A DNA stretch of 64,000 nucleotides from the IMG/VR virus record IMGVR_UViG_3300009514_000435, positions 2,497 to 66,496 of that record. One strand, 5' to 3'. Origin of the DNA: a virus. Positions within the stretch are counted from its first letter, which is position 1; each line of letters starts with the position of its first letter. Made by a program: the position numbers and the translations under genes. The notes below the pieces were generated by a model that did not search any database, had not been told where the DNA came from, and was given only the letters and a program-made list of their open reading frames with translations. Of the stretch, positions 1 to 64,000 are shown one piece after another.

Positions 1-1034
1 CTATCAAAAGACCAAACAGTATCTATAAGTTGTTTGTACATATTCATATTGAGAATACCTTCTATCTGCAAATACATAATTGGGTCTTTTTTCTTAATCT
101 CTTTATTCATAAAAGGCGATTTATCTTTACCGCCACTATATTTTCTATAGACTTCTCTCAAATCCAACTCACCAAAGTTACCAGATATAAACATACTCCA
201 CTGTTTTTGTTTTTGTTTGGTTAAAACAGTTCGATATATATGATGTCCCATTTCATGGACTAAGACTTGGGCGGTTGCTCTAGGATTCTGTTTAAAAACA
301 TTTGAGTAAAGAATAAGTTTCGCATTTCTTCCTCTCCCATCATACCTACCACCATCATCCAAAGTGACTTTTGATGTAATGTCTACTACAATAGGAACCT
401 GTTGCATATGTTTTTTAAATGGGGTTTTATTAGCAATCTCTAATGTTTTCGTTAAACTCTGAATGGTTTCTTTAGGGGTGTGAAAACCTTTTCTTCCTGA
501 TTTCAAAATAACCTTATACCCTCTGATGTTCAATTGTTCTGTTTTTTCTTCATCTACATTTAATTCTTTTTCTTTCCAATCCTTCAACCACTTGATAAAT
601 TCATCTAATGTTGCCCAAGCCACTCTGGAAGTTCTTCTGATTCTACCTTCCCATTTTTTTAGTTTATCGGAAAAATCATAAAACCTAGCTTCTTTAGTCC
701 AATAATCATCTGCCAATTCAATAGGAACTCTAAATTGTATATACAAAGCCCACAAATCTTTTCTTAATCGTTTATCCCAGTATTCGTGGTCGGATTCTGA
801 TAAATCTTTATTCCATTTTAAAGCATCCAACGCATGATAAATTTCCCTTGAATAATTCTCAAAACTTTCTGCCCAGTTTTCGACATACTTCCCCCATTTA
901 TGAGCAGTATCATAATTTTCTAGGGCTTTAGGATTCTTAGCATTTTTCATTAAAGTCAAAAAGTCTTTTCTAAGGCTTTTAACCTTAGATGTATTCAACT
1001 TCCCTTCCGTTAAATAGAATTTCTTAAATCTCAT
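1..1034 (-). CDS. Putative capsid-targeted zinc metalloprotease (HEXXH), truncated by left window edge
   Basis: Not in ORF track because it has no stop inside the window. Manual translation from ATG at 1034 (purine-rich GAGGAAAGGGAA upstream): MRFKKFYLTEGKLNTSKVK...QVLVHEMGHHIYR...; open for 344 codons; HEMGH at 243-257. Confidence 0.75.
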   Translation of the reverse strand, partial: MRFKKFYLTEGKLNTSKVKSLRKDFLTLMKNAKNPKALENYDTAHKWGKYVENWAESFENYSREIYHALDALKWNKDLSESDHEYWDKRLRKDLWALYIQFRVPIELADDYWTKEARFYDFSDKLKKWEGRIRRTSRVAWATLDEFIKWLKDWKEKELNVDEEKTEQLNIRGYKVILKSGRKGFHTPKETIQSLTKTLEIANKTPFKKHMQQVPIVVDITSKVTLDDGGRYDGRGRNAKLILYSNVFKQNPRATAQVLVHEMGHHIYRTVLTKQKQKQWSMFISGNFGELDLREVYRKYSGGKDKSPFMNKEIKKKDPIMYLQIEGILNMNMYKQLIDTVWSFD

Positions 1035-1131
1035 TTCCCTTTCCTCAACTGTTTCAGGGGAGAATCCGTATACATGATTTTATAGAACAAAAACAGAACC
1101 AAGAAACCCATTAGAATTACAAGGTTTCTCA

Positions 1132-1455
1132 TTACCCAATTACCCATGCCTTTTTAATTCTTTCCCAATTTCCCGATTTCACATAAATTTTGGCTTTCTC
1201 TTTGGTTAACACATTGGTAGCAAACTCATTGAAATTAATATCGCCTTTTGTTTTCGGTCTAGTGTGGTCTTTAGCTAACAATTCTTCAAGGAATTTCTGC
1301 ATAGAACCCACATTTGCAGGATCATCATTCAACTTGATATAATGCCTCTGGTTTGTTTCTGTGTTGAGTAAAGACCACCTCTTAGCGGTTTTCTTAATTT
1401 CAAATATGCTCCACTTATTTCGGCCTTCTGTTAGGTAAAACTCTTTAAATTTCAT
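1132..1455 (-). CDS. Hypothetical internal head protein with capsid-targeting-like N-terminus
   Basis: Starts MKFKEFYLTEG, near-identical to the start of the neighbouring ORF; resembles the T4 internal-protein CTS. Confidence 0.6.
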   Translation of the reverse strand: MKFKEFYLTEGRNKWSIFEIKKTAKRWSLLNTETNQRHYIKLNDDPANVGSMQKFLEELLAKDHTRPKTKGDINFNEFATNVLTKEKAKIYVKSGNWERIKKAWVIG

Positions 1456-1886
1456 ACCGCCCCCGACATTCCACTACTTACAGATAGAGCTTGTCTAGCC
1501 ACCATCTTATCCAGATTCTTGTCAAAAAATTTCCCTCTTTTGTCTTTTTCTTTTTCTTCTTCATCATTTTCACCAACCAATAAAGCTGTAGGTAAACTTT
1601 GCCAGAACACTTTGGGCAGCATTCCTTTAAGTTTTCGTCTTAAATTGGGTTTTAAGTTTAAAAAATCTCTTTTAAAAATGCTCACAAAACCTAAATTTCC
1701 TGTCAGATTATCAGATATTTCCTTCTCTTTGCCTTTATTTTTTTTAAAAACGTTGGGCAATATTTTAGTCAACCACCCCTTATGATCTAGTTCGCTTTTG
1801 AAGTCAATATAATTCCCTTTAGTGTACTCCACATGGGGAGTTTCTTCGAGAAACTTTTCTATAATATAAAATTCTTTAAACTTCAT
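1452..1886 (-). CDS. Hypothetical internal head protein with capsid-targeting-like N-terminus
   Basis: Starts MKFKEFYIIEKFLEE; late promoter at 1933-1940 just upstream. Confidence 0.6.
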   Translation of the reverse strand: MKFKEFYIIEKFLEETPHVEYTKGNYIDFKSELDHKGWLTKILPNVFKKNKGKEKEISDNLTGNLGFVSIFKRDFLNLKPNLRRKLKGMLPKVFWQSLPTALLVGENDEEEKEKDKRGKFFDKNLDKMVARQALSVSSGMSGAV

Positions 1887-2263
1887 TCTAATTCCTTATA
1901 AAACAAAGAGATTGGCATATTAAATTCTAAAATATTTATATTTCCATCCTTTTCTAATAAACGAACAATAACTCCTGTTTCATCTTTGGGGAGCCATCTA
2001 GTACCTGCTAAGTCTTTGACAAACGTGTTATCTTCTCTTCTAAATAAAAAAAGAGGAATCCCTTGAAACTCCCCTTTAGTTGCTATGTATATCAAATCGG
2101 CATGATGTTGTTTTCTTATGTTATCGTTTAGCTCAAAAGCTATGTTTTTTAACTTTTTGGTATCATCTGCCAAATTAATAACTTTATTGTTTTTAGTATT
2201 AACTGCCCGATATTTCAAAAGTGTACGAACAAAACCCGCAATTACTGGAAAAGACTGTTCCAT
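1883..2263 (-). CDS. Hypothetical protein
   Basis: 126-aa ORF tightly packed in the minus-strand operon. Confidence 0.6.
   Translation of the reverse strand: MEQSFPVIAGFVRTLLKYRAVNTKNNKVINLADDTKKLKNIAFELNDNIRKQHHADLIYIATKGEFQGIPLFLFRREDNTFVKDLAGTRWLPKDETGVIVRLLEKDGNINILEFNMPISLFYKELE
1933..1940 (-). promoter_or_regulatory. T4-type late promoter TATAAATA
   Basis: Exact motif about 47 nt upstream of the 1886 start (inside the upstream CDS). Confidence 0.55.
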
Positions 2264-2271
2264 TTGATTAT

Positions 2272-2664
2272 CTATTTCTTTCGTTTGAAGCCGAATATCT
2301 GTCGCTTCAGATTAGATATTTTCCTTTTAATTAGAATTTGTGCCTTTTTTGCTTTTCTTTTAATAGCACCCAACTTTTGGCTTTTCTTTTTCTGCCTGAT
2401 TTCATCAGGAGCCATTTTCTGTACAGTTGGTCTGCCACCATCAGGATCGGGAATTACTTTATGATTTGGGATTTCCGTTGTCCATCTTTTCTTTTTCTTT
2501 CCATTCCTGATTACTATTTTCTTGACAAGTCTTTGGAATCCTTCTTCCATATTGTCATTTTCATCAATGTCAAAATCTTCTTCAGTGTATACTGCGAAGG
2601 CATCTTCTTCTAATTCGTCTTCAGAATCATTATTTTCGTTGTAATATTGTTTAAAAGCTGTCAT
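2272..2664 (-). CDS. Prohead core protein, gp68-like
   Basis: Acidic N-half, very basic C-half (KKIVIRNGKKKKR...RKAKKAQILIKRKISNLKRQIFG), the architecture of T4-like gp68; late promoter upstream. Confidence 0.6.
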   Translation of the reverse strand: MTAFKQYYNENNDSEDELEEDAFAVYTEEDFDIDENDNMEEGFQRLVKKIVIRNGKKKKRWTTEIPNHKVIPDPDGGRPTVQKMAPDEIRQKKKSQKLGAIKRKAKKAQILIKRKISNLKRQIFGFKRKK

Positions 2665-2688
2665 ATTAATTTCCTTACTAGTTACCAG

Positions 2689-2696
2689 TATTTATA
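2689..2696 (-). promoter_or_regulatory. T4-type late promoter TATAAATA
   Basis: Exact motif, intergenic, upstream of the gp68-like gene. Confidence 0.75.
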
Positions 2697-2828
2697 TTAA
2701 TAATCTTCTTTCCAACGATGTTCGCTGAAATCTAGTTCTTGGGGTTCATCATCATAATCATTAATATTCGTATCAAAAGCGTTTTCTTCGGTATCAACTG
2801 ATAATTCGTTTTCTTCTCTGGGATACAT
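2697..2828 (-). CDS. Small acidic hypothetical protein (43 aa)
   Basis: Manual translation MYPREENELSVDTEENAFDTNINDYDDEPQELDFSEHRWKEDY*; ATG overlaps the regA stop (TAATG) and the ORF fills the gap exactly. Confidence 0.5.
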   Translation of the reverse strand: MYPREENELSVDTEENAFDTNINDYDDEPQELDFSEHRWKEDY

Positions 2829-3223
2829 TATTCTGTTACCTCCGTACCTATTATGTTAAATTTGTGCGATATGCTCCAATATTTCTTTTCTTGAAACGGT
2901 AAGACATAAACAAATTCATTGTGAGGTTCAATATCTTGTTCATCAACTAGTTCGATTAATCCCCAGTTTTTCATACAAAAAATAATTGAATTTTTTCTTT
3001 CTAAATCTTTTTCACTGATATTATTGTACCCATTTGGTCTTGTTAAAAGGAACATTTCTTTGAAATGTACTATATAAAATTCTTCAAAATTTTGATATAG
3101 ATAACATGATGGGTAAAGGATATTTTTCTTTTTATTAGCTATCCCTATTCTAGTTAAGGTTTCTTTTACAACCTTTAAATCTGCTTTTGGTATGACTTGA
3201 ACCAAATTCTTAATTTCACTCAT
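2828..3223 (-). CDS. regA: Translational repressor RegA
   Basis: KVVKETLTRIGIANKK..LYPSC..YIVHFKEM..WGLIE matches T4 RegA. Confidence 0.92.
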   Translation of the reverse strand: MSEIKNLVQVIPKADLKVVKETLTRIGIANKKKNILYPSCYLYQNFEEFYIVHFKEMFLLTRPNGYNNISEKDLERKNSIIFCMKNWGLIELVDEQDIEPHNEFVYVLPFQEKKYWSISHKFNIIGTEVTE

Positions 3224-3265
3224 AATCTTTCACTCACATTAATTAAATTAACAAATATATACAGA

Positions 3266-3273
3266 TATTTATA
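3266..3273 (-). promoter_or_regulatory. T4-type late promoter TATAAATA
   Basis: Exact motif overlapping the lipoprotein stop codon, upstream of regA. Confidence 0.6.
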
Positions 3274-3577
3274 AAACCATACCTTTCAAAATTTTCCTTC
3301 CTGAGTCGGCAGGAATTTGTAAAACGGTATCTGGATTGTTAGGATCTGTCTGAAAAAACAAAGTATCTAATGTATGTGAATTATATATTTCTACCCCATA
3401 TCCTTCTTTATATTTTCCGTTGCTTTTCAGTTGCGGAACCACCACATGATACAATTTATTAATTTTGATGTATAATGTATCTGTTCCACAGAGTTTATTC
3501 TTGGTAACTTTTATTCCATTACAAGAAAGAATAGTCACAACAAGAATAGCTAAAAATAGCCTTTTTAAATTCTTCAT
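3269..3577 (-). CDS. Putative lipoprotein
   Basis: Basic N-terminus, hydrophobic stretch and lipobox-like ILSC. Confidence 0.65.
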   Translation of the reverse strand: MKNLKRLFLAILVVTILSCNGIKVTKNKLCGTDTLYIKINKLYHVVVPQLKSNGKYKEGYGVEIYNSHTLDTLFFQTDPNNPDTVLQIPADSGRKILKGMVL

Positions 3578-3588
3578 GTTTTACCCCC

Positions 3589-4122
3589 TTAGTTATTTCT
3601 AATAGTATCTGGCCTTACAACATCCCAAGTATCATATGCAAAAGTGCAAGTATATGTTAGTTGTTCTGAGTTACCAAAATTGAGTTGTAATGAACTCAAA
3701 TTTATTAAGTAACAGTTATTGAAAGAAAACCTTGGGCCAGAACGGTTTTCATTATCATTATAGGTTAAGAAAATAGTATTGATATGGCTTTCCCCTAATG
3801 AATTATCCCCATCGGTGGGCTTTCCACACCTAACCTCTCGCATCCATTCATAAAATGTTGCGTAATTCTCAACATCTTCATCCACAAAAAAATCTATGAT
3901 AAGGGGAGTAAGGTCGTTATTTGCTTGGGATGAAGGTTGATTTACTTGTGCTCCGAAAAAAGCAGACTTAACTACTTCTAAATTATAATCAGGCATAGAT
4001 AAAGATTTAACATAATTGTCAAATACCGCCATTGGTGGTTTGTCTATTCTACCAGAATAAAACGGCATATTTGAAAACACGACTTTAAACTTATCCGAAT
4101 TGGCATTATTAACTACACTCAT
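3589..4122 (-). CDS. Tail tube terminator / tail completion protein, gp3-like
   Basis: NNANSDKF..PLIIDFFVDED..YEWM..LSSLQL..TCTFAYD parallels T4 gp3. Confidence 0.8.
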   Translation of the reverse strand: MSVVNNANSDKFKVVFSNMPFYSGRIDKPPMAVFDNYVKSLSMPDYNLEVVKSAFFGAQVNQPSSQANNDLTPLIIDFFVDEDVENYATFYEWMREVRCGKPTDGDNSLGESHINTIFLTYNDNENRSGPRFSFNNCYLINLSSLQLNFGNSEQLTYTCTFAYDTWDVVRPDTIRNN

Positions 4123-4143
4123 TAAACACTCCTTATATTGAAG

Positions 4144-4151
4144 TATTTATA
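4144..4151 (-). promoter_or_regulatory. T4-type late promoter TATAAATA
   Basis: Exact motif upstream of the gp3-like gene. Confidence 0.75.
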
Positions 4152-4992
4152 TAATCCCGCTAATATACTCTCGAATGTCGCCTTTTGGGTTATAATTCAA
4201 ATCTTTTTTACTTTCGCTTATATCGGAAACAACAACATCATCTTCACCTTCTCTTGCAGGAATAAACTGTATTACATTCCTAAACATCTTGGCGATCTCA
4301 AGAATAGAATAACTTTTACCTGAAGCTAGGTTGTATGTTTTTCCTTTTGGGTCTTTCGACATCAAGATAAGACCTTCTACTATATCATCCACATGAACAA
4401 AATCTCTCTTTTGTTCACCTGTTCCAGTTACAGTCAACGGTTGACCTGTTCTGGTCTGTCTTTCAAATATCCCAATTACTGTTGCAAAATCACCTTGTTC
4501 TATCTGCCGATTACCATATACATTGAAAAATCTGGCTATGGATATAGGCAAATTGTAGATATTTCGGTACATTTTGCAAACTTCCTCTCCTGCCCATTTA
4601 GAGAACGAATAAGGACTTAAAAATTCCCCTTCATAAAAAGAACAAGAACCCGCATAAACCAGTTTTGCACCTCTATCTACGGCTATCTGACATATTTTAG
4701 AAGTTCCTTGTATATTCACTGCGGTTGTTCGTTCTGGGTTCTTCAGACTAGGCTGAATCCTAGAAACCCCCGCCAGATGAAAAACTACATCCAATTCCTC
4801 TGGAACATTCCAATCATCCGATAAAATATCATTGACCTGATAATCCACACCCTCTATCATGTTCTCATAATAACCTGTTGACATATCATCAATCACTGTT
4901 ACAGAATGGTCTTCTGATAACAACCTCTCCACTAGATTGGAGCCAATAAAGCCCATTCCACCAGTTACTAGAATATTCATGGGTACATCCAA
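4147..4992 (-). CDS. NAD-dependent nucleotide-sugar epimerase/dehydratase
   Basis: TGGMGFIG, HLAG, YxxxK (YSFSK), RFFNVYG, RDFVHVDD extended-SDR motifs. Confidence 0.9.
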   Translation of the reverse strand: MDVPMNILVTGGMGFIGSNLVERLLSEDHSVTVIDDMSTGYYENMIEGVDYQVNDILSDDWNVPEELDVVFHLAGVSRIQPSLKNPERTTAVNIQGTSKICQIAVDRGAKLVYAGSCSFYEGEFLSPYSFSKWAGEEVCKMYRNIYNLPISIARFFNVYGNRQIEQGDFATVIGIFERQTRTGQPLTVTGTGEQKRDFVHVDDIVEGLILMSKDPKGKTYNLASGKSYSILEIAKMFRNVIQFIPAREGEDDVVVSDISESKKDLNYNPKGDIREYISGII

Positions 4993-6062
4993 TTTTCATC
5001 ATTGACTACTATTTCGGCCAAATCTTTTTTCTCTTTAAATTTCTTTTTTTTGAACTTCTCTTCCATGAATTTTCGATACTTATTAAACCTTTTTTCATTA
5101 TTATCCATAATTTCGGTGGAAAGTAAGATATCGTGAAACAGGTGATATGTATTTACCTTTTCATTATTCAGTTCTTTGTATTTACAGATATATTGGATTC
5201 TAAAATTAAATTCAGCATCTTCCAAACCATATCCAACATAATCGGTATTGTAACCTCTAACTTTTTGAAAAGATTTCAAATGAATTAAACCATTCCCAGG
5301 AGCAATACCAAAAGGTGTTCTCGAAATATCTGGATTAATTTTGAAAAAGAGTGCATAATCATTGAAATTGTCTGAATAGAAATTCCTGCCCAAATTATAA
5401 TTGTTAAAAACAACCCGCACTGGTTTTTTAAACGAAACTTGTTTTTTCATTTCGTCTACATAAGTCGAAGGATAAATTAAATCAATATCTGATAATAAAA
5501 AATAAGGAGTAGTTATCATTAAATTCACACCCAAATTAATGGTCAAGGGTTTATTGTAGGTTTCTAGAAATGTAGGTCTGTGTTGATAACTAATATTACA
5601 CAGATTTTTAATAGCATCATAGATACATTCGGTTGAAGTGTTACATACACAGATATTGACTTTCTGGTTTCTTATGCTTTTAATTGAAGCAATTAGCCTC
5701 TCCAAAGCACCTTGTCTGCTTTTGCCTTCAAAGTGAAACGGGAATAACATATCAAACTTAGAAGAATGATTATCCCAATATTTCTCTTTTTTTTCTTCTA
5801 TAACTTTTTTCACATCGTAAAATTTATCCCCATAAATTTTCCGTTCCGTTGATAAAGTGTGAATGACTTTTTCATAATGTCTTAACTTTTTATTCTTAGC
5901 CTCAAGTTCTTCAACCATAGATGGTGGTATGTTCCACAACTCCTGTGGATACTTTTCAGCTATGCCATCTGGAATAACATAATACTTTCCATTACAAGGA
6001 ATTCGCTTCCCTATTTCTGTAATGAAAAGGTCTATCGGTTTCTTGTTAAGAACTACTGCCAT
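4977..6062 (-). CDS. Glycosyltransferase (GT-A fold, GT2/GT7-like C-terminus) with N-terminal extension
   Basis: DID motif (LSDIDL); VRGYNTDYVGYGLEDAEF; YHLFH. Confidence 0.8.
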   Translation of the reverse strand: MAVVLNKKPIDLFITEIGKRIPCNGKYYVIPDGIAEKYPQELWNIPPSMVEELEAKNKKLRHYEKVIHTLSTERKIYGDKFYDVKKVIEEKKEKYWDNHSSKFDMLFPFHFEGKSRQGALERLIASIKSIRNQKVNICVCNTSTECIYDAIKNLCNISYQHRPTFLETYNKPLTINLGVNLMITTPYFLLSDIDLIYPSTYVDEMKKQVSFKKPVRVVFNNYNLGRNFYSDNFNDYALFFKINPDISRTPFGIAPGNGLIHLKSFQKVRGYNTDYVGYGLEDAEFNFRIQYICKYKELNNEKVNTYHLFHDILLSTEIMDNNEKRFNKYRKFMEEKFKKKKFKEKKDLAEIVVNDENWMYP

Positions 6063-7236
6063 TGATTACTCCGTTAATTAATTCACAGATAAACTCAATA
6101 TCTTCTTTCGCCATCAACTGATGATTCGGAACATATAAACCGTACTTGTCTATCTTATTAGCAAAGGGTAAATATGTTTCATGTTTTAGTTTCCCTTTCA
6201 GGAAAGGTTGAAATTCCATTGAGCCACAAATCAAAGGTCTTACTTCTACATTGTTATCCACCAGTGCTTCGCTTATTTCGTTTGCCTTCGGGTGTATAAT
6301 GGGGTATGCGAAATTGGAAACAATATCAAAATCATAATCGTTTTTCTTTTTCCAATAATCATTTACAATCAATTTATCATATAATCGGAAATTAGCATCC
6401 CTAACCGCACAAGTCCTATTCAATTTAGTCATTTGTCTCAATCCAATATAAGCCTGTAGGTCTGTCGCTCTAAGGTTAAACCCTGCATAATAAAAAGAAT
6501 ACAATGATTTAAACTCTGAAATATTATGTTCAGTTCTTAACCGTTTCTGTTCGTCTGTATCCACATCCCGATCCCATCCATGACTTCTTATCATTTTAAG
6601 AACATTATAAAGTTCCTTATCATCAGTACAAACCATTCCACCTTCAATAGTAGACATATGATGTCCGAAATAAAAAGAAAAAGTGCTCATTAATCCAAAT
6701 GTGCCTGTTTTCTTTCCAACATAAGTCGAACCAACAGATTCGCATGAATCTTCTAAAACGGTAACACCATATTCATCACACATACTATGAATATCTATCA
6801 TTTCACAAGGGAACCCCAACACCTGTACTAATAGCAATGCTGATACATCTGGATGTTCTTTTAATATCTCTCCCAAACTACCTACACTTATACCCAAGGT
6901 TTCTTTGTCACTATCACACAGGATAGGTTCAAAACCTAATTGGATTAAGGGAGCCACAGTGGTAGCCCAAGATACCGCAGGAACTATTATTTTATTGCTT
7001 TTGAGTTTCCCAAGTAATTTGTAAGCATAGACCATTAATAAATTAGCCGAACTTCCTGAATTGACATAAACGGAATATTTACATCCTGTCCAATCAGACC
7101 ATTCTTGTTCAAACTTCTCTGTCTGTTTACCTTTTGTTAATCGGGGTTTTGTTTTTAGCCACTTTATTAGATGTTTAATGTCATTTTCATCAATAGTATC
7201 TTCAACCAACTTGATGGCTTTTCTTGTATTCTTCAA
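6046..7236 (-). CDS. colD: GDP-4-keto-6-deoxy-D-mannose 3-dehydratase (ColD-like, DegT/DnrJ family)
   Basis: VNSGSSANLL, IVPAVSWATT, LEDSCES, GTFGLMSTFSFYFGHHMSTIEGG (His in place of the Schiff-base Lys), IRSHGW. Confidence 0.8.
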   Translation of the reverse strand: MKNTRKAIKLVEDTIDENDIKHLIKWLKTKPRLTKGKQTEKFEQEWSDWTGCKYSVYVNSGSSANLLMVYAYKLLGKLKSNKIIVPAVSWATTVAPLIQLGFEPILCDSDKETLGISVGSLGEILKEHPDVSALLLVQVLGFPCEMIDIHSMCDEYGVTVLEDSCESVGSTYVGKKTGTFGLMSTFSFYFGHHMSTIEGGMVCTDDKELYNVLKMIRSHGWDRDVDTDEQKRLRTEHNISEFKSLYSFYYAGFNLRATDLQAYIGLRQMTKLNRTCAVRDANFRLYDKLIVNDYWKKKNDYDFDIVSNFAYPIIHPKANEISEALVDNNVEVRPLICGSMEFQPFLKGKLKHETYLPFANKIDKYGLYVPNHQLMAKEDIEFICELINGVINGSSS

Positions 7237-8137
7237 TTGTTTTCACCAACCCTGTTTCGATTTCAATTTTTGCTTTCCAACCTAAATTATTTATACGGCT
7301 CACATCTAAACATTTTTTCATCATACCATCTGGTTTTTCAGTATTGAATTTAAACTCACCATCATATCCAACTAAATATTTGATTAAATAAGCCAATTTC
7401 CTGATAGATAAATCTTCGCCTGTTCCTATATTTAAAAAAGTCTCACTTGATTTAACATTATTCATTGACCATATCATACCATCGATCAAATCGTCTATAT
7501 ACAGAAACTCCCTACTCTGATTTCCTGAACCCCAAACTTCGACTTCTTTTACACCATCCCTATGGGCATCACAAATCTTTTTCACTAATGCGGATAGAAC
7601 ATGACTTGTTTCTAAATCATAATGATCACCTTCTCCGTATAGGTTACAAGGCATAAGGGAAACGAAATCAGTATCAAATTCTTTATTCGCATACTCGCAC
7701 AACTTCAACCCTGCTATCTTAGCCAAAGCATACCCTTCATTAGTAGGCTCCAAAGGTGCTTCTAACAAATATTCCTCTTTCAATGGTTGTTTATAATCCT
7801 TCGGATAGATACAACTTGAGCCTAAAAAAAGAACCTTTTTCACTCCTGTCTTAACACAAGCGTTAATAATATTATTCTGCATTACCAGATTATCATGTAA
7901 GAATTTATAAGGATTATCCATATTAGCCTTAATACCCCCCACCACCGCAGAACAGACAAATACAAAGTCAAACCCATAACTTATTGCACCCATTGTGTTG
8001 TGTTGGTGTAAAAGATCTATTTCTTTTCTATCAAATGTATGGACATTAGTATATCCATCATCTTTCAGCTTCTTCAGTAAAACACCACCCACAAACCCAG
8101 TATGTCCTGTCACTAATATTGAACTATTCTTATACAT
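7202..8137 (-). CDS. fcl: GDP-L-fucose synthase / GDP-colitose synthase (Fcl/ColC family)
   Basis: VGGIKAN, FLGSSCIYPK, LEPTNEGYALAKIAG, MPCNLYG, WGSG..REFLY, KPDG. Confidence 0.9.
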   Translation of the reverse strand: MYKNSSILVTGHTGFVGGVLLKKLKDDGYTNVHTFDRKEIDLLHQHNTMGAISYGFDFVFVCSAVVGGIKANMDNPYKFLHDNLVMQNNIINACVKTGVKKVLFLGSSCIYPKDYKQPLKEEYLLEAPLEPTNEGYALAKIAGLKLCEYANKEFDTDFVSLMPCNLYGEGDHYDLETSHVLSALVKKICDAHRDGVKEVEVWGSGNQSREFLYIDDLIDGMIWSMNNVKSSETFLNIGTGEDLSIRKLAYLIKYLVGYDGEFKFNTEKPDGMMKKCLDVSRINNLGWKAKIEIETGLVKTIEEYKKSHQVG

Positions 8138-8138
8138 A

Positions 8139-8816
8139 TTAACCTACATATTTAAAAACACTATCAGGGTTACCATGAGTAATCAATTTATATCCTATAC
8201 ATAATAACATGTCATTGACTTCAGAAAAAGTAGAAGCGTTTTGAAAAAAATCAGTCACGCCATCTATCTCTACATTAATCAGTTTAGGTCTAATATCCCC
8301 AAAACCGCTTATGATTTCTTTAACAACACCTTCAACATCCATATGTAAAACATCTATTTCTGTGATATTATTCTCATTACAAAACCTCTCAATAGTAATA
8401 CATGGAACACTTATCGGTTTCTTTGAATATTTCAAATGTGTAAATTGGTTTTCAGCCTTTTTAGTCGCTTTCAATAATGAACCTGCTGGTGCTGAACTGG
8501 TAGTCACTTGAGTTCCATTATATTCGGGTCGTATACACTCATAATATTCGACTTCACCTACTTTTTTAAACACAGCATAATTAAAAATATTTATTCCATG
8601 TTTTTCTAAAGGTTTAATCTTATTGTAAATTGTAGGGTTTGCCTCAAAAGAATACACTTCAGCATCAGGGAAATTCCTTTTAAAGATAATACTATCACCA
8701 CAGTCAAAACATCCTACATCGAATATAACTTTCGGGTTCTTTCCCAGATGACTATGAATAACATCCGTTCCAATAGAACCCGAATAAAACTTATGGCCAT
8801 CTAATTCAAAATACAT
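8139..8816 (-). CDS. FkbM-family SAM methyltransferase
   Basis: FDVGC, YSFEANP, IDVLHMDVEG. Confidence 0.85.
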   Translation of the reverse strand: MYFELDGHKFYSGSIGTDVIHSHLGKNPKVIFDVGCFDCGDSIIFKRNFPDAEVYSFEANPTIYNKIKPLEKHGINIFNYAVFKKVGEVEYYECIRPEYNGTQVTTSSAPAGSLLKATKKAENQFTHLKYSKKPISVPCITIERFCNENNITEIDVLHMDVEGVVKEIISGFGDIRPKLINVEIDGVTDFFQNASTFSEVNDMLLCIGYKLITHGNPDSVFKYVG

Positions 8817-9655
8817 TATATTTTTCTCAATTTGGCTTTCACTGGAATTTCGCTATTTTCCACTTTAAGTTTACCATCACCCATACCCGCTTCAAATGCT
8901 TCAATGAAATCTCTAATTTTTAAAACCCCTGCGGTTTCAATTGAAGCAGATTGATCACTACCATACATAGTTCTATCTGTTGTAATATGATATTCAATCA
9001 TTTCAGCACCCATAACTTGAGCCTGAAGAATATAAGCAATACCAGACGAATGATTAGAAAACCCTATTGAGTGATGATCTTCAAATAACATCTGTAAAGT
9101 TTCGATCTTTTTCATATTCATTTCTTCTGGTGGAGTTGGGTAACTTGAAACACAAGATAGAATATACGCAGGATCTACATAATTTAAACATTTAAAAATT
9201 TCTTCTTCAGTACTCATACCCACAGCAACAACGACTTTCGTATAAGTATCTTCTACGGCTTTATCAATAGCTTCTAATAATTCAATATTAGTAACCATTG
9301 CGGAAGCAACTTTGATATACTCAGGTTTATATTGCATTAAAAAATCAACAGACTTCACATCCCAAGGAGAACCAAACCAACCAATACCTTTCTGTTTACA
9401 GTAAGCATCAATTTTATCAAATTGTTCTTTACCAAATTCCAGACCGTTTTTCTGTTCTCTATTTGTAGTTCCAAAAGGAGATTCTCTTGGAGCATCTAAT
9501 TCCTCTTTGGTATACACATCTTCAACAGTTCTTTTTTGAAATTTTACAAATTTACAACCACCAGAAATTGCCAAATCAATTAATTTTTTTGCTTGTTCAA
9601 GAGAACCATTATGGTTAATCCCTATCTCACCAACTAATATTGTTTTCATTTTCAA
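8816..9655 (-). CDS. neuB: NeuB-family nonulosonic acid synthase (short form, no C-terminal AFL/SAF domain)
   Basis: EIGINHNGS, VKFQKR, KVAS, SSYPT, GFSNHS, IEYHIT.DR...GSDQSAS. Confidence 0.9.
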   Translation of the reverse strand: MKMKTILVGEIGINHNGSLEQAKKLIDLAISGGCKFVKFQKRTVEDVYTKEELDAPRESPFGTTNREQKNGLEFGKEQFDKIDAYCKQKGIGWFGSPWDVKSVDFLMQYKPEYIKVASAMVTNIELLEAIDKAVEDTYTKVVVAVGMSTEEEIFKCLNYVDPAYILSCVSSYPTPPEEMNMKKIETLQMLFEDHHSIGFSNHSSGIAYILQAQVMGAEMIEYHITTDRTMYGSDQSASIETAGVLKIRDFIEAFEAGMGDGKLKVENSEIPVKAKLRKI

Positions 9656-10332
9656 TTCTCCTTATACCTTATTAAATATTTATTAAATAAATCTGAATGT
9701 TTTTCAATTATTTTATCATCCCATTCTTTAAAATCTATTCCAGAATTAATCGAATGATAACGCAAATGTTCCCCTTTAGTGGAACTACCCTTTTGAGTGT
9801 TTAAATCATATGATTCAACAGATATCTTTTTATAGAAATCGTATTTATCCATAAAAAAATTTAAGTTTTTTTCTTTTAAGTTTAAAAACTTTACACATTT
9901 CAATAATTCTTTTTTTGGATTCATGATTAAATCTTCATAGTAAATTAATAGTTTTTTATCTCTAGGCCATTTGTGATATTCATTAATGTTTTCCATATAA
10001 TTATAAGGAGATTTATTTTGTCCTAAAATTACATCATTGTAATCTTGTTTCTGTTTAATAACGCATTCCTTATAATTTCTCAATAATAAAATAAGTTTTG
10101 ACTTATTGTAAACATCCTTATTAGTAGCAACCTTGCCATATATACGATCTTTTTCATATAAAGAATGTTCTTTTCTCAATATATAGTCACCAGAAACATT
10201 GATATGTTTTCTTATTTCTTTTATATAATCATTATCAGGATATGTTGGTCTATGAGAAATGTTTTCTATACAAAACCTCAACCAACTGTTTGCACATCTA
10301 GGGTAGGATAACAATATACAACATTTGTTCAT
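9652..10332 (-). CDS. PAPS-dependent sulfotransferase
   Basis: 5'-PSB loop SYPRCANSWL, LLRNYKE, YYEDL. Confidence 0.75.
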   Translation of the reverse strand: MNKCCILLSYPRCANSWLRFCIENISHRPTYPDNDYIKEIRKHINVSGDYILRKEHSLYEKDRIYGKVATNKDVYNKSKLILLLRNYKECVIKQKQDYNDVILGQNKSPYNYMENINEYHKWPRDKKLLIYYEDLIMNPKKELLKCVKFLNLKEKNLNFFMDKYDFYKKISVESYDLNTQKGSSTKGEHLRYHSINSGIDFKEWDDKIIEKHSDLFNKYLIRYKEN

Positions 10333-10661
10333 TCTACTTTTCCACTTTCTTCGGTACGGTATGAATCTTCTTCCATATGTGTTGTGGATATTTCGTAAAT
10401 CACACTATCTTCTAAGCCTGTAAACCTGTGTTTAGTATTTGGAAATATACGAACCTGTTCACCTTCAGACATTTCAAAGGAACCAATATCTTCAGTTTCC
10501 ATTTTAACTTTACCTGAATGTAAAATAAACGTTTCATCTTTTATTTTATGAGAATGCATACTACACCTGTATCCCTTATTCAAGTGTAGTTTTTTAAAAC
10601 AATATAATTCATTGTTTACAATCCATTCTTCTTTACCCCAAACCTTTTCAACTATTTCCAT
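10329..10661 (-). CDS. Cupin, mannose-6-phosphate isomerase-like
   Basis: KVWGKEEWIVN, SMHSHKIKDETF, HRF, EIST. Confidence 0.8.
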   Translation of the reverse strand: MEIVEKVWGKEEWIVNNELYCFKKLHLNKGYRCSMHSHKIKDETFILHSGKVKMETEDIGSFEMSEGEQVRIFPNTKHRFTGLEDSVIYEISTTHMEEDSYRTEESGKVE

Positions 10662-11316
10662 CTTTTAATTCATCCCCTAATACTTTATTTATTTGTTTTT
10701 CAAAAAGTGTAGACAAGTGATTATTGTAAAAATGAACTCTATGTAAAATATGCTTTTCATATTCTTCTCTAAATTGTTCTTTTTTACTATCATAATTTTC
10801 AGATATATTTATTATCTTTTTATCATATGTAGTTCTCGATTTAATAAATTCTTTAGATACTTTTCCTATTTTATCAAATCTCTCTTTATCAAAAACCTCG
10901 CCAAAATGATTACATATCTTAGAAAACTCTTCATGTGGAGTTTCTAGCATATTTTCATATGTTATGATCGTTTTTTTCTTTGTAAAATCTTCATTATACA
11001 TCCATTTTAATATGTTATCACAATATTGTTTTATTAATCCATCAATCTTATTCATATTTTTCAAATCAAATTTATAATAACACATTGATGAATAGATAAC
11101 ATCAAATGGATTTCTGTATAAATAAATAACATCATATAGTTTATAACTTAAATCCATATCATGTACATGATTACATTTAAAATATTTTGCATTTCTAAAT
11201 TGAAATTCGTTTTTATCTTTATTTTTAAAATAAATCTCAATTAAAGACCTAATCCAATGGCTCCCACACCTTGGAAAACTTACAAGGTGTGGATAATTCG
11301 GATCATCTATTTTCAT
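10648..11316 (-). CDS. PAPS-dependent sulfotransferase
   Basis: SFPRCGSHWIR, YLYRNPFDVIYS, ITYENM. Confidence 0.78.
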   Translation of the reverse strand: MKIDDPNYPHLVSFPRCGSHWIRSLIEIYFKNKDKNEFQFRNAKYFKCNHVHDMDLSYKLYDVIYLYRNPFDVIYSSMCYYKFDLKNMNKIDGLIKQYCDNILKWMYNEDFTKKKTIITYENMLETPHEEFSKICNHFGEVFDKERFDKIGKVSKEFIKSRTTYDKKIINISENYDSKKEQFREEYEKHILHRVHFYNNHLSTLFEKQINKVLGDELKDGNS

Positions 11317-11318
11317 TT

Positions 11319-11618
11319 CTATTCTCCAATATGGTGCATATCAAAAGCATGAACAGCTTTATCATCAATTATCATATCATAAAAAGGTTTACCTAATTCC
11401 AAGCTATCATACTTACATCCCCATTTATTTAGTTGTTCAACAGTCAAGGCAGTCCAATCTATTTTCGTTGTTGTACCTCTAGCTGTCCAATAGATTATAT
11501 GATGACCTTCATCATATAAAGAATTTATCTTGTCGATATTATTTTGAATAGGTTCCGCTTCTTCGTATTTATCGCCCGTATTACAAATAGTTCCATCAAT
11601 GTCAACTCTTATTATCAT
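11319..11618 (-). CDS. Small capless HAD-family phosphatase
   Basis: VDIDGTIC, WTARG, GKP.YD..IDDKA. Confidence 0.85.
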   Translation of the reverse strand: MIIRVDIDGTICNTGDKYEEAEPIQNNIDKINSLYDEGHHIIYWTARGTTTKIDWTALTVEQLNKWGCKYDSLELGKPFYDMIIDDKAVHAFDMHHIGE

Positions 11619-13303
11619 TCAGACATCTCCAATATTTTTTCAATGTTATCTGTATCAATATGTTCTCTTGCTTGTAAGAAATTATCCATAGACATGGCTC
11701 CAAAATTCAAAGGCACTCCATCTTTATTGTGCAGAACCTTAGTGGCATCGTCCAACTCTAAAACATAAGCATGGAAGGATTCATTACATACTGGTTCACC
11801 ATTTGGTTCATAAGTGATATTAAAATTCTTGGTTAGCATTTCTCTGGAAATAGGGTCTTTGAACATGGCCGTCCCTGGGTAAGCGGTAACGGTAAACATC
11901 TTTCGATTTACACTATCAAAAGCCTGTTTATATTCAGGTGTTCCCTTCATCAGACCTTCTGTCATAAACTGTTGTTGCCAAACTATGAAAGCTACACTGG
12001 TTTTCAGGTCAGCCAATGTTTCTTTCGGGTAACTCATAATCCAAGTACAGTTCGCATGGATACCGACATCCCTACAATTCCTAATCCCGTTAAACATTGT
12101 AGTTGGAAATTGGTATGTGTTTCCGTTCACCTTTGTCGGTGTGTATCCGTTCTTTAAAATAAAACCACCTTTGTTCATTCTAGTCAGGGTGTTTTTAGAA
12201 GCCGATTCCGCCCCAAATCCAATGTAGATACAACCAGATTTAGACATGGCCTTCACTCTTTCATCAGCTTCATCTAATCTAGTATGGGTTCCCCACCTGA
12301 TCGAATCTCTGTCAAAACCATAATCGGAGAATACTTCTACCATCTTATTTATCCTTGGAACACTTACCGCAAAATTATCATCTGGAAACCCGATAAAATC
12401 CACTTTATATCTGTCCACATAATCTCTCATTTGCTTGGCAATGTGTTCAGGCGACCTAATACCGTAATTCCTTTCCCCCTGTGCTCCCCTATAACAGAAA
12501 GCACAAGCATAAGGACATCCCCTACTGCTCACTGTGGTCAAACTTCTATCCATTGTGAAAGAAGTACAAGAACTATTATTAGCCTTCCCTCCCCACACTG
12601 GTATTGAAATATAATCTTCAAGTACATTGTGACCATACGGATCTGACTCTAATAAATCCCACGAAGCATATGGAAGGGTGTCTAGGTTTTTGGGTCTACT
12701 TCCACCGTAAATAAATCTTTCCTTTCCAAGATACTCCCCTATTCTATAGGGACTAAGTTTGCTTGACAATTTCGCTAAATGTTTATCTTCTTCTTTAAGC
12801 ACCATAGCATCTTTGGCAATCGAGATTATGACATCATCACCTTCGGAATGAGCAACACCATCTAATTCAGGAATCCAGTTAAACAAACCCTTTTTAATCT
12901 CAGTAGCCAGACCACCACCAGTTACCAAAAATGCCCTTGGTTGATGGGCCTTTACAATTTCAGCAACATTTTCTTGCCATCTTAAAGTCGTTATCATACC
13001 CGAAAAGGCAATTAAATCTTGATCCCCTTTCTGGTTAATATGTTTCATGAACATTTCTTCGGCTTCTGCAAAAGAAATAAGTCGGTAACCACCTTCAGGT
13101 TTCGGAAACCTATAACCGTTCAAATCTATAATATGAACAGTGGCTCCGTATCTTCTCAAAATTGAAGCTAGAATTGCTGGCCCTTCTGGTGGAGTATTTG
13201 GCATAGCCGATTCTCTCAAAGGCATATTGATAAAGGTCACATTTAGACCTCTAAATTCGTTTATACCGATTTCGCCATTTAACTCTGATGGATGTTTTAC
13301 CAA
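11615..13303 (-). CDS. Cobalamin-binding radical SAM enzyme (class B methyltransferase-like)
   Basis: N-terminal B12-binding-type region; SRGCPYACAFC; FPDDNF; IGFGAESAS. Confidence 0.85.
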   Translation of the reverse strand: MVKHPSELNGEIGINEFRGLNVTFINMPLRESAMPNTPPEGPAILASILRRYGATVHIIDLNGYRFPKPEGGYRLISFAEAEEMFMKHINQKGDQDLIAFSGMITTLRWQENVAEIVKAHQPRAFLVTGGGLATEIKKGLFNWIPELDGVAHSEGDDVIISIAKDAMVLKEEDKHLAKLSSKLSPYRIGEYLGKERFIYGGSRPKNLDTLPYASWDLLESDPYGHNVLEDYISIPVWGGKANNSSCTSFTMDRSLTTVSSRGCPYACAFCYRGAQGERNYGIRSPEHIAKQMRDYVDRYKVDFIGFPDDNFAVSVPRINKMVEVFSDYGFDRDSIRWGTHTRLDEADERVKAMSKSGCIYIGFGAESASKNTLTRMNKGGFILKNGYTPTKVNGNTYQFPTTMFNGIRNCRDVGIHANCTWIMSYPKETLADLKTSVAFIVWQQQFMTEGLMKGTPEYKQAFDSVNRKMFTVTAYPGTAMFKDPISREMLTKNFNITYEPNGEPVCNESFHAYVLELDDATKVLHNKDGVPLNFGAMSMDNFLQAREHIDTDNIEKILEMSE

Positions 13304-14121
13304 ACCGTTTTCCCTCCATCTATAATCATATTTTCGCCTGTCATGTATGAACTAGCTTCAGAAGCTAAGAACATGATAGCACCCTTGTATTCGTCTTTAT
13401 GGGCCATTCTACCCATAGGTATGATATTAGTCAGCTTTTCCACAAAGTCCTCTGGTTGGTGATTAAAAATGCCTGTAGGACTCAAACAATTGACTCTTAT
13501 ATTCTTTTGAGCATAATACACCGCCAGATACTTTGTCATACCGATTACTGCCCATTTTCCTGCCGAATATGTGATAGGTTTCACATTCTGTTGTTCATCG
13601 GGAACACCCTCTTTTCGATAAATTCTCTGGTCAGGAGCAATAACCCCCAAATCAGAAGAAATGTTGATAACCACACCACCGCCCGTTTTTAACATTTCAT
13701 TGCAAACTACTTGAGACACCAAAAAAGTTCCATTAATAATGGCATCTGTTCCTTCTTTCCAATATTCTTCTGTCATGGTTTCAAATCGGGCTTCATTTAG
13801 CAACCCGCCATCTGCCTTAACCTTTGGGTCTTTTCCCGCATTGTTAATCAGAATATCTATAGGTTCTATCCCCCTAATCCTTGATACCACTTCTTGTATA
13901 GAATTTTTATCAGTAACATCCATGTGTAAAGCTCTTACACAAGTGTAACCGTACTTTTCATTAAGGCTTTTTGCATTAGCCTGTGCTCTATCCAAATGAT
14001 GATCAACCAGATGAACTTCCCCACCCTGCTCAATAATAGCTTCTGCGTGTTTGGGTGCTAGAAATCCCCCGCCACCTGTAATTAAAGCGGTCTTTCCTGT
14101 TAAATCAAAAATATTTTTCAT
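13297..14121 (-). CDS. SDR oxidoreductase (PtmA-like, nonulosonate-locus type)
   Basis: TGGGGFLA, INNAG, SSDLGVIAPDQRIY, YSAGK, IRVNCLSP, SYMTG..IIDGG..W. Confidence 0.85.
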   Translation of the reverse strand: MKNIFDLTGKTALITGGGGFLAPKHAEAIIEQGGEVHLVDHHLDRAQANAKSLNEKYGYTCVRALHMDVTDKNSIQEVVSRIRGIEPIDILINNAGKDPKVKADGGLLNEARFETMTEEYWKEGTDAIINGTFLVSQVVCNEMLKTGGGVVINISSDLGVIAPDQRIYRKEGVPDEQQNVKPITYSAGKWAVIGMTKYLAVYYAQKNIRVNCLSPTGIFNHQPEDFVEKLTNIIPMGRMAHKDEYKGAIMFLASEASSYMTGENMIIDGGKTVW

Positions 14122-14912
14122 TTCAAGTTTTCTCCAAAATGTTTATCGTGTAGTTCTTCAACAAATATCTTATCGGTTACTGCTCTTTCATATTCATACC
14201 CCGTATAGGATCTGCTCGTTTGTAATGTCCAAAGACCATCATATGCTCTTTCACCTAAAGCCTGAAATATTTCCTCAAATGGAGTATCCCCCGTTCCTAA
14301 AGGTACATTTTGTAAAGATTTACTGTCCTTATCCTTAATGTGAACATTGTCTATCCTATCGTGGAAGGCTTCAATAAAATCAGTATGGTCTATCCCTGCC
14401 ACATTGGTATTCCCTGTATCATAAGTGACTTTAGCATGGGGCAATTTATCTAAAACCTCTTTTAGATGTTCAATGGTACAGTCGGTTTCTATGCTAAATG
14501 TTATACCATTCTGCATGATACTATAATATTCACAATCTTGTAATATTTTAATAAAATGTGCTCTTTTTCCATCATCATCAATATTAGATTCCTCTAGTAT
14601 AGGGAAGGTTATTCTATGAATGTCGTGTGAAATTACTTTCGGTAATACTTTGTATAAAATATGCTGAACCTGTTGATATGAAGCACCTGTAATATTATCC
14701 AAACCCACCGAACTTATTCTCAAGTCAGATAAATCACAATAGAAAAAAGGATTACTTCGGAAATAATTATTGTTAATTATCCACTCGAAATGTTCAAACC
14801 CCAAACTTTCCATTAATGGGATTTCTTTCTCCCATTCAACAAAAGGAAACTCCTGAATCAAGCCATTAATAGGCTTTAATAATCTACCTTGAAGTATGCC
14901 TAAATTTTTCAT
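14118..14912 (-). CDS. Sugar phosphate isomerase/epimerase (xylose-isomerase-like TIM barrel)
   Basis: GILQGRL, IETD, YDTGN, VHIKD, VPLGTGD, LQT. Confidence 0.8.
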   Translation of the reverse strand: MKNLGILQGRLLKPINGLIQEFPFVEWEKEIPLMESLGFEHFEWIINNNYFRSNPFFYCDLSDLRISSVGLDNITGASYQQVQHILYKVLPKVISHDIHRITFPILEESNIDDDGKRAHFIKILQDCEYYSIMQNGITFSIETDCTIEHLKEVLDKLPHAKVTYDTGNTNVAGIDHTDFIEAFHDRIDNVHIKDKDSKSLQNVPLGTGDTPFEEIFQALGERAYDGLWTLQTSRSYTGYEYERAVTDKIFVEELHDKHFGENLK

Positions 14913-15553
14913 TTTGTTGCCGTTCCTAAAACCATTAATTCAATCGACCACCGTATAAACTCATTTTCAAACCTTTTCAAATTAGGCTTTAAAAATATCC
15001 TTAGTATCTTACTGAATATTTCAAGATATTTATATTTCCAAATTACAGGCAGTTGAGTGAATAACTCTACCTGCACATTTTTAAAACCATGTATCTTCAA
15101 CAAATCATTCATTGAAGTTATAGTGTAAGGTTGAACATGAGTATAATCTTCATAAAAAACATTCTGTTGGGTTATCCAATCGGGAACCAGTATTATCAAT
15201 CGGCCACCCTTCTTTAAAACTCTTTTACATTCGCTTAAAAAGTGTTCTGGTTTGTGGATGTGTTCTATTACCGATTTAGAAAACACTACATTAAAACTAT
15301 TATTCGGATAAGGGAAATCACTAGTTTCTAAGTCCTTTATTCTTCTGGTATACTTCCAAAATTTCTCTCTATCAATTCCTTGAACATGAAATCCCTTTTT
15401 CTTAAAAGCATCAGCAAAAACGCCTGAACCACATCCCACATCCAAAAATTTTTGATTATGTTTGAGATTATATTTCTTCATAATGTGTTCACAAAATTTA
15501 TCTGGATAGGTCGTTGGTTTTCTTTCCCCATATACCGTTTTTAAGTAGCTCAT
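14909..15553 (-). CDS. Class I SAM-dependent methyltransferase
   Basis: LDVGCGSG, FSKSVIEH, RVLKKGG, DYTH. Confidence 0.88.
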   Translation of the reverse strand: MSYLKTVYGERKPTTYPDKFCEHIMKKYNLKHNQKFLDVGCGSGVFADAFKKKGFHVQGIDREKFWKYTRRIKDLETSDFPYPNNSFNVVFSKSVIEHIHKPEHFLSECKRVLKKGGRLIILVPDWITQQNVFYEDYTHVQPYTITSMNDLLKIHGFKNVQVELFTQLPVIWKYKYLEIFSKILRIFLKPNLKRFENEFIRWSIELMVLGTATK

Positions 15554-15927
15554 AATTTTTCCACCAATTCTAAAATAAAACCAAGGGGATCGGCCATAAA
15601 AGCAACTTTATGTTTTTTATCTTCAGAAAGCATAGGATGAACTAAAAAACGCTGTAACCCTAATTTCATAACAACTTCATTCAAATTCTCTACTTGTAAA
15701 GCAACATGACAATCAGAGGGTGTATGGTTCTCCCTATCTTCACCTACAAATTCCAAAACTTCTCCGTTTGGTGTTTTCATTTTAATCACATCAATAATTC
15801 CAAAGAAAGGCCATTTTTCTACTTTACCATAAAAAACCTCAAAACCCAATTTCTTATAAAATTCTACTTCCATTCGCATGTCTTTTTTGTTGAGATAAAA
15901 TCCAGTATGTCTAATTCGTGTTATCAT
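15550..15927 (-). CDS. VOC/glyoxalase-family protein
   Basis: IRHTG, FY..LGF, LE, HVALQV, F.ADP.G..LELVE. Confidence 0.8.
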   Translation of the reverse strand: MITRIRHTGFYLNKKDMRMEVEFYKKLGFEVFYGKVEKWPFFGIIDVIKMKTPNGEVLEFVGEDRENHTPSDCHVALQVENLNEVVMKLGLQRFLVHPMLSEDKKHKVAFMADPLGFILELVEKL

Positions 15928-17095
15928 TTATTTCCCTTTTTAATATCTCCAAACCTTTCTTCAAATGATATTCTGTGATCGTTAAAGGTGGAGCCAACTT
16001 AATAGACTCTATTCCAGTATGAACCACTAGCAACCCGCTTTCCATGCACGAATGACATACCTTAGAAGCCAGTTCTTTATCTTTAAAAACAATACCTGCG
16101 ACTAAACCTTTAACATTAATCTCTGTAATGTGTTCTCTGTATGTGTGAAATATCTCTGTTATGTTGAAAATAAAAATAAACTCCTTATTTTTTAATTCCC
16201 GTTTATCCAGTTTTTCCAACTCATTTAAAACCGCCAATCCAGAAGCACAACACAAAGGGTTAGCTGAATGGGTACTACTCATATCACCGACTTCTGGAAT
16301 ATCCATGATTTCCTTTCGACCCAACACACTAGATAAAGGTAACCCTCCCCCAATAGCTTTCCCTATACACACTAGATCAGGGGTAACCTGATAATGTTGA
16401 TAGCCGAACAATTTTCCTGTTCTCCAAAACCCTGCCTGTATATCATCAAAAGTCACACAAGCTCCAATAGCATGAGCATAAGCACACAAATCTTGTACAT
16501 AGTTTTTAGGTAAGAATTTAGCAGACCACCCTTGGTATGTTTCAATCATAAAACCCGCAACCAAACTAGGTTCAACATTCAGCTTTTTCATTTCCCCAAA
16601 AAAGTTTGAGTTTTCTGTAGGAAAAGGTAAATTCAAAAAATCTTCATGTTCATAGAATCCAGTACCCTTCATCAAATCAGCACACATTGTTCTACCATGC
16701 ATTGCCCCTTTAAAGGATATTATTTTCTTTCTCCCTGTTTTCATTCTCATTAATCTCACTGCTGTTTCTGTCGCTTCGGTTCCTGATGAAAGAAGGAAGG
16801 CTTTCTCACAAAAAGGTGGAGTTATCTCTATCAACTTTTTAAGAAACTGTAATCTCAATTTGTGTGGGTATGTGTAAGAGTGTAACAACTGTTTATCCAA
16901 TGCTTTCTTTATAGCCACCCTCACTTTCTTATTAGCATGGCCGACATTCATCACAAATATGGTAGAAGTAAAATCAATATACTTCTTTCCTTTCATATCT
17001 GTTACAATGTCATTCTTAGCACACTTCCATTCCACAGGCAACATTGAGTGCATAGACTTTGGTTCTAATTCTTTTAGTTTCTCCTGTATGCTCAT
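15911..17095 (-). CDS. Class III PLP aminotransferase
   Basis: D.KGKKYIDF, VGH, SGTEATE, HGRT, FDDIQAGFWRTG, GKAIGGG, PPL. Confidence 0.9.
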   Translation of the reverse strand: MSIQEKLKELEPKSMHSMLPVEWKCAKNDIVTDMKGKKYIDFTSTIFVMNVGHANKKVRVAIKKALDKQLLHSYTYPHKLRLQFLKKLIEITPPFCEKAFLLSSGTEATETAVRLMRMKTGRKKIISFKGAMHGRTMCADLMKGTGFYEHEDFLNLPFPTENSNFFGEMKKLNVEPSLVAGFMIETYQGWSAKFLPKNYVQDLCAYAHAIGACVTFDDIQAGFWRTGKLFGYQHYQVTPDLVCIGKAIGGGLPLSSVLGRKEIMDIPEVGDMSSTHSANPLCCASGLAVLNELEKLDKRELKNKEFIFIFNITEIFHTYREHITEINVKGLVAGIVFKDKELASKVCHSCMESGLLVVHTGIESIKLAPPLTITEYHLKKGLEILKREINDNTN

Positions 17096-17799
17096 TTTTT
17101 AGTCACCAAATACTGTAAATAATCAAATTCTTCTTGGCTATCTATCTCAATAGCTTTCTCTGTCTTGTAGCCCAATACTTTGTCACCATAAGTTGTTTTG
17201 GTTTCTATGATATTACGAACAGTCACAATATCAATATAACCGTTTGGGGCATAGCATTTCTTAAACTGTTCTTTCGGAATATTAGCATTTTCATTATCAT
17301 TACCCATGTACGGTTCGATGTAAACACTAGGCAAATCACATAACATTTTCATCCTATACATCTTTTCTGGTGGCTCTGGTAAAACATGAAAAGACCTTAA
17401 CGAATGATGAGCACCGTCAACCAAATATTTAAAAAACATCTCAAGAGCACTGTTTAAAACATGAGTTTTTCTCAAGGGAGTAGTGGGCCTTAGTAATACA
17501 ATTATATCATCAATATCCATCTTCAATGTATAGATAGCGTGTAACAAATAATCAATATCTTTTGCTTTGTCTGTACAACAAAAAGGCGGTCTTAATAACG
17601 TCTCTACTTTAGATGAAACAGACTTCGCTATATCACAATATTCCACTTTATCGGTGGTCACAATAACCTTGCCTATGTGTAAACATTCTAAAGCGGATTC
17701 TATCGAATATTGCAAGACAGGCTTACCGCCTAGCAACCTAATATTCTTGTCTTTTACACTCTTAGACCCACTTCTAGCAGGGATTATACCGTAAATCAC
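17092..17799 (-). CDS. neuA: CMP-nonulosonate synthetase (acylneuraminate cytidylyltransferase)
   Basis: IIPARSGSKSVKDKNI, GKP, LRPTTPLR, NGYIDI, EIDS..EF. Confidence 0.9.
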   Translation of the reverse strand: MIYGIIPARSGSKSVKDKNIRLLGGKPVLQYSIESALECLHIGKVIVTTDKVEYCDIAKSVSSKVETLLRPPFCCTDKAKDIDYLLHAIYTLKMDIDDIIVLLRPTTPLRKTHVLNSALEMFFKYLVDGAHHSLRSFHVLPEPPEKMYRMKMLCDLPSVYIEPYMGNDNENANIPKEQFKKCYAPNGYIDIVTVRNIIETKTTYGDKVLGYKTEKAIEIDSQEEFDYLQYLVTKK

Positions 17800-18524
17800 A
17801 GTTTCATTTCTCCTTTTTCTAGTTCATCAAAAAACGCTCTCTTGTTCAGATTTATTATCCTTTGGTTTTTCATTTTAGCTGATTCGTTTATTACTTTTAA
17901 ATCTTTTAAAATACGTTCAAGATAATTATTCAGTTCCCCTTTACTGGGTATTCTAAGTTTAGCTTTACTTTCAGCATACCCTTGTGTATAATCTAAATCC
18001 AATCCTGTCACATATATCGGGTCACATCCCAACAAAACAGCAAATGCTAACATATGTACTGAAACGGTATCCCCTGAACCATAATGTTCTTTAAAAGAAG
18101 AATATCTCTGTAATTCTTCTTGAATGGTAAGTCTTTCTAAAATACGACCACAACACCTTACTCCACTCCCACAATCTTTTTGTAAAAAATGTCTTTGATC
18201 GTAAGGCAAAAAATCACAAGTGATATGTTCATCTATCCAACGTCTGGGTGTTAAATCTACCGAATCGGCATAAACAATTGTAGTGTTCCACCGATTAACT
18301 CTAGAACAATTCTTCAACATAGTTTCTATATTATTTGCATACACCACATAATCTGGTATGATATTATGAAAATTATCCCAATCATTACAGTCAATTAACA
18401 CCACATTTTTCTGTCGGTATTCTTCCATTTTAGGCAAATGTGTATTCAGACTAGGGCCATGAGCTATAACTAGACAAGGGTGGTTCTTATGAGAACCTTC
18501 AATATCAGAAAAACTTAATTTCAT
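17796..18524 (-). CDS. Maf/DUF115-like (CstII-like) CMP-nonulosonate transferase
   Basis: LVIAHGPSL, CN, PDY, GDTV...LAFAVLLGCDPIYVTGLDL; adjacent to neuA. Confidence 0.7.
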   Translation of the reverse strand: MKLSFSDIEGSHKNHPCLVIAHGPSLNTHLPKMEEYRQKNVVLIDCNDWDNFHNIIPDYVVYANNIETMLKNCSRVNRWNTTIVYADSVDLTPRRWIDEHITCDFLPYDQRHFLQKDCGSGVRCCGRILERLTIQEELQRYSSFKEHYGSGDTVSVHMLAFAVLLGCDPIYVTGLDLDYTQGYAESKAKLRIPSKGELNNYLERILKDLKVINESAKMKNQRIINLNKRAFFDELEKGEMKL

Positions 18525-19327
18525 AATTCTATAAGATTGTAATCTTTTTCAAAAGTAGCATTATCATTTTTGATTTTATAAAAATCATTTTTGTCTATAA
18601 CATACCCTTGTAAAAATTTACTGTTTAGTTCTTCTAAAGAGAAGTCTTTATTATTAGAATGTCTATTATATCCCGTTTGGGTAAGGTTATTTGCTATATT
18701 GATTGTTTTAGAATTTTCCAGACAAAGCATATAGTGTTTAAAATTTACCCTATTTAAATTTAACACCCCTTCCATATCATTAACATTTCCACCTTGAATC
18801 TTATACATCTGTTCCATCAGGAATCCAGTTCTATAAATGTGGGAATTAATACAAGCAGGATAATACCAATCAGTTCGACCATCACCCTTTGTCCAATCCC
18901 ATTTATACACTTCACCTTTTTTTTCTAGTTCTGGAATATCACATTTTAAATCTGCCGTATAACAATAATCACCAATGTTCTTTCCCATTCTCAATGAAGC
19001 ACAGTGTATTTCTTCTGTGTAATTATCCAACAAAGGTTTAACGGAATCCTTTCTAATTACAATTTCATCATCAACCATTGTCATAATATATTCAGTCTTA
19101 GAAAAGTTTATTTCACTTCTAATATCTTCGATTAAATTACTTTCTGGAACCCAACTAAATTGAGGATATTTCCCGAACAACTTCATATATCCATCCATAT
19201 ATTTTTCTGTAGTTGTCTTACAAACAATAGTAACCCGATTAGCTTCACTGAAATTATCAATGATACTAGTCAGAAGCAAATCTAACTGACAAGCCCTATC
19301 TTTTGAAAATATCAATATATCAATCAT
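18521..19327 (-). CDS. Putative GT-A glycosyltransferase
   Basis: IFSKDRACQLDLLL, MVDD (DxD-like), SLRMG; operon context. Confidence 0.6.
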   Translation of the reverse strand: MIDILIFSKDRACQLDLLLTSIIDNFSEANRVTIVCKTTTEKYMDGYMKLFGKYPQFSWVPESNLIEDIRSEINFSKTEYIMTMVDDEIVIRKDSVKPLLDNYTEEIHCASLRMGKNIGDYCYTADLKCDIPELEKKGEVYKWDWTKGDGRTDWYYPACINSHIYRTGFLMEQMYKIQGGNVNDMEGVLNLNRVNFKHYMLCLENSKTINIANNLTQTGYNRHSNNKDFSLEELNSKFLQGYVIDKNDFYKIKNDNATFEKDYNLIEL

Positions 19328-20135
19328 TGTCTAATATCCCTCTCAATTCTTCAATGCTTCCAATATTGTTTTCCTTAATCCATTCAAAGGCTTTTTCAGT
19401 CATAGATTCAAATTCATCTTTAGTCATGTTCACCAGATGTTCTTCTAGTGCAGAATCAGATGGAAATTTTCTATAATCCACATACAGTTCTGGGGGTATT
19501 CTTTCTTCGATGTTATAGCAACCATAATAAACAGGAACAGTTTTCGCCTTAAAGCAATCTGTAATCTTCTCTGTCACATAATCCCAACTCCATAATTCAT
19601 GGTAAGCATTTTCAAAACACAAGTTAAACTTATACTCATTCAATTTCTTCAATTTAGCCAGACTAGACGGGTAAGTTTCCTTTTCTTCAGATCCGATAAC
19701 CCCCTTGTAATGTTCTTCCAGATAGGGGATTTTCCCATAGGTGTGTTTTGTCAGTTTCTTAAAACTTTCAAACACCTCAATTCTTTTTCCAACCAAATCA
19801 AAATCAACGACCTTTTGGGAAAATCTACATATCAAACAGATACCATTTATCCTATCTTCAAACGGGATAAAAGTTTCCAAGTTACTATAATTATCGAACA
19901 AGGGGAAATTGGGTAACAGGATAGATTCGATATCCATATTCTGGTATTCTTTGTGGAGCTTACTGTTCCAAGTATAAACTTTCTTGTACTGCTTCACATT
20001 TTCCATGTAATAGTTACTAGGTATGATATTGGCTGTTTCTAGTTGAAGTAAAGAGGTTTCTTTGCTTCTTCTATCTGGGGTATCCTGAAAACAAATCTTA
20101 GGATATTCTACAACGGTTTTAAGATATTCTGACAT
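19320..20135 (-). CDS. GT10 alpha-1,3/4-fucosyltransferase-like (possible colitosyltransferase)
   Basis: YKFNLCFEN....DYVTEKI.DCF.AKTVPVYYG GT10 signature. Confidence 0.85.
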   Translation of the reverse strand: MSEYLKTVVEYPKICFQDTPDRRSKETSLLQLETANIIPSNYYMENVKQYKKVYTWNSKLHKEYQNMDIESILLPNFPLFDNYSNLETFIPFEDRINGICLICRFSQKVVDFDLVGKRIEVFESFKKLTKHTYGKIPYLEEHYKGVIGSEEKETYPSSLAKLKKLNEYKFNLCFENAYHELWSWDYVTEKITDCFKAKTVPVYYGCYNIEERIPPELYVDYRKFPSDSALEEHLVNMTKDEFESMTEKAFEWIKENNIGSIEELRGILDND

Positions 20136-20887
20136 TATAATTCCTTATAAGTTTCTCTATTTCGGCTAATATTCGCACACACTTCCGATTTCTGCCAGTT
20201 GACTTTAAACTCATTCAAATCGGTTTCAACATTATAAACATAATTAACATCATCGGTAAATTTACTGTGGGTATCTCCTGCCATTTCTAACATAGGCCAC
20301 ATAAAAGCCAAGTCGCCTGCCATTGGAATAAAATCTCCATTATCATCTTTCAGATGTTCAACTTTGATTTTACGAAATAGCCAAGCCTTCCAAGTTCTCA
20401 TATGAGTAGTGGTGTATGATTTGGTTTGTCTTTGCCCCGCTATACCAGTTATTGGAGGTTTAGCAAAACCGTTTTTGTATTTACCCTCGCCTTCAAAATA
20501 AACGAATTGGCCATAAGTAATCCAAGTCTTTTTATCTTCGTAATAACTTTCAATTCTGGTCAAAGTTTCTTCGTCTGGTAACCAATCATCGCCATCCAGT
20601 GTAATACAAATATCTTCATTATCTATTTCAGGCCTGTCCATCACCTGTTTATAATTACCCGTCTGCCATTGTTTCTCTGTATTCTCTATGATTTCAAATC
20701 TATCATCATTCTGTATGTTTTCTCTAGCCACCTGTATAGAAGAATCTGTAGGCAAATCTGCGGTAATATAACACTTCCAGTTTTTGTTGTTCTGGTTCTT
20801 TAAACTCTGGATAGTCATTCCAATATACCGTTCCGAATTATAAAGAGTGGTAAGGATTCTAATCATCTTTCTAATTCCTTCATCCAT
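20135..20887 (-). CDS. GT2-family glycosyltransferase
   Basis: YNSERYI...IQSL.NQ, LDGDDWL, HMRTWKA, D.AFMWPMLEMAG. Confidence 0.85.
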   Translation of the reverse strand: MDEGIRKMIRILTTLYNSERYIGMTIQSLKNQNNKNWKCYITADLPTDSSIQVARENIQNDDRFEIIENTEKQWQTGNYKQVMDRPEIDNEDICITLDGDDWLPDEETLTRIESYYEDKKTWITYGQFVYFEGEGKYKNGFAKPPITGIAGQRQTKSYTTTHMRTWKAWLFRKIKVEHLKDDNGDFIPMAGDLAFMWPMLEMAGDTHSKFTDDVNYVYNVETDLNEFKVNWQKSEVCANISRNRETYKEL

Positions 20888-21651
20888 GAATCGAATATTT
20901 CATCATTGGATAGGTTCAACTCAAAGTTATCTTTAATGGCTTCTGTACCATGAAAATTCACACCTGTCATTTCACACTCTTTTGGAATGTAACTCCAAGT
21001 CTCACTCACAGAAGAAAGGTAAACATCTGATACCTGTTCATACATTTCTTGCTTATTATCAATGTGTCCTCTATGAACAAATCTATTAGGAAAGGCTCTG
21101 ACTATCTGGTTGAAATAAACTTGGTCTGAAATGTTACCAAATAAATATATCTGTTTCATTCCATCTTCTATAGCTCTTTTCACTGAAATATATGTCTGCT
21201 TATTTCTATCAACCGAACCAATTATACCTGCCACTTTGTCAGGTTTACTGGTAATTGGCTTTAGTTCATCTATCACATTTGGTAGAATAAAAGAAGGATG
21301 ATCCACTTCATGCCATTCTTTTTGTGGTCTTGATACAAAATGAATTTTATCATAAATATGGTATATAAAACTTTTAATAGGTCTTACATCCTTTTCATGG
21401 CAAGAATATATTAACTTGCCTTTTATTGGGGGTTTGGAATCCCAGTTTGGGTTCCAAAAGTGGAGAATTAAATCATCTGATTCTTCTAAATTTAAATCCG
21501 AAATTAAGCCCGATTTACACTTATCTAAATGCCAAGAATGAGCACCATAAAAAGTACAGTCTACATTCTTGGAGTTAAATAAATTTGTTAGGTTTAAGAA
21601 AGCGACTGTGGAGCCACCACAATTTGACCAACCAGATACAATTTTAATCAT
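20863..21651 (-). CDS. GT-B (GT4-like) glycosyltransferase
   Basis: GGST, HE, FVS..Q, PN, IGSVDRNK, S.SETW...KEC...G. Confidence 0.7.
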   Translation of the reverse strand: MIKIVSGWSNCGGSTVAFLNLTNLFNSKNVDCTFYGAHSWHLDKCKSGLISDLNLEESDDLILHFWNPNWDSKPPIKGKLIYSCHEKDVRPIKSFIYHIYDKIHFVSRPQKEWHEVDHPSFILPNVIDELKPITSKPDKVAGIIGSVDRNKQTYISVKRAIEDGMKQIYLFGNISDQVYFNQIVRAFPNRFVHRGHIDNKQEMYEQVSDVYLSSVSETWSYIPKECEMTGVNFHGTEAIKDNFELNLSNDEIFDSWMKELER

Positions 21652-21667
21652 AATAAACTACCTTCAA

Positions 21668-21675
21668 TGTTTATA
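21668..21675 (-). promoter_or_regulatory. Possible variant late promoter TATAAACA heading the glycan operon
   Basis: One mismatch to TATAAATA, 17 nt upstream of the first GT start. Confidence 0.35.
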
Positions 21676-21728
21676 ACATATCTTCTTATAAGCTAAATTT
21701 TTCTATTTTTTGGACTTTTCTTGGCTTT

Positions 21729-22274
21729 TTATGTTCCAGTTGGAGTAGGATTAGCAACAGGCAAAGAGTCTTTTTTCAATAAGTCAAAAAGAATCGCTAA
21801 TTCATCTCTCAAATCCATTTCTTTCGGAACAACCTCGAAAGGAATCTCCAACAAATCTACTTCTATTTCTTCTTCTAAAAGTTCATTGACATGATTTACC
21901 TGTGATTGATAATCTTCTAATTCAAATTTATTGATTTCATAGAAATTTTGTGATTCTTTTTTGTAATCCTCTCTCTTGTCTTCTAATATTTTATATTGAT
22001 TTGCAGAAAACATTATAGGTTTATCGTTTTCATCCTTCTCAACATATTTTAACAAAATATCCAATTCTTGTTGTTGTAACTGTTGAATACGTTCTGTAGC
22101 GAAAGAAATCTTTCTCATTTCATCTATCTCTTGAATAATTGTGATTAATCTTTTTTCATTAATCAATATATATAACCCAAAGGTTTTATCTTTTTGTCCT
22201 TTGATTTTATTCAATGTTTTGTATAAATCTAACAATCTTTTTCTTTTAAATTTCATTTTCAATACTCCTTTCAA
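21729..22274 (-). CDS. Hypothetical helical protein (DUF1617-like; possible fibre chaperone); true start probably 22256
   Basis: KYVEKDENDKP..LLEEEIEVDL pattern; AAGGAG precedes the second Met. Confidence 0.5.
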   Translation of the reverse strand: MKGVLKMKFKRKRLLDLYKTLNKIKGQKDKTFGLYILINEKRLITIIQEIDEMRKISFATERIQQLQQQELDILLKYVEKDENDKPIMFSANQYKILEDKREDYKKESQNFYEINKFELEDYQSQVNHVNELLEEEIEVDLLEIPFEVVPKEMDLRDELAILFDLLKKDSLPVANPTPTGT

Positions 22275-22284
22275 TGTTTATTTT

Positions 22285-22292
22285 TATTTATA
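22285..22292 (-). promoter_or_regulatory. T4-type late promoter TATAAATA
   Basis: Exact motif, intergenic. Confidence 0.75.
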
Positions 22293-24902
22293 TTATGGGT
22301 CAATTGGGTAAGTCAATATCATAGGAAAACCTATTTCTTTATTACCAGACCAACCAGTTGGTACATAATCGGAACCATCCCATCTTTCAAATTTAATGAC
22401 ACCTTCATCTACTCTAAATACAGAAGATTCAATAGGACTGCCTGCATTATAAAGGCCTGCACATGGTATATACGCATTATCCATAATTGAAGTAGCAGAA
22501 AGTTCGGCAGGTAAGCCTGATATTCCATGTTGACTTGTTCCTGAATGTGTTACCGTACCTGTACTTGGTACTCTTATTGAAACAATATTTCCAATTCTAG
22601 TATAAGTACAATTAACACTTACAGGGCCAGACGAATACCTTATATATCCAGTAAAAGTACCAGATGTATAGGTATCGAGTATAGGTTCACTGGCTCCAAA
22701 TTTAAGACCATTAATAAATCTTACAGTAGAACCGCCTAAACTTATTAATGAGTTTGCAGAATTTAATCCAATATCAATACTTGTTGAAGAATCTAAAGTG
22801 ATTGAACCGTATGCAGAAAGTTCCAACGAACCTACACTCGCACCGTTTTTACTTATGTAAGCAGAATCGTTCCCACTAGTACCAAAATAGATATAATCAC
22901 CATTTGTAGTTGTCCACCCGTTACCAGGGAACGAAAGTTGACCACCGTTATTCAATTCAACATTATCATTAAAAACAGCAGAATTACTAAAAGTAACAGT
23001 ATCACTAAAAGTAACAGTATCAAGGAAAAAAGTATTTCCTTCAAATCTTAAAGTATCATCTGCCTTTATTCTTAAATTACCAACATTTCCTGTATCGTTC
23101 CCCGCACTAATTATCATTTCATTGTCATCAGAATTTGAACGAAAATCCATGTGCATTGTATTATTGAGATCATCTTTAGCATGGAACCTCCACCCTGCTC
23201 CAACACCACCGAAACCAGTGTAAACTCCACTATCATCACCTAAATATGATTGTACAGCACTTGTAGAATCTATATAAAGATTATCGGTTGCTGAAAGCAA
23301 TAAAGAATCCAAATCATCTGATTTTTGTTCCAATACACCCACACCTGAAGTTTCATCCCTGATAACAGTGCCACCACCATCCATGTATAATTTCTTAGCA
23401 ATATAAATATTACCTTGTGCGTTTAAGTATAACCCACCTTGATCTGCGGATAAAGATAAACCATTAGTATCCGAAACCCAATGGTTTTCAAGTACACCCA
23501 TATTGGATATAAAACTTCCATTATTTGGCCCGATCATCCTCAATTGAGGATATATTCTAACATATCCAGATGCACTGCCATGTAATCTCAAGTTTATAGT
23601 TGCGGATAATGTTAAATCCAAACTTGAACCTACTTCTTCTATATGTCCGTATCGTACACCATTTTCATTGTTAAAATAAACAAAATCATTCCAAAAATGA
23701 GTAGTAGCACTGACATGTACATCATCACCTTTAAAATTAACAGTGTTAATATCAACATCACCAACTGAAGCACTTAATGTTAAAGTCCCTGTACCTTCGT
23801 TCACATTAACATGTAACCCATCAGAAGAAGCTGATAAATCTGTTTGCCCATCTGTTCCGCTTGTTCCTTGTAATCTCAATTGAGCTTTAGAAGTATCACC
23901 AACAGTAAGTCTAGCTTCTATTGGTGTGGGTTCTCCCATATCGCTTTCAAATATGATAACATTATCAGACGTATTTAACCCAAAAGCAGATGTAGAATCT
24001 GACCAATTAGATATAACCAAATTAGTTAAATTGGTCACAGAAGAATCTCTCGCAAAAGCTAGTTGCATTACACCTTCCCAAATTAAACCCTGTCCGTTGT
24101 TTGAAGATATTTCTTTAGTCTGGGTTCCTTCAAAAGAACCCACACTGAAAGGAACAGGTGCAACAGATGTATTCTCTGTACCATTTGCATTCATAGCTTG
24201 AGCATATAAAACTATTTTATTAAATCTAAAATCGCCATGTACTGTTGTGAGTCTAGTTGTGTATCTACCGACATCTAAATTAGAACCTGCGGAAGTTACT
24301 TTTGAAAAACCATCCACTTTGTATAATAAATCTCTAGCATTACTATTGGTAAAAACAACAGGAGGCACTTCGGGAACTTGTGCAATATCTGTACCTGTAA
24401 AACCACCCACACCATCTGAAGTTATCGTTGAAGCTGAAAGAATAACCGAATCAATAGCAGATACACCATTTAATAGGGTAGCTCTGGAAGCCAGTGCTTG
24501 GGAAGAACCAGAAATAGAAAAAGAATCAAACCCAACAGAACTTGTATAACCATAACTATTATTTGCACCAAAAGCACTAGAATAAACAGAATTTTGACCC
24601 GTTAATTGCCATACATCGGCTGATGTTACACCATAAATAGTAGACATCCCTAAAGGGTTATAAAATTTCTGACCTTCTAATGTAGTATGAACAAAATCTG
24701 TAGCAGAAGTAGTGGCTGATAGTGGATATACGTTTGTTCCCAACCCATCTGTTGTTTCTTGTGTAAGGGTGTGATTTGCTTCATCTATTCTAGGATCATA
24801 GATAGGCAAGAAATATTTTAAAGCAAAATAAGAGCCGAAAGAAGCATTATGAATCGCATTTATACCTTCGTCTAATATTACGGATGTTTTTGCCAACGCC
24901 AT
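22293..24902 (-). CDS. Tail fibre / baseplate-attached spike protein
   Basis: 869 aa, G/S/T/N-rich beta repeats, C-terminal YTRIGNIV..ISGLP fibre-tip motif, late promoter. Confidence 0.7.
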   Translation of the reverse strand: MALAKTSVILDEGINAIHNASFGSYFALKYFLPIYDPRIDEANHTLTQETTDGLGTNVYPLSATTSATDFVHTTLEGQKFYNPLGMSTIYGVTSADVWQLTGQNSVYSSAFGANNSYGYTSSVGFDSFSISGSSQALASRATLLNGVSAIDSVILSASTITSDGVGGFTGTDIAQVPEVPPVVFTNSNARDLLYKVDGFSKVTSAGSNLDVGRYTTRLTTVHGDFRFNKIVLYAQAMNANGTENTSVAPVPFSVGSFEGTQTKEISSNNGQGLIWEGVMQLAFARDSSVTNLTNLVISNWSDSTSAFGLNTSDNVIIFESDMGEPTPIEARLTVGDTSKAQLRLQGTSGTDGQTDLSASSDGLHVNVNEGTGTLTLSASVGDVDINTVNFKGDDVHVSATTHFWNDFVYFNNENGVRYGHIEEVGSSLDLTLSATINLRLHGSASGYVRIYPQLRMIGPNNGSFISNMGVLENHWVSDTNGLSLSADQGGLYLNAQGNIYIAKKLYMDGGGTVIRDETSGVGVLEQKSDDLDSLLLSATDNLYIDSTSAVQSYLGDDSGVYTGFGGVGAGWRFHAKDDLNNTMHMDFRSNSDDNEMIISAGNDTGNVGNLRIKADDTLRFEGNTFFLDTVTFSDTVTFSNSAVFNDNVELNNGGQLSFPGNGWTTTNGDYIYFGTSGNDSAYISKNGASVGSLELSAYGSITLDSSTSIDIGLNSANSLISLGGSTVRFINGLKFGASEPILDTYTSGTFTGYIRYSSGPVSVNCTYTRIGNIVSIRVPSTGTVTHSGTSQHGISGLPAELSATSIMDNAYIPCAGLYNAGSPIESSVFRVDEGVIKFERWDGSDYVPTGWSGNKEIGFPMILTYPIDP

Positions 24903-24940
24903 TGATTTACCTCAATATTTTAAAATTTTCATATATTAAC

Positions 24941-24948
24941 TATTTATA
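24941..24948 (-). promoter_or_regulatory. T4-type late promoter TATAAATA
   Basis: Exact motif, intergenic. Confidence 0.75.
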
Positions 24949-25004
24949 ACACTAATGAGTCTCGAACATTTTAACTATTTCGTATGATTCTGGGCCTGAT
25001 TATC

Positions 25005-25445
25005 TCAATTCAGTTTAAAGTTAAGTCGTTTATCCGAAAACTCAAATGTAGTTATTTGGGGCAGTTTACTTTTCATTTTTTTTATAAAAAATGACTTATA
25101 ATTATAACCCAACCAACCTATAAAAACATCACTATTATTCATCGGCAAAACCTGAGCCACTGTTATGAAATTATTTCCTTTTTGATAATCAGCACCCACC
25201 GCAATATTATGTTCTTCCAAAAAAGAAAGAACAGTATAATGATAAACCTCTCCATCCCACACATATAGATCGGGTTCTTCGGAAGAAGTCAATCCAAACC
25301 TAATAGACTTTGTTGACGATTCTACTAATATTTTATTAATCATTCTAGTGGATGGATTTTTGAATATCATAATTTCTTTCCAACTTCTACCATCAAGAAA
25401 ATTTATCTTTGTTGAAAACGTTTGCATTATTTCAACCAATCCCAT
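25005..25445 (-). CDS. Hypothetical protein
   Basis: 146-aa ORF overlapping the upstream GT. Confidence 0.55.
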   Translation of the reverse strand: MGLVEIMQTFSTKINFLDGRSWKEIMIFKNPSTRMINKILVESSTKSIRFGLTSSEEPDLYVWDGEVYHYTVLSFLEEHNIAVGADYQKGNNFITVAQVLPMNNSDVFIGWLGYNYKSFFIKKMKSKLPQITTFEFSDKRLNFKLN

Positions 25446-26071
25446 TCAAATTCTTTTTTCATTCTATCATTATGTTCTAATTTAATATCAAAATCACACA
25501 CAACTCGAAAACCTTGTTTTCTGGCTTTAGTACAAAAGTAAATATCTTCCCCTAAAATATTCTTACTTTTATTTATAGGATTAAAAAAGAAAGGTTCATA
25601 TTTTAATTTTTCAAAAACCTTTCTTTTAATTAGCATAAAGCCTGTTCCTGAACTTCCAACTTCTCTTATCCCTGTAGCGGTTGATTTAAACTGCCCTATA
25701 AAGTTTCCATCTTCATCATTCATGTATGTTTGATACATATCAGAACCATGTTGTTTATAAGGAGCCACTGTAATATCGGAATTTATTTCTAATAACCTAA
25801 TGATATCATCTATATCACCAATTATATCTGAATCCAGAAAAAAGAAATAATTAAAAGGTAAAATTTCTCCCGTACCATCATCAATTAAATGATTCCTTCC
25901 TGAGAAAATTTGTGTTGCATGGCGAGGTTCTACATGAAATTCATAATCCTTATATTGATACACAAGAAGTTTTTTTATTTCTTTCCCTTTTCTTGCTAAT
26001 GTTCTTAAAAGTTGACCTGCATCTGTTACAAACTCATGGTAGAAAGGAATACATATCCTTACTGTTTTCAT
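25427..26071 (-). CDS. GT-A glycosyltransferase located between fibre genes
   Basis: RN, FFFLDSDI, GTGFMLIKRKVFEKL, GEDIYFC, D.DIKLEH. Confidence 0.8.
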   Translation of the reverse strand: MKTVRICIPFYHEFVTDAGQLLRTLARKGKEIKKLLVYQYKDYEFHVEPRHATQIFSGRNHLIDDGTGEILPFNYFFFLDSDIIGDIDDIIRLLEINSDITVAPYKQHGSDMYQTYMNDEDGNFIGQFKSTATGIREVGSSGTGFMLIKRKVFEKLKYEPFFFNPINKSKNILGEDIYFCTKARKQGFRVVCDFDIKLEHNDRMKKEFEWDWLK

Positions 26072-26098
26072 ATTTCAATTCTCCGTTAAACATAATTG

Positions 26099-27553
26099 TT
26101 ATGTTGGTCTTTTCATAACTACACCATCGGGCAATGTAGCATGATTTTTGGTAACCCATAACCCATCACTGGAAGATATAACAGCAGAAGTGGCTCCTTC
26201 TGATAACCCAACTAACTGTATATTATCATTATCAGTCACCTCTAAAACAATTCCACCATCATCTCCATGTGCTTTTAACCTTATTGTTCCTGTGTTGCTT
26301 CCAGAAGTACCTGCACTTATTTGTACAAAAGAACCATCTAAAGGAACAGTTAAATATATACTACCTTCGGCTCTAGCAGACACATTAAAAGTAGAATTTA
26401 TTAATATATCGTTTTGAGAATCCATACTTATATCATTATTTGAATATAATAATATACCATATTCTGCACTTGTGCCTGTTGCTGATAAACCAATTGGGCC
26501 TATACCAGACACACTAAAAAAACCATTATTAGGTGTAACGGTATCTAAAGCACCGTATTGAAAAATAAAATCATTTAAATACGCTTCAAAAGAACTATTC
26601 GCATTTTTCTTTAAATGGTTAATTTTAAATGGGCCTTCGTTAAAATTATAGTATCCTGCTGAAACAGTTAAACCGCCCGTAACATCAGTAATTAATTCAC
26701 TACCATCAGTAAACATTCTCCCTAAAAAAGAACCCACTTGGTTTGATTTGAATATTAAACCATCATCATCATTACCTGTTCCATTAAACATAGTTAAAGA
26801 ATTACCACTAGTGATATGAGAACCACCAATTGTGACATTACCGCTAAAATAAGTTGTAGTTGCAGATAGTTGTATATTTGTTGAAGATGAAGTCTCCAAT
26901 TCGTTTGTGGTTCCATTCCACATAATGAAAGAATTTTGTTGATCACCAAAAGCAACTTTAGTGTCATCTCCCATACTTATTACACCAGCAGAAGTAACTT
27001 GAAATCTTTCTAAACCATCTGTTATAAATCTGATTCTACCTGTAGTTGTACTCCACGTTCCAAGTGTCATTTCTGATGAATCATGGTTCCAACTTAAAAT
27101 AGAAGCAAAATTTTCAGCAGATGAACCAAAAGCTATCCATTGATTATAATTTCTATGTCCTATAATAGAAATACCCTGATCCCATTCTTGTGTGCTTTCA
27201 AATACCGCTAAATTAACATCATTATCAGGATCAGTTATAACACTATTTGGCCCAGATAAAACATGTAATCTTGTGATTGGAGGTGGCCCCGAATCTCCAG
27301 AAATAATTAAAGTAGAATCTTTAACAATTACCCCATCGACAAATTCTTTCAATCCCGATGCAGATTGATCACCAGACAATAACATCTGATTAGTATCATC
27401 AGAATAAAGCAAATAACCGCCACCACTTAATAACCTGTGAACCTGTTTACCCGAATCTGTGGCTATGCCTTTTTGACCAAGACGAAGACCGCCTGCTAAT
27501 AATTGGGCTTCCGTCTTATGTACCCTTTGTACATCTGCACTAGTTATTGTCAT
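26099..27553 (-). CDS. Tail fibre-like virion protein
   Basis: G/S/T-rich; IRFITDGLERFQVTSAG fibre repeat; follows baseplate wedge genes. Confidence 0.65.
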   Translation of the reverse strand: MTITSADVQRVHKTEAQLLAGGLRLGQKGIATDSGKQVHRLLSGGGYLLYSDDTNQMLLSGDQSASGLKEFVDGVIVKDSTLIISGDSGPPPITRLHVLSGPNSVITDPDNDVNLAVFESTQEWDQGISIIGHRNYNQWIAFGSSAENFASILSWNHDSSEMTLGTWSTTTGRIRFITDGLERFQVTSAGVISMGDDTKVAFGDQQNSFIMWNGTTNELETSSSTNIQLSATTTYFSGNVTIGGSHITSGNSLTMFNGTGNDDDGLIFKSNQVGSFLGRMFTDGSELITDVTGGLTVSAGYYNFNEGPFKINHLKKNANSSFEAYLNDFIFQYGALDTVTPNNGFFSVSGIGPIGLSATGTSAEYGILLYSNNDISMDSQNDILINSTFNVSARAEGSIYLTVPLDGSFVQISAGTSGSNTGTIRLKAHGDDGGIVLEVTDNDNIQLVGLSEGATSAVISSSDGLWVTKNHATLPDGVVMKRPT

Positions 27554-27574
27554 TCTAAAACTCCTATTTATTAA

Positions 27575-27582
27575 TATTTATA
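27575..27582 (-). promoter_or_regulatory. T4-type late promoter TATAAATA
   Basis: Exact motif, intergenic. Confidence 0.75.
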
Positions 27583-28656
27583 TTAAGGCCCATCTTCGAT
27601 ATACAAGTCACTAGCACTACCCGTTTCTTCAATAATATCAGGCATGGAACCACTTTCTTCTATTAAATCAAGAATTTCAGGAACTTCAGGATAAGAACCA
27701 TTAAACGGCCATATCGCCTTTGTGGTGTGATAAGAATCCATTCTCACATAAACCGTTTCTAGTTCAAGATTAAAAATTATCTGTAACGTATCGAAAACAT
27801 CATTAATCGGTCTAATAACTTCTACGGCTCTAAGAATATTGTCAAGATCGTTCAACCAAGAAGCAGGTGTTCTGTTTGCATCGATCCTGATAACAAAATG
27901 AGGGGTTGGAAAATAATTATCAGGAAAATCAGATACCCCAGAAGTTAATCCATTTGGATCTTCTTCCAACCAAAAGGTAGGATCGTTTCCGTATCCTCCG
28001 CTTGTAGGGTGATTAGCGTTTGATGACAATTCATCAGAAGTCCATCTATAAACCAAGTCGCCCACTAAACCAAAAGAGTAAAACAACACTTTTACTGCAT
28101 TTCTAGTTGATTTGATTTGATACCAGTTGGGGAGATTTGACACTACAAATCGAAGATATTGATTGGTGTATTCATCGTTTACTGTCGCACTAGTCAAATC
28201 GTTAATATTATTTCTATGGACATCAATATTATATCCCATAAAGTTAGCAATTCTCTGAATAAACTCTATATCCACCAAATTCGGATCTTTTAATTCTGCA
28301 ATTCGTCTTGCTTTTTCTAAAATCGAAATAGTATGAGCAGGATCAGTTATTTCTTCAGTAGCCGAAACAGTACCATAACCGTTTGGATTAGCCGAAGTTA
28401 CGATATTCCCTGCGGAAGTCGTTTGATATTTGAAATAAGTCTTTTCACCATCAGCATCCGTAGTCCAGTTATCTAAAGTTCCAGTAGCCGATATTTCGTT
28501 ATAATAAAGCTCATTTAAAAAATCTTCAAACAAGCCTACAAAATCACCAACTTCTGATTGTTCCAGATGGTCTGGAAGAAATTGTTTTAAATTGATCTCC
28601 TTCCCTTCTGGTTGTCGTAAAGATGAATTTGTGTTTAAATCTGGATCATGTGGCAT
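27583..28656 (-). CDS. Baseplate wedge protein (gp7 / P2 gpI-like)
   Basis: LKDPNLVDIEFIQRIANFMGY, LPNWYQIKST..AVK, IRPIN; directly after gp6. Confidence 0.65.
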   Translation of the reverse strand: MPHDPDLNTNSSLRQPEGKEINLKQFLPDHLEQSEVGDFVGLFEDFLNELYYNEISATGTLDNWTTDADGEKTYFKYQTTSAGNIVTSANPNGYGTVSATEEITDPAHTISILEKARRIAELKDPNLVDIEFIQRIANFMGYNIDVHRNNINDLTSATVNDEYTNQYLRFVVSNLPNWYQIKSTRNAVKVLFYSFGLVGDLVYRWTSDELSSNANHPTSGGYGNDPTFWLEEDPNGLTSGVSDFPDNYFPTPHFVIRIDANRTPASWLNDLDNILRAVEVIRPINDVFDTLQIIFNLELETVYVRMDSYHTTKAIWPFNGSYPEVPEILDLIEESGSMPDIIEETGSASDLYIEDGP

Positions 28657-28673
28657 TCTTGTTCAACCTTTTA

Positions 28674-31106
28674 TTATGAAGAAAACAGATAACTCAAATC
28701 AATTTCAATTTGAGCTATTTCGTTATTTAAAGAATAATTCGTAATATTCCCTTCCGAATCTATCATGGATGTTCTAATAGCTCCCGCTAAATCATTATGT
28801 AATTTAAATGTGAAATTTTTAAAAAATTGTGTTTCTTCCCATGAATTTGCACCAGTATCAACCACACCTGCGGTTGATACTCCATCATAAATATTCTTCA
28901 TTAAAGTCTGATAAAAAGTCTTTTCGTTTATTTTTGTAACCACATAATGAGTCTTATCTTCAAATTGATAAGGACTTGAAGAAGAACTAGTATAAGGGTT
29001 ATTCCAAATACCTTCTGGTGTCGTTCCTGATGTGTTTAATGTTACCGCACTGGTCACTGATTGTTCATATATACCAAGTAAGGCTGAAGTAGACATAGAA
29101 ACAGTATCTCTTGATCTAGCATAACCCGCATTTGTTAAATAATCATAAATCTGTGTATTAACCACACCTTCCAATAATGATTGATTAGAAACATCTGTCG
29201 TTGAAGCAATATCTTGGTCGGCACTCAAAGTTGAAATTAAACGTTCAGGCACAATAGGCTCAAAATATACATTTGAATCTACAACTTCTGTTTCCGTTTG
29301 AATGATATCAGTAATATTAGATTTATCTATTCTCACATTGAAGTCGGCTATTTCATCTAAATATTCGTAAATTTTATTATTAACCGTTTTAGAAACCGCA
29401 CTTCTATCTTCTAGTTTTCCAATAGTAACCCTTCCCTTGAGTTTAAATTTTTGTACAATAGGGGTTATGTAAATATGTTTCACTGTCATTTGTGCTTTGG
29501 AATCCAGTTTATCATACATTTCTGTGATAGGATGTTCAGGGTTTAATGTTCTAAAATCATTAACTCTTTTTACTTCTGGTTGTGGTAATTCTTTTACCAA
29601 CACATTGAAATAAGCCTGTTCTGGATACCCATCAGCCGAAACAACACCTGCGGATGTTTCATTTACCGTTGAAAAATCACTTTCTTCTTCTAAGAAGGCT
29701 TGATGTAATTCCGTATCATTTAAATTTCTAGCAGGTTGATCAATTGGGAATTTATACATAGAACCCAATGGACTAAAAAATGCTATATTGAAAAATCTGA
29801 AATTCGCCAATTGATTTCTACCTGTCACTTCTTCTTGTTCACCCCAAGCTAATGCATTTTTAATTTCTCCACCAGTAGAACCGATTGTTTGTGTTTTCAA
29901 AAAAGCCACATAATCTGCTTTGGTTACCAACCTGTCTAAAGAGAAAAACAATTTAGGAGCATTTAATCTGATAGAATCTATAGACTCTAAATCCGAACCG
30001 TTTACAATGTTCTTAGTAAATTTAAATGAAATATTACTAGTAAGGTCAACATCATCACTATTTTTAAAGGTATTCGGAGAAACAACATCTACACCAATCA
30101 CTCCTGTTTGGTTTGCTATCTTACCTTCTGTTTGGAAATACTGAAGGAATATTTTTTGATCTGCCGTATCTATCCCTTTGGTTGCAAAAATATCATCACC
30201 AAATAAAATATTAATTCCCTCTTGTGGATTAGTTTGAATAAGTGCTCTTTTAGGAATAACAGAATTATCGGGGTTTAGAACAGAAGGATTAATTAATGTT
30301 TTTCTATCAATTGTATATAAAGTATTAAAGGCATCAGTTTGGTTAAGACCAATACCCAATTTTGTTAAATTTTCTGATAAATTCACATCACCTGTTACCT
30401 TATTATAAGCAACATCTTCACTACCATAATAATTACTGAATTTGGGATCATCAATCTTATAAGATTGAAACAAATCTCCTACTTGACTATTAAGAGCACC
30501 TTGTATTGTTGCAACTTCTATTGAACCTTGCATAATTTCTATATCTAACAATAAACTTGGGTCAATGTTTCCGTTGACATCCACTAATACATCTTCATCA
30601 CTAGCCGAAGTCTTAACAGCATATTGAATAATTTTTTCGTAATCAGGATTCCCTACTTGAGCACTATCAGCACTTGTGAACGTGTATGTATAAGAATTTT
30701 TTAATATGAATGGCAAACCTAAAGCAGTATAAGCTGTATTATGTTTTTGAAAGGTGATTGTACTACCTGTTGCAATAGAAGGCAGTGGGCCTTTTAAAAT
30801 AATACTAATTGCGGATTCTGCGGGTATCGGCCTTCTTGGAACATAACCTAAAATTTTAGATAAAGCGATAACCGAACTTTTTAGTCTAGCAGTATCGAAA
30901 TAGTTTTCTTCCGCTACTCTCTCTATGTAATAGTTTGTTAAATCTGTCGTTCCTGCAAACAAATCTAAAATAGTTTGAGAAATCGCTGAATCTCTAAAGT
31001 TTTCAAACCTTGGGTCACGATTTACATAATTTTGGATTTGACTTCTAATAGTATCATAATCCAATGATGTAAAATTAAGTGGGTTTTTCTTTTTTTTGTT
31101 TGCCAT
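28674..31106 (-). CDS. Baseplate wedge subunit gp6-like
   Basis: FTSLDYDTI, ENYFDTARLKSSV..L.KILGYVP, FGD, G.DLESIDSIR.NAP, RLVTKADY, AWGE. Confidence 0.9.
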   Translation of the reverse strand: MANKKKKNPLNFTSLDYDTIRSQIQNYVNRDPRFENFRDSAISQTILDLFAGTTDLTNYYIERVAEENYFDTARLKSSVIALSKILGYVPRRPIPAESAISIILKGPLPSIATGSTITFQKHNTAYTALGLPFILKNSYTYTFTSADSAQVGNPDYEKIIQYAVKTSASDEDVLVDVNGNIDPSLLLDIEIMQGSIEVATIQGALNSQVGDLFQSYKIDDPKFSNYYGSEDVAYNKVTGDVNLSENLTKLGIGLNQTDAFNTLYTIDRKTLINPSVLNPDNSVIPKRALIQTNPQEGINILFGDDIFATKGIDTADQKIFLQYFQTEGKIANQTGVIGVDVVSPNTFKNSDDVDLTSNISFKFTKNIVNGSDLESIDSIRLNAPKLFFSLDRLVTKADYVAFLKTQTIGSTGGEIKNALAWGEQEEVTGRNQLANFRFFNIAFFSPLGSMYKFPIDQPARNLNDTELHQAFLEEESDFSTVNETSAGVVSADGYPEQAYFNVLVKELPQPEVKRVNDFRTLNPEHPITEMYDKLDSKAQMTVKHIYITPIVQKFKLKGRVTIGKLEDRSAVSKTVNNKIYEYLDEIADFNVRIDKSNITDIIQTETEVVDSNVYFEPIVPERLISTLSADQDIASTTDVSNQSLLEGVVNTQIYDYLTNAGYARSRDTVSMSTSALLGIYEQSVTSAVTLNTSGTTPEGIWNNPYTSSSSSPYQFEDKTHYVVTKINEKTFYQTLMKNIYDGVSTAGVVDTGANSWEETQFFKNFTFKLHNDLAGAIRTSMIDSEGNITNYSLNNEIAQIEIDLSYLFSS

Positions 31107-31129
31107 TCATATTTCCTTAAATTTGTAAG

Positions 31130-31137
31130 TATTTATA
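31130..31137 (-). promoter_or_regulatory. T4-type late promoter TATAAATA
   Basis: Exact motif upstream of gp6. Confidence 0.75.
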
Positions 31138-31143
31138 AAAAAA

Positions 31144-31962
31144 TTAAAACTTCAAAATATCATCAATTCCGACACCTTCACTATCAAATTTCGGATTCGC
31201 AAGTCTGTTTCGTAAGTTATTTATTCTAGCCCTTAAATCTGATTCTTTATCTAAGACCGACTGTATCAATTCATCCGCTTTGACACCCCAACCCGTTCCT
31301 TGTCTGGAAATCAATAACTTATTAGAAAAATCTACTTGAGCGTTAATGGAAGACTCAACAAAGTTACAAGTCGCAAACCCGCAATCCAGATACTTATCTA
31401 GACCTTCCATTTGTTTCAGAAAAGGAGTTATCGCATTAAAATATTTTTGTATAGCTTCATCTATTTTATTTATCCCTAATTGTTCTAACAGATCATCTAA
31501 TTCATCTTGAATCTCACTTAAATAATCATCAATGAAACCATCCAAAATCCCCTTTAACGTGAGTTTACACACATAAGTTTCCCATAGATCAAAATCCCCA
31601 TTCCTGATAGCATTTCTAATTGATAAAGGAATCCCTTGTACAAAAACTGGATCATCCCCATTTTCTGGAAAAAGAGAAAGGAAAATAGCTTTACAAGCAA
31701 AGGCAACTCTACAAAAATCCCTACCACCTAGCGGTTCGTTTGGGTCTATTTTGGCTAATTTAAATAACGATAATACTAGTTCTTCTAATATTATTAATCT
31801 ACCTTCTACAAAAGCCAAAACTACCGCTTCTATTCTCTTGATAGTGGCCTTTAAAATTCTCAATGCTAATATCGGTGCAAATAACCCCGAATTAAGTACC
31901 GCCAACAAAGCATCAAATTCCCTTTGTGCCATTTGGCAAAATAATAGTTCTGGCCCTGCCAT
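31144..31962 (-). CDS. Hypothetical helical protein (late, baseplate region)
   Basis: 272-aa ORF with AAGGAG RBS and its own late promoter. Confidence 0.6.
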   Translation of the reverse strand: MAGPELLFCQMAQREFDALLAVLNSGLFAPILALRILKATIKRIEAVVLAFVEGRLIILEELVLSLFKLAKIDPNEPLGGRDFCRVAFACKAIFLSLFPENGDDPVFVQGIPLSIRNAIRNGDFDLWETYVCKLTLKGILDGFIDDYLSEIQDELDDLLEQLGINKIDEAIQKYFNAITPFLKQMEGLDKYLDCGFATCNFVESSINAQVDFSNKLLISRQGTGWGVKADELIQSVLDKESDLRARINNLRNRLANPKFDSEGVGIDDILKF

Positions 31963-31999
31963 TTATTAAACTCCTTTTCAAGTTTTGTCATTATATATG

Positions 32000-32007
32000 T
32001 ATTTATA
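32000..32007 (-). promoter_or_regulatory. T4-type late promoter TATAAATA
   Basis: Exact motif, intergenic. Confidence 0.75.
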
Positions 32008-32053
32008 AAACAGATAGATAGAGGTTTTGGGGAAAAAATGGTATTTTTAAGGG

Positions 32054-32082
32054 TTGACACCTGAGATTTAAAATAATACATT
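32054..32082 (+). promoter_or_regulatory. Sigma70-type promoter TTGACA-N17-TACATT
   Basis: Consensus -35, 17-nt spacer, TAnnnT -10; AAGGAG RBS before ATG 32113. Confidence 0.7.
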
Positions 32083-32112
32083 AGATTTGTAATCTATACC
32101 AAGGAGAAAAAT

Positions 32113-33111
32113 ATGAAATTTTTAATGTCACTTTTGTTTGTGATTTGTATGGTTGGTTGTATTACAAACAATGATGTAGTTAAAAACCGACAAAGCGATA
32201 CCACGTTTATAACAGAAATAGATACGGTTTATGTCTCATATGTAGAAAAAGACACAATCCAAGACACTTTACTGGTAACCAGTACGGACACTTTTAATAT
32301 TTCCGATTCCTTGGTATTCTTTGATTCTATCAAAACTGTGGACACCTTATATGTGAATAAGATTATTACCAATTATGACACGTTGATCATTCTAGACACC
32401 ATCAGAACCATTGATTCTATCATATCTAGTGATAGTATAATCGACTCTGTGTTATACACAGATACCCTAATCGAAACAGACACCGTTGTATCAGTCGATA
32501 CTCTTATTGAACATGATACTATTATTACTGTAATCGTGATGAACGATACCTCTAATTTTTTCATAGATAAAAGAAATTTTAAGGCATATAGATTCGTAAC
32601 AATAGGTAGCCAGAATTGGATGGCAGAAAATTTAAACTATGAACCAAATACGGGATTTTCTTGGTGTTTAAATGATGATATAGATATGTGTAGTCAAAAA
32701 GGAAGACTTTATACATGGGAAACTGCTATAGATAATGGGCATGGAAATGGAAAGGATATTTGCCCTGATAATTGGCATTTACCTACAGATGAAGAGTGGA
32801 AAACCTTAGAAATGGAATTAGGCATGACTCAAACCCAAGCCGACACTTGGGGTTGGAGAAACACAGAGTATGGAAAAAAATTATTAGATGAAAATCTAGG
32901 GGGAACAGATGATTACTTGTTTACTGCTATAGTTTCTGGTTATCGGACTAGTTTAGAAGCCTTTAATTCTAATGGAATACAATGGTGGGTTTCAAACTCT
33001 TATAACGAAATCGAAGCTCATATCAGAGGAATTCCTGTCGCACAAGGAGATATTGTTAGAGGAAAAATTTACAAAAGTTCTGGTCTACCTGTTCGGTGTG
33101 TTCGGAATTAA
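32113..33111 (+). CDS. Lipoprotein with D-[S/T] repeat stalk and Fibrobacter succinogenes major paralogous (FISUMP) domain
   Basis: Signal peptide with MVGC lipobox; FIDKR...VTIGSQNWMAENLNY, GRLYTW, ICPDNWHLPT.EEW, GLPVRCV; only convincing plus-strand gene. Confidence 0.85.
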   Translation: MKFLMSLLFVICMVGCITNNDVVKNRQSDTTFITEIDTVYVSYVEKDTIQDTLLVTSTDTFNISDSLVFFDSIKTVDTLYVNKIITNYDTLIILDTIRTIDSIISSDSIIDSVLYTDTLIETDTVVSVDTLIEHDTIITVIVMNDTSNFFIDKRNFKAYRFVTIGSQNWMAENLNYEPNTGFSWCLNDDIDMCSQKGRLYTWETAIDNGHGNGKDICPDNWHLPTDEEWKTLEMELGMTQTQADTWGWRNTEYGKKLLDENLGGTDDYLFTAIVSGYRTSLEAFNSNGIQWWVSNSYNEIEAHIRGIPVAQGDIVRGKIYKSSGLPVRCVRN

Positions 33112-33539
33112 CCACTTTCTTTTTTAACAACGTCAATCGGTTTCACCTTCTCTAAAGGAGCATAAACCGTTTTAATAATCGGACTCAGTATTTCTATTTC
33201 TAATTCTAGTTTCATATCTAATTCTCCCCCAAAGCCTACTGTGGTTGATATAACAGGTATCCCTGATGTTTGAGACTCACCATCCACTAGTGCGGTAGCC
33301 AAGTCTGTATTAGCTGATGTGACTCCCATAGGCCCATCTGCCGAAAGATTAAAAATGGTATTAGGTGAAGCCGAAACATCAACCGCACTGGTTGTGTCAA
33401 CATAAAATCCGCAATCATGTAATACCGCATTTCCAGAGTTGGCCGTTAATTGTGTTGCCCCACTTGTGATATTTGCGTGTTTTACAAACGCACTAGTGCT
33501 TGAATCATAAACAATATAATAACAGTCAACAAGTGCCAT
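33108..33539 (-). CDS. Hypothetical virion protein (S/T/A-rich)
   Basis: Coupled to the upstream gene; five xSA motifs. Confidence 0.55.
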   Translation of the reverse strand: MALVDCYYIVYDSSTSAFVKHANITSGATQLTANSGNAVLHDCGFYVDTTSAVDVSASPNTIFNLSADGPMGVTSANTDLATALVDGESQTSGIPVISTTVGFGGELDMKLELEIEILSPIIKTVYAPLEKVKPIDVVKKESG

Positions 33540-34162
33540 TAGTTATACACCAAAACCCCTGTGGTTATCCCCGTTGCAGGAGAAACTATTACCCCATTGG
33601 TTGGAATAGGGGGAACCACATTAACATTCAAACCCTGTTGTATGTATTTAGCAATCAAATCCCAATACTTTTCTTTATCTGGTGGCTTGGAACCCATTAC
33701 TTCTAATTCGGCAGGAGTTCCAAAACTCGCCATTGATGGAAACAGAATAGGAACCATCGGAATATCTAACCCAGGAATAACCGATACAAAAGAAGTGGGT
33801 AGTGATTTAAAACTAGCCTGAACCGTACCAGTAAGCATTAAAGCTATCGCCTGAAATATTCTCTGAATCCCCCCATTAGGTAAACCATTTTTAACCAATG
33901 TTTTAAATGTGCTCAGATATGAATCCTTGGAACCTAAAATAACAGAATGAACAGTTGTTACTCCTATCAACGGATCAGGGTTAGGTGGTTTGTTGTGAGT
34001 GCCTACTGTAATTCCAGTAAAAGAATAATCTTCGTTTAAATAGTCATATAAGCCATTCATAACGGCTTCAAGTCCTGCATCAGCATTAGCTTCGAAATCT
34101 TCTTGGACATACTGTACAGCTTCTAATTCTTTGATTATTCTATCTTTTAATAAAACGGACAT
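33539..34162 (-). CDS. Hypothetical protein downstream of the spike gene
   Basis: 207-aa ORF in the baseplate operon. Confidence 0.55.
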   Translation of the reverse strand: MSVLLKDRIIKELEAVQYVQEDFEANADAGLEAVMNGLYDYLNEDYSFTGITVGTHNKPPNPDPLIGVTTVHSVILGSKDSYLSTFKTLVKNGLPNGGIQRIFQAIALMLTGTVQASFKSLPTSFVSVIPGLDIPMVPILFPSMASFGTPAELEVMGSKPPDKEKYWDLIAKYIQQGLNVNVVPPIPTNGVIVSPATGITTGVLVYN

Positions 34163-34179
34163 ATAAACTCATTTTCAAA

Positions 34180-34926
34180 TTACGGTTGAACATTTGCCGA
34201 ACCTGGGGTTTGTGGAAATTGTTTTCCGATAGAATGTGGAGCACCTGTAACTAGACAAGCAGGTAGATTATTAATAGGTTGAGTTGCACCTGCACCACCG
34301 AACTTGAGTAACCCTGTTGTAGATTCTATTGTAATATCTCCCTCTGATTTCAAAGACACATCCCCTTTTACTGTAATATCTAGTTTCCCTTCTTCGACTT
34401 CCGAACCAGTTGAATCTATCTTCAAATTACCCTTACCATCAAAATTCACTAGCAACCCGCTTGCATGGCGGTATTCTGTTTCCAGAGTCACAGTATTGAT
34501 TCTGACATAATCCCCTTTATCTGTTTCAAACATAATTAAGGTATTAGGATAATCTTCTTGGATATCCTGTGGTATTTGTGAAGTGTTCACTACCTTACTA
34601 GTGTAAACGGGGGCATATAAATCATCATTATCGAAATACACCCGAACTAGAGTATCAACAGGGGGCACTACAAAAGAACCCACCTTAGAACCCACAAAAC
34701 CATGTTCAGGGGAAGCCCAAGGCAAATCTTCTACCTTAATAGTATCATTATCAAACACACCAAAAACTCTTATTCTACATCTACCTATTTTGTCTGGATC
34801 ATTATTATCCACCACAATACCAGTATGCATTTGTAATCGACTTTTAGCATGGTTACTTATAAACTCTCTTAATAATTCAGGTATTTCTTTTTCTATATTA
34901 ACCTTATACTTTTCATCCATCTTCAA
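34180..34926 (-). CDS. Baseplate central spike gp5/gpV-like (OB-fold, no lysozyme domain)
   Basis: GIVVDNNDPDKIGRCRIRVFG, LPWA, VPPV...VRVYF, HASG; C-terminal CLVTGAPH. Confidence 0.88.
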   Translation of the reverse strand: MKMDEKYKVNIEKEIPELLREFISNHAKSRLQMHTGIVVDNNDPDKIGRCRIRVFGVFDNDTIKVEDLPWASPEHGFVGSKVGSFVVPPVDTLVRVYFDNDDLYAPVYTSKVVNTSQIPQDIQEDYPNTLIMFETDKGDYVRINTVTLETEYRHASGLLVNFDGKGNLKIDSTGSEVEEGKLDITVKGDVSLKSEGDITIESTTGLLKFGGAGATQPINNLPACLVTGAPHSIGKQFPQTPGSANVQP

Positions 34927-35347
34927 TCTCCATTTTCTTTTTTATCTCAATAGCACAACTTTTACAAAGGGTTAAAAGGTAATTTCGGATTTTAACCGAT
35001 TCTCCCGCCTTGCCACAATTTTCACAAACAGAACCAGATAAATCTTCCATCTTGTGAATGGTTTCATAAATGGCTTTTTCTTTCTTATGATTAGTTGTTC
35101 TAACATAAATTCTTAACAGACCAAATTTCTGTTTAACCTGTATTACATTTAATTGATATTTATCACCTACAATTTTCTCCAATTCTTCAAGGGTTGAATA
35201 CACCAAATCGTACCAACCGTTCCCATGTTCAAATCCAAAGCACATTAAACTTTCAGCAGGGTCAACACATCTTCCTTCAGGAAAGAAGTTTTTAAACCTT
35301 GCAAATAATTGTTCTTCTTTGTCCATATCCATTATTAAGCACCGCAT
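34913..35347 (-). CDS. Conserved phage hypothetical protein
   Basis: GWYDLV..QVKQKFGLLRIY..S..VCENCG..TLC..C motif family. Confidence 0.65.
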   Translation of the reverse strand: MRCLIMDMDKEEQLFARFKNFFPEGRCVDPAESLMCFGFEHGNGWYDLVYSTLEELEKIVGDKYQLNVIQVKQKFGLLRIYVRTTNHKKEKAIYETIHKMEDLSGSVCENCGKAGESVKIRNYLLTLCKSCAIEIKKKMEIEDG

Positions 35348-35355
35348 TATTTATC

Positions 35356-36723
35356 CTAAAGAGAAGGAAAATTCGTTAAAATTTTACTAAACAATTTAGC
35401 TGAAGCAACAGGCTCAGAGCTATTTCTACTTTCAAATTCTTTTTTGTACCCTTTAATATCCATTCCGTTTCGGAACAAAACCAATCGGGTTTCATAAATT
35501 GAATCTTTTTTCGCATTATGAATGATCCCGCCCACCAAATATTTACCAGAATGAACTTCATTCATGTTTGATTCGATAGGTAGTAAAGAAGGCAATTCTA
35601 CGTTTACCAAATCAAAAAGTTTTATATCATCATTTGGTCTAGTCCAAAGCATTAAGTAGGAACTAAAAAAATTATCTCTTAGATATTTATTTTGTGTCAT
35701 GGCCAAATAATAATTTTCATGCACATTAGAATTATCTTGTTTTCCATAATCTATATGTCTTACAATAGTTTCTTTTTCTAGAACAGATTTTTCCTTCAAT
35801 GAATGAATAGTAAGGGGATGTTCATCTGTTGTTATTTTTCTATTAACTTGAGAAGTCAGATCGTAATAACTGAACTCCATCCCATAAGCGGATTTCTTAT
35901 TAACAGAACCGCCCATATTTTTAAAATCCCAGTTATAGAAATAATAAACATTACCATCTTCATCTTTTTCATCTTCCAAATCTTCTTCCACTTCTTCGTC
36001 TTTTTGTTGTTGACTTGTGAGTGTTCCCGATTTGATATTAAACTTAAAAGTCTTTAATTCTTGTTCTTTTTCCAGTTCTTTTTTTAAAGAAGTATAAACC
36101 ATTTTTCCTTTTCGTTCTGTGTATATAAAAGGGGTATCATTATCATTGATGTACGCTCTTTCTAATAGATGTTTTAAAAAATCATAATTAGATTGATCCA
36201 TTTGTATCCAATTCATTTCATCTTTAGGTGTAACTCTTGATTCAAATACCAATCCTTCAAAACCTTCAGATTTTGTCTGAGAAATGATTTCTTCAATCAC
36301 TTCTTGGGAATTTTTAGAACTATATATTTTTCTCTTAATAGGATAAATCATTTCAGGTGCTTTTAACAAAGCGGTTAAAATAATTAAAGATTGTTGTTGT
36401 TTCCCTGGAGCACTGTTTTTAATTTGCCAATCTTGTAGTATAAACGTAGACTTAATCGGCGGTTCTTCTGAAGCAAAGTTGTTAATCTCTATTTCAATTT
36501 CATCATTATCTTGCAACGGAAGTTGATCTGTAAATCTACCGTTATCTGATAAATACAATTCTAATCTTGGTAATTGATCAAATACCCATTCTCTGATAAC
36601 CACATTAACTATAGAATTAAGAACAACATCTGAGCCATTTATAGCACACTTAAAAACAAAAGAAACGTCTGCATTTTCATTTTGTTCATTTAGTTTGGTT
36701 ATTGAACTCTGTTCTGTTGCCAT
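35356..36723 (-). CDS. Baseplate hub protein (gp27/gpD-like)
   Basis: Between gp53 and spike; MNWIQ..QSNYDFL; SGKYLV.GI.H. Confidence 0.65.
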   Translation of the reverse strand: MATEQSSITKLNEQNENADVSFVFKCAINGSDVVLNSIVNVVIREWVFDQLPRLELYLSDNGRFTDQLPLQDNDEIEIEINNFASEEPPIKSTFILQDWQIKNSAPGKQQQSLIILTALLKAPEMIYPIKRKIYSSKNSQEVIEEIISQTKSEGFEGLVFESRVTPKDEMNWIQMDQSNYDFLKHLLERAYINDNDTPFIYTERKGKMVYTSLKKELEKEQELKTFKFNIKSGTLTSQQQKDEEVEEDLEDEKDEDGNVYYFYNWDFKNMGGSVNKKSAYGMEFSYYDLTSQVNRKITTDEHPLTIHSLKEKSVLEKETIVRHIDYGKQDNSNVHENYYLAMTQNKYLRDNFFSSYLMLWTRPNDDIKLFDLVNVELPSLLPIESNMNEVHSGKYLVGGIIHNAKKDSIYETRLVLFRNGMDIKGYKKEFESRNSSEPVASAKLFSKILTNFPSL

Positions 36724-36724
36724 G

Positions 36725-37051
36725 TTATTTATCTAATTTTCTTCTAGTTTTAATGTAAAATTCATCTATATCTGCAATCGCAGGAATTTGAATACTCTGA
36801 CCTTCTGACATATCATTATACAGATCATCAATATTGTTCACCTTGGCGATAATCCACCAATAGTCTATTTTACCTAAAACTCTAAGACTAACTAAATCTA
36901 ATCTTCCAATATGTTCCCTGCGAATAGTGAAATAAGTTTTAGGTCTTTTGAATTTGAAATCATTAAACCCGTTACTCTTTAAATCATTTTCAGTGATATT
37001 GTCTATCTCATTTTGATTATAAAAATTTGTTCTGTTAAATTTTCCTGCCAT
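36725..37051 (-). CDS. Baseplate wedge gp53 / LysM-like protein
   Basis: RLDLVS..VLG...YWWIIAKVNNI.D....G..IQIP. Confidence 0.8.
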   Translation of the reverse strand: MAGKFNRTNFYNQNEIDNITENDLKSNGFNDFKFKRPKTYFTIRREHIGRLDLVSLRVLGKIDYWWIIAKVNNIDDLYNDMSEGQSIQIPAIADIDEFYIKTRRKLDK

Positions 37052-37058
37052 AATAATC

Positions 37059-37880
37059 CTATTTTAAATCAGTCGGTTTAAAATCTGGTGGTATATCTGA
37101 TGCGGGTGTAGAAAGACTTTGCCCATTAATAGTTATATTTGTAGTAGGATTAGTGAAAATAGTATCAACACCATAAGTACCCCCATTTCTAGTAAGGGAT
37201 TGAAGTGATAAAAGATTCACTTTAAAATCACCATACAACGGCCCAGTATGTGTTAATTCCTTAGAATAAGTAACATCAAGACTTTCTATCACCATTCCTC
37301 TACATGTGAAAAAATTACCTATTGTCAATGTAAGTGTTCGGCTACCACTTGCAAATTTTTCTAATCTATTATATACACTGGAACCTGCTTCTGTTATTTT
37401 TTTTTCATCAGCTCCCACATCGACTACATCCGAAACCACACCACCAGCCAAATCAGCAGATTTATCAATAGCATTAACAATAGCACCTTTACTAAAAGAA
37501 TTAGGAACCATCAGATACGACAACGCTTTAGAAGCATTGAGAACTTTATTTCCACCCCCAAATCCCCCTGTCTCGCTTTCTTCATGTTCCCATACTCTAA
37601 ACTCAACAGGCATTTGTAAATTACTTCCACCTTGATAATACTTCTGAGAAAATAAACCAGTTGTCAAACTAGCATCCCCTGTTTTTTGAAGCAACTCTGC
37701 CCCAGGAACTAGTCCAGTAAATAAATCTGCCCATTTTGCTTGTAATTGAAAAGCAAAACCCGATTTCATTTGTCCACTTACAATTGCTTTTGAAGCAGGA
37801 TCGCTTATAGTCACCTTATAAAAACTAGCATTCGTTTGTTTCCCTTTTTTTGTAATAAATGTTCTTTCTACTATTGGCAT
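37059..37880 (-). CDS. Tube-like baseplate protein (gp48-like)
   Basis: Between tape measure and gp53; LTIGNF...MVIESLDVTYS...GPLY. Confidence 0.55.
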   Translation of the reverse strand: MPIVERTFITKKGKQTNASFYKVTISDPASKAIVSGQMKSGFAFQLQAKWADLFTGLVPGAELLQKTGDASLTTGLFSQKYYQGGSNLQMPVEFRVWEHEESETGGFGGGNKVLNASKALSYLMVPNSFSKGAIVNAIDKSADLAGGVVSDVVDVGADEKKITEAGSSVYNRLEKFASGSRTLTLTIGNFFTCRGMVIESLDVTYSKELTHTGPLYGDFKVNLLSLQSLTRNGGTYGVDTIFTNPTTNITINGQSLSTPASDIPPDFKPTDLK

Positions 37881-37890
37881 ATCTTACCCC

Positions 37891-39807
37891 TTACACAATC
37901 CTTATTTCTGGTGTTTTTATGTTATCCACATTTCCACCTTTAGTGGCGGTAGCAATCTTCTTAGCCAATACATCTGAGAATTGATTGACCATGAAATTCA
38001 TCATTATTTCCTGTCTTTGCAGTGGAGACATATCTTCTCCTAATATGATTCCACCGCCTTGTTTCACATCCTTAACTTCCTTTATCTGTGCTCCTTTTTC
38101 TTTCGCTTTAGATTTGGAAATTTCGGGAGTTTCATTATCTGAAAACAGACCTTTTATAAAGGAAACCACTTTCCCTGCTCCCGTTTTCAGAATACTTAAT
38201 ACATTACCTATACCATCAACAATCTTCATCACAAAACCTTTCAAACCGCTTATTACCTTTTTGCCTAATCCAGATATAGCATCCATAGCATTTGACAATA
38301 ATCCTTCTCCTTCTCCGTTATCTGTAGAAGAAAACATACTTTTAATCCCATCCCAAATGCTAGAAACCAGACTACCTGCCCAACCAAACACTGTTGAGTA
38401 TATTTCTCCATAAAAAGAAAGAACTTTTAAACCACCCGAAAAAAGAGTTTTAATACCACCCCATATGCTAGAAACCAAACTACTTGTCCAATTGGCGGTT
38501 GTCACTAAAATATCTTCAACGAAATCTACTGAAGAACTGAAAAAGGATTTGATACCACCCCATATACTAGAAACCAATCTGCTTGCCCATTCAGTGATAA
38601 CACCAAATGATTCCAACGGACTAGTAAAAATATTAACAATAAAATCAAAGACTCCTTTTATTCTGTGTGACCATTTTTTAGCACCACCCAATAGACCAAA
38701 AGTCAAACCATTAAATATACTACCAATGATAGCTGAAATTCTTTCAACTACGGTTACATTTTCACCTTCTTTTTTATCAAAAAAAGTACCTGCTCTGAAA
38801 AACCCCATAATACCATCAACAACAGTCATAACCGCCATTACAACTTGACCTATCCCTGGGATGAATTTTAAAGCCTTTCCAACGATACCGCCAATCTTTG
38901 TAACCACACCAAAGGCTTTTCCAAATTGTCCGAAAAAATTACCTATTAATTTCCCTATATGTAAAGCAGGTTTAAAGAATGTTTTAACCTTCTTGACTAT
39001 ACTGCCAACAAAACCGAATATAGCTCGAACCGCTTTTGCTACTATGTTAAAAACACCTTTAACAATCGTGATATATCCTTTTATTGGATTAAAAACATTT
39101 ACAATAGAACCTATGATTTTAACTATGCCTTTACCTATAGATAAAAACTTACCAAAGAACCCCATTATACCACCACCTTTCAAGGCAAGTTTAGTGCCTT
39201 TAACGAAAGAATCAACCGTACCTTTTATTCTAGCTACCCATCTTGTAAAGAAATGTGCATAAATTTCAAGAGATATTCTAAAATTTCTAAAACCTTTTGT
39301 AATTTTTCCGATAACACCACCACCCAATTTCCAGTTCCTTACCATGTTCTTAAAAAATCTAAGAAAGCTAATCTGAACACCTCTAAGCCATCTTCCAAAT
39401 TTCGTTTTCTTGAAACTGGCAAACAAACTCAAAGCCCATGTTCGGAGTGTTTTTCCTAATAGCTGAACTCCTTTGGTGAACATTTTGACACCATTTATAA
39501 GGAGCTTACCTGACCTAATTAAAAGTCCCGTAAATACTAACAATAAGAATTTAATCAAACCTGTTTTTGTAGTAGGTTTGGTGTTATTCTTAATATCTTT
39601 AAGTAATTTTTGAGTTTGTCTTTGAGTTTTAATAATGGCTCTTTCTTTGGTTCTATTAAAACTCTTTTTACCTTGCGACACCAAAGATTTCATATGCCTA
39701 CTGATACTAGTAAGCAACTGCCTTCTCTGTAATTCTGGTTTTGTTTCTTTTACCGCTTTATCTGTTGAAGTAAATAAAGATGGTAATCCTGCTTCGCCTA
39801 TTGCCAT
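37891..39807 (-). CDS. Tape measure protein
   Basis: Amphipathic G/F/W/K repeats (SSIWGGIKS), KFIPGIGQV; follows the chaperone pair. Confidence 0.75.
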   Translation of the reverse strand: MAIGEAGLPSLFTSTDKAVKETKPELQRRQLLTSISRHMKSLVSQGKKSFNRTKERAIIKTQRQTQKLLKDIKNNTKPTTKTGLIKFLLLVFTGLLIRSGKLLINGVKMFTKGVQLLGKTLRTWALSLFASFKKTKFGRWLRGVQISFLRFFKNMVRNWKLGGGVIGKITKGFRNFRISLEIYAHFFTRWVARIKGTVDSFVKGTKLALKGGGIMGFFGKFLSIGKGIVKIIGSIVNVFNPIKGYITIVKGVFNIVAKAVRAIFGFVGSIVKKVKTFFKPALHIGKLIGNFFGQFGKAFGVVTKIGGIVGKALKFIPGIGQVVMAVMTVVDGIMGFFRAGTFFDKKEGENVTVVERISAIIGSIFNGLTFGLLGGAKKWSHRIKGVFDFIVNIFTSPLESFGVITEWASRLVSSIWGGIKSFFSSSVDFVEDILVTTANWTSSLVSSIWGGIKTLFSGGLKVLSFYGEIYSTVFGWAGSLVSSIWDGIKSMFSSTDNGEGEGLLSNAMDAISGLGKKVISGLKGFVMKIVDGIGNVLSILKTGAGKVVSFIKGLFSDNETPEISKSKAKEKGAQIKEVKDVKQGGGIILGEDMSPLQRQEIMMNFMVNQFSDVLAKKIATATKGGNVDNIKTPEIRIV

Positions 39808-40061
39808 TATGTTATATCCCTAAGTTGATTAGATAAATTAGAATCGTTATCTCCTGATTCATTCAATCTTTCTTTCATTTTTTCATAGTGCCAATACACC
39901 TCACCAAAATCCATCTGATTATTGACTTGGTATCTCATATACCAAGCCATATCATTTTCCATCAACAATAAATCACTATATTCGTGCAGTGGGAAAAAAG
40001 AAATCGGGGCGAAAAGGTAGCATCGTATCAGATGCCACCCCACACTTGTTACATTTAACAT
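39807..40061 (-). CDS. gp51-like tail/baseplate assembly chaperone segment; start uncertain, possibly reached by frameshift
   Basis: Short ORF between gp26-like gene and tape measure; MDFGEVYWHYE.M.E pattern; overlaps the upstream gene end. Confidence 0.55.
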   Translation of the reverse strand: MLNVTSVGWHLIRCYLFAPISFFPLHEYSDLLLMENDMAWYMRYQVNNQMDFGEVYWHYEKMKERLNESGDNDSNLSNQLRDIT

Positions 40062-40845
40062 TGATAGTTGGCTCTAACCCTACACTTATGCTTTCCACAT
40101 AAGACTCCAAATGAGCATAGTCGGGTACAGACATCTCTGTTGTTAAATATTGATACTTGCCAATGGTTCCCATTTTCTCACCATTAATCGTTTTAATCAT
40201 TCTACATATATTTATGATATCATCATCAAAAGACATCATGGAAGTTTTATTCTTCCTTAAAAAATCCTCAGTGGCCATTTCATCTTCAACTGTGAGATAT
40301 TTAAACATAAAAGAATGTTTCCCACTTGGAGAAGTATATGAAGTTTTTATTTTTTCAACATCTAATTCTTCCAATTCTTTGATTTTTAATTTATTCAACT
40401 CAAAAGTAAATTCTGAAAGTTCATTACATTTTCCACATTCAAACTTTACATCATAACCCGATTCTGGGTAGGTTTTGGCTCTTAACCAGAACATGATGAA
40501 CATCTTATCAGAAGCATAAATGTCTTTAATATCGATCCCAACAATAGCTTTGCTTAATATGTCGTTGATAATATCATTGGCCGTTTCTTCATTCATGTTG
40601 GCCAACATTTTAACCTCACCCACCTTCATAGGTCTACCTTTAATTACGGTTCCTTCAGGGTATAATAACATACTTGTAGGGAAACCTGTAATTTTTTCAT
40701 AACCCATTTCATCTGGAACTTGGGCTTGTTGTGGTGTGGGACTAGGATTCTGCGGTTCGGCCTTTTTAACTGGTGCTTTCTTCTTTACGGTATCTTTCGC
40801 AACTGGATTTTCAGGTGCGTTTGGATCGTATTCTTGCATTTTCAT
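39976..40845 (-). CDS. Baseplate hub assembly chaperone gp26-like
   Basis: RPMKVGEVKML, D..FIMFWLRA, two CxxC pairs, ends RPDFFFP. Confidence 0.8.
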   Translation of the reverse strand: MKMQEYDPNAPENPVAKDTVKKKAPVKKAEPQNPSPTPQQAQVPDEMGYEKITGFPTSMLLYPEGTVIKGRPMKVGEVKMLANMNEETANDIINDILSKAIVGIDIKDIYASDKMFIMFWLRAKTYPESGYDVKFECGKCNELSEFTFELNKLKIKELEELDVEKIKTSYTSPSGKHSFMFKYLTVEDEMATEDFLRKNKTSMMSFDDDIINICRMIKTINGEKMGTIGKYQYLTTEMSVPDYAHLESYVESISVGLEPTINVKCNKCGVASDTMLPFRPDFFFPTARI

Positions 40846-40879
40846 TGATTATACTCCTTTTCAATTTCAATATTTTAAT

Positions 40880-40887
40880 TATTTATA
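40880..40887 (-). promoter_or_regulatory. T4-type late promoter TATAAATA
   Basis: Exact motif, intergenic. Confidence 0.75.
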
Positions 40888-40893
40888 TTCCTG

Positions 40894-41517
40894 TTATACT
40901 CCTTTTCTATTCACAACCGATTGGTTTATGTAAAAATCATTATGGTCACTTCCGAATGTAATTGAGAATTTTTGCCCTGCGGGTTGAGAATAATCGAAAG
41001 TTAGAGGGGTTGACCTTAAAAAATACGAATCAGGAAAATGATATCTGTAAATTACATCATTTTTCTCATTATATGATTCGATAATAATAGTTCCAATATT
41101 TGAAAACTGTTTAGGGTAATATAAACCGTTCCCATCAACGATTCTAGTTTGACACCAACGAACAAATCTAGACATAGTACCATAGGCATCATCTTCAAAA
41201 AGAATCGAAAATTCAAAGCCTTCGTGTTTTAGAACAGGGAATGATTGTTTAAAAATACCTTGCGAAATGGTTTCTTTTTCAAAAGCCCAATTCGGAAGAG
41301 TTACATTGACCACCAAGAATTGGTCAATCTCAGGCATTCTCCCTGCTCTTGCTTTCATATCCCTTAAAATTTCTTGTTGAGTGCTGGTTTTAGCATATTT
41401 ATTGGCAACTGATACGTTTTCTTCAATTGTAACAGTAAACTTATCTATTCTCTGAATAGATTTCTTTCTAAAGTTCTTTTCAAATATTTGTCTATCCAAT
41501 GGCATAAAAACCTCCAA
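40894..41517 (-). CDS. Tail tube-like protein (gp54-like initiator)
   Basis: NVTLP, FED, Y.F...Y, LTFDYS...KFSITF tube-fold pattern. Confidence 0.6.
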   Translation of the reverse strand: MEVFMPLDRQIFEKNFRKKSIQRIDKFTVTIEENVSVANKYAKTSTQQEILRDMKARAGRMPEIDQFLVVNVTLPNWAFEKETISQGIFKQSFPVLKHEGFEFSILFEDDAYGTMSRFVRWCQTRIVDGNGLYYPKQFSNIGTIIIESYNEKNDVIYRYHFPDSYFLRSTPLTFDYSQPAGQKFSITFGSDHNDFYINQSVVNRKGV

Positions 41518-41525
41518 TTCAAAAG

Positions 41526-41533
41526 TATTTATA
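41526..41533 (-). promoter_or_regulatory. T4-type late promoter TATAAATA
   Basis: Exact motif directly after the terminator. Confidence 0.7.
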
Positions 41534-41566
41534 AAAAAAAAGGAAAGGGTAATATACCCCTTCCTT
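41533..41566 (-). terminator. Rho-independent terminator after the tail tube gene
   Basis: AAGGAAGGGGTA-TAT-TACCCTTTCCTT hairpin followed by a long U run. Confidence 0.8.
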
Positions 41567-41588
41567 CCTTAACTATTGTTTAGTTTTA

Positions 41589-42119
41589 TTATCTTTGTAA
41601 CCAATAATCAAACTGGAAAGTCACATCATATTTCACACTGTCATTTGCAGTATAATCTAATGTCGCATCCCCCACCGAAGTAGGCCATGCTTGGTAAAAA
41701 ACCACATCTTTCTCAAATTTTGTCTGATCACTTTTATACATTTTAAGAACAATATTCTTAATGTAGTCCTGTTTAGTAGGCACTTTTTGACCACCCGCAG
41801 TTGGTGAAGCAGGATCGTAATCGTGAATAAGTTGCATCCATGAATGTAATGCGGTATGCACTTTCTGATCTTCAAATTCTTCCAACTGAACGGCAAATGT
41901 TCCAGTATATTCTGTTCTTCCTGCAAAAAATTGTTTTGTTCCCATGAAAAAAGATTCTATAGGTGTAATTGTTCTACCAGGGATAACAACATTTCTGGCT
42001 CTTACTATCATGTCATCTTCATCTAAATCTTCGATAGAAGGGATGATAAGTTCCCACATATATTGCTTTTGGATGTCAGGAAGATTCTTTAGTCTACCCG
42101 CTACTGTAAAATTAGCCAT
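41589..42119 (-). CDS. Tail tube protein gp19-like
   Basis: IPGRTI..IE..FMG....AGR, W.Q.I, AWPTSVGD..LDY, VTFQFDYW. Confidence 0.9.
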   Translation of the reverse strand: MANFTVAGRLKNLPDIQKQYMWELIIPSIEDLDEDDMIVRARNVVIPGRTITPIESFFMGTKQFFAGRTEYTGTFAVQLEEFEDQKVHTALHSWMQLIHDYDPASPTAGGQKVPTKQDYIKNIVLKMYKSDQTKFEKDVVFYQAWPTSVGDATLDYTANDSVKYDVTFQFDYWLQR

Positions 42120-42146
42120 GTTTTTTCTCCTTTAAGGTCTTTCTTT

Positions 42147-42154
42147 TATTTATA
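42147..42154 (-). promoter_or_regulatory. T4-type late promoter TATAAATA
   Basis: Exact motif upstream of the tube gene. Confidence 0.75.
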
Positions 42155-42173
42155 CTTTTAAAGCGTTTTTCTA

Positions 42174-42845
42174 TTACTTTACAAGTTTCCATGTGAACTC
42201 AACGATCTTGTCAATAGGCATTGATAAGAATCGTTTCCTCTGATCTAATGACAAAGCACCATGAACAGTTAAAATGGCATTGGCCGTAGTCATATCAACT
42301 ATTCTGCCACCTATTTTATCATACTGCTTATTCTTTATTATCTCTTTCAATTTCTTTAAAACATCAAGCCCTTCATTGATGTATTCTTCATTTTCTTCTA
42401 ATTTTTTAATTTCATTGACAGAATATCCGACAGATTTCAAAAATTTTCTAGCTTCATCTTTAGACATACCACCCGCAACATTAACACCCGCATCAGACAT
42501 TTTTAAAGTAGATTTAGCTATCTTTAATTGGTGTTTTTGCGGAACCGTTAATGTTTTCTTAGCTTCATTTAAATACTCCAAATCTTCATACCCCTCTTTA
42601 ATGTTTTCTTGGAATCCTTTTGTTTTCCAAGCCACATCTGTCAATCTTCCGAAAGGCATACTGGCCATTATTTTCTTTTTTTCTTTTGGAAGCATATCAT
42701 ACGCATCCATAATTGCTCTTGCGGTTTTAACATCCATGTCATAATCGCCAACCTTTTGCATATCTGCATCAGATTTCATTTCAGCAATCTTCCTGATATC
42801 TCTAATCAAGGAACCTTCTTCTATATAGTAGTTTGAAAATCTCAT
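42174..42845 (-). CDS. Putative internal head (poly)protein with duplicated domain
   Basis: MRFSNYYIEE start; two copies of D..TA.AI.......L....K...SMP...L....WK; [I/L]xE-rich linkers. Confidence 0.55.
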   Translation of the reverse strand: MRFSNYYIEEGSLIRDIRKIAEMKSDADMQKVGDYDMDVKTARAIMDAYDMLPKEKKKIMASMPFGRLTDVAWKTKGFQENIKEGYEDLEYLNEAKKTLTVPQKHQLKIAKSTLKMSDAGVNVAGGMSKDEARKFLKSVGYSVNEIKKLEENEEYINEGLDVLKKLKEIIKNKQYDKIGGRIVDMTTANAILTVHGALSLDQRKRFLSMPIDKIVEFTWKLVK

Positions 42846-42855
42846 AAAATACCCT

Positions 42856-43183
42856 CTATATGTATTTATAATTCATAAACCTATTTGATGAAGATTTTAA
42901 TCTATAATTAATAGTTTGATGTTTAATACCTGTTCGTGTTTCTGCTTCATAAGTATTTTTATAAAAAACTTCACCTATTTTAAAAGGTTTTTTACTTAAT
43001 GTTTTAGAAATATCAAAGAAATTTCAAGGAAAAAACAATCCTTTTTATATTTTCTTTACCATATTTCTTAACAGCCTGTTTAATTAATTTTCCAGATCCT
43101 AAATACCCATCATTAGCACTAGTATTGTGTTTACCAACATATATTTTATTGTTAATTAAATTTGTAGTTTTATAAATTATCAT
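42856..43183 (-). pseudogene. Degenerate GIY-YIG (Seg-like) homing endonuclease
   Basis: MIIYKTTNLINNKIYVGKH..DGYLGSG..IK.AVKKYGKEN then stop at 43013; C-terminal HTH (KPFKIGEVFYKNTYEAE..TGI..QTINYRLKS) in another frame. Confidence 0.85.
42863..42870 (-). promoter_or_regulatory. T4-type late promoter TATAAATA
   Basis: Exact motif upstream of the 42845 start. Confidence 0.7.
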
Positions 43184-43192
43184 AATAACGAT

Positions 43193-43220
43193 ATAAGGGA
43201 TAACCGAAGTTATCCCTTAT
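43193..43220 (-). terminator. Perfect 12-bp hairpin with C(UUCG)G tetraloop after the sheath gene
   Basis: ATAAGGGATAAC-TTCG-GTTATCCCTTAT; weak U-tail, so it may be a stabilising or translational hairpin instead. Confidence 0.65.
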
Positions 43221-43231
43221 TCTCAGTTTTA

Positions 43232-45022
43232 TTAAGCTGAAATTTCAGCGAGATTGACACCACTTCTGGTGATGATCATCTGCAATCTGATGAACTCAAT
43301 AGCTCTAACTGGTGTAACATAGACATCCACATTCAGAAGATTGTTGTCTTTATCTTGCGGAGAGTTGTTGGTATCATCTACTTTTACCAAGTAGTTTTCC
43401 ATTCCTCCACCTGCTCTTACCGTACTCAAGAAGTTATCAATTACTGTGAAAACTCTTAATCTTACAGATTCGTTATTAGGTTCAAAGATGAAAGGCATTA
43501 AATCTGGTTCGATAGAATTTTCTACGAATAAAAGCATTCTTCTTACCGCAATTTCTGAAAGTGCAGATTTCTTTCTTTGGGCAGTTTTTTGACCCCAAAC
43601 AGTACTTCCTTGTCCTTTAATGAACATAATAGGGTTAATGTTATTAGCATACAGATTTCCAAGATTTGCTTTATTATAGATAACATTTTGACCTAATACT
43701 GGTAAAACACCTCTATTAATACCCGCAGGGGCAAACCATGTTTCCGCAATTCTATCAGTTCTTGCCATAATAACCCCACCGTAGATTGAGTTAGGAATGA
43801 ATACTTTTTTATCGTTGAATGAATCAAAAATCAAAGACCATCCAGTATATTTTGCCATATAGGATGGAGCAGGAAATGATTGTGCATTCGCCAAATCAAT
43901 GATAGTTTGAGCATCCAAATCGGTATTATATCCAACTTGAGTTGTTCCGATAGAATCTCTTCTATTATTTACAACACCTGCGATGGCATTCGCTACAGTG
44001 TTAGAGTTAGAAGTATCTGCCCAAGTATTGATTAAAATATTGAACTCAACTTTTTCTCTATCATTGTAGAAGTTTTCTAATCCGTTCACTACTCTACCTG
44101 CAAGTACATCAGAAGAAGAATCAACTCCACTTACTAATGGTGTAACAGATACAGTTGGTGTAGCCACAGTTGCCAAATTTCCTGTTTCTTCTGGTCTTTG
44201 ACCTGCTGTCATAAGGTTATTCACATAAATGTATTGTGATCTTCCGTTAATAACTTCTTCGATATTTAACTGAGAACCATTAGGAGCCAGTAAATCACCC
44301 GCAGTTCCAAGGAAAGTTTCTTCAGCTTCCGCAGGGAAAGAGTCATTTGTAGATTCTCTAACATATACATCTACTCTGAAAACTTTTTTCCATTTAGCAT
44401 CAGAAGCACTTGATGGTGTTCCATCTGCTTCAGTGTCATCGTAATCCCAAGCCCACTCAACAGAGTTAGCACTTGATTCTGTACTATAACTTGCACAAGT
44501 TGTTATAACAACACCCACATTATTTCCATATGTGCCAGGTCCGATTGAAGCCACCAATAATGAAGCATTTGAACCATCCGCAGATGTTCCTGTAAACGTA
44601 TCAATATCATTGTTAATTGTATTTGTATTGGCATCTATTGATGAATAAGCAGATGTACTATCCGCTAGAATAGTTACTGAACCTACTGCACTTGTGGCAC
44701 TTGTTCCACCTTCTTGTGGAGAAAAAAGGTTCGCATATTGTTCATCACCATTCGTTACTCTTGTATAATAAAGAGATTCTGATTCTTGAAGAAATTCCAA
44801 TGCACCATATATCCCATAATCCGCAGTTGAAGCAGAAGGAACGGAAGGTGTACCGAACTTTTCAATGAATTTTTTATCTGTAGTTATCAGTTCTCTTGAG
44901 TTTACTCTGCCTTGACTTGCACCACCAATGATTACCCCTGTTGATGTTCCCGCAGGAGAAATTACCTCTGAAATATCTTTTTCAGACCTTTGGATTCCTG
45001 GTGTTCTAAAACTTACGGCCAT
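43232..45022 (-). CDS. Tail sheath protein gp18-like
   Basis: TPGI...EKDIS, FGTP, PGTYGN, WFAPAGINRG, LY.NNINPI, WGQKT, VRR, FEPN, P.RAIEFI. Confidence 0.95.
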   Translation of the reverse strand: MAVSFRTPGIQRSEKDISEVISPAGTSTGVIIGGASQGRVNSRELITTDKKFIEKFGTPSVPSASTADYGIYGALEFLQESESLYYTRVTNGDEQYANLFSPQEGGTSATSAVGSVTILADSTSAYSSIDANTNTINNDIDTFTGTSADGSNASLLVASIGPGTYGNNVGVVITTCASYSTESSANSVEWAWDYDDTEADGTPSSASDAKWKKVFRVDVYVRESTNDSFPAEAEETFLGTAGDLLAPNGSQLNIEEVINGRSQYIYVNNLMTAGQRPEETGNLATVATPTVSVTPLVSGVDSSSDVLAGRVVNGLENFYNDREKVEFNILINTWADTSNSNTVANAIAGVVNNRRDSIGTTQVGYNTDLDAQTIIDLANAQSFPAPSYMAKYTGWSLIFDSFNDKKVFIPNSIYGGVIMARTDRIAETWFAPAGINRGVLPVLGQNVIYNKANLGNLYANNINPIMFIKGQGSTVWGQKTAQRKKSALSEIAVRRMLLFVENSIEPDLMPFIFEPNNESVRLRVFTVIDNFLSTVRAGGGMENYLVKVDDTNNSPQDKDNNLLNVDVYVTPVRAIEFIRLQMIITRSGVNLAEISA

Positions 45023-45103
45023 AATTTTATACTCCTATGTATAACTTTTTTGTAAATAAACAACATTCACTCACATTATTATCAAATTTTTCTTATATAT
45101 TAG

Positions 45104-45111
45104 TATTTATA
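45104..45111 (-). promoter_or_regulatory. T4-type late promoter TATAAATA
   Basis: Exact motif upstream of the sheath gene. Confidence 0.75.
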
Positions 45112-45137
45112 AAATCAATGAATTATTAATTATCGAC

Positions 45138-45848
45138 TTACATTGAATAAATTCGGCCTAAACAGTGTAAAGTTTCTTCTTGAAAATGTTCCTCTGGGTA
45201 TTGATAAGTTGGAAAGGTTTCTAGGTTAAGTCTGCGAAAAATCGTTTTCTCTGAAATACCCAAAATCTTACTTGCCGATACTTGGGAAGCATATTTAACA
45301 CCATCTATAAAAATACTTTTATGAGTTTTAGTTGTCTTTAATACCGATTTGGTAATAGGTTCCCCTGTATTTTTATCGACATACATCCAATCTTTGAATT
45401 TTTCAGACATAGAAATAACTCTACTATGAATAGTATTTCCTGAAATATTCAAAATTCGAGTAGCTTCCGCTTGGCTGAAATAGATATCCCCATTGATAAT
45501 AATAGGTCGGTTATTCGGATTCTTATCGCTTTTCATAAAATCAGAAAATTTCTTCCTTTGTCTTTCAAATTCTCTAGCAGAAAATTTCAAGCATTCTTGC
45601 CTATATCCCATTACCATAATTCTATGGGCCAACTCGATATATCTGTTTTCGGGGTATATTTTGTGTAACAAGTGATGAGCCAAATAATGCTCTTTGGCTG
45701 TTAAATAAACCATATTTTCGGGTTCATTAGAACCGCCTATGCTTCTTGGAATTATGTGATGATTCTCTTTGTAGCCTTTTAATTTTCGATTTAAGCCACT
45801 ATCAATGAGCAATTGGTATTGTTTTCTGTAATCCATAAAAACCCCCAT
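45138..45848 (-). CDS. Free-standing HNH homing endonuclease with two C-terminal HTH (NUMOD1-like) repeats
   Basis: ENHHIIPRSIGGSN..EN.V.LTAKEH..AH.LL; I.G..Y.SQ..A..IL.IS..TI..R present twice. Confidence 0.88.
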   Translation of the reverse strand: MGVFMDYRKQYQLLIDSGLNRKLKGYKENHHIIPRSIGGSNEPENMVYLTAKEHYLAHHLLHKIYPENRYIELAHRIMVMGYRQECLKFSAREFERQRKKFSDFMKSDKNPNNRPIIINGDIYFSQAEATRILNISGNTIHSRVISMSEKFKDWMYVDKNTGEPITKSVLKTTKTHKSIFIDGVKYASQVSASKILGISEKTIFRRLNLETFPTYQYPEEHFQEETLHCLGRIYSM

Positions 45849-45862
45849 TCAACTTATGGAAA

Positions 45863-45870
45863 TATTTATA
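45863..45870 (-). promoter_or_regulatory. T4-type late promoter TATAAATA
   Basis: Exact motif upstream of the HNH gene. Confidence 0.7.
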
Positions 45871-45871
45871 T

Positions 45872-47500
45872 CTACAGGTAAGGATTATTATTTCGCTCCA
45901 ATCCTTCATCATAACCCCAACCATCTTCTAACTCGACTTCATCAATACCATTTCCATCATTATCAAAGAATATGGGTTTATCATCATTTTGTTCCTCAAT
46001 AGACAACCGAAATTTGGGATCAATAACCTTAACATTACCATTTCTACCATCAAAAAAGATGGTAGTTAAGAAATACACTCCCCACAGAAGAGAGGTCACA
46101 CAATCATCATTTGACCCTCTAGGAGCCTTAAAAACGTCTGGTCTAACTTCTTCATATCTGGAAAGTTCATATAATGTGTTCCTTTCACAGATTTCTAGCC
46201 ACCCGTTGTCCATATACCGTTTTAATAACACATTTGCTGATAATTTGGAAGCTCTGGTAGAACGGATTCCAATACCTTTTTTGTCACAATTCAGAATTTT
46301 ATCGTATTCGTACTGATACCAGATCAATTTAGCCACTTCACCGCCTACATCATTGTTTTCCACCATCATATATGCTCCATTATAGAACTCTGAGACAGAA
46401 ATACAGATTTCGGCAAAGTCTTGAGTTTCCACTGTATTGAAGCGATACATAGCCACCTGCTTTATTTCATGCTCATGGACTATTTTAAGCACCTGTATAA
46501 CACTATAATCCTTTCCTGTACCCTTCGCACTGTCAATTCCTAAAATGTACTGTTGGCCCTCTATAGGCCTTTCAAAGATATGTAAATTAAACCCCATTTT
46601 CTGCTCGATTGGGTCAAGTGGTTTTATCCTTTCTAGAATCTCAGGGTCAATTAGGGTATTCGATGAACCAAGGAACTTACAGTCATATTCTTGAGCAAAA
46701 TGCTGAATTCCTTTATCTCTGATAATACCTTCTTTCCATTTCTTATTCCTTCCTTCAACTTCATCCCAGTTAATCTTAATAGGCAAGAAATTTGAAGTCT
46801 TATCAGGATCTAGCTCGATAGCTCCCCTCCAAATATGGTAAAAATGGTTCATCCCTTTTGGAGTCGATACTATTACCATTTTAGCGTTTTTAGAAGACGA
46901 AATAGTAGGGTAAACAGAGTCCATAAATTCGTCTGCTATGTTATCAGGAACGTGAGCAAATTCATCCATGTAAAGCAAGGCAACGGATTCGCCTCTAAAG
47001 GCAGTAGAAGCAGTAGAACCTGCCATGATAATGTTTCCATTTTCAAAGCCGATTGTGTTTTTATTCCATCCACCATTCTCTTCACTAATACCCTGTTGCA
47101 TCCACAAGGGGATTTGTTTGATGGCTAGTTTAATTCTTCTTAAAATCTCTTTGGCTGTCTTTTCATTATTCGCCAATACTGCAACCTTTTTATCTTCTTG
47201 AAATAGAACATAATGAGTCAAGTAAATAGTAGATACTGTGGTTTTTCCAATCTGTCTTGAGGACAACATTGCGATATGTTGTTTGTTTTCATCTGGCGGG
47301 TCAACAAATGCTTTTAAAATTCTTCTTTGGTATTCTCTCAACTTAATTGTATGTTTACCATCATCAATACTTACAATCGTAAAATACTTTTCGGCAAAAT
47401 AGAGAATATCTTCTTTACAACGAATGTACTCTTCCATTCGTTTTGCAGTCATGTTGATCTTTTCGCCAAGACCTCTTAAAGATGGATCTTTTAAATACAT
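45872..47500 (-). CDS. Terminase large subunit gp17-like
   Basis: SRQIGKTT Walker A, YMDEFAHV Walker B, VSTPKGMNHFY, QEY.C.FLGS, D.AKG.GKDYS, DDCV. Confidence 0.96.
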   Translation of the reverse strand: MYLKDPSLRGLGEKINMTAKRMEEYIRCKEDILYFAEKYFTIVSIDDGKHTIKLREYQRRILKAFVDPPDENKQHIAMLSSRQIGKTTVSTIYLTHYVLFQEDKKVAVLANNEKTAKEILRRIKLAIKQIPLWMQQGISEENGGWNKNTIGFENGNIIMAGSTASTAFRGESVALLYMDEFAHVPDNIADEFMDSVYPTISSSKNAKMVIVSTPKGMNHFYHIWRGAIELDPDKTSNFLPIKINWDEVEGRNKKWKEGIIRDKGIQHFAQEYDCKFLGSSNTLIDPEILERIKPLDPIEQKMGFNLHIFERPIEGQQYILGIDSAKGTGKDYSVIQVLKIVHEHEIKQVAMYRFNTVETQDFAEICISVSEFYNGAYMMVENNDVGGEVAKLIWYQYEYDKILNCDKKGIGIRSTRASKLSANVLLKRYMDNGWLEICERNTLYELSRYEEVRPDVFKAPRGSNDDCVTSLLWGVYFLTTIFFDGRNGNVKVIDPKFRLSIEEQNDDKPIFFDNDGNGIDEVELEDGWGYDEGLERNNNPYL

Positions 47501-47506
47501 ATTTTT

Positions 47507-48295
47507 TTATTTCAAATAATCACGAAATCTCAAAGCAAATTCTTCATTTTTATTTTTCCTGTTTTTCTTAGCCTTCATATCTGGTTTAGCTTTTTTCTTA
47601 GGCTTTTTTGCTGATGCTTTCGTGATTTTAGGTTTTTCTTCCTTCTTTGGTTCGACTTTAGGTTTTTCTTCCTTCTTTGGTTCCTTTTTCTTGAGAACAG
47701 GTTTAACTTTCGTAGATTTCTCTACATTTTTCTTCTGTTCTTTTTCAGACTTTTTAGTTTCAGCTTCCTTTTCTTTTTTTTCAGCATCTTCTTTTGCTTT
47801 TCTATTTTTAAATGCAGTGGCGACAGAACCACCAACATCCTTTGCGGTAGACACACCCACATCAACAGTCGAAGCAAGTTCTTTATCTGCGGATCTTAAA
47901 CCAGCTTTTGCTACATTTGTTCCTTTTTCTTTAGCTTTAGAAAGAAACGCCTTTAATCCAGAACCAACCGCTTTAGCCGTTGAACCACCTTTACCTTTCT
48001 TTTTTTCTGCTTTCGACTTTGTTTTAGGTTCGTCTTTTTTAGCAGGTTTATCATCACTTTTTGAGGGTTCACCATCATTCGGTTTACTACTCTTAGTAAC
48101 CATACCTAAACCCTGTTTCTGTTCATCACTCAAAAACCCTTCTTTGTTAAGATGAGCTAAAAGACCTTGAGCGTATTTTTTTTCTGAAGGAGAAACATCA
48201 GGATCGGAAATTACTTTTTTAAGTTGAGCTTTTGTACTTTTAACCCATGCTTCATTTTCTTCCATTGGTTTTTTTAAATATTCCTTATAGCTCAT
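47507..48295 (-). CDS. Lys-rich hypothetical protein, possible DNA-binding core protein
   Basis: MSYKEYLK..MEE start; PKKEEKPK repeats; ends EEFALRFRDYLK. Confidence 0.55.
   Translation of the reverse strand: MSYKEYLKKPMEENEAWVKSTKAQLKKVISDPDVSPSEKKYAQGLLAHLNKEGFLSDEQKQGLGMVTKSSKPNDGEPSKSDDKPAKKDEPKTKSKAEKKKGKGGSTAKAVGSGLKAFLSKAKEKGTNVAKAGLRSADKELASTVDVGVSTAKDVGGSVATAFKNRKAKEDAEKKEKEAETKKSEKEQKKNVEKSTKVKPVLKKKEPKKEEKPKVEPKKEEKPKITKASAKKPKKKAKPDMKAKKNRKNKNEEFALRFRDYLK
47627..47683. repeat. 27-bp direct repeat, 30-bp period (EPKKEEKPK x2)
   Basis: tttaggtttttcttccttctttggttc at 47627 and 47657. Confidence 0.8.
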
Positions 48296-48537
48296 ATTTT
48301 ATTTTTCCTCTTAATGGTTTTAATATCTCTAATATCTGTTTTATCAATCATTCCACAATGCAGAAGTTCATTAATCGTTTTTTCATCAAAAGAAGCTATC
48401 TTATCAAGCAATACCCTTTTCCTTTCTTTAAAAGTCTTGCCTTTCTTGATCTCCCCAATTGGCTCTATCCTTTTCAAAGGTTTTGATGAACCATGTCTTT
48501 GGATTCCTGCACTTCTGAAACTCGAACCTATTTCCAT
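48292..48537 (-). CDS. Hypothetical protein
   Basis: 81-aa ORF overlapping both neighbours; GAGG RBS. Confidence 0.5.
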   Translation of the reverse strand: MEIGSSFRSAGIQRHGSSKPLKRIEPIGEIKKGKTFKERKRVLLDKIASFDEKTINELLHCGMIDKTDIRDIKTIKRKNKI

Positions 48538-48881
48538 TCAATACCTCTATTTTTTTGTTTCAATGATTCGTTGAAACAAAAATCATGTAACTTTTCTTTA
48601 ACTAATTGAGTCTTTGCCTTTTTAATATTTATCCTAGTCACCCGACTAAACAATTCCCTAGACACCTTATTATCTCTATGGCCCAACACATCCACCAAGG
48701 AGCCGAAATCTTTTTCCTCTATAATCATTTTCAACTTATTGAACCAATCTTTTTGTTGTTCATAAATTTCTTCCCTTGTAATCTTACCCCAATGTCCTCT
48801 ATTGTAATATTTATTAAAGGTTTTCTCGAAAATGTTTTTATGTTGTTCTTCTTTGTAAAATTTTTTAAAACTTAGAGACAT
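48528..48881 (-). CDS. Hypothetical internal head protein with CTS-like N-terminus
   Basis: Starts MSLSFKKFYKEE. Confidence 0.55.
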   Translation of the reverse strand: MSLSFKKFYKEEQHKNIFEKTFNKYYNRGHWGKITREEIYEQQKDWFNKLKMIIEEKDFGSLVDVLGHRDNKVSRELFSRVTRINIKKAKTQLVKEKLHDFCFNESLKQKNRGIEWK

Positions 48882-49390
48882 TACTGACCCTCTCTTATTC
48901 TAAATTCTGCTTTTACTCCCTTTAAAGAATTATTTTTCTTTACATTATTGACCATATCCAACAATTCTTTAGAAGATAAATTCAAATTATTAACAGTAGT
49001 GTTGCCATTTGTTTTACTATCCACTTTTTTCATTTTCACTTTCGCATCTAACTTAGCCTTTTCCATACTAATCAACTCTTTTAAAGCTGTTGATTTGGAA
49101 TTAGCTAATCCACCCAGAACTTCATACATTCTAGCAGGAGAACCTATTTTAATCTCTTTCTGTAATCCATTCATAGTAACATTGATATTAGAAATCAACG
49201 CCTTTAGTTCTTCGATAATGTAATCTTCTTCATTGAAGTCTAAATCGGTCTTTTCTCTAGTTACCAGTGCTTCAGTCTTAGTCACCAGTTCTTCAGCTTC
49301 AACTATTTCGCCTTCAAACTCTGTATCTAGACTTTCACTAATATTATCGAATGTCTCATTCGTTTCCGCTTGTTTCTTTTTCTTATCCAT
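48881..49390 (-). CDS. Terminase small subunit gp16-like
   Basis: DY..E.LK.LI, SPARMYEVL..L, T.VNNL.LSSKELL.M; lies between gp15 and gp17. Confidence 0.75.
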   Translation of the reverse strand: MDKKKKQAETNETFDNISESLDTEFEGEIVEAEELVTKTEALVTREKTDLDFNEEDYIIEELKALISNINVTMNGLQKEIKIGSPARMYEVLGGLANSKSTALKELISMEKAKLDAKVKMKKVDSKTNGNTTVNNLNLSSKELLDMVNNVKKNNSLKGVKAEFRIREGQ

Positions 49391-49399
49391 AAGTCACCT

Positions 49400-49675
49400 T
49401 TATTTTTCATCAACAGTATCTCTAAACAAATTGTAATTCTTAATATAATCAGACCCGATACTTCTTTCTTTCTGAGATTTTGAGCCTTCGCCTAAGTCTC
49501 TTTCTATATTTATACCAAAAAAGGATATCTTAGAAGCTGAAATTATAAATATACCCAAACATATCATTACAAATATGAAAGCATACCTTACACTTTTGTA
49601 CTTTCCGACTAATCCAAAAAAGCTACCAACTTTCTGTTTTATCTTTTCTTGTGTATTCATTCTATTCCTTAACAA
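49400..49675 (-). CDS. Small membrane protein
   Basis: One hydrophobic segment YAFIFVMICLGIFIISA. Confidence 0.5.
   Translation of the reverse strand: MLRNRMNTQEKIKQKVGSFFGLVGKYKSVRYAFIFVMICLGIFIISASKISFFGINIERDLGEGSKSQKERSIGSDYIKNYNLFRDTVDEK
49507..49514 (-). promoter_or_regulatory. Possible late promoter TATAAATA for gp16
   Basis: Exact motif inside a CDS, about 117 nt upstream of gp16. Confidence 0.4.
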
Positions 49676-50475
49676 GCATCAAAATCTTTATTTACAAACA
49701 CTTCAAAATCAACTTGATCAGCACTGTAAGTGTAAGAACTAGTTGGAAATGCTGAAGTTGAGTCCCACCCCGATAATTGTATTTGATTCATAGCGGATAG
49801 TCCATCATCCACACCGCCCTCTATTAAATTAAGGTTAATATCCTTAATTACAGATTCATCACTAAAACCTCTGTACATATGGGCTTCACAAGTTAAATTC
49901 AATGTTCCATTGACATATCTTCTTACAGTTTCTTCCTGTTCAACCAAAAATTCTTGGGAAATTCCATCCAATCTCACTTTCACATTTCTTTCAATATTTA
50001 AAAACCGAAATTCTTTAATTCTAATATGTCTAGCAGGGTCAAAATACGGTAAAATCTGTTCCAAAATTTGAGTAAAATGAGAAAGACTCTGCGTTCTGAT
50101 AGACAATTCAAATCCCAAATCATAAGGAACGGGGTTGACATCTGAAATGAACGAATCCACATCCGACAAAGCAGACAACGAATTGTACCACATTCTTGTA
50201 ACATTTGTTCCTTTTGCTCTCTCTCCGTTATATTGAGTACTAATCCAAGACAAAGAAAGTTTCGGGTATTTAGGATAATACTTTTGTCCAGATTCATCTT
50301 CTAATAATAGTGCTTGATATTTTTCTTTTTCTGCCAACTGAATTGGAACTTTGAGAGTTCTAGCAATAGCACCATTCTCAAAATCGTAAACCTTTATCCC
50401 ATTAAATTCGTTCATAAGACCTATAATGATAGCTCTCACTGATTGGGGAATATAATCATCGGGTACTAAAGCCAT
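49669..50475 (-). CDS. Tail sheath stabiliser/terminator gp15-like
   Basis: KVPIQLA.KEK, P.LS, PVPYDLGFELSI, QILEQILPYF.P. Confidence 0.9.
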   Translation of the reverse strand: MALVPDDYIPQSVRAIIIGLMNEFNGIKVYDFENGAIARTLKVPIQLAEKEKYQALLLEDESGQKYYPKYPKLSLSWISTQYNGERAKGTNVTRMWYNSLSALSDVDSFISDVNPVPYDLGFELSIRTQSLSHFTQILEQILPYFDPARHIRIKEFRFLNIERNVKVRLDGISQEFLVEQEETVRRYVNGTLNLTCEAHMYRGFSDESVIKDINLNLIEGGVDDGLSAMNQIQLSGWDSTSAFPTSSYTYSADQVDFEVFVNKDFDAC

Positions 50476-50485
50476 TTTCTATCTC

Positions 50486-51292
50486 CTAATTCCAAAAATC
50501 ATCACCTATTGGATCTTGATTATCTGTTTCTTCGCCCACACTTGAAGTGTATAAAACATCATCTTTTATAACATCAATATGTTCTGAATCATCTAAAATA
50601 TCTGGCTGATCCATTGCACTAGTAATCTCTGACATCGCACCGCTAGTAATGGGTGAGAATGAGAGATTTTGATCTGGCATTATTCTTACAATAAATTTCC
50701 ATGAATGTTTTTTCTGTAAAAACATTTCTTCTTCTTCTTTAACTTCAATTAATTCATAGTAGGTGTTGTTATATTCTGCTCTTATTATATCCCCAACTTT
50801 GGGTTCAATCGCAGGATAAGTAGCAGACACATCCACTGGGTTTGTTACTGGAAATAAAGAAACACCGCTTGTATCATACCGACTAGCCACCGAAAAATGC
50901 TTTTTACTAATGTGCATTTCAAAATTATCCAGTTCTTCTAAACCATATTTTCCATACATATTTTCTTCTTTAGGCAATTCAAAAACCGCCATAATTGGAA
51001 ACCTTCTTTCAATTTCCCTGATATCATCTTCACCATATAATTTGTCTGCGGAAGTATCAAAAGCAACCCTATAATACATCATTGGATTACCATGAATATT
51101 AAAGGCTTCTGTCAATAAATTATCATACAGGTTTCTATCAGCATCATACCTTTTATTTAGGTGGAAATTAAAAAATTGGTTAGGCATTGCATTCGCACCC
51201 TTCAAACCCGAAGGTGTGTAATCTGGTATAACACCTAAACCACCTGCTTCTACTGGTGGAATTGATGGTGTTCCTGTTCCTGATGTTGCCAT
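50486..51292 (-). CDS. Neck protein gp14-like
   Basis: L..EA.NIHG....YY, D.LYGED, KYGL, ISKKHF, PKVGDII, YEL.EV. Confidence 0.85.
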   Translation of the reverse strand: MATSGTGTPSIPPVEAGGLGVIPDYTPSGLKGANAMPNQFFNFHLNKRYDADRNLYDNLLTEAFNIHGNPMMYYRVAFDTSADKLYGEDDIREIERRFPIMAVFELPKEENMYGKYGLEELDNFEMHISKKHFSVASRYDTSGVSLFPVTNPVDVSATYPAIEPKVGDIIRAEYNNTYYELIEVKEEEEMFLQKKHSWKFIVRIMPDQNLSFSPITSGAMSEITSAMDQPDILDDSEHIDVIKDDVLYTSSVGEETDNQDPIGDDFWN

Positions 51293-51317
51293 ATAAATTA
51301 CCTTTTTATCTTTTAAT

Positions 51318-51325
51318 TATTTATA
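51318..51325 (-). promoter_or_regulatory. T4-type late promoter TATAAATA
   Basis: Exact motif upstream of gp14. Confidence 0.75.
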
Positions 51326-54305
51326 AAACGATTTTTCTTGCAAAAGTGGAAGATAAGCCATTTCTATTTATAATATACGGAATCACTATGGTTAAGGAGT
51401 TTTCATCCGTTCTCAAATCCATCTTCACCTGTTCTTTTATTACCGTCACCCTTTTCTCATATCTTCTGATATCTCTCAAAAGAATACTGACTAATTCTTG
51501 TGCAGAATCCAAGTTTAATTGCTCAAATGTGACCAAAGGGAGAATTGTTCCAAATCTAGGAGAAAACAATTTTTCTCCCCTGATTGTTGATAAAATATTT
51601 TCGATACTCGCATTGATAGCCTTATCGTTTATTATTTCCCCTTGCGATAAAATGTTTTTATCTAAATCATAAGCATATTCTTCAACTCTTTCGGTTACTA
51701 ATTGTGCTTTTATTTTTGCTCTATTGATAGCCAATTGATCTGATTCTATATCACCAACACCTTTAACTATTGGTAATGGAATTATCAAATTTCCACTACC
51801 TAAAGGTTGAACCCTAGCCACACCGCTTACTACTGGAATAGAAATTATTATAGAACCACTACCTAAAGGTTGAACCCTAGCCACACCGCTTACTACTGGA
51901 ATGTGAATGTTTAGATTGCCTGTACTTGTTCGACCTATTATACCTTCACCAGATAAAATAGGAGTAGGAATGTTTAGATTGCCTGTACTTGTTCGACCTA
52001 TTATACCTTCACCAGATAATGTTAGTAAAGGTGTTGTTAATAAACCATTACCGTTAATAGAAACTATTCCAGTTCCCGATAAAGTAGGTAAAGGTGTTGT
52101 TAATGAACCCGTACCAGAAACTATATTTTCAACAGAAGTGTACAATTCAGAACCAGAAAGTATGTTAGATTGAGTTTGTATCCAACCTATTGTACGATCT
52201 CCACCAGAAGTCAATCTGATTTCATCAATAGAACCATCCCAAAATTCAAAGGCAGAAACAGCATATGTGTACCTAGCCTTATCGTAAGCTACAGCTAAAG
52301 GTATGTTAGAATTAGTATCTCCAGAAAATGCACTAGATTGTGTTCCCGATATACCATCTACTAAAGTATATACAACATTATTGCTTCTTAAACCTCCAAC
52401 ATAATACCACTTATTTTGTTGAATTGGTGGATCTGGATATGAACCACTTACAGAAACTTTAGAAGTATCGTCTTCAAATACAGTAAAAAATGAACCTTGT
52501 CTTTTTGTTGATTCATTTAATTGTATTTCAAAATTAAAATTAGGAATACTGTTATCTAACCTTTTTTGAAATATCTGATCAATATCAGCCGAAACTTGTA
52601 TATTAGGTGTATGTCTTACATATGCTTCCAATAAACTATTATCAGAACCTATTTTTAATGAAGGGGAATCGGGTATATCAAATCCAGAAACATTATTACC
52701 AAATCCAAACTTAAAATAAGAACCTAAACCGTCATCTGCACAAGTTATAGAACCTGAAGTGTATGTTTCGTAATCAGGTAAGAAAAAACTATCATCTACA
52801 GCATTGTTACCATTTCTAGTTGAATCTATAAATCCATATTTTCCTTCAGCCGTATCAGACCTTTTCCATATCATATGATGAACCATTGAGAAATTTTCAT
52901 CCCAAACATTATATCTTCCAAAAGAAACATCTTCTACTGGTTGTCTTTCGTTTGCCGAAGTGTTATACCAAATATAAAAAGAACCTCCAACACCAGAAGT
53001 AACGGAAGTTTCTACCCAAATTTCAGTAGCACTTGTTGTTTTATCCCAAAAAACAACTTCTAAAGGTAATGAACTGGTTCCTAGCTCATCAGATGTTACT
53101 CTTAAATCCCCCCCATCGTCTTGTGTATTATTCCACATTGTTGTTGTAATAAAACTACTTGGTATTCTAATAGGAACATTTTCTGTTGTTTTTACTGTTG
53201 AGGGGTTTATTATAAACTTTGTTTTATTATTCCAATCATCTGGAAAAACAGAACCTATGTTTTGTACTGATCCCGCAGATACGAAAGAACTTTGGCTGTT
53301 TATGTTTTCATATTGTGCTTTTATTTTACCCGAATTAGAAACAACAGAACCAATTCTCACTTCATCAATAGAACCATCCCATTCTCGATTAGAAAATGGA
53401 TGATTCGCTATTAATAAATTATTAGAAACATTGGATATTGTTCCAGAGGAACTAGCAGAAGACTCTAAGTCTCCGTTAATATAAATCGCAATTGTTGTTC
53501 CATCATAATTCGCAACCACATAATTAAAACCAGTAGCAGTTAAAGGGTCTGATGTTGAATCTACACTTTCAGAAGTTAAATTATTGCAATAAAATCTTAT
53601 ATTATCACTAGTACCCCACTTTGTAAGTCTAAAACCGCCATCACCCTTTGTTACTATACCTGCCCATTCTGGTAAATCACCTGCCGAAATCCAACATTCT
53701 ATTTCTAAACTTGTCGTATAGTCGTAATCAGTTTCATTTGGGATATCAACATATGCAGATGTTCCTATTCTAACAAAAGACTGAGCATCACCAATACTTC
53801 CATCTATAGGTACTGCATTTCCATTTGTAAAGATTCCATCATTTCTTGCAGAAGTGGAATCATTCAGAGAAGATGTACCAGAAACTTCTCCCATATGCCA
53901 AACAGATGTATAATCTGTCCATACATTTTCAGAACCAGCCGTAGTTGCACTTGCTTCTGGTTGCCATGTATCACCAACCCCCCACCACATATAAACCGTT
54001 TGTGAGGTTCCTGATAATTCAAAAGTATCTGGTAATTTAACATGAACAACAAAAGCCGAAGTGTCTTGGTTGTATTGTTCTAAATCAATAGGTAAAACAC
54101 CATTACCGTCTGAACCAGAAGTAAATCGAATATCACCACCATTTGGTCTAGCTTTTGTATTGCCTGTAAATATTTCAGTAGACGGAAAACCATTAGAATC
54201 TTGAGTAATAACTGTTTCTAAACCTAATACACCGCCAGTAAACGCAGATGTATTTGGATTAATAACAAACTCTACTTTATGATTCCACCCACTTGGAAAT
54301 GTCAT
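51321..54305 (-). CDS. Virion protein: 2x(DUF2341 + LamG), 21-aa repeats, C-terminal gp25-like domain
   Basis: GGDIRFT/GGDLRVT, WVE, WDGSIDEVRI / WDGSIDEIRL; C-terminus AINASIENILSTIRGEKLFSPRFGT..L.FE...YEKRV. Confidence 0.8.
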   Translation of the reverse strand: MTFPSGWNHKVEFVINPNTSAFTGGVLGLETVITQDSNGFPSTEIFTGNTKARPNGGDIRFTSGSDGNGVLPIDLEQYNQDTSAFVVHVKLPDTFELSGTSQTVYMWWGVGDTWQPEASATTAGSENVWTDYTSVWHMGEVSGTSSLNDSTSARNDGIFTNGNAVPIDGSIGDAQSFVRIGTSAYVDIPNETDYDYTTSLEIECWISAGDLPEWAGIVTKGDGGFRLTKWGTSDNIRFYCNNLTSESVDSTSDPLTATGFNYVVANYDGTTIAIYINGDLESSASSSGTISNVSNNLLIANHPFSNREWDGSIDEVRIGSVVSNSGKIKAQYENINSQSSFVSAGSVQNIGSVFPDDWNNKTKFIINPSTVKTTENVPIRIPSSFITTTMWNNTQDDGGDLRVTSDELGTSSLPLEVVFWDKTTSATEIWVETSVTSGVGGSFYIWYNTSANERQPVEDVSFGRYNVWDENFSMVHHMIWKRSDTAEGKYGFIDSTRNGNNAVDDSFFLPDYETYTSGSITCADDGLGSYFKFGFGNNVSGFDIPDSPSLKIGSDNSLLEAYVRHTPNIQVSADIDQIFQKRLDNSIPNFNFEIQLNESTKRQGSFFTVFEDDTSKVSVSGSYPDPPIQQNKWYYVGGLRSNNVVYTLVDGISGTQSSAFSGDTNSNIPLAVAYDKARYTYAVSAFEFWDGSIDEIRLTSGGDRTIGWIQTQSNILSGSELYTSVENIVSGTGSLTTPLPTLSGTGIVSINGNGLLTTPLLTLSGEGIIGRTSTGNLNIPTPILSGEGIIGRTSTGNLNIHIPVVSGVARVQPLGSGSIIISIPVVSGVARVQPLGSGNLIIPLPIVKGVGDIESDQLAINRAKIKAQLVTERVEEYAYDLDKNILSQGEIINDKAINASIENILSTIRGEKLFSPRFGTILPLVTFEQLNLDSAQELVSILLRDIRRYEKRVTVIKEQVKMDLRTDENSLTIVIPYIINRNGLSSTFARKIVL
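51738..52115. repeat. 63-bp (21-aa) coding tandem repeat, about 6 copies
   Basis: G.G.L.IP.P.LSG.G..... units; adjacent copies share long identical DNA stretches. Confidence 0.85.
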
Positions 54306-54314
54306 CCTTTACCC

Positions 54315-57300
54315 CTATAAAATTATTACTCTGCTAAATGTTACTACTAATCCGCTTCTATTAATTACATACGGCAACACTAAGGTCAAAGAATTATCAT
54401 CCGTTCTGATGTCTAATTTTATTTGACTTGTAATTACCGAAATTCTATCTTCCCATAATTCTATCGCTCTTAATAACTGATCCAACAATCTATTAGCTGA
54501 TTCTATATCTAAAGTATCAAAAACAACCAACGGCAAATCTGAACCAAAGAAAGGTGAAAATAATCTTTCCCCTCTTATTGTTGATAAAATATTCTCTATA
54601 CTTATATTTATGGCTTTATCATCAAATATTTCCCCTACAGATAAGGTATTTTTATCAAGATCATAAGCATATGAATCTATTCTCTCTGTTTTCCTTTTAG
54701 CATTAATTAACGCTTGAGTGGTGTCGATGAAATTTTCATTATCTGCAATTCCATTCACTGTAAAAATAGGAAGAACTAATGTTCCTGTACCTGAAATGCT
54801 TTGTATTACTGTTCCTACACCAAAAAGAGTTGGAACGGGAATCACCAAACCCCCTACACCTGTTCTACCAACCAGACCATCACCAGAAAGAATTGGAATA
54901 GGCACTGTTAAAGAACCCGTACCATCACTCCCGACAGTTCCTACACCAGAAAGGGTTGGAATAGGTATTACCAGATCACCCGTACCAGTATGTCCAAGTT
55001 GACCTATACCAGAAAGAATTGGAATAGGCACTGTTAAAGAACCCGTACCAGTATGTCCAAGTTGACCTATACCAGAAAGAGTTGGAATAGGCAATGTTAA
55101 AGAACCTGTACCATCACTCCCGACAGTTCCTACACCAGAAAGAATTGGAACAGGTATTACCAGATCACCTGTACCAGTATGTCCAAGTTGACCTACACCA
55201 GAAAGAATTGGAATAGGTATTACCAAATCACCCGTACCATCACTCCCGACAGTTCCTACACCAGAAAGGGTTGGAATAGGTATTACCAAATCACCCGTAC
55301 CATCACTCCCGACAGTTCCTACACCAGAAAGAGTTGGAATAGGCAATGTTAAAGAACCTGTACCATCACTCCCGACAGTTCCTACACCAGAAAGAATTGG
55401 AATAGGTATTACCAAACCACCTGTACCAGTATGTCCAAGTTGACCTATACCAGAAAGAATTGGAATAGGCACTGTTAAAGAACCCGTACCAGTATGTCCA
55501 AGTTGACCTACACCAGAAAGAGTTGGAACAGGAATCACCAAATCCCCTACACCTGTTCTACCAACCAAACCATCACCAGATAATGTTGGTACTGGAATTG
55601 TTAAAGAACCTGTTCCTGTAGAACCTTCGGACACAGGTTCCCATATGTTTGAACTAGCTAGTCCGTTGTAATAAGTTGCTTTTAACCATTCTAAAGATCT
55701 TCCAGTATTTGAAATCCTAACTTCATCTATTCTACCGTCAAAATTTTCTTCATCAGATGTACTAACACCTATTCTAAACTGATTTCCTGTAGTATCATCG
55801 ATAGTAGAACCACTAGAAGCCGTACCGTTTTGTGTACCATTGATATAAGTTGTTATAGTTCCACTTACGAAAGTAAAAGCAACATGATACCAATTACCAA
55901 CAGACATTGAAGCAGATGTATTTGGACAATCATCATAAACACCAGAATCAGTATCCAAATATACACCCAAACAACCATCATCTACATATAACCAATAATT
56001 ACCTTTTTCTGCAATATCATTCCAATTTGTAGAATCATAAGATTCAGCATTTATCCACGCTTCTAAAGTTAAATTATTGGTAATATTTAAACTATCGTGA
56101 TCATCAACTTCTATATAAGTGTTTGTAGCACTAATAATTCTACCATCACCAATTTGACTTGCAGATAAATCGGAACTGAAGTTTTCTCCATCATTATTTG
56201 CACTAGTTGAATCTAATAAAGAAGATCCTAAATGTTGTACTAGTTTAAAATTGTCATCCCAAACAGCATCACTACCAGATGTTGCTGTAACATCAGGTTG
56301 ACTTATTGTTGCAGATGTATCGTACCAGATATATAAGTTATTACCACCAGAAGCACTTAAATCAGTCTTAACCCAAAGTTCTAAAGCAGAAGTTGAAGTA
56401 TCACAAGTAACCACTTCAATGGGTACAGGATTGGAACCAGAAGAATCAGTAGTTACCCGTATATCCCCACCGCCATCTTGAACATATTCCCAAAAATCAG
56501 AAGCAGATACTTCACTGTTTGTAATTAGAGAAGGAAAATCTGATAAATTACTATCAACATAAGTTCCAACTGATTCTATATTTACTTTCTTATTCCAATC
56601 ATCAGGAAAAACAGAGGTAAACGGTTCAACATTAACAGTTATTTGTAATAATCTATTTAAAGAAGATCCATCAGAATCATATCTATCGTTTAAGGTAGAT
56701 TCATCATCAACCTGTCTTGTAAAACCTTGAATGTTTGACGATCTAGAACCAGAAGTAACTCCGTTAAATCTCATTCTTTGAAAAACGCTGTTTGCAGAAT
56801 AAACTTCAGCATCTGTGTCACCATTAGCGACTGTTGTATATAACCAAGAATCATCTGCCGATGTTGTATTATCTATTGTTTGTATGAAATCAGAAGTAAT
56901 CTTTGTATTTGTAGTTGGATCATAAGGTTTAACTTGTTTTACATTATAAATAGAAGTTGCACCTAACCAAAAATCAGCTAAAGAGGCAGTGCAGGTTGCA
57001 GATACTTCATAAGTTCCACTACTTGAAGGTAATTCAGAATCCAATAAATAATATAAACCTAAATCGTTTGCTCCTTCATCGGCAAACTCAATTAAGTGCA
57101 TTTCCACACCATCAAAATAAACATTATAATCAGCAGATGTTGTTGATGTAGCATCTTCTTTTAATATAGAAGCAAATAAAACTCTATTTGGTTGTTCTCC
57201 TAATTCAAAATCAAAAGATACAGATGTAACGCTACCATCACCAATTAAACCCGAATAATCATGTCTGATTTTAGATATTCTATTAAATTCTATTATAGAA

Positions 57301-58310
57301 AAACTACCATCAGAATCTGTTCCACCTTCATCCCTTTCCAATGTAACACTAGATGTGCTTAATGAAGAATGGTTAATAGTAACCGCCATTTCTCCAAAAT
57401 CATCATCCGCTTGATTAGCTCCCCAAAAAAACCTTGTCATTGAATGAGAAACACCAACAGTGTAATCTATATTTACATTAGGATCTAATGTATAATCATC
57501 AGAAGTAGAACCACCCGTAAAACTTTGGGCATCAAAATGTTGAACTAAAATATCATCACTTCTAAATTCTATGATTTGAAATGTAGCCGTTAAAGAAACA
57601 CCAGTTGCACTTCTCCTTTCCATTGTAAAGGTTTCATTATCAAGAAAATAAGCAGTATATATATCATCACCGTTTACATTGTTTGAGGTTTCGCAACTAC
57701 CAACAATGACAGCTTGAGTATAATCCTTCAAAGGGGTAGCTAGAGTTCTATTTAAATCCCCATCATTGGTAGCAACAATAACATCGTGTTGCTGAACAAA
57801 AGCATGTTCATTCCAATCTATAACTTGATAGTTTCTTGTTCCAGACCACCCACTACCTGTACTAACTTCTAGTGAAGTTGAAGAATCTAATTTGATTCTA
57901 GTCATGTCATCTGAACCAAAAGCTCCACCATTATTGTAATAATTAGTTTCAACATGTGTTGCTGAAGTATTAACAGTAGAAATAGTTATAGACGAATCTG
58001 TAGATTCAAAAGTCCCATGTTGAACTTCAATACCCGATTCGACAGAAAATTCCACAACAGCCCATTCAACTTCTGCCGTTGAATCACTATCATAATTACT
58101 AATTTGAAGATTTGTAGATGAGGTTAAAGTATATTTTATTAAACCAACACCAGGGGCACCAGAACCTGTTTTAACTGTACAAATCAACCAAGCTCTTGAA
58201 GAATTAACAGGATTAATAGTAACATTAGTGGGATCGGGAGAACCACCACCGCCTGTACTTAATGATACTGTACCGCTTTGTATATTTTTAACTATTGGTA
58301 TTAATGCCAT
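54315..58310 (-). CDS. Virion protein: beta-rich N-terminal domains, DUF2341 + LamG, 21-aa repeats, C-terminal gp25-like domain
   Basis: DGGGDIRVT, LWVK, TLEAWI, WYHVAFT, FDGRIDEVRISN; C-terminus SIENILSTIRGERLFSPFFGS..WEDRI. Confidence 0.8.
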   Translation of the reverse strand: MALIPIVKNIQSGTVSLSTGGGGSPDPTNVTINPVNSSRAWLICTVKTGSGAPGVGLIKYTLTSSTNLQISNYDSDSTAEVEWAVVEFSVESGIEVQHGTFESTDSSITISTVNTSATHVETNYYNNGGAFGSDDMTRIKLDSSTSLEVSTGSGWSGTRNYQVIDWNEHAFVQQHDVIVATNDGDLNRTLATPLKDYTQAVIVGSCETSNNVNGDDIYTAYFLDNETFTMERRSATGVSLTATFQIIEFRSDDILVQHFDAQSFTGGSTSDDYTLDPNVNIDYTVGVSHSMTRFFWGANQADDDFGEMAVTINHSSLSTSSVTLERDEGGTDSDGSFSIIEFNRISKIRHDYSGLIGDGSVTSVSFDFELGEQPNRVLFASILKEDATSTTSADYNVYFDGVEMHLIEFADEGANDLGLYYLLDSELPSSSGTYEVSATCTASLADFWLGATSIYNVKQVKPYDPTTNTKITSDFIQTIDNTTSADDSWLYTTVANGDTDAEVYSANSVFQRMRFNGVTSGSRSSNIQGFTRQVDDESTLNDRYDSDGSSLNRLLQITVNVEPFTSVFPDDWNKKVNIESVGTYVDSNLSDFPSLITNSEVSASDFWEYVQDGGGDIRVTTDSSGSNPVPIEVVTCDTSTSALELWVKTDLSASGGNNLYIWYDTSATISQPDVTATSGSDAVWDDNFKLVQHLGSSLLDSTSANNDGENFSSDLSASQIGDGRIISATNTYIEVDDHDSLNITNNLTLEAWINAESYDSTNWNDIAEKGNYWLYVDDGCLGVYLDTDSGVYDDCPNTSASMSVGNWYHVAFTFVSGTITTYINGTQNGTASSGSTIDDTTGNQFRIGVSTSDEENFDGRIDEVRISNTGRSLEWLKATYYNGLASSNIWEPVSEGSTGTGSLTIPVPTLSGDGLVGRTGVGDLVIPVPTLSGVGQLGHTGTGSLTVPIPILSGIGQLGHTGTGGLVIPIPILSGVGTVGSDGTGSLTLPIPTLSGVGTVGSDGTGDLVIPIPTLSGVGTVGSDGTGDLVIPIPILSGVGQLGHTGTGDLVIPVPILSGVGTVGSDGTGSLTLPIPTLSGIGQLGHTGTGSLTVPIPILSGIGQLGHTGTGDLVIPIPTLSGVGTVGSDGTGSLTVPIPILSGDGLVGRTGVGGLVIPVPTLFGVGTVIQSISGTGTLVLPIFTVNGIADNENFIDTTQALINAKRKTERIDSYAYDLDKNTLSVGEIFDDKAINISIENILSTIRGERLFSPFFGSDLPLVVFDTLDIESANRLLDQLLRAIELWEDRISVITSQIKLDIRTDDNSLTLVLPYVINRSGLVVTFSRVIIL
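54745..55616. repeat. 63-bp (21-aa) coding tandem repeat, 13 full copies plus 1 degenerate
   Basis: GTG[S/D]L[T/V][I/L/V]P[I/V]P[T/I]LSG[V/I]G[TVGSD/QLGHT/LVGRT]. Confidence 0.92.
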
Positions 58311-58314
58311 ATTG

Positions 58315-58911
58315 TTATTCTATTAAAATTTGTACCCTATTTTTAATTTTTAATCTATTGATTCTATCCGTAAAACGATATGATGGTAAAAACCACTCAC
58401 TTACATAATTCCTGTTTACATTTGTTGTAGCTACCCCGTTTGTAAAAGATAAATTTAATAGAAAATGTTGTTTATCATCCGCAGATGTTCCTATAATATC
58501 AACATCAAAAACACTTGTAAAATCAGAATCTAAAGTAATACCATCACTATCATATATAGTCCATGTCAACACCGCAGTGTCCTCACCATCGGCAGAAACG
58601 GAACTAGTATCGGCAGAAACATCTAATTGCTTCCATGTATCATAATCTGAAAAATCCACACCAGATATACCGCTAGTTGGAGTCCACTTTAAAGAAAAAA
58701 TAGCATCTTCTTTAAATATTCTGTTAGTAGCAGAAGTAACTTCATTTCCAAAATTAAGAATAGCATAATCTTCATTTACACCACCATATATTGAAACCAT
58801 ATTCTTAATAATAGCTTCCGATGTTGGTTGGTTTTTTGTATATATAGTAGAACCTTTTTCAACAATTTCTGCTGATGTCCCTATATTATTTACTGAACCT
58901 ATTATATACAT
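58315..58911 (-). CDS. Hypothetical virion protein, paralogue of the upstream ORF
   Basis: Start reassigned to MYIIG (58911) by analogy with the paralogue start MYIVG; shared LKWTP...SG.DF..Y..W...VSAD. Confidence 0.6.
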   Translation of the reverse strand: MYIIGSVNNIGTSAEIVEKGSTIYTKNQPTSEAIIKNMVSIYGGVNEDYAILNFGNEVTSATNRIFKEDAIFSLKWTPTSGISGVDFSDYDTWKQLDVSADTSSVSADGEDTAVLTWTIYDSDGITLDSDFTSVFDVDIIGTSADDKQHFLLNLSFTNGVATTNVNRNYVSEWFLPSYRFTDRINRLKIKNRVQILIE

Positions 58912-58912
58912 C

Positions 58913-59536
58913 TCATCTACCCCCACCTTGACTTTTTTGTTTTGGTGGATCTGAAAAAACAATCCTAACTTTTAATTTTATTTGTGTATCTACTCTTAAC
59001 ATATTTTTTCTATCTGTCCACATTTTATATGGAAATAAGTAAGTACCAGATTCTACTGGTGTGAATGATAATGAACCCACACCAGATGTAAACATTACAC
59101 TTTCAGATATTATTTTATTTCTACCTTTTAAATACTCGAAATTAATAGTTGAATTAAAATTAGTATCCACTGCTTGTTTGTTTTTAATTAAAACTTGTAA
59201 AGTAATATTTGCAGTTTCATTAGGATCTAAAACATATTTATCAGCACTCACACCTATAAAACCCCAATTTTCATATTCAGTAAAATCAATGCCCGAAACA
59301 TTGTTTTCAGGTGTCCATTTTAATTTATAAAAAGCATCCCGTTCTATTATCTTTTCATATGTTTCTGATTTTTCATTAATAAAAAAAACAGCATAATCGG
59401 TAACATTTCCACCAAATTTTAAAACTGTATTTTTTAAAATAATATCTTCAGACGGATCACCTGTTAAATAATATCCAGATTGATATAAAACTTCATCTTC
59501 TTGGCCTTGTTTATTTTTAACACCAACTATATACAT
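58913..59536 (-). CDS. Hypothetical virion protein with Ig-like C-terminus, paralogue of the downstream ORF
   Basis: MYIVG...GG...DYA...LKWTPENNVSGIDF..Y..W...VSAD. Confidence 0.6.
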   Translation of the reverse strand: MYIVGVKNKQGQEDEVLYQSGYYLTGDPSEDIILKNTVLKFGGNVTDYAVFFINEKSETYEKIIERDAFYKLKWTPENNVSGIDFTEYENWGFIGVSADKYVLDPNETANITLQVLIKNKQAVDTNFNSTINFEYLKGRNKIISESVMFTSGVGSLSFTPVESGTYLFPYKMWTDRKNMLRVDTQIKLKVRIVFSDPPKQKSQGGGR

Positions 59537-59663
59537 ATTTCAATAATCCCCAATTAATAAAAGCCGATAAAACATTATCAGCTTCATATTTTTCGATTAA
59601 ATATTTTTCGATTAAAAAACTTATTAACATTTTCTTTCTCCTTTATATCAAGTATTTATGATA

Positions 59664-59702
59664 TAAAAAAGGGCGTTTAACACATTATGATAAACACCCC
59701 TC
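59664..59702 (-). terminator. Probable rho-independent terminator
   Basis: GGGTGTTTA...TAAACGCCC hairpin followed by TTTTTT. Confidence 0.6.
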
Positions 59703-59721
59703 AATTGTGTTAAAAAGAAAG

Positions 59722-59847
59722 TTAATTGGTCTTTTTTACTTCTTTATTTTCAGCCTTCGCTTCTTTTTTAGTCACCACACCAACTCCTTTAATTTCAACC
59801 TTAATTATATCACTAAAACTAAGCGGTTTTTTCACTTGATCATTCAT
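59722..59847 (-). CDS. Small basic hypothetical protein (41 aa)
   Basis: AAGGAG RBS; MNDQVKKPLSFSDIIKVEIKGVGVVTKKEAKAENKEVKKTN*; followed by a terminator. Confidence 0.45.
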   Translation of the reverse strand: MNDQVKKPLSFSDIIKVEIKGVGVVTKKEAKAENKEVKKTN

Positions 59848-59870
59848 AATAAACTCCTTTCATTTAAAGG

Positions 59871-60248
59871 TTAAGATGCTGGTACTGTTACAGTAAGAGA
59901 AGTCACAGCAACACTATCACCCGTATTGATTGATGTAGTATTGAAATTAATATCTCCACCAGAAGCACTTACTGTTCCTGATAGTACAACTTCATCGTTC
60001 CCTGCTTTGATTCTAAAGGCTCCTGCGGTTCCAGTAGCATTCGCACTAGTATCCGAAGTGATTGAGTTTGCAGTAGATACACCTGTAGAAGAAGAACCAA
60101 AAGCAGTTGCACTAAAAGTCAATTCTGCTAATAATGTTCCGAATCCATCTGTGTAAAAATCCAATTTACCTGTACCCGCAGTGTCGATCATATCAACCAA
60201 AGCATTGTTTATTGTATCTCTTGCAGATGTTGCTAAAATTAATCCCAT
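59871..60248 (-). CDS. Small beta-sandwich virion fibre/decoration subunit
   Basis: G.L.FYT...TLLAELTFS..AFG, ANATGTAGAFRI, GTV..SGGDINF.TTSI.TGD.V.VTSLT.T.P; own late promoter. Confidence 0.65.
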   Translation of the reverse strand: MGLILATSARDTINNALVDMIDTAGTGKLDFYTDGFGTLLAELTFSATAFGSSSTGVSTANSITSDTSANATGTAGAFRIKAGNDEVVLSGTVSASGGDINFNTTSINTGDSVAVTSLTVTVPAS

Positions 60249-60301
60249 AATAGTTTCCTCTTGTTAAATTATCTATTTTTCAAATATCTATGTTACACTT
60301 A

Positions 60302-60309
60302 TATTTATA
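60302..60309 (-). promoter_or_regulatory. T4-type late promoter TATAAATA
   Basis: Exact motif, intergenic. Confidence 0.75.
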
Positions 60310-60324
60310 ATTCCAAAGTTCAAG

Positions 60325-61083
60325 TTATTCTATAAAATAGATTGGGCCTTCTGATTCTGCTATAATATCATCCATTACCTTCTCTTTTTCAGCCTGTCCA
60401 TCTTGTAAAATTCTTGCACCATTCATTGTGGCTCCACTTGGTAAAGTCATAGTGTATTTGTCCAAATTTGTACCCCATTGTATCTTAGCTTCTGCTACAG
60501 CCAATCTTTTCACCATTCTATGATTGTACAAGTCAGTTGCTTTGTTTTTCTTATAACACAACATAAGACCAACTCCTGTTGTTTTAGGGGTAGGCCAAAT
60601 TAATATTTCCTGTCGGGCATCCGAAAATTGAGCATGATATTTCAAACCAAAAGTATCTTTAATATCATTCAAATATTGAACGGCAACTTCATAACCCGCC
60701 AAAACCATTCCCGAATTTTCATTATAAGACCCACCTGGCCCTCCTGGGTATCCTCCTCTAATTACCCAATCTTCATATAATAACATATGTGTTGGGGAAA
60801 AAAGAACATTGATACCATTCGGATCTGAGAATGACAAATCCATATCCAAGACACCCGCTAAATCCAAATTAGATACATCATATGCAGATGTGCCAGATAT
60901 GACAGGAAAAGCCAAAACATCTTGATAGTTACCTTCTCCTGTAGATAAGTCCTGAAACACCTGTACGGCATCTTCTATGCATTGTTGAAGCTGATCTGTG
61001 GATACTTCTACCTGAATTACAGGGTTACCTAGTTTTCGGAGACAATATTGTTCCATCTGTCCAAGTGATGTTATTCTACTCAT
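60325..61083 (-). CDS. Neck protein gp13-like
   Basis: YCLRKLGNPVIQVEV..DQL..CIEDA, K.QWG.NL.KY...LPSG.TMNG. Confidence 0.92.
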   Translation of the reverse strand: MSRITSLGQMEQYCLRKLGNPVIQVEVSTDQLQQCIEDAVQVFQDLSTGEGNYQDVLAFPVISGTSAYDVSNLDLAGVLDMDLSFSDPNGINVLFSPTHMLLYEDWVIRGGYPGGPGGSYNENSGMVLAGYEVAVQYLNDIKDTFGLKYHAQFSDARQEILIWPTPKTTGVGLMLCYKKNKATDLYNHRMVKRLAVAEAKIQWGTNLDKYTMTLPSGATMNGARILQDGQAEKEKVMDDIIAESEGPIYFIE

Positions 61084-61133
61084 TTTTTCCCCTATAATAT
61101 ATAAAACGACAAAGCTATACTCTTTTTAGACAA

Positions 61134-61382
61134 TTAATGTTTTTGTTCTAAAAGTAAATTGATATTATCTTGTGGGGTTTCCACTAGTTTTTTATCGGTG
61201 TGAGGGTCGATTTCGGTCAACAATTGAGTTTCCCCGCCATCTGTCCATGTTGTAACACCTTCTGGTAACATCCCTAAACCAACTTCATCCACTTCCAAAA
61301 TCTGGAAAGGAGCCATTGTAATTAAACCAGTACCGATTTGAATTTTTGTAGGAATATTATTCGTATTTTTAATTTTAATCAT
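61134..61382 (-). CDS. Small hypothetical protein following the capsid gene
   Basis: GAGG RBS; contains LLTE and LLLE motifs. Confidence 0.55.
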   Translation of the reverse strand: MIKIKNTNNIPTKIQIGTGLITMAPFQILEVDEVGLGMLPEGVTTWTDGGETQLLTEIDPHTDKKLVETPQDNINLLLEQKH

Positions 61383-61615
61383 AGTTTTTTCCTCTTTTTG
61401 CGAATCAAAAAATGTCCAACCTGCCAGATGATAAGATTAATATTTTGTATATCATCGGGTTCAAAAGAATAATCAATTTTTCCCATAGCCTTGCTTTATT
61501 CTAAATTTTGAAGCATCTTTTCGGCTATTAAAATGAAGAAATCTCCGTTTAATGATTATTCTGCATTATAAAAATATTGGCAAAGTTTTCTGATTTCGCC
61601 TATGTTTCCTACTTG

Positions 61616-61623
61616 TATTTATA
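61616..61623 (-). promoter_or_regulatory. T4-type late promoter TATAAATA
   Basis: Exact motif just past the capsid terminator. Confidence 0.7.
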
Positions 61624-61631
61624 AAACCAAC

Positions 61632-61665
61632 AAAAAAAGGAGAGGTATTTCTACCTCTCCCCTTT
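61632..61665 (-). terminator. Rho-independent terminator after the major capsid gene
   Basis: GGAGAGGTA-GAAA-TACCTCTCC followed by TTTTTTT. Confidence 0.85.
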
Positions 61666-61686
61666 ATTTTTTGGCTCAATTATTGA

Positions 61687-62886
61687 TTAGAATAATTGTG
61701 ATACATTATCATTGCTCCATTTTGTGTAGTACCTTGAAGCACCAAGCAAAGATGAAGTAATAGCGTACCTGGACATAACCCCTATTCTTGGAGTAAAATC
61801 CTCTTGTGCCATTGCTCTGTTAAACAGACCAGTAATATATGGTGAATAAATGATACCTGCATCACCAACACCTGCTCCTTTAAAACCTGCAAGGATTTGG
61901 TCGTTTGTGTTATAAGTATCTCTAAACACTTTGATACTACCGTTAAGAGAACCAATTTCTGCATAAGTGTTTGAAGGATTGACTGCTTGTTTGTTGGCAG
62001 TGAATCTTCCACCTTCAAGAGATTGTAATGCTGTAGCAACTGATGTAGAAACAACTACGAAGTTACCTGCACCTCTTCTTGTTCTGGAAGCGATATCGTT
62101 ACATTCTTTAACGATTCTGTTTGCCATCTGAGCGATTCTTTCTTGAGTCCATCTACCATCAGTAGCAGACACATCAAAAGTGGTAGTAGAAGTAGCAACT
62201 GATTTACAGTTAGCTAAAAGTTCTCTATCCATTTCCGCTTGGATTTCATACTGAAGAACATTTACCATTTCTCTTTCAATATCAACACCATGCATCGCTT
62301 TGATATCTTGTGCTGATTCTAGAGAGAAAGAAGCTCCCAGTTTTCTTGTCTTAGCTTCAATCGCAACTTTGTCAATCTTCATTTGCAATTCAGGGTAATT
62401 TGTACCCAATAAGAAGGCTTCACCTGCTGAAGTGTCTACACCTGTTCCTGCATCTGCTGTACCAGAAGTACCAGAAGTTGAACCTGTGAATCCTGAGTAT
62501 TCAGGAACTACATCAAATGATGCTTCATTGCTATCTGCACTATCTTTGTATACAAATCTCAAGGCATATGCGAGTCCAACGGGGCCAGACATTGCCTGTA
62601 CGCCAACAATTTTGTTTGCGAACAGATCAGGGAAAGTTCTTCTTACCAATGCTAAAGAGATCGGTGAAAAAGCCCCATCCAAACCTGCATGAGTTTGAGA
62701 AGTAGTAGTTGTAACTGAACCTTGACTTGCTTCAAAAAGTTTTTCTTTTTTGATTTCATACTCTTGGTTTTCCAAAAGTACAGCAAGGTTTTCTTTAACG
62801 AATTGATCTTTTTCTTCAGAGATATTAAGTTTACCCTTAACATTACTCCACTTTTCGACCAACTGTTCTACTCTATTTTTTTCCAT
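61687..62886 (-). CDS. Major capsid protein gp23-like (compact, 399 aa)
   Basis: LVEKW, LLENQ, LVRR.FP.L.A..IVGVQAMSGPVGL, AKTRKL, QDIKAMHG.D.E, EI.AE.DRE, TRRGAGN, YSPY, F.PRIG.MSRY. Confidence 0.96.
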   Translation of the reverse strand: MEKNRVEQLVEKWSNVKGKLNISEEKDQFVKENLAVLLENQEYEIKKEKLFEASQGSVTTTTSQTHAGLDGAFSPISLALVRRTFPDLFANKIVGVQAMSGPVGLAYALRFVYKDSADSNEASFDVVPEYSGFTGSTSGTSGTADAGTGVDTSAGEAFLLGTNYPELQMKIDKVAIEAKTRKLGASFSLESAQDIKAMHGVDIEREMVNVLQYEIQAEMDRELLANCKSVATSTTTFDVSATDGRWTQERIAQMANRIVKECNDIASRTRRGAGNFVVVSTSVATALQSLEGGRFTANKQAVNPSNTYAEIGSLNGSIKVFRDTYNTNDQILAGFKGAGVGDAGIIYSPYITGLFNRAMAQEDFTPRIGVMSRYAITSSLLGASRYYTKWSNDNVSQLF

Positions 62887-62927
62887 TATTAATCCTCCTA
62901 ATGATTACATAACTTATTGCTTATTAA

Positions 62928-62935
62928 TATTTATA
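62928..62935 (-). promoter_or_regulatory. T4-type late promoter TATAAATA
   Basis: Exact motif upstream of the capsid gene (GGAGG RBS follows). Confidence 0.8.
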
Positions 62936-62940
62936 AAAGA

Positions 62941-63768
62941 TTAAAGATAATTTTCTACCGAATCCATTATTGACTTCATTCCATCTTCTGGTTCATCATC
63001 TTCGGTGATAACTTTCTTTTCTTCTTCTTCTTTTTTATTCTCATTGATCGCTTCTTTAGCATCCCCACTTTCATTATCTGAAAGGTTAGGATCGGCATCT
63101 TCATTGATTGATTCTTTGTCATCAGAAGAATCCGCTACCATTTCTACAATAGCAGTGATTTTTTCCTGTACTTCATCAAAAGATTTGCCTTCGCAAAGTG
63201 CATTTACTCTTTCGATTTGAGTATCTGTCAAATCTCTAGTAGATTCTGCAACCAAGGCTCTTGTTGAACCAAGTTCAGCAAGTTCTGAAAGTTCGATTTT
63301 ATCAGCCAAAAGTGAAGAATTTTCTTCTTTAAGCTGTCTAATTTCTTCTTTTGCTTCAGCAACAAGTTTTTCACCATCAGTATCAAGAGCAACATACTTT
63401 TCTTCAAAAAGTCCTTTGATTCCTTCAACTAAGGGTTCCAATGTTTCATTTATTGCGATTTTTGTAAGAGTTTCATCGGAAATTTGTTCGGTAATAACAG
63501 AATCCAAGAATCTGTCCAATTTATCGACCATTTTTTCTTCCAATTCTTCCATCTTCAAATCATAAGATTCAATAAGAGCCTCTTTTTCTTCAGATAACTT
63601 TTTGGCAATTTCTTGTTCGCAGAATTCTTCTGCTTTTTCTTCCAAATAAGTTGTCTTTTCTTCGACTCTTAAAGAAACTTGTTCTTCGATTGTTTGTTTG
63701 ACACCATCTTCAAAAATTTTCAAATCTTCTTCTGACAGTACCTCTTTTAATTTTTCAGTAATCTTCAT
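62941..63768 (-). CDS. Prohead core scaffold protein gp22-like
   Basis: Acidic coiled coil; LSEE...IFE, LD.FLD.V, GIKGLF.E.YV, LTDTQ.ERV..L.EG; many [I/L]xE sites; directly before gp23. Confidence 0.85.
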   Translation of the reverse strand: MKITEKLKEVLSEEDLKIFEDGVKQTIEEQVSLRVEEKTTYLEEKAEEFCEQEIAKKLSEEKEALIESYDLKMEELEEKMVDKLDRFLDSVITEQISDETLTKIAINETLEPLVEGIKGLFEEKYVALDTDGEKLVAEAKEEIRQLKEENSSLLADKIELSELAELGSTRALVAESTRDLTDTQIERVNALCEGKSFDEVQEKITAIVEMVADSSDDKESINEDADPNLSDNESGDAKEAINENKKEEEEKKVITEDDEPEDGMKSIMDSVENYL

Positions 63769-63819
63769 TTTCTATTTCCTCCCGAAAATCAATTAAAACT
63801 AGATTTATAGTTCTATTAA

Positions 63820-63827
63820 TATTTATA
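63820..63827 (-). promoter_or_regulatory. T4-type late promoter TATAAATA
   Basis: Exact motif upstream of gp22. Confidence 0.75.
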
Positions 63828-63877
63828 GAAAAGAAATTCTAAAAATTTCCATTTTGGAGGTTTGGGGTGGCTAGATG

Positions 63878-64000
63878 TTACATCATACCTAGAATGAAGT
63901 CTCTAGGCTTGATATTGTCGGGTACTTCATCCAAAATCTCTTTGGCATCTTCACCCTCTATTACAAAGGTTTCATTGTTATCTGTAATAGAAATAGTCAA
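63878..64000 (-). CDS. 3' end of a hypothetical protein entering from the right edge
   Basis: Open frame ...LTISITDNNETFVIEGEDAKEILDEVPDNIKPRDFILGMM*. Confidence 0.45.
   Translation of the reverse strand: MTISITDNNETFVIEGEDAKEILDEVPDNIKPRDFILGMM

What the first reader, a model, noticed from the sequence alone, without database searches (positions are those of the whole stretch)
4147..21651. 22-gene phage glycan operon embedded in the virion morphogenesis region: candidate virion glycosylation system
Seen: 22 co-oriented ORFs that overlap or lie within 2 nt of each other. They encode donor synthesis (NeuB/NeuA, ColD/Fcl, epimerase), about six transferases (Maf/CstII-like, GT10, GT2, GT-B, two GT-A) and tailoring enzymes (two sulfotransferases, two methyltransferases, B12 radical SAM, aminotransferase). 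The block sits between tail-fibre genes and gp3, downstream of late promoters at 22285 and possibly 21668. No flippase, polymerase, undecaprenyl-linked initiator or membrane protein is evident. Established: Maf proteins put nonulosonates directly on Ser/Thr of flagellins, and virion glycosylation is known in some actinophages and giant viruses. Inference: this T4-like phage builds a complex sulfated/methylated glycan in the cytoplasm and attaches it to its own particle. I know of no characterised T4-like equivalent at this scale.
Basis: partly seen in the sequence, partly recalled or inferred. Interest (0 to 1): 0.9.

Follow-up and report, generated by a model that had tools for sequence, protein, structure and literature searches.

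The report
Phage sugar-coat gene island, target unproven
An uncultured T4-like phage carries 22 tightly packed genes for building a complex acidic sugar chain with soluble enzymes only; similar swappable gene islands occur in many uncultured phages, and the chain may coat the phage particle, but what it is attached to is not shown.

Summary
There are 22 co-oriented minus-strand ORFs at 4147-21651, and all 21 junctions overlap or leave a gap of 2 nt or less. They encode a nonulosonate (sialic-acid-like) module, a GDP-colitose module (His-type ColD plus Fcl/ColC), six glycosyltransferases, two sulfotransferases, two methyltransferases and a B12 radical-SAM enzyme. None shows a convincing membrane segment. 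A T4-late-type TATAAATA motif lies upstream.

The virion-target reading is only partly supported. Homologous cassettes occur in 59 IMG/VR loci, and their small Maf-like transferase looks virus-restricted. But only this phage and one close relative hold the island between a conserved unknown-function gene and gp3. In four relatives it lies 7-10 kb past gp3-regA. In other lineages its visible neighbours are sugar or nucleotide-metabolism genes. One complete relative has a different, nonulosonate-free sugar set at the same locus, so this is a hypervariable island resembling an O-antigen locus. No acceptor was identified.

My odds: virion glycosylation about 0.4, host envelope remodelling about 0.3. 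Large sugar-gene clusters in T4-like phages are already in print (P-SSM2, 24 genes). This scan's own notes report similar Maf/nonulosonate cassettes on other phage DNA, in at least 26 genomes.

The parts
22285..22292 (-). TATAAATA, T4-late-promoter-type motif upstream of 21729-22274 and the island
   Evidence: enrichment, strand bias; sequence; 19 of 25 minus-strand motifs lie 60 nt or less upstream of an ORF start.
21729..22274 (-). Conserved 181-aa protein of unknown function (phrog_1401). In relatives it directly abuts gp3.
20863..21651 (-). Compact GT-B (GT4-like) glycosyltransferase, first gene of the island. It heads the cassette in G001, G002, G005 and L076.
   Evidence: No Pfam/NCBIfam hit. 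Atlas structure TM 0.81-0.87 to GT4 clusters, with mostly viral neighbours. Homologues.
20135..20887 (-). GT2 glycosyltransferase
   Evidence: Pfam 60.4 bits.
19320..20135 (-). GT10-type (fucosyltransferase-like) glycosyltransferase
   Evidence: Pfam Glyco_transf_10, 57.9 bits.
18521..19327 (-). Glycosyltransferase-like protein (GT-D/GT-A-like fold)
   Evidence: No Pfam hit. Atlas TM 0.88 to PF08759 GT-D cluster, 0.91 to a 'bifunctional glycosyltransferase' cluster.
17796..18524 (-). Minimal Maf/MptE-like protein, candidate CMP-nonulosonate transferase
   Evidence: PF01973, 57.8 bits. AF2 pLDDT 95.7. Foldseek top hit Maf 5mu5 (E 9e-7), then CstII (5e-5), then MptE HPPK (7e-5).
17092..17799 (-). 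Cytidylyltransferase (NeuA/PseF-like), CMP activation of the nonulosonate
   Evidence: PF02348, 67 bits. PseF 80 bits, below cut-off.
15911..17095 (-). Class III aminotransferase
   Evidence: PF00202, 249 bits.
15550..15927 (-). Weak glyoxalase/VOC-fold protein
   Evidence: E 0.005 / 1.7e-5.
14909..15553 (-). Class I SAM methyltransferase
14118..14912 (-). Xylose-isomerase-like TIM-barrel (sugar isomerase/epimerase-like)
   Evidence: PF01261, 59.7 bits.
13297..14121 (-). Short-chain dehydrogenase/reductase
   Evidence: 59-81% identity in 20 of the 25 viral loci with a hit, 27-35% in the other 5.
11615..13303 (-). B12-binding radical SAM enzyme (C- or P-methylase-like)
11319..11618 (-). Small HAD phosphatase (capsule-biosynthesis phosphatase type)
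   Evidence: PDB 9iqw, E 1.3e-9.
10648..11316 (-). Sulfotransferase
   Evidence: PF00685, 41 bits.
10329..10661 (-). Cupin (mannose-6-phosphate-isomerase-like, weak)
9652..10332 (-). Sulfotransferase (marginal)
   Evidence: PF00685, 24.4 bits against cut-off 22.
8816..9655 (-). Short NeuB-family nonulosonate synthase without SAF domain
   Evidence: PF03102, 190 bits. Below the NeuB and PseI equivalog cut-offs. Best PDB match 6ncs, 290 aa.
8139..8816 (-). FkbM-family methyltransferase
7202..8137 (-). GDP-L-fucose synthase-like reductase/epimerase (Fcl/ColC)
   Evidence: NF047922, 359 bits, cut-off 500.
6046..7236 (-). ColD-type GDP-4-keto-6-deoxymannose 3-dehydratase
   Evidence: PDB 2gms, E 1.8e-60. 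His at the position where the H188K mutant 2r0t shows Lys.
4977..6062 (-). GT-A glycosyltransferase with an N-terminal beta domain and a long helix
   Evidence: Glyco_transf_7C, 27.7 bits. AF2 pLDDT 91.3. Foldseek hits K4CP, LARGE1, WrtF and ppGalNAcT at E 1e-10 to 1e-7.
4147..4992 (-). NAD-dependent sugar epimerase/dehydratase (SDR, 281 aa)
   Evidence: PF01370, 154 bits.
4144..4151 (-). TATAAATA motif overlapping the stop of the last island gene, 21 nt before gp3
3589..4122 (-). gp3-like tail completion/tube-family protein (downstream border)

Best explanation
The 22 genes form one hypervariable, phage-borne glycan island, transcribed with the late (virion) genes.

Shown by sequence and fold:
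- It encodes a CMP-nonulosonate branch: short NeuB, small HAD phosphatase, cupin, cytidylyltransferase. A conserved block of class III aminotransferase, methyltransferase, TIM-barrel isomerase, SDR and B12 radical SAM probably makes or tailors the sugar.
- It encodes a GDP-L-colitose branch: His-type ColD plus an Fcl/ColC reductase. This branch needs the host's GDP-mannose 4,6-dehydratase.
- It encodes six soluble glycosyltransferases, two sulfotransferases and two methyltransferases.

Inferred: these enzymes assemble a methylated, sulfated, acidic oligosaccharide in the cytoplasm without any phage-encoded lipid-carrier, flippase or polymerase step.

Inferred, with the least support: the acceptor is the phage's own virion proteins. 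Glycosylation would happen before or during assembly, giving the particle a variable, serotype-like sugar coat.
For: Gene content.

Soluble enzymes only.
- 0 of 22 proteins have a convincing TM segment.
- PF02397 is found in 0 of 5 cassette-bearing records, 3 of them at least 90% complete, and the control rang in 9 of 14 genomes.
- No ORF of 120 aa or more has more than 3 TM-like segments in the complete 264-kb relative G001.

Late-type motif.
- 29 TATAAATA against 10.6 expected, 25 on the coding strand.
- 19 of 25 lie 60 nt or less upstream of an ORF start.
- In G001 the motif is absent from 30-90 kb but present through the structural region and the cassette region.
- Terminator-like sites are not above chance: 9 against 8.8.

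Virus-specific components.
- The small Maf-like family has 106 homologues, 13 of them on contigs longer than 100 kb.
- There are 59 IMG/VR loci.
- Only 3 loci turned up in 185,579 species genomes. L135 carries gp3, regA and cassette homologues. L136 and L137 carry cassette homologues only, at about 35% GC.
- The Atlas neighbours of two glycosyltransferases are 70-100% viral.

Diversification typical of an exposed antigen.
- The close relative L076/L185 (gp3 83%, regA 90%) lacks FkbM and one sulfotransferase.
- G002 has the same two head genes, then GT11, a GT17-methyltransferase fusion and two B12 radical SAMs, and no NeuB.

Precedent: mycobacteriophage virion glycosylation (Freeman 2023). I saw this only as cited in PMC12619734.
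Against: No acceptor was found.
- No window structural protein has a C-terminal Ser/Thr tag.
- The Ser/Thr/Gly-rich loops of the major capsid protein (MCP) occur in relatives with and without a cassette.

Position is not conserved.
- In G001, G005, G002 and L135 the island follows gp3-regA. In G001 it also follows non-structural genes.
- Of 144 ORFs flanking 38 other loci, the 25 most frequent Pfam families are sugar genes, dUTPase (6), PolB-exonuclease (6) and dCTP deaminase (6). None is structural. Only 25 of 59 families were displayed, and Pfam covers virion proteins poorly.

Soluble glycosyltransferases are also the rule in lipid-linked O-antigen assembly, so the absence of TM segments does not exclude a host target (general knowledge).

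Late timing rests on a motif only.

The cassette is present in only 2 of 10 records of MCP relatives when NeuB is the marker.
Confidence: 0.4

Rival explanations
1. Host envelope remodelling. The phage supplies nucleotide sugars and soluble transferases that act on the host's own undecaprenyl-linked intermediates (LPS O-antigen, capsule or, in a Bacteroidota host, the general O-glycan). The host's flippase and ligase export the altered glycan. This would change the infected cell surface, for example to block superinfection or stop progeny adsorbing to debris.
For: - This is the reading given in print for the comparable 24-gene 'LPS' clusters of the T4-like cyanophage P-SSM2 (PMC1079782, passages) and for S-SSM7/S-SM2 (PMC3037559, passages).
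- The pathway depends on host enzymes: no Gmd is over the cut-off in 0 of 5 records.
- In most lineages the island is not among structural genes.
- The CstII-like fold acts on glycan acceptors.
- There are hints of a Bacteroidota-type host with a general O-glycosylation system. A phage lipoprotein carries a Fib_succ_major domain and about 17 D-[S/T]-hydrophobic motifs. A related phage contig was binned in a Cyclobacteriaceae MAG.
Against: - Late-promoter-type context leaves little time for export in a lytic cycle.
- The signature transferases look virus-restricted rather than borrowed from host loci.
- No Gtr-type or other membrane component occurs in the complete relative.
Confidence: 0.3
2. 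Glycosylation of a non-virion phage or host cytoplasmic protein, or synthesis of a free or secreted glycoconjugate or sugar-derived small molecule.
For: - The aminotransferase/SDR/TIM-barrel/B12 radical SAM block resembles natural-product tailoring sets.
- No acceptor was identified.
Against: - Six glycosyltransferases with two activated-sugar branches point to an oligosaccharide on a macromolecule.
- The hypervariability across close relatives fits an exposed antigen better.
Confidence: 0.12
3. DNA hypermodification: the sugars are attached to hydroxymethylated bases of the phage genome.
For: - Phage glycosyltransferases are best known for DNA glucosylation.
- A preprint shows diverse glycans on phage DNA (10.1101/2023.12.21.572611; abstract from the listing plus a term search).
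Against: - The thymidylate-synthase/hydroxymethylase family is present in only 1 of 5 cassette-bearing records and absent from the complete G001 and G024.
- Tet_JBP was found in 0 of 5 records, but the control was silent, so this is inconclusive.
- That preprint has 0 occurrences of nonulosonic, sialic, NeuB, fucos or sulfotransferase.
- The context is late-type, not early.
Confidence: 0.04
4. Non-functional cargo ('stuffer' DNA) or a recently captured, decaying cluster.
For: Raised in print for cyanophage LPS clusters (PMC3037559).
Against: - All 22 frames are intact and tightly coupled.
- Catalytic residues are kept, such as the ColD His.
- Orthologues are conserved across 59 viral loci with the same orientation.
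- GC is like the rest of the phage except at 12-14 kb.
Confidence: 0.03

Closest known systems
Large 'LPS' sugar-gene clusters of T4-like cyanophages (P-SSM2, S-SSM7, S-SM2)
   Same: - Each has a cluster of about two dozen epimerase, transferase and synthase genes in a T4-like genome.
- The clusters are variable between relatives and their function is unknown (PMC1079782 and PMC3037559, passages read).
- DegT-family relatives of the ColD gene occur in 54 Synechococcus phage records at about 36% identity.
   Different: - Neither the Maf-like transferase nor the GT4-like head gene matches any of 50,697 deposited phage records. NeuB matches only 3.
- Here the set includes a nonulosonate branch, colitose and sulfotransferases.
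- In this phage the island sits between a conserved unknown-function gene and gp3.
Mycobacteriophage virion O-glycosylation (Che8, Corndog, Myrna; Freeman et al. 2023, seen only as cited in PMC12619734)
   Same: Phage-encoded cytoplasmic glycosyltransferases and methyltransferases lie near structural genes and glycosylate the particle.
   Different: - Those systems have a few genes and use host nucleotide sugars. Their glycans sit on C-terminal tags of the capsid and tail-tube proteins.
- No such tag is present in this window.
- Here there are 22 genes with their own donor synthesis.
Maf-dependent flagellin O-glycosylation with nonulosonic acids (Campylobacter, Aeromonas, Magnetospirillum Maf, PDB 5mu5)
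   Same: - The catalytic domain is MptE-like/DUF115.
- The gene is adjacent to a CMP-nonulosonate synthetase and a NeuB homologue.
- The action is cytoplasmic.
   Different: - The phage protein has 242 aa against 632 in 5mu5, so only the core is present.
- There is no flagellin.
- The fold scores for CstII, which acts on glycans, are close.
GDP-L-colitose pathway of E. coli O55 and Yersinia (Gmd, ColD, ColC)
   Same: - ColD is the best PDB match and the catalytic His is kept.
- An adjacent Fcl-like reductase is present.
   Different: - No Gmd is found in the phage records.
- The reductase is below the Fcl equivalog cut-off.
- The product has not been tested.
Kdn/Neu5Ac 9-phosphate route (B. 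thetaiotaomicron, Prymnesium; PMC6200933, passages read)
   Same: A NeuB homologue, a HAD phosphatase, a cytidylyltransferase and a PMI-like cupin are all present, and no NeuC/PseB/LegB-type UDP-GlcNAc enzyme was recognised.
   Different: - The HAD is of the capsule-phosphatase/BT0820 type.
- An extra aminotransferase/SDR/isomerase/methylase block is conserved beside NeuB, so the sugar is probably not plain Kdn.

Membership tests
Maf flagellin nonulosonate glycosyltransferases | MptE-like/DUF115 catalytic domain | tested here: met
   PF01973, 57.8 bits. Foldseek top hit 5mu5, E 9e-7, TMq 0.50.
Maf flagellin nonulosonate glycosyltransferases | Multi-domain protein of about 600 aa, with flanking domains around the core | tested here: not met
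   242 aa; the whole protein aligns to part of the 632-aa 5mu5 (TMt 0.21). 96 of the 106 listed homologues are 184-269 aa. The 'longer' length class was not searched.
Maf flagellin nonulosonate glycosyltransferases | Flagellin substrate / flagellar gene context | tested here: not met
   No flagellar family appears among the window annotations.
Maf flagellin nonulosonate glycosyltransferases | Transfer of a CMP-nonulosonate to Ser/Thr | not testable with these tools
   Needs an enzyme assay. MptE kinase (E 7e-5) and CstII (E 5e-5) folds score close to Maf.
ColD (GDP-4-keto-6-deoxymannose 3-dehydratase) | DegT-fold PLP/PMP enzyme closest to ColD | tested here: met
   2gms, E 1.8e-60, against 3e-37 for the next family.
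ColD (GDP-4-keto-6-deoxymannose 3-dehydratase) | His in place of the Schiff-base Lys | tested here: met
   The query's ...HH... aligns with the ColD HH. The H188K (2r0t) and H188N (3b8x) mutant chains differ at exactly that column.
GDP-colitose pathway | Gmd, ColD and ColC all encoded together | tested here: not met
   An Fcl/ColC-like gene is adjacent. Gmd (TIGR01472) is over the cut-off in 0 of 5 records, so the host must supply it. Some other viral cassettes do carry Gmd: 7 of 144 flanking ORFs, best E 3.7e-132.
NeuB/PseI/LegI nonulosonate synthases | NeuB TIM-barrel domain | tested here: met
   PF03102, 190.5 bits.
NeuB/PseI/LegI nonulosonate synthases | C-terminal SAF/antifreeze-like domain, and equivalog-level score | tested here: not met
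   279 aa with no SAF hit. 194.5 bits against cut-off 399.65 (NeuB); 127.8 against 340.25 (PseI). Best PDB match is a 290-aa short form, 6ncs.
Kdn-9-phosphate route | Synthase specific for mannose-6-P, plus Kdn-9-P phosphatase | tested here: inconclusive
   The genes of the right classes are present, but the HAD matches the capsule-phosphatase and BT0820 families. Substrate is not testable here.
Wzx/Wzy- or ABC-dependent O-antigen/capsule locus | Initiating phosphoglycosyltransferase, flippase or polymerase, polytopic membrane proteins | tested here: not met
   Hydropathy. PF02397 in 0 of 5 records. No ORF with more than 3 TM-like segments in G001. PF00953 and Wzx families were not searched by HMM.
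Phage virion glycosylation systems (mycobacteriophage type) | Glycosyltransferase genes linked to structural genes across relatives | tested here: inconclusive
   Met in the window and L076/L185. Not met in G001, G005, G002 and L135, nor among the 25 displayed families for 38 other loci.
Phage virion glycosylation systems (mycobacteriophage type) | Ser/Thr-rich C-terminal acceptor tags on capsid or tail-tube proteins | tested here: not met
   None in the window's proteins. The MCPs of G001, G002 and G005 end in a short Thr/Ser-containing extension that the window's MCP lacks.
Phage virion glycosylation systems (mycobacteriophage type) | Glycans detected on virion proteins | not testable with these tools
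   Needs glycoproteomics.
Phage DNA glycosylation | Base hydroxymethylation machinery co-occurring with the transferases | tested here: not met
   PF00303 in 1 of 5 records. Tet_JBP in 0 of 5, with a silent control.

The most novel reading that the evidence does not exclude
Large uncultured T4-like phages carry O-antigen-like 'serotype' islands. A virus-restricted toolkit (minimal Maf-like nonulosonate transferase, compact GT4-like and GT-D-like transferases) would build hypervariable acidic, sulfated and methylated glycans entirely in the cytoplasm and put them on the virion. The nonulosonate would be made by a non-canonical, nucleotide-sugar-independent route: aminotransferase, SDR, TIM-barrel isomerase and B12 radical SAM feeding a SAF-less NeuB. 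Phage particles would then vary antigenically by swapping sugar cassettes, as bacteria do.
Probability: 0.3. Interest if true: 0.85.

Novelty: new variant of a known kind. Interest (0 to 1): 0.6.

Why it matters
If the glycan is on the particle, tailed phages of environmental bacteria would carry complex, swappable sugar coats comparable in scale to those of giant viruses. That would bear on adsorption, grazing, aggregation, and recognition by hosts and animals.

Independent of the target, three things follow.
- The cassette family offers a set of compact, soluble enzymes for rare sugars: colitose, modified nonulosonates, sulfation and C-methylation.
- It offers a probably new route to a nonulosonic acid.
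- It shows that sugar-gene islands in T4-like phages behave like hypervariable loci with a conserved head and exchangeable content.

Tried and rejected
1. I recalled that Tannerella nonulosonate transferases were Maf-like, which would have shown Maf-type enzymes acting on lipid-linked glycans. The paper says they are TagB-like (PMC5420450, passages), so I dropped the argument.

2. Acceptor hunting led nowhere.
- Presence/absence profile of window proteins in G001-G005: the window-specific putative fibres have no detectable homologues in any relative.
- MCP alignment: the Ser/Thr/Gly loops are in all six.
- C-terminal tag scan: none found.

3. Expression data: the look-up of sequencing runs listed no run, RNA or DNA. 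None was listed, which is not evidence.

I used the search for related loci, the genome search and the fetch from genomes for context instead.

5. A single-protein scan of viral contigs with the Maf-like protein found nothing. The alignment A1 then found 59 loci.

6. Host assignment stays open. There are no tRNAs in the window. The only hints are the Fib_succ_major lipoprotein and one MAG bin.

7. The 'moraphage' paper (PMC12619734, passages) describes large Bacteroidota-linked phages with core glycosyltransferases. I could not tell whether that lineage is this one.

8. Literature searches found no paper describing phage nonulosonate/Maf/colitose cassettes in the held library. Supplements are closed and were not seen, and subscription papers are not covered.

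9. Not used: complex prediction, the search of protein representatives, the third homologous-protein search, and the VIA-align searches.

10. A correction to my notebook: entry 3 says 20 of 25 motifs lie 60 nt or less from a start. A recount gives 19 of 25.

Full report
WHAT IS THERE.

The window is bases 2497-66496 of a 66,496-base linear IMG/VR virus record. All but one of its convincing genes are on the minus strand. They form a T4-like morphogenesis module:
- scaffold and major capsid protein (MCP);
- a head closure (Hc2) family protein and the gp15 tail sheath stabilizer;
- large terminase, sheath, tape measure, gp5-like and baseplate hub proteins;
- a gp6-like wedge protein;
- a gp3-like tail completion protein and RegA.

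The MCP is under 38% identical to that of any deposited phage. The nearest are cyanophages, pelagiphages and Methylophilales phages.

Between 21651 and 4147 lie exactly 22 minus-strand ORFs. From their coordinates, 19 of the 21 junctions overlap and 2 leave gaps of 1-2 nt.

WHAT THE GENES ARE.

Pfam and NCBIfam assign 20 of the 22 genes.

Nonulosonate branch:
- a short NeuB without a SAF domain, below the NeuB and PseI equivalog cut-offs;
- a 99-aa HAD phosphatase whose best solved relative is a capsule-biosynthesis protein;
- a small cupin with weak similarity to mannose-6-phosphate isomerase;
- a NeuA/PseF-like cytidylyltransferase.

Between the cytidylyltransferase and NeuB sit a class III aminotransferase, a weak VOC protein, a SAM methyltransferase, a xylose-isomerase-like TIM barrel, an SDR and a B12 radical SAM enzyme. 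No NeuC, PseB/PseG or LegB/LegG-type enzyme was recognised. The route is therefore non-canonical. A phosphorylated route of the Kdn type, as described for Bacteroides and Prymnesium (PMC6200933, passages), is possible. The conserved extra block suggests a modified sugar rather than plain Kdn.

Deoxyhexose branch:
- The DegT protein is a ColD. Its best PDB match is ColD 2gms (E 1.8e-60).
- It has His where the engineered H188K chain has Lys.
- It overlaps the 3' end of an Fcl/ColC-like reductase gene.
- No GDP-mannose 4,6-dehydratase is over the cut-off in any of 5 related records, so the host must supply the substrate.

Transferases:
- GT2 and GT10 are assigned by Pfam.
- The first gene of the island is a compact GT4-like GT-B by Atlas structure.
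- 18521-19327 is GT-D/GT-A-like.
- 4977-6062 models confidently (pLDDT 91.3) as a GT-A behind a small beta domain and a long helix. Its best hits are K4CP, LARGE1, WrtF and ppGalNAcT.
- 17796-18524 models at pLDDT 95.7. It matches Maf 5mu5 best (E 9e-7), then CstII (5e-5) and the MptE kinase (7e-5).

Tailoring enzymes are two sulfotransferases (one marginal), FkbM and a class I methyltransferase.

By a crude hydropathy scan, none of the 22 proteins has a convincing membrane segment.

REGULATORY CONTEXT.

- TATAAATA, the T4 late promoter consensus, occurs 29 times against 10.6 expected. None of 100 shuffles reaches 29, and 25 copies are on the coding strand.
- 19 of those 25 lie 60 nt or less upstream of an ORF start.
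- One copy sits at 22285-22292, before the 181-aa gene that precedes the island. One overlaps the stop of the last island gene, 21 nt before gp3. Two lie inside the island, at 15027 and 7288.
- The proposed second promoter at 21668 is only a one-mismatch variant.
- Terminator-like sites are at chance level.
- In the complete 264-kb relative G001, the motif is absent from 30-90 kb on both strands. It is present through the structural region and the cassette region.

So the motif discriminates regions, and the cassette lies in motif-bearing territory there too. This is motif evidence only. No sequencing run could be listed.

RELATIVES.

The MCP finds 62 IMG/VR loci. Of 10 larger records of this clade, 2 (G001 and G005) carry NeuB.

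Synteny by tblastn:
- Both carry homologous cassettes. These share the GT4-like head gene, GT2, the 4977-type GT-A, the Maf-like gene, the cytidylyltransferase, the methyltransferase, the cupin and NeuB. Depending on the record, they also share the aminotransferase, VOC, radical SAM, HAD, a sulfotransferase or Fcl.
- Both cassettes lie 7-10 kb downstream of gp3-regA.
- In G001 the intervening genes are non-structural: weak cytidylyltransferase-like, P-loop kinase-like and metallophosphatase.
- In both records the homologue of 21729-22274 abuts gp3 directly.

So in the window the island sits exactly between two genes that are adjacent in those relatives.

The one close relative has the window's layout through to gp3 and regA, but lacks FkbM and one sulfotransferase. 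This is L076/L185, a 26,972-base contig with gp3 83% and regA 90% identical.

The complete genome G002 has no NeuB. It does have the same two head genes at the post-regA locus. These are followed by another GT2, DUF5672, DUF3431, a radical SAM, a methyltransferase, GT11, a GT17-methyltransferase fusion and two B12 radical SAMs.

The locus is therefore a hypervariable island with a conserved head and exchangeable content.

BREADTH.

- The small Maf-like protein has 106 homologues, 96 of them 184-269 aa, in the 5.8-billion-protein collection. Thirteen are on contigs longer than 100 kb.
- It has 59 IMG/VR loci. Some of these are near-duplicates from different samples.
- Co-oriented hits to window proteins within 10 kb, at 50% or more query coverage and E 1e-6 or better, are: DegT family 45, NeuB 43, Fcl-like 42, cytidylyltransferase 35, HAD 33, GT2 26, SDR 25, class III aminotransferase 23, TIM barrel 21. 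The low-identity DegT and SDR hits may be paralogous functions.
- 8 of 22 larger records searched hold a T4-like MCP; 2 further records were not held.
- A pattern scan of 185,579 species genomes gave only 3 loci. One sits on a 110-kb contig in a Cyclobacteriaceae MAG and carries gp3, regA and the cassette. Two 35%-GC contigs are in a Maricaulis MAG. They look like binned phage DNA.
- Among 50,697 deposited phage records, the Maf-like and GT4-like head genes have no match. NeuB matches 3.

I scanned 144 ORFs flanking the cassette in 38 representative loci. The 25 most frequent Pfam families were more sugar genes (epimerase 11, GT2 11, GT1 9, Gmd 7, GT11 5) and nucleotide or replication genes (dUTPase 6, PolB-exonuclease 6, dCTP deaminase 6). 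None was structural. Two caveats apply: only 25 of 59 families were displayed, and Pfam is poor for virion proteins.

THE TARGET.

For a virion target:
- The toolkit is all soluble.
- There is no initiating phosphoglycosyltransferase in 0 of 5 cassette-bearing records.
- There is no polytopic membrane protein in the complete G001.
- The context is late-type.
- The transferase families look virus-restricted.
- The cassettes diversify as an exposed antigen would.

Against a virion target:
- Position is not conserved.
- No acceptor emerged.
- Soluble transferases are equally normal for lipid-linked assembly on host carriers.
- The Maf-like protein lacks the extra domains of flagellin Mafs.

DNA modification is unlikely.

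The host-surface reading is the one in print for the comparable cyanophage clusters. It is helped by hints of a host with a general O-glycosylation system. The only plus-strand gene is a lipoprotein-like Fib_succ_major protein with about 17 D-[S/T]-hydrophobic motifs. The meaning of that motif as the Bacteroidota O-glycosylation sequon is recalled from memory and from an earlier scan note, not from a call.

I put the virion model at about 0.4 and host envelope remodelling at about 0.3.

COMPARISON AND NOVELTY.

- Big sugar-gene clusters in T4-like phages have been known since 2005 (P-SSM2).
- Phage virion glycosylation is known from mycobacteriophages.
- New here: the content (nonulosonate plus colitose plus sulfation), the virus-restricted minimal Maf-like transferase, the evidence that the locus is a hypervariable island with a conserved head, and the probable non-canonical nonulosonate route.
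- My eight literature searches found no paper on such cassettes in the held library. Supplements were closed.
- The scan's own notes list 27 similar findings in at least 26 other genomes, and cassettes sharing short words with this Maf-like gene in other genomes. Those are unchecked AI notes and I did not count them as evidence.

Noticed in passing
window 32113-33111 (+): The only convincing plus-strand gene. It has a lipoprotein-like leader ending in Cys, then about 17 D-[S/T]-hydrophobic motifs, then a Fib_succ_major domain (97 bits). It may be an exported, host-glycosylated phage protein and a hint at a Bacteroidota/Fibrobacterota-type host. No homologue was found in G001-G005.
   Followed up: partly
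window 25427-26071 (-): A stand-alone 214-aa protein between putative fibre genes. It matches phrog_1574 and a glycosyltransferase PHROG, and weakly (E 1.3e-4) the GT-A glycosyltransferase A197 (PDB 2c0n), which I recall, not from a call, is from the archaeal virus STIV. It is a seventh candidate transferase outside the island.
   Followed up: partly
window 51321-58310 (-): Two tandem giant proteins (994 and 1331 aa), each with a Laminin_G_3 lectin-like domain and a C-terminal gp25-like baseplate wedge domain.
   Followed up: no
window 13297-14121 and 12001-14000: The SDR is far better conserved across viral cassettes than its neighbours: 59-81% identity in 20 of the 25 loci with a hit, against roughly 30-50% for neighbours. 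The 12-14 kb stretch has the highest GC of the window (39.5% against about 33%). This suggests separate history or strong constraint.
   Followed up: no
window 59871-60248 (-): A 125-aa protein with 30% Ser+Thr near the capsid genes. It has no family match and no homologue in relatives. It is a speculative acceptor or decoration protein.
   Followed up: partly
G001, G002, G005 MCP C-termini: The MCPs of the three relatives that carry the GT4-like/GT2 island head end in a shared short Thr/Ser-containing extension. The window's MCP and that of G003 lack it. G004, with no cassette detected, has a different extension. This is a possible acceptor tag in those phages.
   Followed up: partly
L183 (G002:215001-235000): An alternative island at the same locus: GT11, a GT17-methyltransferase fusion, DUF5672, DUF3431, one radical SAM and two B12 radical SAM enzymes, with no nonulosonate genes.
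   Followed up: partly
L135; L136/L137: Phage contigs of this kind are binned inside bacterial MAGs: a 110-kb contig in a Cyclobacteriaceae MAG, and two 35%-GC contigs in a Maricaulis MAG. They are likely binning artefacts and could mislead host or gene-content analyses.
   Followed up: partly
L080:683-1093 (+): An HNH/NUMOD4 homing-endonuclease-like ORF lies just upstream of the cassette in a 291-kb viral record. It is a possible means of cassette mobility.
   Followed up: no
window 3-1034 (-): An open-ended 344-aa frame with no family match. I did not examine it.
   Followed up: no

Follow-up and report, generated by a model that had tools for sequence, protein, structure and literature searches.

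What kind of sugar would a phage build with a NeuB-family synthase that is accompanied by a cobalamin-type radical SAM enzyme and an aminotransferase? The question is raised by a gene cassette in an uncultured T4-like phage fragment, IMG/VR record IMGVR_UViG_3300009514_000435 (66.5 kb; estimated completeness 15%), of which we analysed a stretch of 64,000 nucleotides (hereafter the window). With a probability of about 0.6, we consider that the cassette encodes a sugar-phosphate route to a tailored, CMP-activated 3-deoxy-2-ulosonic (sialic-like) acid, whereas Neu, Leg and Pse are made by way of nucleotide sugars. The ulosonic acid would be oxidised and aminated, probably C-methylated and, in the window phage, perhaps sulfated. 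The gene set of the phage most likely covers the synthesis, decoration, activation and attachment of a sialic-acid-like sugar that has not been described. A B12-type radical enzyme is not known from the pathways for sialic-acid-like sugars, and we found no description of such a cassette in the literature.

Organisation of the glycan operon

The cassette consists of 13 minus-strand ORFs at 8816-18524, whose ends overlap or abut, and forms part of a gap-free glycan operon of about 17.5 kb flanked by tail-tube and baseplate genes. All 11 enzyme types named for this block in the preliminary description were recovered on the minus strand by Pfam, NCBIfam and phrog searches, but that inventory had passed over two sulfotransferase-like genes lying inside the block (9652-10332 and 10648-11316).

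The upstream part of the array (18521..21651, minus strand), in which the ends likewise overlap or abut, encodes a GT-A-like protein, a GT10 fucosyltransferase-type protein (Pfam, E 1.3e-15), a GT2 protein (E 2.7e-16) and one unknown protein; an Atlas match at 18521-19327 serves as a lead. The downstream part (4147..8816, minus strand) carries genes for an extended SDR, a glycosyltransferase, a DegT protein, an Fcl-like epimerase/reductase and an FkbM methyltransferase, with RfbH (206 bits) and Fcl (359.5 bits) matches that both fall under cut-off. According to Pfam, the extended SDR and the DegT protein lie 1.6-4.7 kb downstream of the cassette. At the position of the PLP lysine, the DegT protein aligns a His in the window and in the related viral contig L002, while five of five reference aminotransferases have K. 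This replacement and the adjoining Fcl-like gene point to a dideoxyhexose branch, and we regard the downstream part as a candidate 3,6-dideoxyhexose branch.

Just upstream of the array, which runs from 22274 down to 4147, we noticed the motif TATAAATA (22285..22292, minus strand), which we take to be a T4 late promoter. The motif occurs 29 times in the window against 10.6 expected, and 25 of the 29 matches are on the coding strand. The array, apparently a single late-transcribed unit, contains a 6-deoxyhexose branch and, besides the genes of the cassette, four or five further glycosyltransferase-like genes.

Candidate genes for synthesis, activation and transfer

The synthase (8816..9655, minus strand; 279 aa), of the family condensing PEP with an aldose, matches Pfam NeuB at E 4e-56. 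Its NeuB domain covers residues 25-261 and the SAF domain is absent according to Pfam, just as had been claimed at the outset for the AFL domain. NeuB_NnaB is its top curated model, and its NCBIfam scores are 194.5 bits for TIGR03569 (cut-off 399.65) and 127.8 bits for PseI (cut-off 340.25). The closest PDB match is 6ncs, a short NeuB of 290 aa (E 5.5e-31), with which two His motifs are aligned.

A small metal-binding cupin (10329..10661, minus strand; 110 aa; Cupin_2 28.3 bits) is a candidate aldose-ketose isomerase. It retains visible HxH...E...H residues, and its likeness to PMI is marginal (PMI C-terminal domain 25 bits, cut-off 23.6; Lyx_isomer 23.2 bits). Twelve of the 27 viral loci have a relative, whose gene often separates those for NeuB and the HAD protein. 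The latter, a capless HAD phosphatase of 99 aa (11319..11618, minus strand), matches phrog_1238 at E 4.6e-31 and Pfam weakly (E 1.5e-3), displays the motifs DxDGT, T, K and DD, and has relatives in 19/27 viral loci. It bears weak similarity to TIGR01689 and the BT0820 family and gave no NCBIfam match to KdsC/KDN-9-P phosphatase models at E 0.001.

Activation would fall to a CMP-sugar-acid synthetase (17092..17799, minus strand; 235 aa; CTP_transf_3 E 2.2e-18), which scores 80 bits for PseF (cut-off 205.7) and 26-36 bits for KdsB models; the cytidylyltransferases of such cassettes fall into several deep groups in an unresolved tree. The candidate ulosonic-acid transferase is a stand-alone MptE-like (Maf/WaaZ-type) protein (17796..18524, minus strand; 242 aa; PF01973 57.8 bits, cut-off 34.6), which has 106 relatives of about 240 aa each and no sequence match in the PDB. 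As a lead, the neighbours of its Atlas model include WaaZ_KDO_III and Maf clusters.

Putative tailoring genes

Next to the radical SAM gene, which is treated below, lies a classical SDR oxidoreductase gene (13297..14121, minus strand; 274 aa; adh_short_C2 E 4e-39). The best NCBIfam model of the SDR is PRK09186 (161.5 bits, under the cut-off of 255), presumably of the PtmA type. The following ORF (14118..14912, minus strand; 264 aa; AP_endonuc_2 E 4.6e-16) encodes a xylose-isomerase-like TIM barrel of the epimerase, isomerase or dehydratase type, with a weak resemblance to ketose 3-epimerases, to UlaE and to a keto-glucal hydratase. It is followed by a class I SAM methyltransferase (14909..15553, minus strand; 214 aa; Methyltransf_23 E 2.7e-20) and a VOC (glyoxalase-fold) protein (15550..15927, minus strand; 125 aa). 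The VOC protein itself is below cut-off (Glyoxalase E 5e-3) and shares 31% identity with the VOC proteins of the viral loci L084 and L088, which match at E 6e-20 and 3e-18, respectively. VOC genes were found in five of 27 viral loci, each time together with a class III aminotransferase gene. The class III (omega-type) aminotransferase of the window (15911..17095, minus strand; 394 aa; Aminotran_3 E 9.5e-74) has GABA, acetylornithine, putrescine and ornithine aminotransferases as its closest solved structures (E 1e-47 and weaker), all of which act on terminal amines of acids.

Sulfotransferase-like protein 1 (9652..10332, minus strand; 226 aa; Sulfotransfer_1 E 2.2e-5, 24.4 bits, cut-off 22) has a visible N-terminal P-R-x-x-x-S-W loop and relatives of 28-31% identity in L002 and L115. 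Protein 2 (10648..11316, minus strand; 222 aa) matches Sulfotransfer_1 (E 1.7e-10, 41.1 bits, cut-off 22) and Sulfotransfer_3 (E 8e-7), contains FPRCGSHW and RNPFD stretches, and finds cytosolic sulfotransferases as weak PDB matches (E 0.002).

Distribution of the cassette

The cassette is a widespread module and not restricted to the window phage. Outside the window, the radical SAM gene is accompanied by genes for NeuB, cytidylyltransferase, phosphatase and SDR in 26 viral contigs and in 37 MAG loci, most of which belong to Patescibacteria. NeuB is found alongside it in 25 of 27 viral and 24 of 37 MAG loci, the cytidylyltransferase in 23/27 and 26/37, some HAD in 19/27 and 23/37, and an SDR in 15/27 and 27/37. 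Of the 49 loci possessing a cytidylyltransferase, 29 have its gene no more than 150 bp away from the radical SAM gene; the corresponding figure for NeuB is 5/49.

Behind the cytidylyltransferase gene, related viral cassettes have a gene for a class III (L084, L088), class IV (L089, L091, L095) or DegT (L090) aminotransferase and then one for an SDR. Because these unrelated enzymes fill the same slot, the amination step seems to be conserved, and amination looks integral to the cassette pathway. Nevertheless, aminotransferases are absent from 30/37 MAG loci, and the TIM barrel, with relatives in 17/37 MAG loci and 2/27 viral loci, is absent from 25/27 of the latter; the products therefore would differ between lineages. 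Likewise, a Kyanoviridae record carries SDR, DegT, NeuB and HAD genes with no radical SAM gene within 15 kb on either side, suggesting that this enzyme is dispensable for some versions of the cassette.

The search for the same block in bacteria, as initially proposed, recovered a like module in the MAG loci and also in the cultured bacterium Azospirillum thermophilum. The module of the latter includes a short NeuB (43% identity to the window protein), an SDR (42%), a cytidylyltransferase (35%), a TIM barrel protein and a radical SAM enzyme of B12 type, and stands beside, but separate from, a complete canonical legionaminic (Leg) cluster with its own full-length NeuB. The isomerase encoded in the MAG relatives resembles GmhA (187-197 bits against a cut-off of 209), and their HAD resembles KdsC and KDN-9-P phosphatase (55-61 bits, under cut-off); together they follow the logic of a sugar-phosphate route and give a hint of heptose-7-P as the starting sugar. 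With this hint, and with the marginal PMI likeness of the cupin, the start from Man-6-P and the KDN skeleton envisaged in the preliminary description are conjectural. The combination of synthase, phosphatase and cytidylyltransferase, to which that description had assigned the logic of the KDN-9-phosphate route, does recur together with an isomerase in related loci.

Proposed pathway and the radical SAM reaction

We infer the starting sugar, the radical reaction, the product and the acceptor, as well as the order of the ten steps below and the carbon attacked. The cupin isomerase would supply an aldose phosphate, which the SAF-less NeuB would join to PEP; the 99-aa HAD would then take off the terminal phosphate, and the cytidylyltransferase would form the CMP-sugar. 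As the fifth step, the radical SAM enzyme may alter an unactivated carbon. The SDR would oxidise an alcohol, the VOC protein and/or the TIM barrel would epimerise next to the ketone, and the omega-type aminotransferase would put in an amine. Further groups could come from the class I methyltransferase as well as from both sulfotransferase-like proteins, before the MptE-like protein attaches the product to an acceptor. Our confidence in the general sugar-phosphate route is higher than in the particular radical SAM reaction or acceptor.

The radical SAM enzyme (11615..13303, minus strand; 562 aa; Radical_SAM E 1.5e-15) possesses an N-terminal cobalamin-type domain, and the CxxxCxxC cysteines of its family are invariant in 25 sequences; its use of B12, expected in the preliminary description, is presumptive. 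The best score of the window enzyme for a curated NCBIfam subfamily was 67.8 bits against a cut-off of 750, and no subfamily was reached. By analogy with Fom3, which acts on a CMP-linked substrate, and with GenK, the likeliest reaction would be C-methylation of the freed terminal CH2OH. Alternatively, the same sugar-phosphate pathway may employ the enzyme, with or without cobalamin, for deoxygenation/dehydration, epimerisation or rearrangement of the carbon skeleton, which we consider rather unlikely. In favour of this alternative, ring contraction and rearrangement are also reported for cobalamin-dependent radical SAM enzymes (PMC8992657), and AprD4, a diol dehydratase that does not methylate, is matched by the family profile (E 5e-6; NCBIfam rSAM_AprD4 25 bits). 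In addition, the B12-binding domain scores just below the Pfam cut-off (31.3 versus 32.1 bits), and separate class I methyltransferases are already in place. However, the N-terminal part of the same profile is similar to the B12 domain of TokK, a methylase (E 1e-7), and the top NCBIfam matches, all far under cut-off, are mostly methylases (ApyD, PhpK, Sden_1168, KedN5). The association with a cytidylyltransferase and with enzymes for alcohol oxidation and amination also fits the Fom3 and GenK precedents. No fused radical SAM-cytidylyltransferase was present among the best 120 near-length matches or among longer proteins.

Probable destination of the sugar

A Pfam scan of the array revealed no flippase, polymerase, ligase or lipid-carrier priming transferase. 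As the array is without flippase or polymerase, the most likely acceptor is a virion protein glycosylated in the cytoplasm. It is improbable, in our view, that during infection the CMP-linked product is instead used to modify the surface of the host, be it lipopolysaccharide, capsule, flagellin or pili, or that it has some other purpose such as the modification of DNA or a small molecule. Maf-type enzymes act on flagellins and WaaZ on LPS cores, and both types are among the Atlas leads for the transferase. Phage glycosyltransferases hypermodifying DNA exist as well (bioRxiv 10.1101/2023.12.21.572611). Nevertheless, the array sits among tail genes behind the presumed late promoter and is without the four functions sought above, and no DNA-modification gene was detected among the 49 window ORFs scanned.

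Position of the synthase and absence of canonical steps

In a 52-row tree, the 42 NeuBs from radical SAM loci formed one clade (SH-aLRT 100) separate from the five references (two PseI, two LegI-context and one NeuB/NeuC-context), and the AU test rejected joining the window and L002 NeuBs with these references (P = 0.00012, lnL difference 57). Eight reference proteins for NeuC/LegG, PseG, PseH and LegH had no tblastn match in the window and 63 related loci (1.16 Mb), and the Pfam scan of 49 window ORFs yielded no NeuC, Pse/Leg hydrolase or acetyltransferase. The phylogenetic check suggested beforehand and the reported lack of these genes thus agree with a non-canonical pathway. We regard as very unlikely an ordinary Leg/Pse/Neu pathway in which the extra genes only decorate a known nonulosonate, and for which the dehydratase, aminotransferase, acetyltransferase and hydrolysing epimerase of the early steps would be supplied by the host or encoded in the part of the phage genome that is not on record. 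In its favour, the record covers an estimated 15% of the genome, NeuB_NnaB and the PtmA-type model head the lists for the synthase and the SDR, and an extended SDR and DegT protein lie nearby. However, the synthase is far under both equivalog cut-offs, the DegT protein points elsewhere, the cassette conserves a phosphatase and an isomerase useless in canonical routes, and Azospirillum keeps its like module beside a complete Leg cluster.

Comparison with known systems

The Kdo pathway (KdsD-KdsA-KdsC-KdsB) follows the logic of the cassette, namely isomerase, PEP condensation, phosphatase and CMP activation. In Shewanella, KdnB/KdnA make Kdo8N, oxidising and then transaminating the terminal alcohol of the finished ulosonic acid. 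The cassette differs in its NeuB-type rather than KdsA-type synthase, in an SDR in place of an iron alcohol dehydrogenase and in the added radical SAM step.

The conversion of Man-6-P to CMP-Kdn (PMC6200933) likewise employs a NeuB-family synthase on a sugar phosphate, then a capless HAD phosphatase and CTP_transf_3 activation, with no nucleotide-sugar hydrolase. However, the window HAD, of 99 aa, belongs to another subfamily than the KDN-9-P/KdsC models, and the Kdn pathway has no counterpart of eight tailoring genes (radical SAM, SDR, TIM barrel, VOC, aminotransferase, methyltransferase and two sulfotransferase-like). Short NeuBs without a SAF domain, as in the cassette, have been described as clustering together and coming from environmental organisms, with no pathway or product assigned in the available text of that study, which mentions no radical SAM partners and in which 'virus' and 'phage' do not occur (PMC8208679).

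CMP-legionaminic acid with Ptm tailoring in Campylobacter and Plesiomonas (PMC4481668) shares a NeuB-family synthase, a CMP-synthetase, a PtmA-like SDR, a Maf-type transferase and tailoring at the CMP-sugar level. In contrast, the cassette synthase comes without the LegB/C/H/G set and falls outside the LegI-context references, and in Azospirillum the two systems coexist as separate units.

In fosfomycin biosynthesis, Fom3 methylates the carbinol carbon of CMP-linked 2-HEP (PMC8158854). There, as would be the case here, a radical SAM enzyme of cobalamin type works together with a cytidylyltransferase, which is a domain of Fom1. The sequence likeness is at superfamily level (PhpK-family model 63 bits versus a cut-off of 600), and the cassette is without phosphonate genes and would act on a sugar acid. 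In gentamicin biosynthesis, GenK, GenQ and GenB1 C-methylate, oxidise and aminate C-6' (PMC4039129). The scaffold is an aminoglycoside, and GenQ is a flavoenzyme in contrast to the SDR of the cassette; the enzymes were compared at family level. The sequence of events is the one proposed here: a radical SAM enzyme methylates the carbon of a terminal CH2OH, the resulting alcohol is oxidised, and a PLP enzyme brings in the amine.

Gene content of the cassette

The interval 8816-18524 carries thirteen minus-strand ORFs, among which Pfam and NCBIfam searches recovered every enzyme type listed in a preliminary description of this stretch. The strength of the calls varied from E 1e-73 for the class III aminotransferase (15911-17095) down to marginal for the VOC protein (15550-15927) and for the cupin (10329-10661), the latter bearing a marginal likeness to PMI (25 bits). 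The weak VOC call is backed by homologues in two viral loci (L084 and L088), as these proteins, to which the window protein is 31% identical, reach E 6e-20 and 3e-18 on the glyoxalase family. The small HAD protein (11319-11618; 99 aa) showed weak matches limited to TIGR01689 and the BT0820 family, and did not qualify as a KdsC/YrbI phosphatase. This call is backed by (i) a match to phrog_1238 (E 4.6e-31) and (ii) the stretches VDIDGT, WTARGT, LGKP and IIDDK, in which all four catalytic HAD motifs (DxDxT, S/T, K and DD) can be read. The TIM barrel protein (14118-14912) matched ketose 3-epimerases and a keto-glucal hydratase weakly. The aminotransferase is nearest to those for GABA, acetylornithine, putrescine and ornithine, enzymes that all target terminal amines of acids. 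The MptE-like protein (17796-18524) scored 57.8 bits against PF01973 (cut-off 34.6). The neighbours of its model in the Atlas include WaaZ_KDO_III and Maf clusters, which we treat as a lead only, and a PDB sequence search with this protein retrieved nothing at E 0.1. A relative with 61% identity to it is encoded on a 190-kb contig. Joint possession of the TIM barrel and the pair of class III aminotransferase and VOC protein is specific to the window, being found otherwise only in a sister phage (L002).

Two further ORFs of the interval (9652-10332 and 10648-11316) had gone unmentioned in the preliminary description and are sulfotransferase-like. Against the Pfam cut-off of 22 bits, Sulfotransfer_1 scored 41.1 bits for 10648-11316 and a marginal 24.4 bits for 9652-10332. 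Both ORFs contain a P-R-x-G/A-S-x-W loop, and 10648-11316 contains R-N-P-x-D as well; such loops are of the PAPS-binding type. Sulfation may be a common accessory decoration of the cassette. The presence of two sulfotransferase-like genes within the cassette is specific to the window, as is the adjoining putative dideoxyhexose branch described below. Sulfotransferase-family genes also lie near the cassette in other viral loci (L115, 10154-10690; L002, 3473-4198), and two Sulfotransfer_2 genes stand immediately upstream of the radical SAM gene in L091 (8629-9992).

Phylogenetic position of NeuB

The NeuB protein of the window (8816-9655; 279 aa) has no SAF domain, the NeuB domain (residues 25-261) being the only domain detected by Pfam. 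The TIM-barrel core is conserved, in that the 'S.HS.G' and 'E.H' stretches are identical to those of the solved structures 6ncs and 8h2c, and we take the His residues of these stretches to be the metal-binding ones. The closest solved relative, 6ncs, is itself a short NeuB of 290 aa. In one survey, which assigns no function to them, the SAF-less NeuBs of environmental bacteria cluster together (PMC8208679). The NCBIfam equivalog for N-acetylneuraminate/legionaminate synthase (TIGR03569), which aligned to the window protein over positions 2-278 of 329, gave 194.5 bits against a cut-off of 399.65, and the PseI model (TIGR03586) gave 127.8 bits against 340.25. No match to PseG or PseH was found in the window or in 63 related loci.

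A NeuB phylogeny, as proposed in the preliminary description, was inferred from 52 distinct proteins in loci L001-L113 with tblastn alignments of at least 200 residues; these represent the radical SAM loci, an Azospirillum locus and four reference plasmid loci. Forty-two NeuBs of the radical SAM loci, including those of the window and L002 and the short NeuB of Azospirillum, formed a single clade with an SH-aLRT support of 100. Outside this clade fell the five available references, namely two PseI proteins, two from LegI contexts and one from a NeuB/NeuC context, none of which is a proven Kdn-9-P synthase. An AU test rejected the tree in which the window and L002 proteins join these five Leg/Pse/Neu references (p 0.00012). 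This test was run after the tree was seen and with two long-branch rows excluded, and the grouping rejected is the one that the preliminary description had named as contradicting a non-canonical pathway.

The canonical early steps appeared to be absent as well. The earlier statement that the window holds no NeuC, Pse/Leg-type hydrolase or acetyltransferase held true in Pfam and reference-protein searches. Eight reference proteins (three NeuC/LegG, two PseG, one PseH and two Leg-type acetyltransferases) gave 0 hits in the window and 63 related loci, which amount to 1.16 Mb.

The radical SAM enzyme

The product of 11615-13303 possesses a radical SAM core (Radical_SAM, E 1.5e-15), and its CxxxCxxC motif (C263, C267 and C270) is invariant in 25 sequences. 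The cobalamin-binding domain PF02310 scored 31.3 bits against a cut-off of 32.1 in this protein, and is precomputed in 4 of the best 120 (of 945) relatives. The family profile aligns to residues 65-127 of TokK (E 1e-7), and also touches the non-methylating AprD4. No characterised subfamily was reached, as the best NCBIfam scores were 67.8 bits for ApyD (cut-off 750) and 63.2 bits for the PhpK family (cut-off 600). The contact with AprD4, the B12 domain just below its cut-off and the distance from any curated subfamily all count against the C-methylation pathway proposed below.

The family to which the enzyme belongs is remarkably well conserved, with 60-100% identity to the window protein among the best 120 of the 945 relatives in a large protein collection. 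At E 1e-20, no orthologue was found in 50,697 phage records or 72,556 plasmids, and thus no isolated phage or plasmid can be used as a model for the enzyme. The best 120 near-length hits were all 536-586 aa long, and neither these nor longer proteins included a fusion of the radical SAM enzyme with a cytidylyltransferase, so that the link between the two receives no Rosetta-stone support. The longer homologues included one intein-bearing protein only (P0227; 1269 aa), which has intein splicing and LAGLIDADG domains. The G+C content of the island peaks at 0.395 over the radical SAM gene (12001-14000), compared with 0.29-0.35 elsewhere in the island. In one related viral locus, L099, another B12-binding radical SAM gene of a different kind (13869-15863; 664 aa) lies two genes downstream of NeuB.

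Distribution and gene linkage

A family search with an alignment of 25 of the best 120 relatives detected the radical SAM gene in 26 viral contigs and 80 genome loci. The proteins of 37 of the latter (L003-L039), mostly Patescibacteria MAGs, are 37-62% identical to the window protein. At least 27 contigs of uncultured phages contain the cassette; relatives were found in these 37 MAG loci, and a like module in the cultured Azospirillum thermophilum CFH 70021. A few of the MAG loci may be phage, because one of them (L030, a 65.6-kb contig in a Sphingomonadales MAG bin) is the same sequence as the viral contig L106, with an identical cytidylyltransferase and the same length. The sister phage L002 encodes a radical SAM protein 78% identical to that of the window and is syntenic over the whole island; it has no counterpart of the FkbM gene or of the second sulfotransferase gene, and its single sulfotransferase-like gene is located elsewhere.

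We examined co-occurrence with local profiles against 3,774 ORFs of the window and the 63 loci (27 viral and 37 MAG loci, the window included). All counts are lower bounds, as many loci are truncated where a contig stops and the profiles overlooked at least one cytidylyltransferase that Pfam confirms (in L090). The radical SAM gene was accompanied by NeuB in 25 of the 27 viral and 24 of the 37 MAG loci, by CTP_transf_3 in 23 and 26, and by the SDR in 15 and 27, respectively. The small HAD was found in 19/27 viral and 0/37 MAG loci, and a larger HAD in 0/27 and 23/37; the corresponding figures are 12/27 and 3/37 for the cupin, 0/27 and 9/37 for an SIS isomerase, and 2/27 and 17/37 for the TIM barrel. 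The tightest partner of the radical SAM gene is the cytidylyltransferase, which lies within 150 bp of it in 29 of the 49 loci having one, as against 5 of 49 for NeuB. According to Pfam annotation of 138 ORFs in eight of ten selected viral loci, the recurring order is radical SAM, cytidylyltransferase, aminotransferase, SDR, NeuB, cupin and small HAD. The aminotransferase slot is filled by a class III enzyme with its VOC partner in L084 and L088, by class IV in L089, L091 and L095, and by DegT in L090. The amination step is thus kept even as the enzyme family varies. For the SIS protein of two MAG loci, the GmhA model gave 187-197 bits (cut-off 209), and the one MAG HAD protein examined (L010) scored 60.8 bits on KdsC and 54.9 bits on a KDN-9-P phosphatase model, both under the cut-off.

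Two further results were counted against the proposed pathway, besides the missing fusions and the lack of an orthologue in isolated phages and plasmids. A Kyanoviridae record contains SDR, DegT, NeuB and HAD genes with no radical SAM gene nearby. A cytidylyltransferase tree of 51 rows, for which the best-scoring gene of 150-330 aa was taken per locus, gave no resolution against 3 references and is neutral on whether these enzymes form a separate clade.

The best plasmid match of the window NeuB (43% identity) lies on a plasmid of A. thermophilum CFH 70021. This plasmid bears a complete legionaminic-type cluster, comprising genes for LegB, LegC, NeuC, an acetyltransferase, a nucleotidyltransferase, a cytidylyltransferase, an SDR, a full-length NeuB and amidotransferases. 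Directly adjoining it is a second module with a short NeuB, a HAD, a TIM barrel, methyltransferases, three SDRs (one 42% identical to the window SDR, 13297-14121) and a cytidylyltransferase (35% identical to that of the window, 17092-17799). Its B12-type radical SAM protein is a distant paralogue only, with 26% identity over 89 residues. Therefore, two kinds of pathway coexist on this plasmid as separate units, and the strain offers a cultured entry point to the cassette-like module.

Phage origin and surroundings of the cassette

In the window, Pfam detected a gp23-type major capsid protein, a T4-type large terminase, a tail sheath, gp15, and gp25-type and other baseplate proteins, to which PHROGs added a RegA-type translational repressor (2828-3223), a tail tube protein (3589-4122) and a baseplate wedge protein (28674-31106). 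The capsid protein is less than 60% identical to those of all 2,591 matching GenBank phage records, the best listed being 32-38%, and no near-identical DNA was found among GenBank phages. The IMG/VR record is 66.5 kb long, 64 kb of which are in the window, with an estimated completeness of 15%. These features mark the window as a piece of an uncultured phage that is T4-like but distant. The minus strand carries all large ORFs except one. The product of this sole sizeable plus-strand gene (32113-33111) contains a Fibrobacter succinogenes major domain (E 1.7e-27), which may point to the host group or to a function in binding surfaces. In each of two adjacent giant proteins (51321-54305 and 54315-58310; 994 and 1331 aa), a Laminin_G_3 lectin-type domain is joined to a gp25 baseplate-wedge domain at the C-terminus, and such a duplicated fusion is unusual. 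An ORF between the large terminase and tail sheath genes (45138-45848), with an I-TevI-type DNA-binding domain, probably encodes a homing endonuclease.

The cassette is embedded in a longer minus-strand array (22274 down to 4147), in which ORFs overlap or abut with a largest gap of 78 bp. Upstream of the cassette are genes for a GT-A-like protein (an Atlas lead), a GT10-type and a GT2 glycosyltransferase, and one gene of no recognised kind; downstream are an FkbM methyltransferase, an Fcl-like epimerase/reductase, a DegT-family protein, another glycosyltransferase and an extended SDR. The DegT gene and the Fcl-like gene that follows it occupy 6046-8137. The DegT protein and its L002 orthologue have His at the position of the PLP-lysine, which is K in 5/5 reference sugar aminotransferases, and among curated models the protein scores best on the dehydrase RfbH. 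A His at this position is the mark of ColD/E1 3-dehydrases. The DegT, Fcl-like, GT10 and FkbM genes together look like a colitose-type 3,6-dideoxyhexose branch with O-methylation. We also considered whether the neighbouring DegT and SDR supply Leg/Pse precursors, and discarded this idea in view of the replacement of Lys by His and the Fcl-like gene next to DegT.

The word TATAAATA, presumably a T4 late-promoter word, occurs 29 times in the window compared with 10.6 expected (nearly threefold), 25 times on the coding strand. Most sites lie just upstream of structural genes (e.g., 24941-24948, 27575-27582, 31130-31137 and 62928-62935), and one at 22285-22292 heads the array. Between 3400 and 22600, neither sigma-70 promoters (104 vs 88.7) nor terminators (10 vs 8.2) exceeded shuffled sequences. 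Pfam found no flippase, polymerase or lipid-carrier priming transferase in the array. Ser/Thr contents of the neighbouring structural proteins, a possible hint to the acceptor, indicated nothing decisive.

Proposed pathway and comparison with known systems

The analysis shows to which families the genes belong, that their linkage is conserved and that the canonical early steps are missing from the window and the 63 loci. We interpret the cassette as a probable variant on a known kind of pathway; its chemistry, of which the following is the most likely course, would be of real interest to glycobiology and radical SAM enzymology. An isomerase, NeuB, the phosphatase and the cytidylyltransferase would produce a CMP-ulosonic acid by Kdo/Kdn-like logic. 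The phosphatase would free a terminal CH2OH, the radical SAM enzyme would C-methylate this terminal carbon on the CMP-sugar, the SDR would oxidise the resulting alcohol, and the aminotransferase would then install an amine. Epimerisation beside the ketone may be the role of the VOC protein and the TIM barrel, the class I methyltransferase (14909-15553) and the two sulfotransferase-like proteins may decorate the sugar further, and the MptE-like protein is a candidate for transferring it to an acceptor. A virion protein is the likeliest acceptor, because transcription among the tail genes appears to be of late type and export genes are lacking. In a bolder version, methylation of the terminal carbinol of a CMP-ulosonic acid would lengthen its carbon skeleton, and the SDR and the omega-aminotransferase would convert the new secondary alcohol to an amine. 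The product would then be a ten-carbon (or longer) amino-ulosonic acid, O-methylated and sulfated, with which the phage coats its own virion. This bolder version is a doubtful one, to which we assign a probability of roughly one in five.

Surface glycans carry sialic-like sugars at their outermost ends, and these sugars determine how phages, lectins and immune systems recognise them. To our knowledge, all described routes to such sugars add decorations by ordinary enzymes, and we found no description of a module of NeuB and a B12 radical SAM enzyme, or of a phage-encoded version, in the main texts of the open-access literature. If the proposal is true, a B12-type radical SAM enzyme wired into a sialic-like route would be a new class of sugar chemistry, and a large uncharacterised family would be opened to radical SAM enzymology. 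In a phage, it would imply virions with self-made, highly charged and here possibly sulfated sugars, with consequences for host range, for how sticky particles are in the sea and for the reliance on cobalamin from the host.

The Kdo and Kdn pathways follow the same logic of isomerase, synthase, phosphatase and cytidylyltransferase as the cassette, the Kdn pathway leading from Man-6-P to CMP-Kdn (PMC6200933). For the cassette, the sole hint at Man-6-P as the substrate of NeuB is the marginal PMI likeness of the cupin. The GmhA-like isomerases of the MAG relatives would point to a heptose phosphate as the starting sugar. The tight pairing of radical SAM and cytidylyltransferase genes recalls fosfomycin biosynthesis, with its methylation by Fom3 of the carbinol carbon of a CMP-linked substrate (PMC8158854). 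The trio of radical SAM enzyme, alcohol oxidase and aminotransferase recalls GenK, GenQ and GenB1, which act at C-6' of gentamicin (PMC4039129). These two parallels, together with the terminal-amine relatives of the aminotransferase, are the reasons why we propose C-methylation, oxidation and amination at the CH2OH. 'Higher-carbon' (ten-carbon) CMP-ulosonic acids have been detected in Magnetospirillum by mass spectrometry, and are unexplained, with no genes assigned, in that report (bioRxiv 10.64898/2026.04.20.719630). A skeleton-extending pathway of the bolder kind described here is a possible source of these compounds.

What the first reader, a model, noticed from the sequence alone, without database searches (positions are those of the whole stretch)
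22293..62886. [T/L/V/I]-S-A motif enriched in exposed virion proteins but not buried ones: putative glycosylation sequon
Seen (hand counts of the dipeptide SA): about 22 in the 869-aa fibre (versus about 8 AS, half of them inside SAS), 11 in the 484-aa fibre, 11 in gp6, 6 in gp7-like (4 within one insertion of about 45 aa), 5 in the 143-aa ORF at 33108, 5 at 58315, 4 in the 125-aa subunit, and many in both gp25 fusions. In the sheath, 7 of 9 fall in the N-terminal variable region (e.g. GTSATSAVG, STSAY, GTSAD) and almost none in the conserved core. Buried or non-virion proteins are nearly free of it: tube 0, scaffold 0, tape measure 1 in 638 aa, terminase 1. TSG behaves similarly. Inference: non-homologous proteins converged on an acceptor motif read by the phage's own transferases, giving a glycan coat over fibres, baseplate, sheath and neck.
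Basis: partly seen in the sequence, partly recalled or inferred. Interest (0 to 1): 0.85.

Follow-up and report, generated by a model that had tools for sequence, protein, structure and literature searches.

The report
Serine-alanine tag on phage tail proteins
The outer tail, baseplate and neck proteins of this uncultured T4-like phage carry the short motif Thr/Leu/Val/Ile-Ser-Ala about five times more often than chance allows; it is probably a tag where the phage attaches sugars to its own tail, but no chemistry shows this and no single enzyme tracks it.

Summary
All hand counts are exact. Within-protein shuffles give [TLVI]-S-A 92 against 18.1±4.2, with none of 1000 shuffles reaching it. SA is the top outlier of 400 dipeptides in the structural module. 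The motif is Ser-specific, directional and coded by both serine codon families.

It is not a by-product of this phage's total lack of Ala-Ala. A complete relative with normal Ala-Ala shows the same excess.

The trait is lineage-variable. 33 of 80 related loci have it. Orthologous folds in relatives without it lack the motif. Sites turn over and sit in variable, low-confidence loops. That argues against a fold requirement and for a density-selected modification site.

Next to the fibre genes lies a nonulosonic-acid pathway with Maf-like, GT2, GT10-like and compact GT4-like transferases. No transferase tracks the motif cleanly. The GT4-like family occurs in 0 of 7 informative motif-free relatives. 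It is missing from 6 motif-rich records and present in 2 distant motif-free phages.

Best reading: a glycosylation sequon, about 50%. The scan has noted similar serine motifs on other aquatic phages.

The parts
22293..24902 (-). 869-aa fibre-like ORF, the most motif-rich protein
   Evidence: SA 22 vs 6.4 expected, AS 8. 17 of the 22 are [TLVI]SA. No Pfam or PHROG family. The N-terminal 359 aa are 46% identical to the 917-aa fibre-like ORF of G002.
26099..27553 (-). 484-aa fibre-like ORF
   Evidence: SA 11 vs 3.0, AS 2, p<0.0005. No family.
27583..28656 (-).
   Evidence: SA 6 vs 1.2. The orthologues in motif-rich genomes are also enriched. No family.
28674..31106 (-). gp6-like baseplate wedge protein, 810 aa
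   Evidence: phrog_219, E 8e-31. SA 11 vs 4.3. 5 of its 8 motif sites lie in the two internal segments with pLDDT<50 of the AF2 model.
33108..33539 (-). 143-aa ORF of unknown role
   Evidence: SA 5 vs 1.35, all five [TLVI]SA. The G002 counterpart of 172 aa has SA 5 vs 1.4.
43232..45022 (-). tail sheath, weakly enriched
   Evidence: phrog_23, E 7e-61. SA 9 vs 5.0, p 0.054. 7 of the 9 fall in residues 1-210.
49669..51292 (-). gp15-like sheath stabiliser and head-closure (neck) proteins
   Evidence: phrog_227 and phrog_679. SA 4 vs 1.2 and 3 vs 1.1. Orthologues in motif-rich genomes are strongly enriched, e.g. 10 vs 1.1 in G017.
51321..58310 (-). two large proteins (994 and 1331 aa) with gp25-like C-termini
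   Evidence: phrog_261 and phrog_43 match the C-termini. SA 14 vs 4.8 and 15 vs 6.5.
58315..58962 (-). 215-aa ORF of unknown role
   Evidence: SA 5 vs 1.0, AS 0, p 0.0025. No PHROG family.
59871..60248 (-). 125-aa virion structural protein
   Evidence: phrog_3758. SA 4 vs 2.05, not significant alone.
61687..62886 (-). major capsid protein: exposed but NOT enriched (counter-example)
   Evidence: phrog_138, E 1e-82. SA 4 vs 3.6, AS 5.
20863..21651 (-). compact GT-B/GT4-like glycosyltransferase ('famA'), candidate priming enzyme
   Evidence: No Pfam hit. AF2 model pLDDT 96.8. All listed top Foldseek PDB hits are GT-B transferases, E about 1e-8. E217 is nearly invariant and E225 invariant. 8 of 10 fused relatives carry GT2-like or RgpF domains.
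20135..20887 (-). GT2 glycosyltransferase, conserved neighbour of famA
   Evidence: PF00535, E 2.7e-16. A GT2 gene abuts famA in the window and in 8 of the 11 other famA-bearing records of the gp6 family.
19320..20135 (-). GT10-like (fucosyltransferase C-terminal domain) protein
   Evidence: PF00852, E 1.3e-15.
17796..18524 (-). Maf-like (MptE-like/Maf_flag10, PF01973) domain protein, 242 aa
   Evidence: 57.8 bits against a cut-off of 34.6. 62% identical copy in relative G001.
4147..17799 (-). sugar-nucleotide pathway
   Evidence: Contents: two epimerase/dehydratases, a Glyco_transf_7C-like protein, a DegT aminotransferase, an FkbM methyltransferase, NeuB (8816-9655), two sulfotransferases, a cupin, a B12-radical SAM enzyme, an SDR, a TIM-barrel isomerase, a methyltransferase, a class-III aminotransferase and a CMP-type cytidylyltransferase (17092-17799). 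Source: Pfam hits.
25427..26071 (-). 214-aa ORF between the two fibre-like genes, weak GT-A-like signal
   Evidence: phrog_12406 'glycosyltransferase', E 9e-7. Sub-threshold GT2 Pfam hits, E 0.03-0.04.

Best explanation
[T>L,V,I(,F)]-Ser-[Ala>Gly] is a short linear motif kept at high density, by selection on the proteins, in the flexible and variable surface parts of the distal tail: fibre-like proteins, baseplate periphery, neck and outer sheath. It occurs in this phage and in many, but not all, of its T4-like aquatic relatives.

The most likely function is an acceptor site for a serine-directed modification made in the host cytoplasm during assembly. The most likely modification is O-glycosylation by soluble glycosyltransferases that the phage encodes beside its fibre genes.

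Inferred steps for this phage: a compact GT4-like enzyme (20863-21651) and its GT2 neighbour start the glycan. The GT10-like and Maf-like transferases extend it with a modified nonulosonic acid made by the NeuB/cytidylyltransferase pathway at 4147-17799.

Shown: the motif and its statistics, its lineage variability, its loop location in the gp6-like protein, and the identity of the enzymes. Inferred: that the serine is modified, by what, and by which enzyme.
For: (1) Size and specificity.
- [TLVI]SA 92 vs 18.1±4.2, reached by 0 of 1000 shuffles. The reverse AS[TLVI] is 14 vs 18.2, and Thr in place of Ser gives 10 vs 16.1.
- TSA 42 vs 4.4. In pooled motif-rich loci of relatives TSA is 377 vs 56.9, and LSA, VSA, ISA, FSA, TSG and LSG are all enriched.

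(2) The signal is at protein level.
- 16 different codon pairs are used. Ser is coded TCN 75 times and AGT 34 times.
- The complete relative G002 has no restriction-site avoidance and normal Ala-Ala. Its structural module still shows SA 110 / AS 59 / expected 63.9, while the rest of its genome shows 115/107/109.

(3) The motif is not needed for the folds.
- In orthologues of six outer proteins the motif is 168 vs 48.8 in five motif-rich genomes and 39 vs 23.1 in the motif-poor ones. G036 has 8 vs 11.7.
- Inner proteins show 32 vs 35.7 and 32 vs 27.7.

(4) Density is kept while sites turn over.
- Motif Ser is kept in 14 of 14 sites against the 83%-identical relative (other Ser 65%), but in only 11 of 32 against G002 (other Ser 39%).
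- Each of the 8 gp6 sites is shared by 1-4 of 22 motif-rich homologues.

(5) Location. 5 of the 8 gp6 motif sites lie in the two internal pLDDT<50 segments, 69 of 810 residues, p 2e-4. The four non-motif SA sit in helices or strands.

(6) Enzymes beside the fibres.
- Searches identify the cluster.
- The GT4-like fold matches include the protein Ser O-transferases SdgB and GtfA.

(7) Distribution among informative relatives.
- All 16 motif-rich records have GT1/GT2 hits, against 2 of 7 motif-free ones (uncorrected Fisher p 6e-4).
- The GT4-like family is in 0 of 7 motif-free and 11 of 17 motif-rich or intermediate records.
Against: - No chemical evidence exists for any modification.
- No enzyme tracks the motif. 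The GT4-like family is absent from 6 motif-rich records that hold at least 28 kb downstream of gp6 (confirmed by hmmsearch for the five of the six that one search covered, G006, G012, G013, G014 and G021).
- The same family is present in two distant T4-like records, G054 (complete) and G055, which show no SA excess: 229/200/215 and 165/151/148.
- Phylogenetically independent pairs number only 4. The trait goes the same way in about 1 of them, p about 1.
- PF01973 and NeuB are missing from motif-rich complete relatives.
- G036 and G010 carry GT2/GT1 genes with little or no motif.
- The major capsid protein, which is exposed, is not enriched.
- In the 869-aa ORF several sites share a wider L-x-L-S-A context. 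This could be a structural rung repeat.
- G-S-[TLVI] is also mildly enriched, 47 vs 28.9.
- gp6 SA excess correlates only weakly with the rest of its locus: rho 0.26, p 0.11; Mann-Whitney p 0.023.
- The published reading of such transferase clusters is modification of the host's O-chain (PMC7029224, passages read).
Confidence: 0.5

Rival explanations
1. A structural or folding motif. Hydrophobic-Ser-small would be a favoured local structure, such as a loop start, a turn or a rung of a fibre repeat, in domain types that some lineages use heavily. No modification would be involved.
For: - A wider L-x-L-S-A context recurs in the 869-aa ORF.
- G-S-[TLVI] is mildly enriched too, 47 vs 28.9.
- No transferase tracks the trait.
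- The paralogous gp25-like fusions share some sites by descent.
Against: - The same folds in relatives do without the motif: G036 has gp6 1 vs 3.2, gp15-like 0 vs 0.5, gp14-like 0 vs 0.5.
- Sites are not conserved in position and turn over.
- 5 of 8 gp6 sites are in low-confidence loops rather than regular structure.
- There is strict Ser specificity and direction: AS[TLVI] 14 vs 18.2, [TLVI]TA 10 vs 16.1.
Confidence: 0.2
2. A recognition site for something other than a phage glycosyltransferase. Candidates are another serine modification (phospho-, acyl- or phosphoglycosyl-), an enzyme of the host, or a chaperone or protease that handles tail proteins. Lineage differences would then reflect host or accessory-gene differences.
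For: - The trait changes state at least 9 times on the gp6 tree, and no GT family explains it.
- Two non-GT families are in all five near-complete motif-rich genomes and in none of four motif-free ones. They are a calcineurin-like metallophosphoesterase (PF00149, 34 bits) and a 200-aa protein with no family.
- Neither family is in any motif-free record of the 50 searched.
Against: - These two families may be plain lineage markers. They are missing from motif-rich G022 and G029, and each from G015 or G019, all about half complete.
- No kinase or acyltransferase candidate was seen in the window.
- The sugar cluster sits next to the fibre genes.
Confidence: 0.2
3. A by-product of nucleotide-level pressure. 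This phage avoids GCNGC so completely that Ala-Ala never occurs, and Ser-Ala would merely replace it, or SA would reflect a DNA word.
For: Ala-Ala occurs 0 times against 51.7 expected. GCNGC occurs once in 66.5 kb.
Against: - The left module has the same Ala-Ala ban but SA 18 vs 15.1.
- G002 has Ala-Ala 158 vs 150.5 and GCNGC 266, yet shows the same SA excess in the same proteins.
- 16 codon pairs are used.
- AS would break the site equally well but is not enriched.
Confidence: 0.03

Closest known systems
Virion glycosylation of mycobacteriophages by phage-encoded glycosyltransferases (Freeman et al. 2023, Cell Host Microbe). The paper is not held here; it is known only through its citation in PMC12619734 (passage read).
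   Same: Transferases are encoded by the phage next to structural genes. The modification would be made in the cytoplasm on virion proteins. A shielding role is proposed.
   Different: There the glycans were seen chemically, at the C-termini of the capsid and tail-tube subunits. Here nothing has been seen chemically. Capsid and tube are exactly the proteins without the motif. The candidate sites are internal h-S-[A/G] motifs scattered over fibres, baseplate and neck of a T4-like myophage.
Maf-type O-glycosylation of flagellins with nonulosonic acids (PMC11339370, passages read)
   Same: A PF01973 domain protein stands next to a NeuB/cytidylyltransferase pathway. The reaction is cytoplasmic, on Ser/Thr of surface-exposed parts of a protein that later polymerises. 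Modified residues lie near hydrophobic residues.
   Different: No conserved sequon is known for Maf. Here Thr is not accepted and the +1 residue is Ala or Gly. The window's protein has 242 aa, against the three-domain Maf described in that paper. Motif-rich relatives G002, G018 and G023 have no PF01973 hit, so Maf cannot be the general reader of the motif.
GT4/GT-B protein serine O-transferases SdgB (Ser-Asp repeats) and GtfA (serine-rich repeat adhesins); PDB 7vfm and 4pqg among the fold hits
   Same: GT-B fold. A soluble enzyme that glycosylates Ser within a very short repeated context.
   Different: The match is at fold level only: 10-15% identity, and many non-protein GT4 enzymes score equally well. 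The window's enzyme is much smaller, 262 aa against about 500. Its acceptor is unknown.
Glycosyltransferase-rich 'host recognition clusters' of pelagimyophages and cyanomyophages (PMC7029224, passages read)
   Same: Same genome architecture: tail-fibre genes interleaved with many sugar genes in aquatic T4-like phages.
   Different: That paper reads the transferases as modifiers of the host's O-chain. It reports no motif on the fibres.
Ser-Gly / Ser-Ala attachment sites of eukaryotic glycosaminoglycans, and the Bacteroidetes D-(S/T)-(A/I/L/V/M/T) O-glycosylation motif (both recalled, from no call)
   Same: A serine followed by a small residue serves as the acceptor.
   Different: These are different enzymes, compartments and flanks. 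Asp stands at -1 in only 4 of 109 SA sites here, and Thr is not used.

Membership tests
Phage virion glycosylation of the mycobacteriophage type | Phage-encoded glycosyltransferases adjacent to structural genes | tested here: met
   GT2, GT10-like, Maf-like and GT4-like genes at 17796-21651 directly follow the fibre-like gene.
Phage virion glycosylation of the mycobacteriophage type | Glycan chemically detected on virion proteins | not testable with these tools
   The contig is metagenomic; no virions or spectra are available.
Phage virion glycosylation of the mycobacteriophage type | Acceptors at the C-termini of capsid and tail-tube subunits (as cited in PMC12619734) | tested here: not met
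   The capsid protein has SA 4 vs 3.6 and the tube-like proteins 0. The motif lies in fibres, baseplate and neck.
Maf flagellin-type nonulosonic acid glycosylation | PF01973 (Maf_flag10/MptE-like) transferase domain | tested here: met
   17796-18524 scores 57.8 bits against a cut-off of 34.6. The protein has only 242 aa and is not a three-domain Maf.
Maf flagellin-type nonulosonic acid glycosylation | CMP-nonulosonic acid pathway (NeuB-type synthase, cytidylyltransferase, aminotransferase, dehydratase) | tested here: met
   PF03102, PF02348, PF01041 and PF01370 hits.
Maf flagellin-type nonulosonic acid glycosylation | The enzyme accompanies its acceptor sites across relatives | tested here: not met
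   PF01973 hits occur in 4 of 50 related records. Motif-rich G002, G018 and G023 have none. NeuB is in 3 of 50.
GT4 (GT-B) glycosyltransferases | GT-B two-Rossmann fold | tested here: met
   AF2 pLDDT 96.8. All listed top PDB matches are GT-B enzymes: probability 1.00, query TM-score (TMq) 0.5-0.72.
GT4 (GT-B) glycosyltransferases | E-x7-E motif in the C-terminal domain (hallmark recalled, from no call) | tested here: met
   E217 is nearly invariant and E225 invariant in 86 family members, seven residues between them.
GT4 (GT-B) glycosyltransferases | Match to a curated sequence model (Pfam Glycos_transf_1) | tested here: inconclusive
   No Pfam hit at E 0.01 for the window's protein. Relatives in G023, G004 and G032 give sub-threshold PF00534 hits of 15-17 bits.
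Protein serine O-transferase reading h-S-[A/G] (the claim itself) | Presence of the enzyme co-varies with motif density independently of phylogeny | tested here: inconclusive
   Within the gp6 family: 0 of 7 motif-free, 11 of 17 motif-rich or intermediate (uncorrected Fisher p 0.003). Only 4 independent pairs, p about 1. Two distant famA-bearing genomes are motif-free.
Bacteroidetes general O-glycosylation motif D-(S/T)-(A/I/L/V/M/T) (recalled) | Asp at -1, with Ser or Thr as acceptor | tested here: not met
   At -1 the residues are T 45, L 17, V 16, I 6 and D 4 of 109. xTA is not enriched.

The most novel reading that the evidence does not exclude
A large group of aquatic T4-like phages coats the outside of its tail (fibres, baseplate rim, neck) with O-glycans attached in the cytoplasm at a defined serine sequon, h-S-[A/G]. 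In this phage the glycans would end in modified, possibly methylated or sulfated, nonulosonic acids. This would be the first defined sequon for protein glycosylation in a bacterial virus. It would also reinterpret the transferase-rich 'host recognition clusters' of marine and freshwater myophages as machinery for decorating the phage itself rather than the host.
Probability: 0.3. Interest if true: 0.85.

Novelty: new variant of a known kind. Interest (0 to 1): 0.68.

Why it matters
Glycan-coated tail fibres would change how host recognition, adsorption, grazing resistance and stability are understood for some of the most abundant phages in water. They would give a function to the large sugar-gene islands next to their fibre genes, which are currently read as host-surface modifiers. 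A short, transferable serine sequon read by small soluble transferases would also be a useful glyco-engineering tool. Even if the motif is not glycosylated, it remains an unexplained rule of tail-protein sequence. It is Ser-specific, directional, five to ten times over-represented, and gained and lost repeatedly among relatives.

Tried and rejected
- DNA-level or Ala-Ala-replacement origin: rejected.
- Maf-like/NeuB as the general reader of the motif: rejected, because both are absent from motif-rich complete relatives.
- Search for one gene present in all motif-rich and no motif-free genomes. Only the GT4-like famA, a metallophosphoesterase (famB) and an unknown 200-aa protein (famC) survived the first screen. 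famA then failed on G006, G012, G013, G014, G020 and G021 (absent) and on G054 and G055 (present but motif-free). A 317-aa candidate proved to be a structural protein that also occurs, just under the threshold, in motif-free genomes.
- famA-anchored loci from IMG/VR (80 of 204 contigs). The 10-kb flanks mostly hold sugar genes, not fibres, so only 5 of 31 loci with enough upstream protein showed z>=3. The test was uninformative.
- The weak 'famA-like' hit in G006 is a different protein.
- Solvent exposure could not be computed, because model coordinates are not placed in the script box. Only DSSP and pLDDT strings were used.
- No close relative exists in the annotated phage collection.
- The first tree run timed out and was finished.
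- Literature searches found no paper describing glycosylated T4-like tail fibres or a Ser-Ala sequon. Supplementary files were not consulted.

Full report
**What the window is.** The window is 64 kb of a 66.5-kb metagenomic phage contig. It has 33% G+C and nearly all genes are on the minus strand. PHROG and Pfam matches identify these proteins:
- a T4-like set: gp6-like wedge protein, two proteins with gp25-like C-termini, sheath, gp15-like stabiliser, head-closure and adaptor proteins, major capsid protein, scaffold, and both terminase subunits;
- a tape measure, an OB-fold spike and a gp48/54-like baseplate protein.

RegA lies at 2828-3223. No annotated phage is close: the best sheath matches are 23-31% identical. 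Those names rest on position alone.

- All hand counts are exact, except the terminase, which has 2 rather than 1.
- With 2000 within-protein shuffles per ORF, 8 of 71 ORFs show SA at p<0.01. All 8 lie in the structural module, and none of them has AS enriched.
- Pooled over the 40 structural-module ORFs (13,189 aa), SA is the strongest of all 400 dipeptides: 129 vs 60.3. AS is 66 vs 60.3. The 31 ORFs to the left show SA 18 vs 15.1.
- The whole excess sits in one tripeptide class. [TLVI]SA is 92 vs 18.1±4.2, with a maximum of 34 in 1000 shuffles. [TLVI]SG is 69 vs 28.8.
- The reverse AS[TLVI] is 14 vs 18.2. Thr in the centre gives 10 vs 16.1. The left module has 2 vs 4.2.
- TSA alone is 42 vs 4.4.
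- Of 109 SA sites in 12 proteins, the residue before is T 45, L 17, V 16, I 6. The residue after is mostly T, D, S, G or N.
- Sixteen codon pairs are used, with Ser as TCN 75 times and AGT 34 times. The signal is therefore in the protein, not in a DNA word.

**Which proteins carry it.**

| Group | SA observed | SA expected | AS |
|---|---|---|---|
| Fibre-like and baseplate-periphery proteins | 89 | 28.4 | 26 |
| Sheath and neck | 21 | 10.2 | 9 |
| Major capsid protein | 4 | 3.6 | 5 |
| Inner or transient proteins (tube-like, tape measure, scaffold, spike, gp48/54-like, terminases) | 4 | 8.1 | 10 |

'Outer tail against inner parts' therefore holds. 'Exposed against buried' does not hold for the capsid. 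The sheath alone is marginal (p 0.054). Its first 210 residues hold 7 SA (3.2 expected) but also 6 AS.

**A trap that was checked.** The dipeptide Ala-Ala occurs 0 times in all 71 products, against 51.7 expected. Ala-Ala always contains GCNGC, and that word occurs once in 66.5 kb. CCGG, GCGC and CGCG occur 0 times. One could suppose that Ser-Ala merely replaces Ala-Ala. It does not:
- The left module has the same ban and no SA excess.
- The closest complete relative, G002 (202.5 kb, terminal repeats, gp6 54% identical, syntenic), has 266 GCNGC and Ala-Ala 158 vs 150.5.
- G002 nevertheless shows the same pattern in the same proteins. Its structural module has SA 110 / AS 59 / expected 63.9. The rest of its genome has 115/107/109.

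**Relatives.**
- A search with the gp6-like protein gave 139 homologues, of which the best 120 were listed. It also gave 80 loci from viral contigs, out of 205 that matched.
- Per-locus SA z-scores range from -2.0 to 10.2. 33 of 80 exceed 3, and AS is never enriched. The sums are SA 2834, AS 1760, expected 1837.
- In pooled motif-rich loci (192 proteins) TSA is 377 vs 56.9, LSA 214 vs 49.8, VSA 173 vs 46.3, ISA 164 vs 55.9, FSA 83 vs 32.1 and TSG 189 vs 67.3. xTA is flat.
- In motif-free loci (163 proteins) [TLVI]SA is 95 vs 107.8.
- On a gp6 tree of 79 rows the rich/flat state changes at least 9 times.
- One 1870-aa protein of relative G018 carries 62 SA, 55 of them [TLVI]SA, against 19.2 expected.

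**Fold requirement or overlay?** Four tests favour an overlay.
1. In orthologues of six outer proteins, the motif [TLVIF]S[AG] is 168 vs 48.8 in five motif-rich genomes and 39 vs 23.1 in motif-poor ones. G036 has 8 vs 11.7. G010 keeps it only in neck and sheath. Ten inner or non-tail proteins show 32 vs 35.7 and 32 vs 27.7.
2. Sites turn over. Against the 83%-identical relative, motif Ser is kept in 14 of 14 sites (other Ser 65%). Against G002 it is kept in 11 of 32 (other Ser 39%).
3. Each of the 8 motif sites of the window's gp6 is shared by only 1-4 of 22 motif-rich homologues, and many fall in lineage-specific insertions. The mean count per gp6 is 6.4 in rich and 3.3 in flat loci.
4. In an AF2 model of gp6 (mean pLDDT 77), 5 of the 8 sites fall in the two internal segments with pLDDT below 50 (residues 482-493 and 663-719, 69 of 810 residues; p 2e-4). 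The four SA outside the motif class sit in helices or strands.

Against an overlay: several sites of the 869-aa ORF share a wider L-x-L-S-A context that could be a rung repeat. G-S-[TLVI] is mildly enriched. gp6 excess follows the rest of its locus only weakly: rho 0.26, p 0.11; Mann-Whitney p 0.023.

**The enzymes.** Directly downstream of the fibre-like gene lies a block of about 17 kb, 4147-21651. It holds:
- two epimerase/dehydratases, a DegT aminotransferase, NeuB and a CMP-type cytidylyltransferase, together a nonulosonic-acid pathway;
- an FkbM and a second methyltransferase, two sulfotransferases, a B12-radical SAM enzyme, an SDR and a class-III aminotransferase;
- the transferases: Glyco_transf_7C-like, a 242-aa PF01973 (Maf_flag10/MptE-like) protein, a GT10-like protein and a GT2.

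PF01973 is the central domain of Maf flagellin glycosyltransferases. These have no known sequon but act near hydrophobic residues (PMC11339370, passages read).

The 262-aa ORF at 20863-21651 had no Pfam hit. With an 86-sequence alignment it folds at pLDDT 96.8. It matches only GT-B/GT4 enzymes in the PDB, E about 1e-8 and query TM-score (TMq) 0.5-0.72. Among them are the protein serine O-transferases SdgB and GtfA. E217 and E225 form an E-x7-E pair; that this pair is a hallmark is recalled, not from a call. The family has 291 representatives among 1.84 billion proteins. 8 of 10 fused forms carry GT2-like or RgpF domains. A GT2 gene abuts it in the window and in 8 of the 11 other famA-bearing records of the gp6 family.

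**Does any enzyme track the motif?** Only loosely.
- PF01973 is in 4 of 50 related records and NeuB in 3 of 50. All of these are motif-rich. But the motif-rich complete genome G018 and the 74%-complete G023 have neither, and the complete G002 has NeuB but no PF01973 hit.
- A presence/absence screen asked for families present in G002, G017, G018 and G023 and absent from G010 and G036. It left three: the GT4-like 'famA', a metallophosphoesterase 'famB' and an unknown 'famC'.
- famA always lies 5-28 kb downstream of gp6 on the same strand.
- Records counted as informative are complete, carry famA, or hold at least 28 kb downstream of gp6. Among these, famA is in 10 motif-rich and 1 intermediate record and in 0 of 7 motif-free ones. 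It is missing from 6 motif-rich and 1 intermediate record (uncorrected Fisher p 0.003).
- After phylogenetic correction only 4 independent pairs remain, and the test has no power.
- famA also occurs in distant T4-like lineages (204 viral contigs; their gp6 barely matches). Two of them, G054 (complete) and G055, have no SA excess.
- famA is therefore neither necessary nor sufficient.
- More generally, all 16 informative motif-rich records have GT1/GT2 hits against 2 of 7 motif-free ones. Five of the transferase-free records belong to one clade. G036 and G010 have transferases without, or almost without, the motif.
- famB and famC are in all five near-complete motif-rich genomes and in no motif-free record. 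They may be lineage markers.

**Reading.** The best-supported explanation (about 0.5) is a density-selected acceptor motif for a serine modification on the outer tail, most probably O-glycosylation by the phage's own soluble transferases. A purely structural motif (0.2) and another modification or host factor (0.2) remain open. A nucleotide-level artefact is excluded.

The closest known case is mycobacteriophage virion glycosylation (Freeman et al. 2023). I could see it only through a citing passage in PMC12619734. There the glycans sit at the C-termini of capsid and tube subunits, which are the very proteins that lack the motif here.

The literature on pelagimyophages notes transferases among the fibre genes but reads them as host O-chain modifiers (PMC7029224, passages). 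My searches found no report of glycosylated T4-like fibres or of a Ser-Ala sequon.

Earlier notes of this scan describe related serine motifs ([ST]-[GAS]-S, Ser-Gly) on other aquatic T4-type phages. No note concerns this genome or close look-alikes.

**Limits.**
- ORFs were called mechanically (longest ORF, overlaps removed).
- Most related records are fragments.
- The z-scores of short loci have little power.
- The host is unknown.
- No experiment bears on the claim.

Noticed in passing
whole window (all 71 ORFs); also G001 and G036: The dipeptide Ala-Ala never occurs: 0 vs 51.7 expected. GCNGC occurs once in 66.5 kb. CCGG, GCGC and CGCG occur 0 times. CCNGG and GGNCC are depleted, and with them Pro-Gly and Gly-Pro. 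Restriction-site avoidance is visibly shaping the proteome. The close relative G001 shows the same (AA 0 vs 21.5). An unrelated lineage, G036, does so independently: AA 23 vs 176, GCNGC 29 vs 256, CCGG 42 vs 469. G002 and the other relatives examined do not.
   Followed up: partly
window 45138-45848 (-): A homing endonuclease gene (phrog_655, E 3e-35) sits between the sheath and large terminase genes.
   Followed up: no
window 32113-33111 (+): The only plus-strand gene of the structural module encodes a 332-aa protein with a Fibrobacter succinogenes major domain (PF09603, E 2e-27). It has SA 0.
   Followed up: no
window 9652-13303 (-): Two sulfotransferase-domain proteins, a cupin, a HAD-like fragment and a B12-binding radical SAM enzyme lie inside the nonulosonic-acid cluster. 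This suggests an unusually decorated, possibly sulfated and C-methylated, sugar.
   Followed up: no
G002 167491-168006 and 74482-75093; homologues in G006, G015, G017, G018, G019, G023: A calcineurin-like metallophosphoesterase and a 200-aa protein with no family are found only in motif-rich genomes among the 50 records searched. The phosphoesterase abuts the GT4-like gene in G017 and lies 1.1-1.2 kb from it in G018 and G023. Neither is on the window's contig.
   Followed up: partly
window 20135-21651 and relatives: The GT4-like gene and a GT2 gene form a conserved adjacent pair, seen in the window and in 8 of the 11 other famA-bearing records of the gp6 family. They occur fused in other metagenomic proteins (8 of 10 fused forms examined carry GT2-like or RgpF domains).
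   Followed up: yes
window 22293-24902 (-), residues about 350-540 and 690-805 of the product: Several motif sites of the 869-aa fibre-like protein share a wider L-x-L-S-A-[S/T/D] context at irregular spacing of 10-52 residues. This may be a rung of a repetitive fibre fold.
   Followed up: no
G018 36564-42176 (-): A 1870-aa protein of a complete 254-kb relative carries 62 SA, 55 of them [TLVI]SA, against 19.2 expected and 22 AS. It is the densest carrier seen.
   Followed up: no
G019 98683-99180 (-): The metallophosphoesterase homologue of this relative is interrupted by one in-frame TAG.
   Followed up: no
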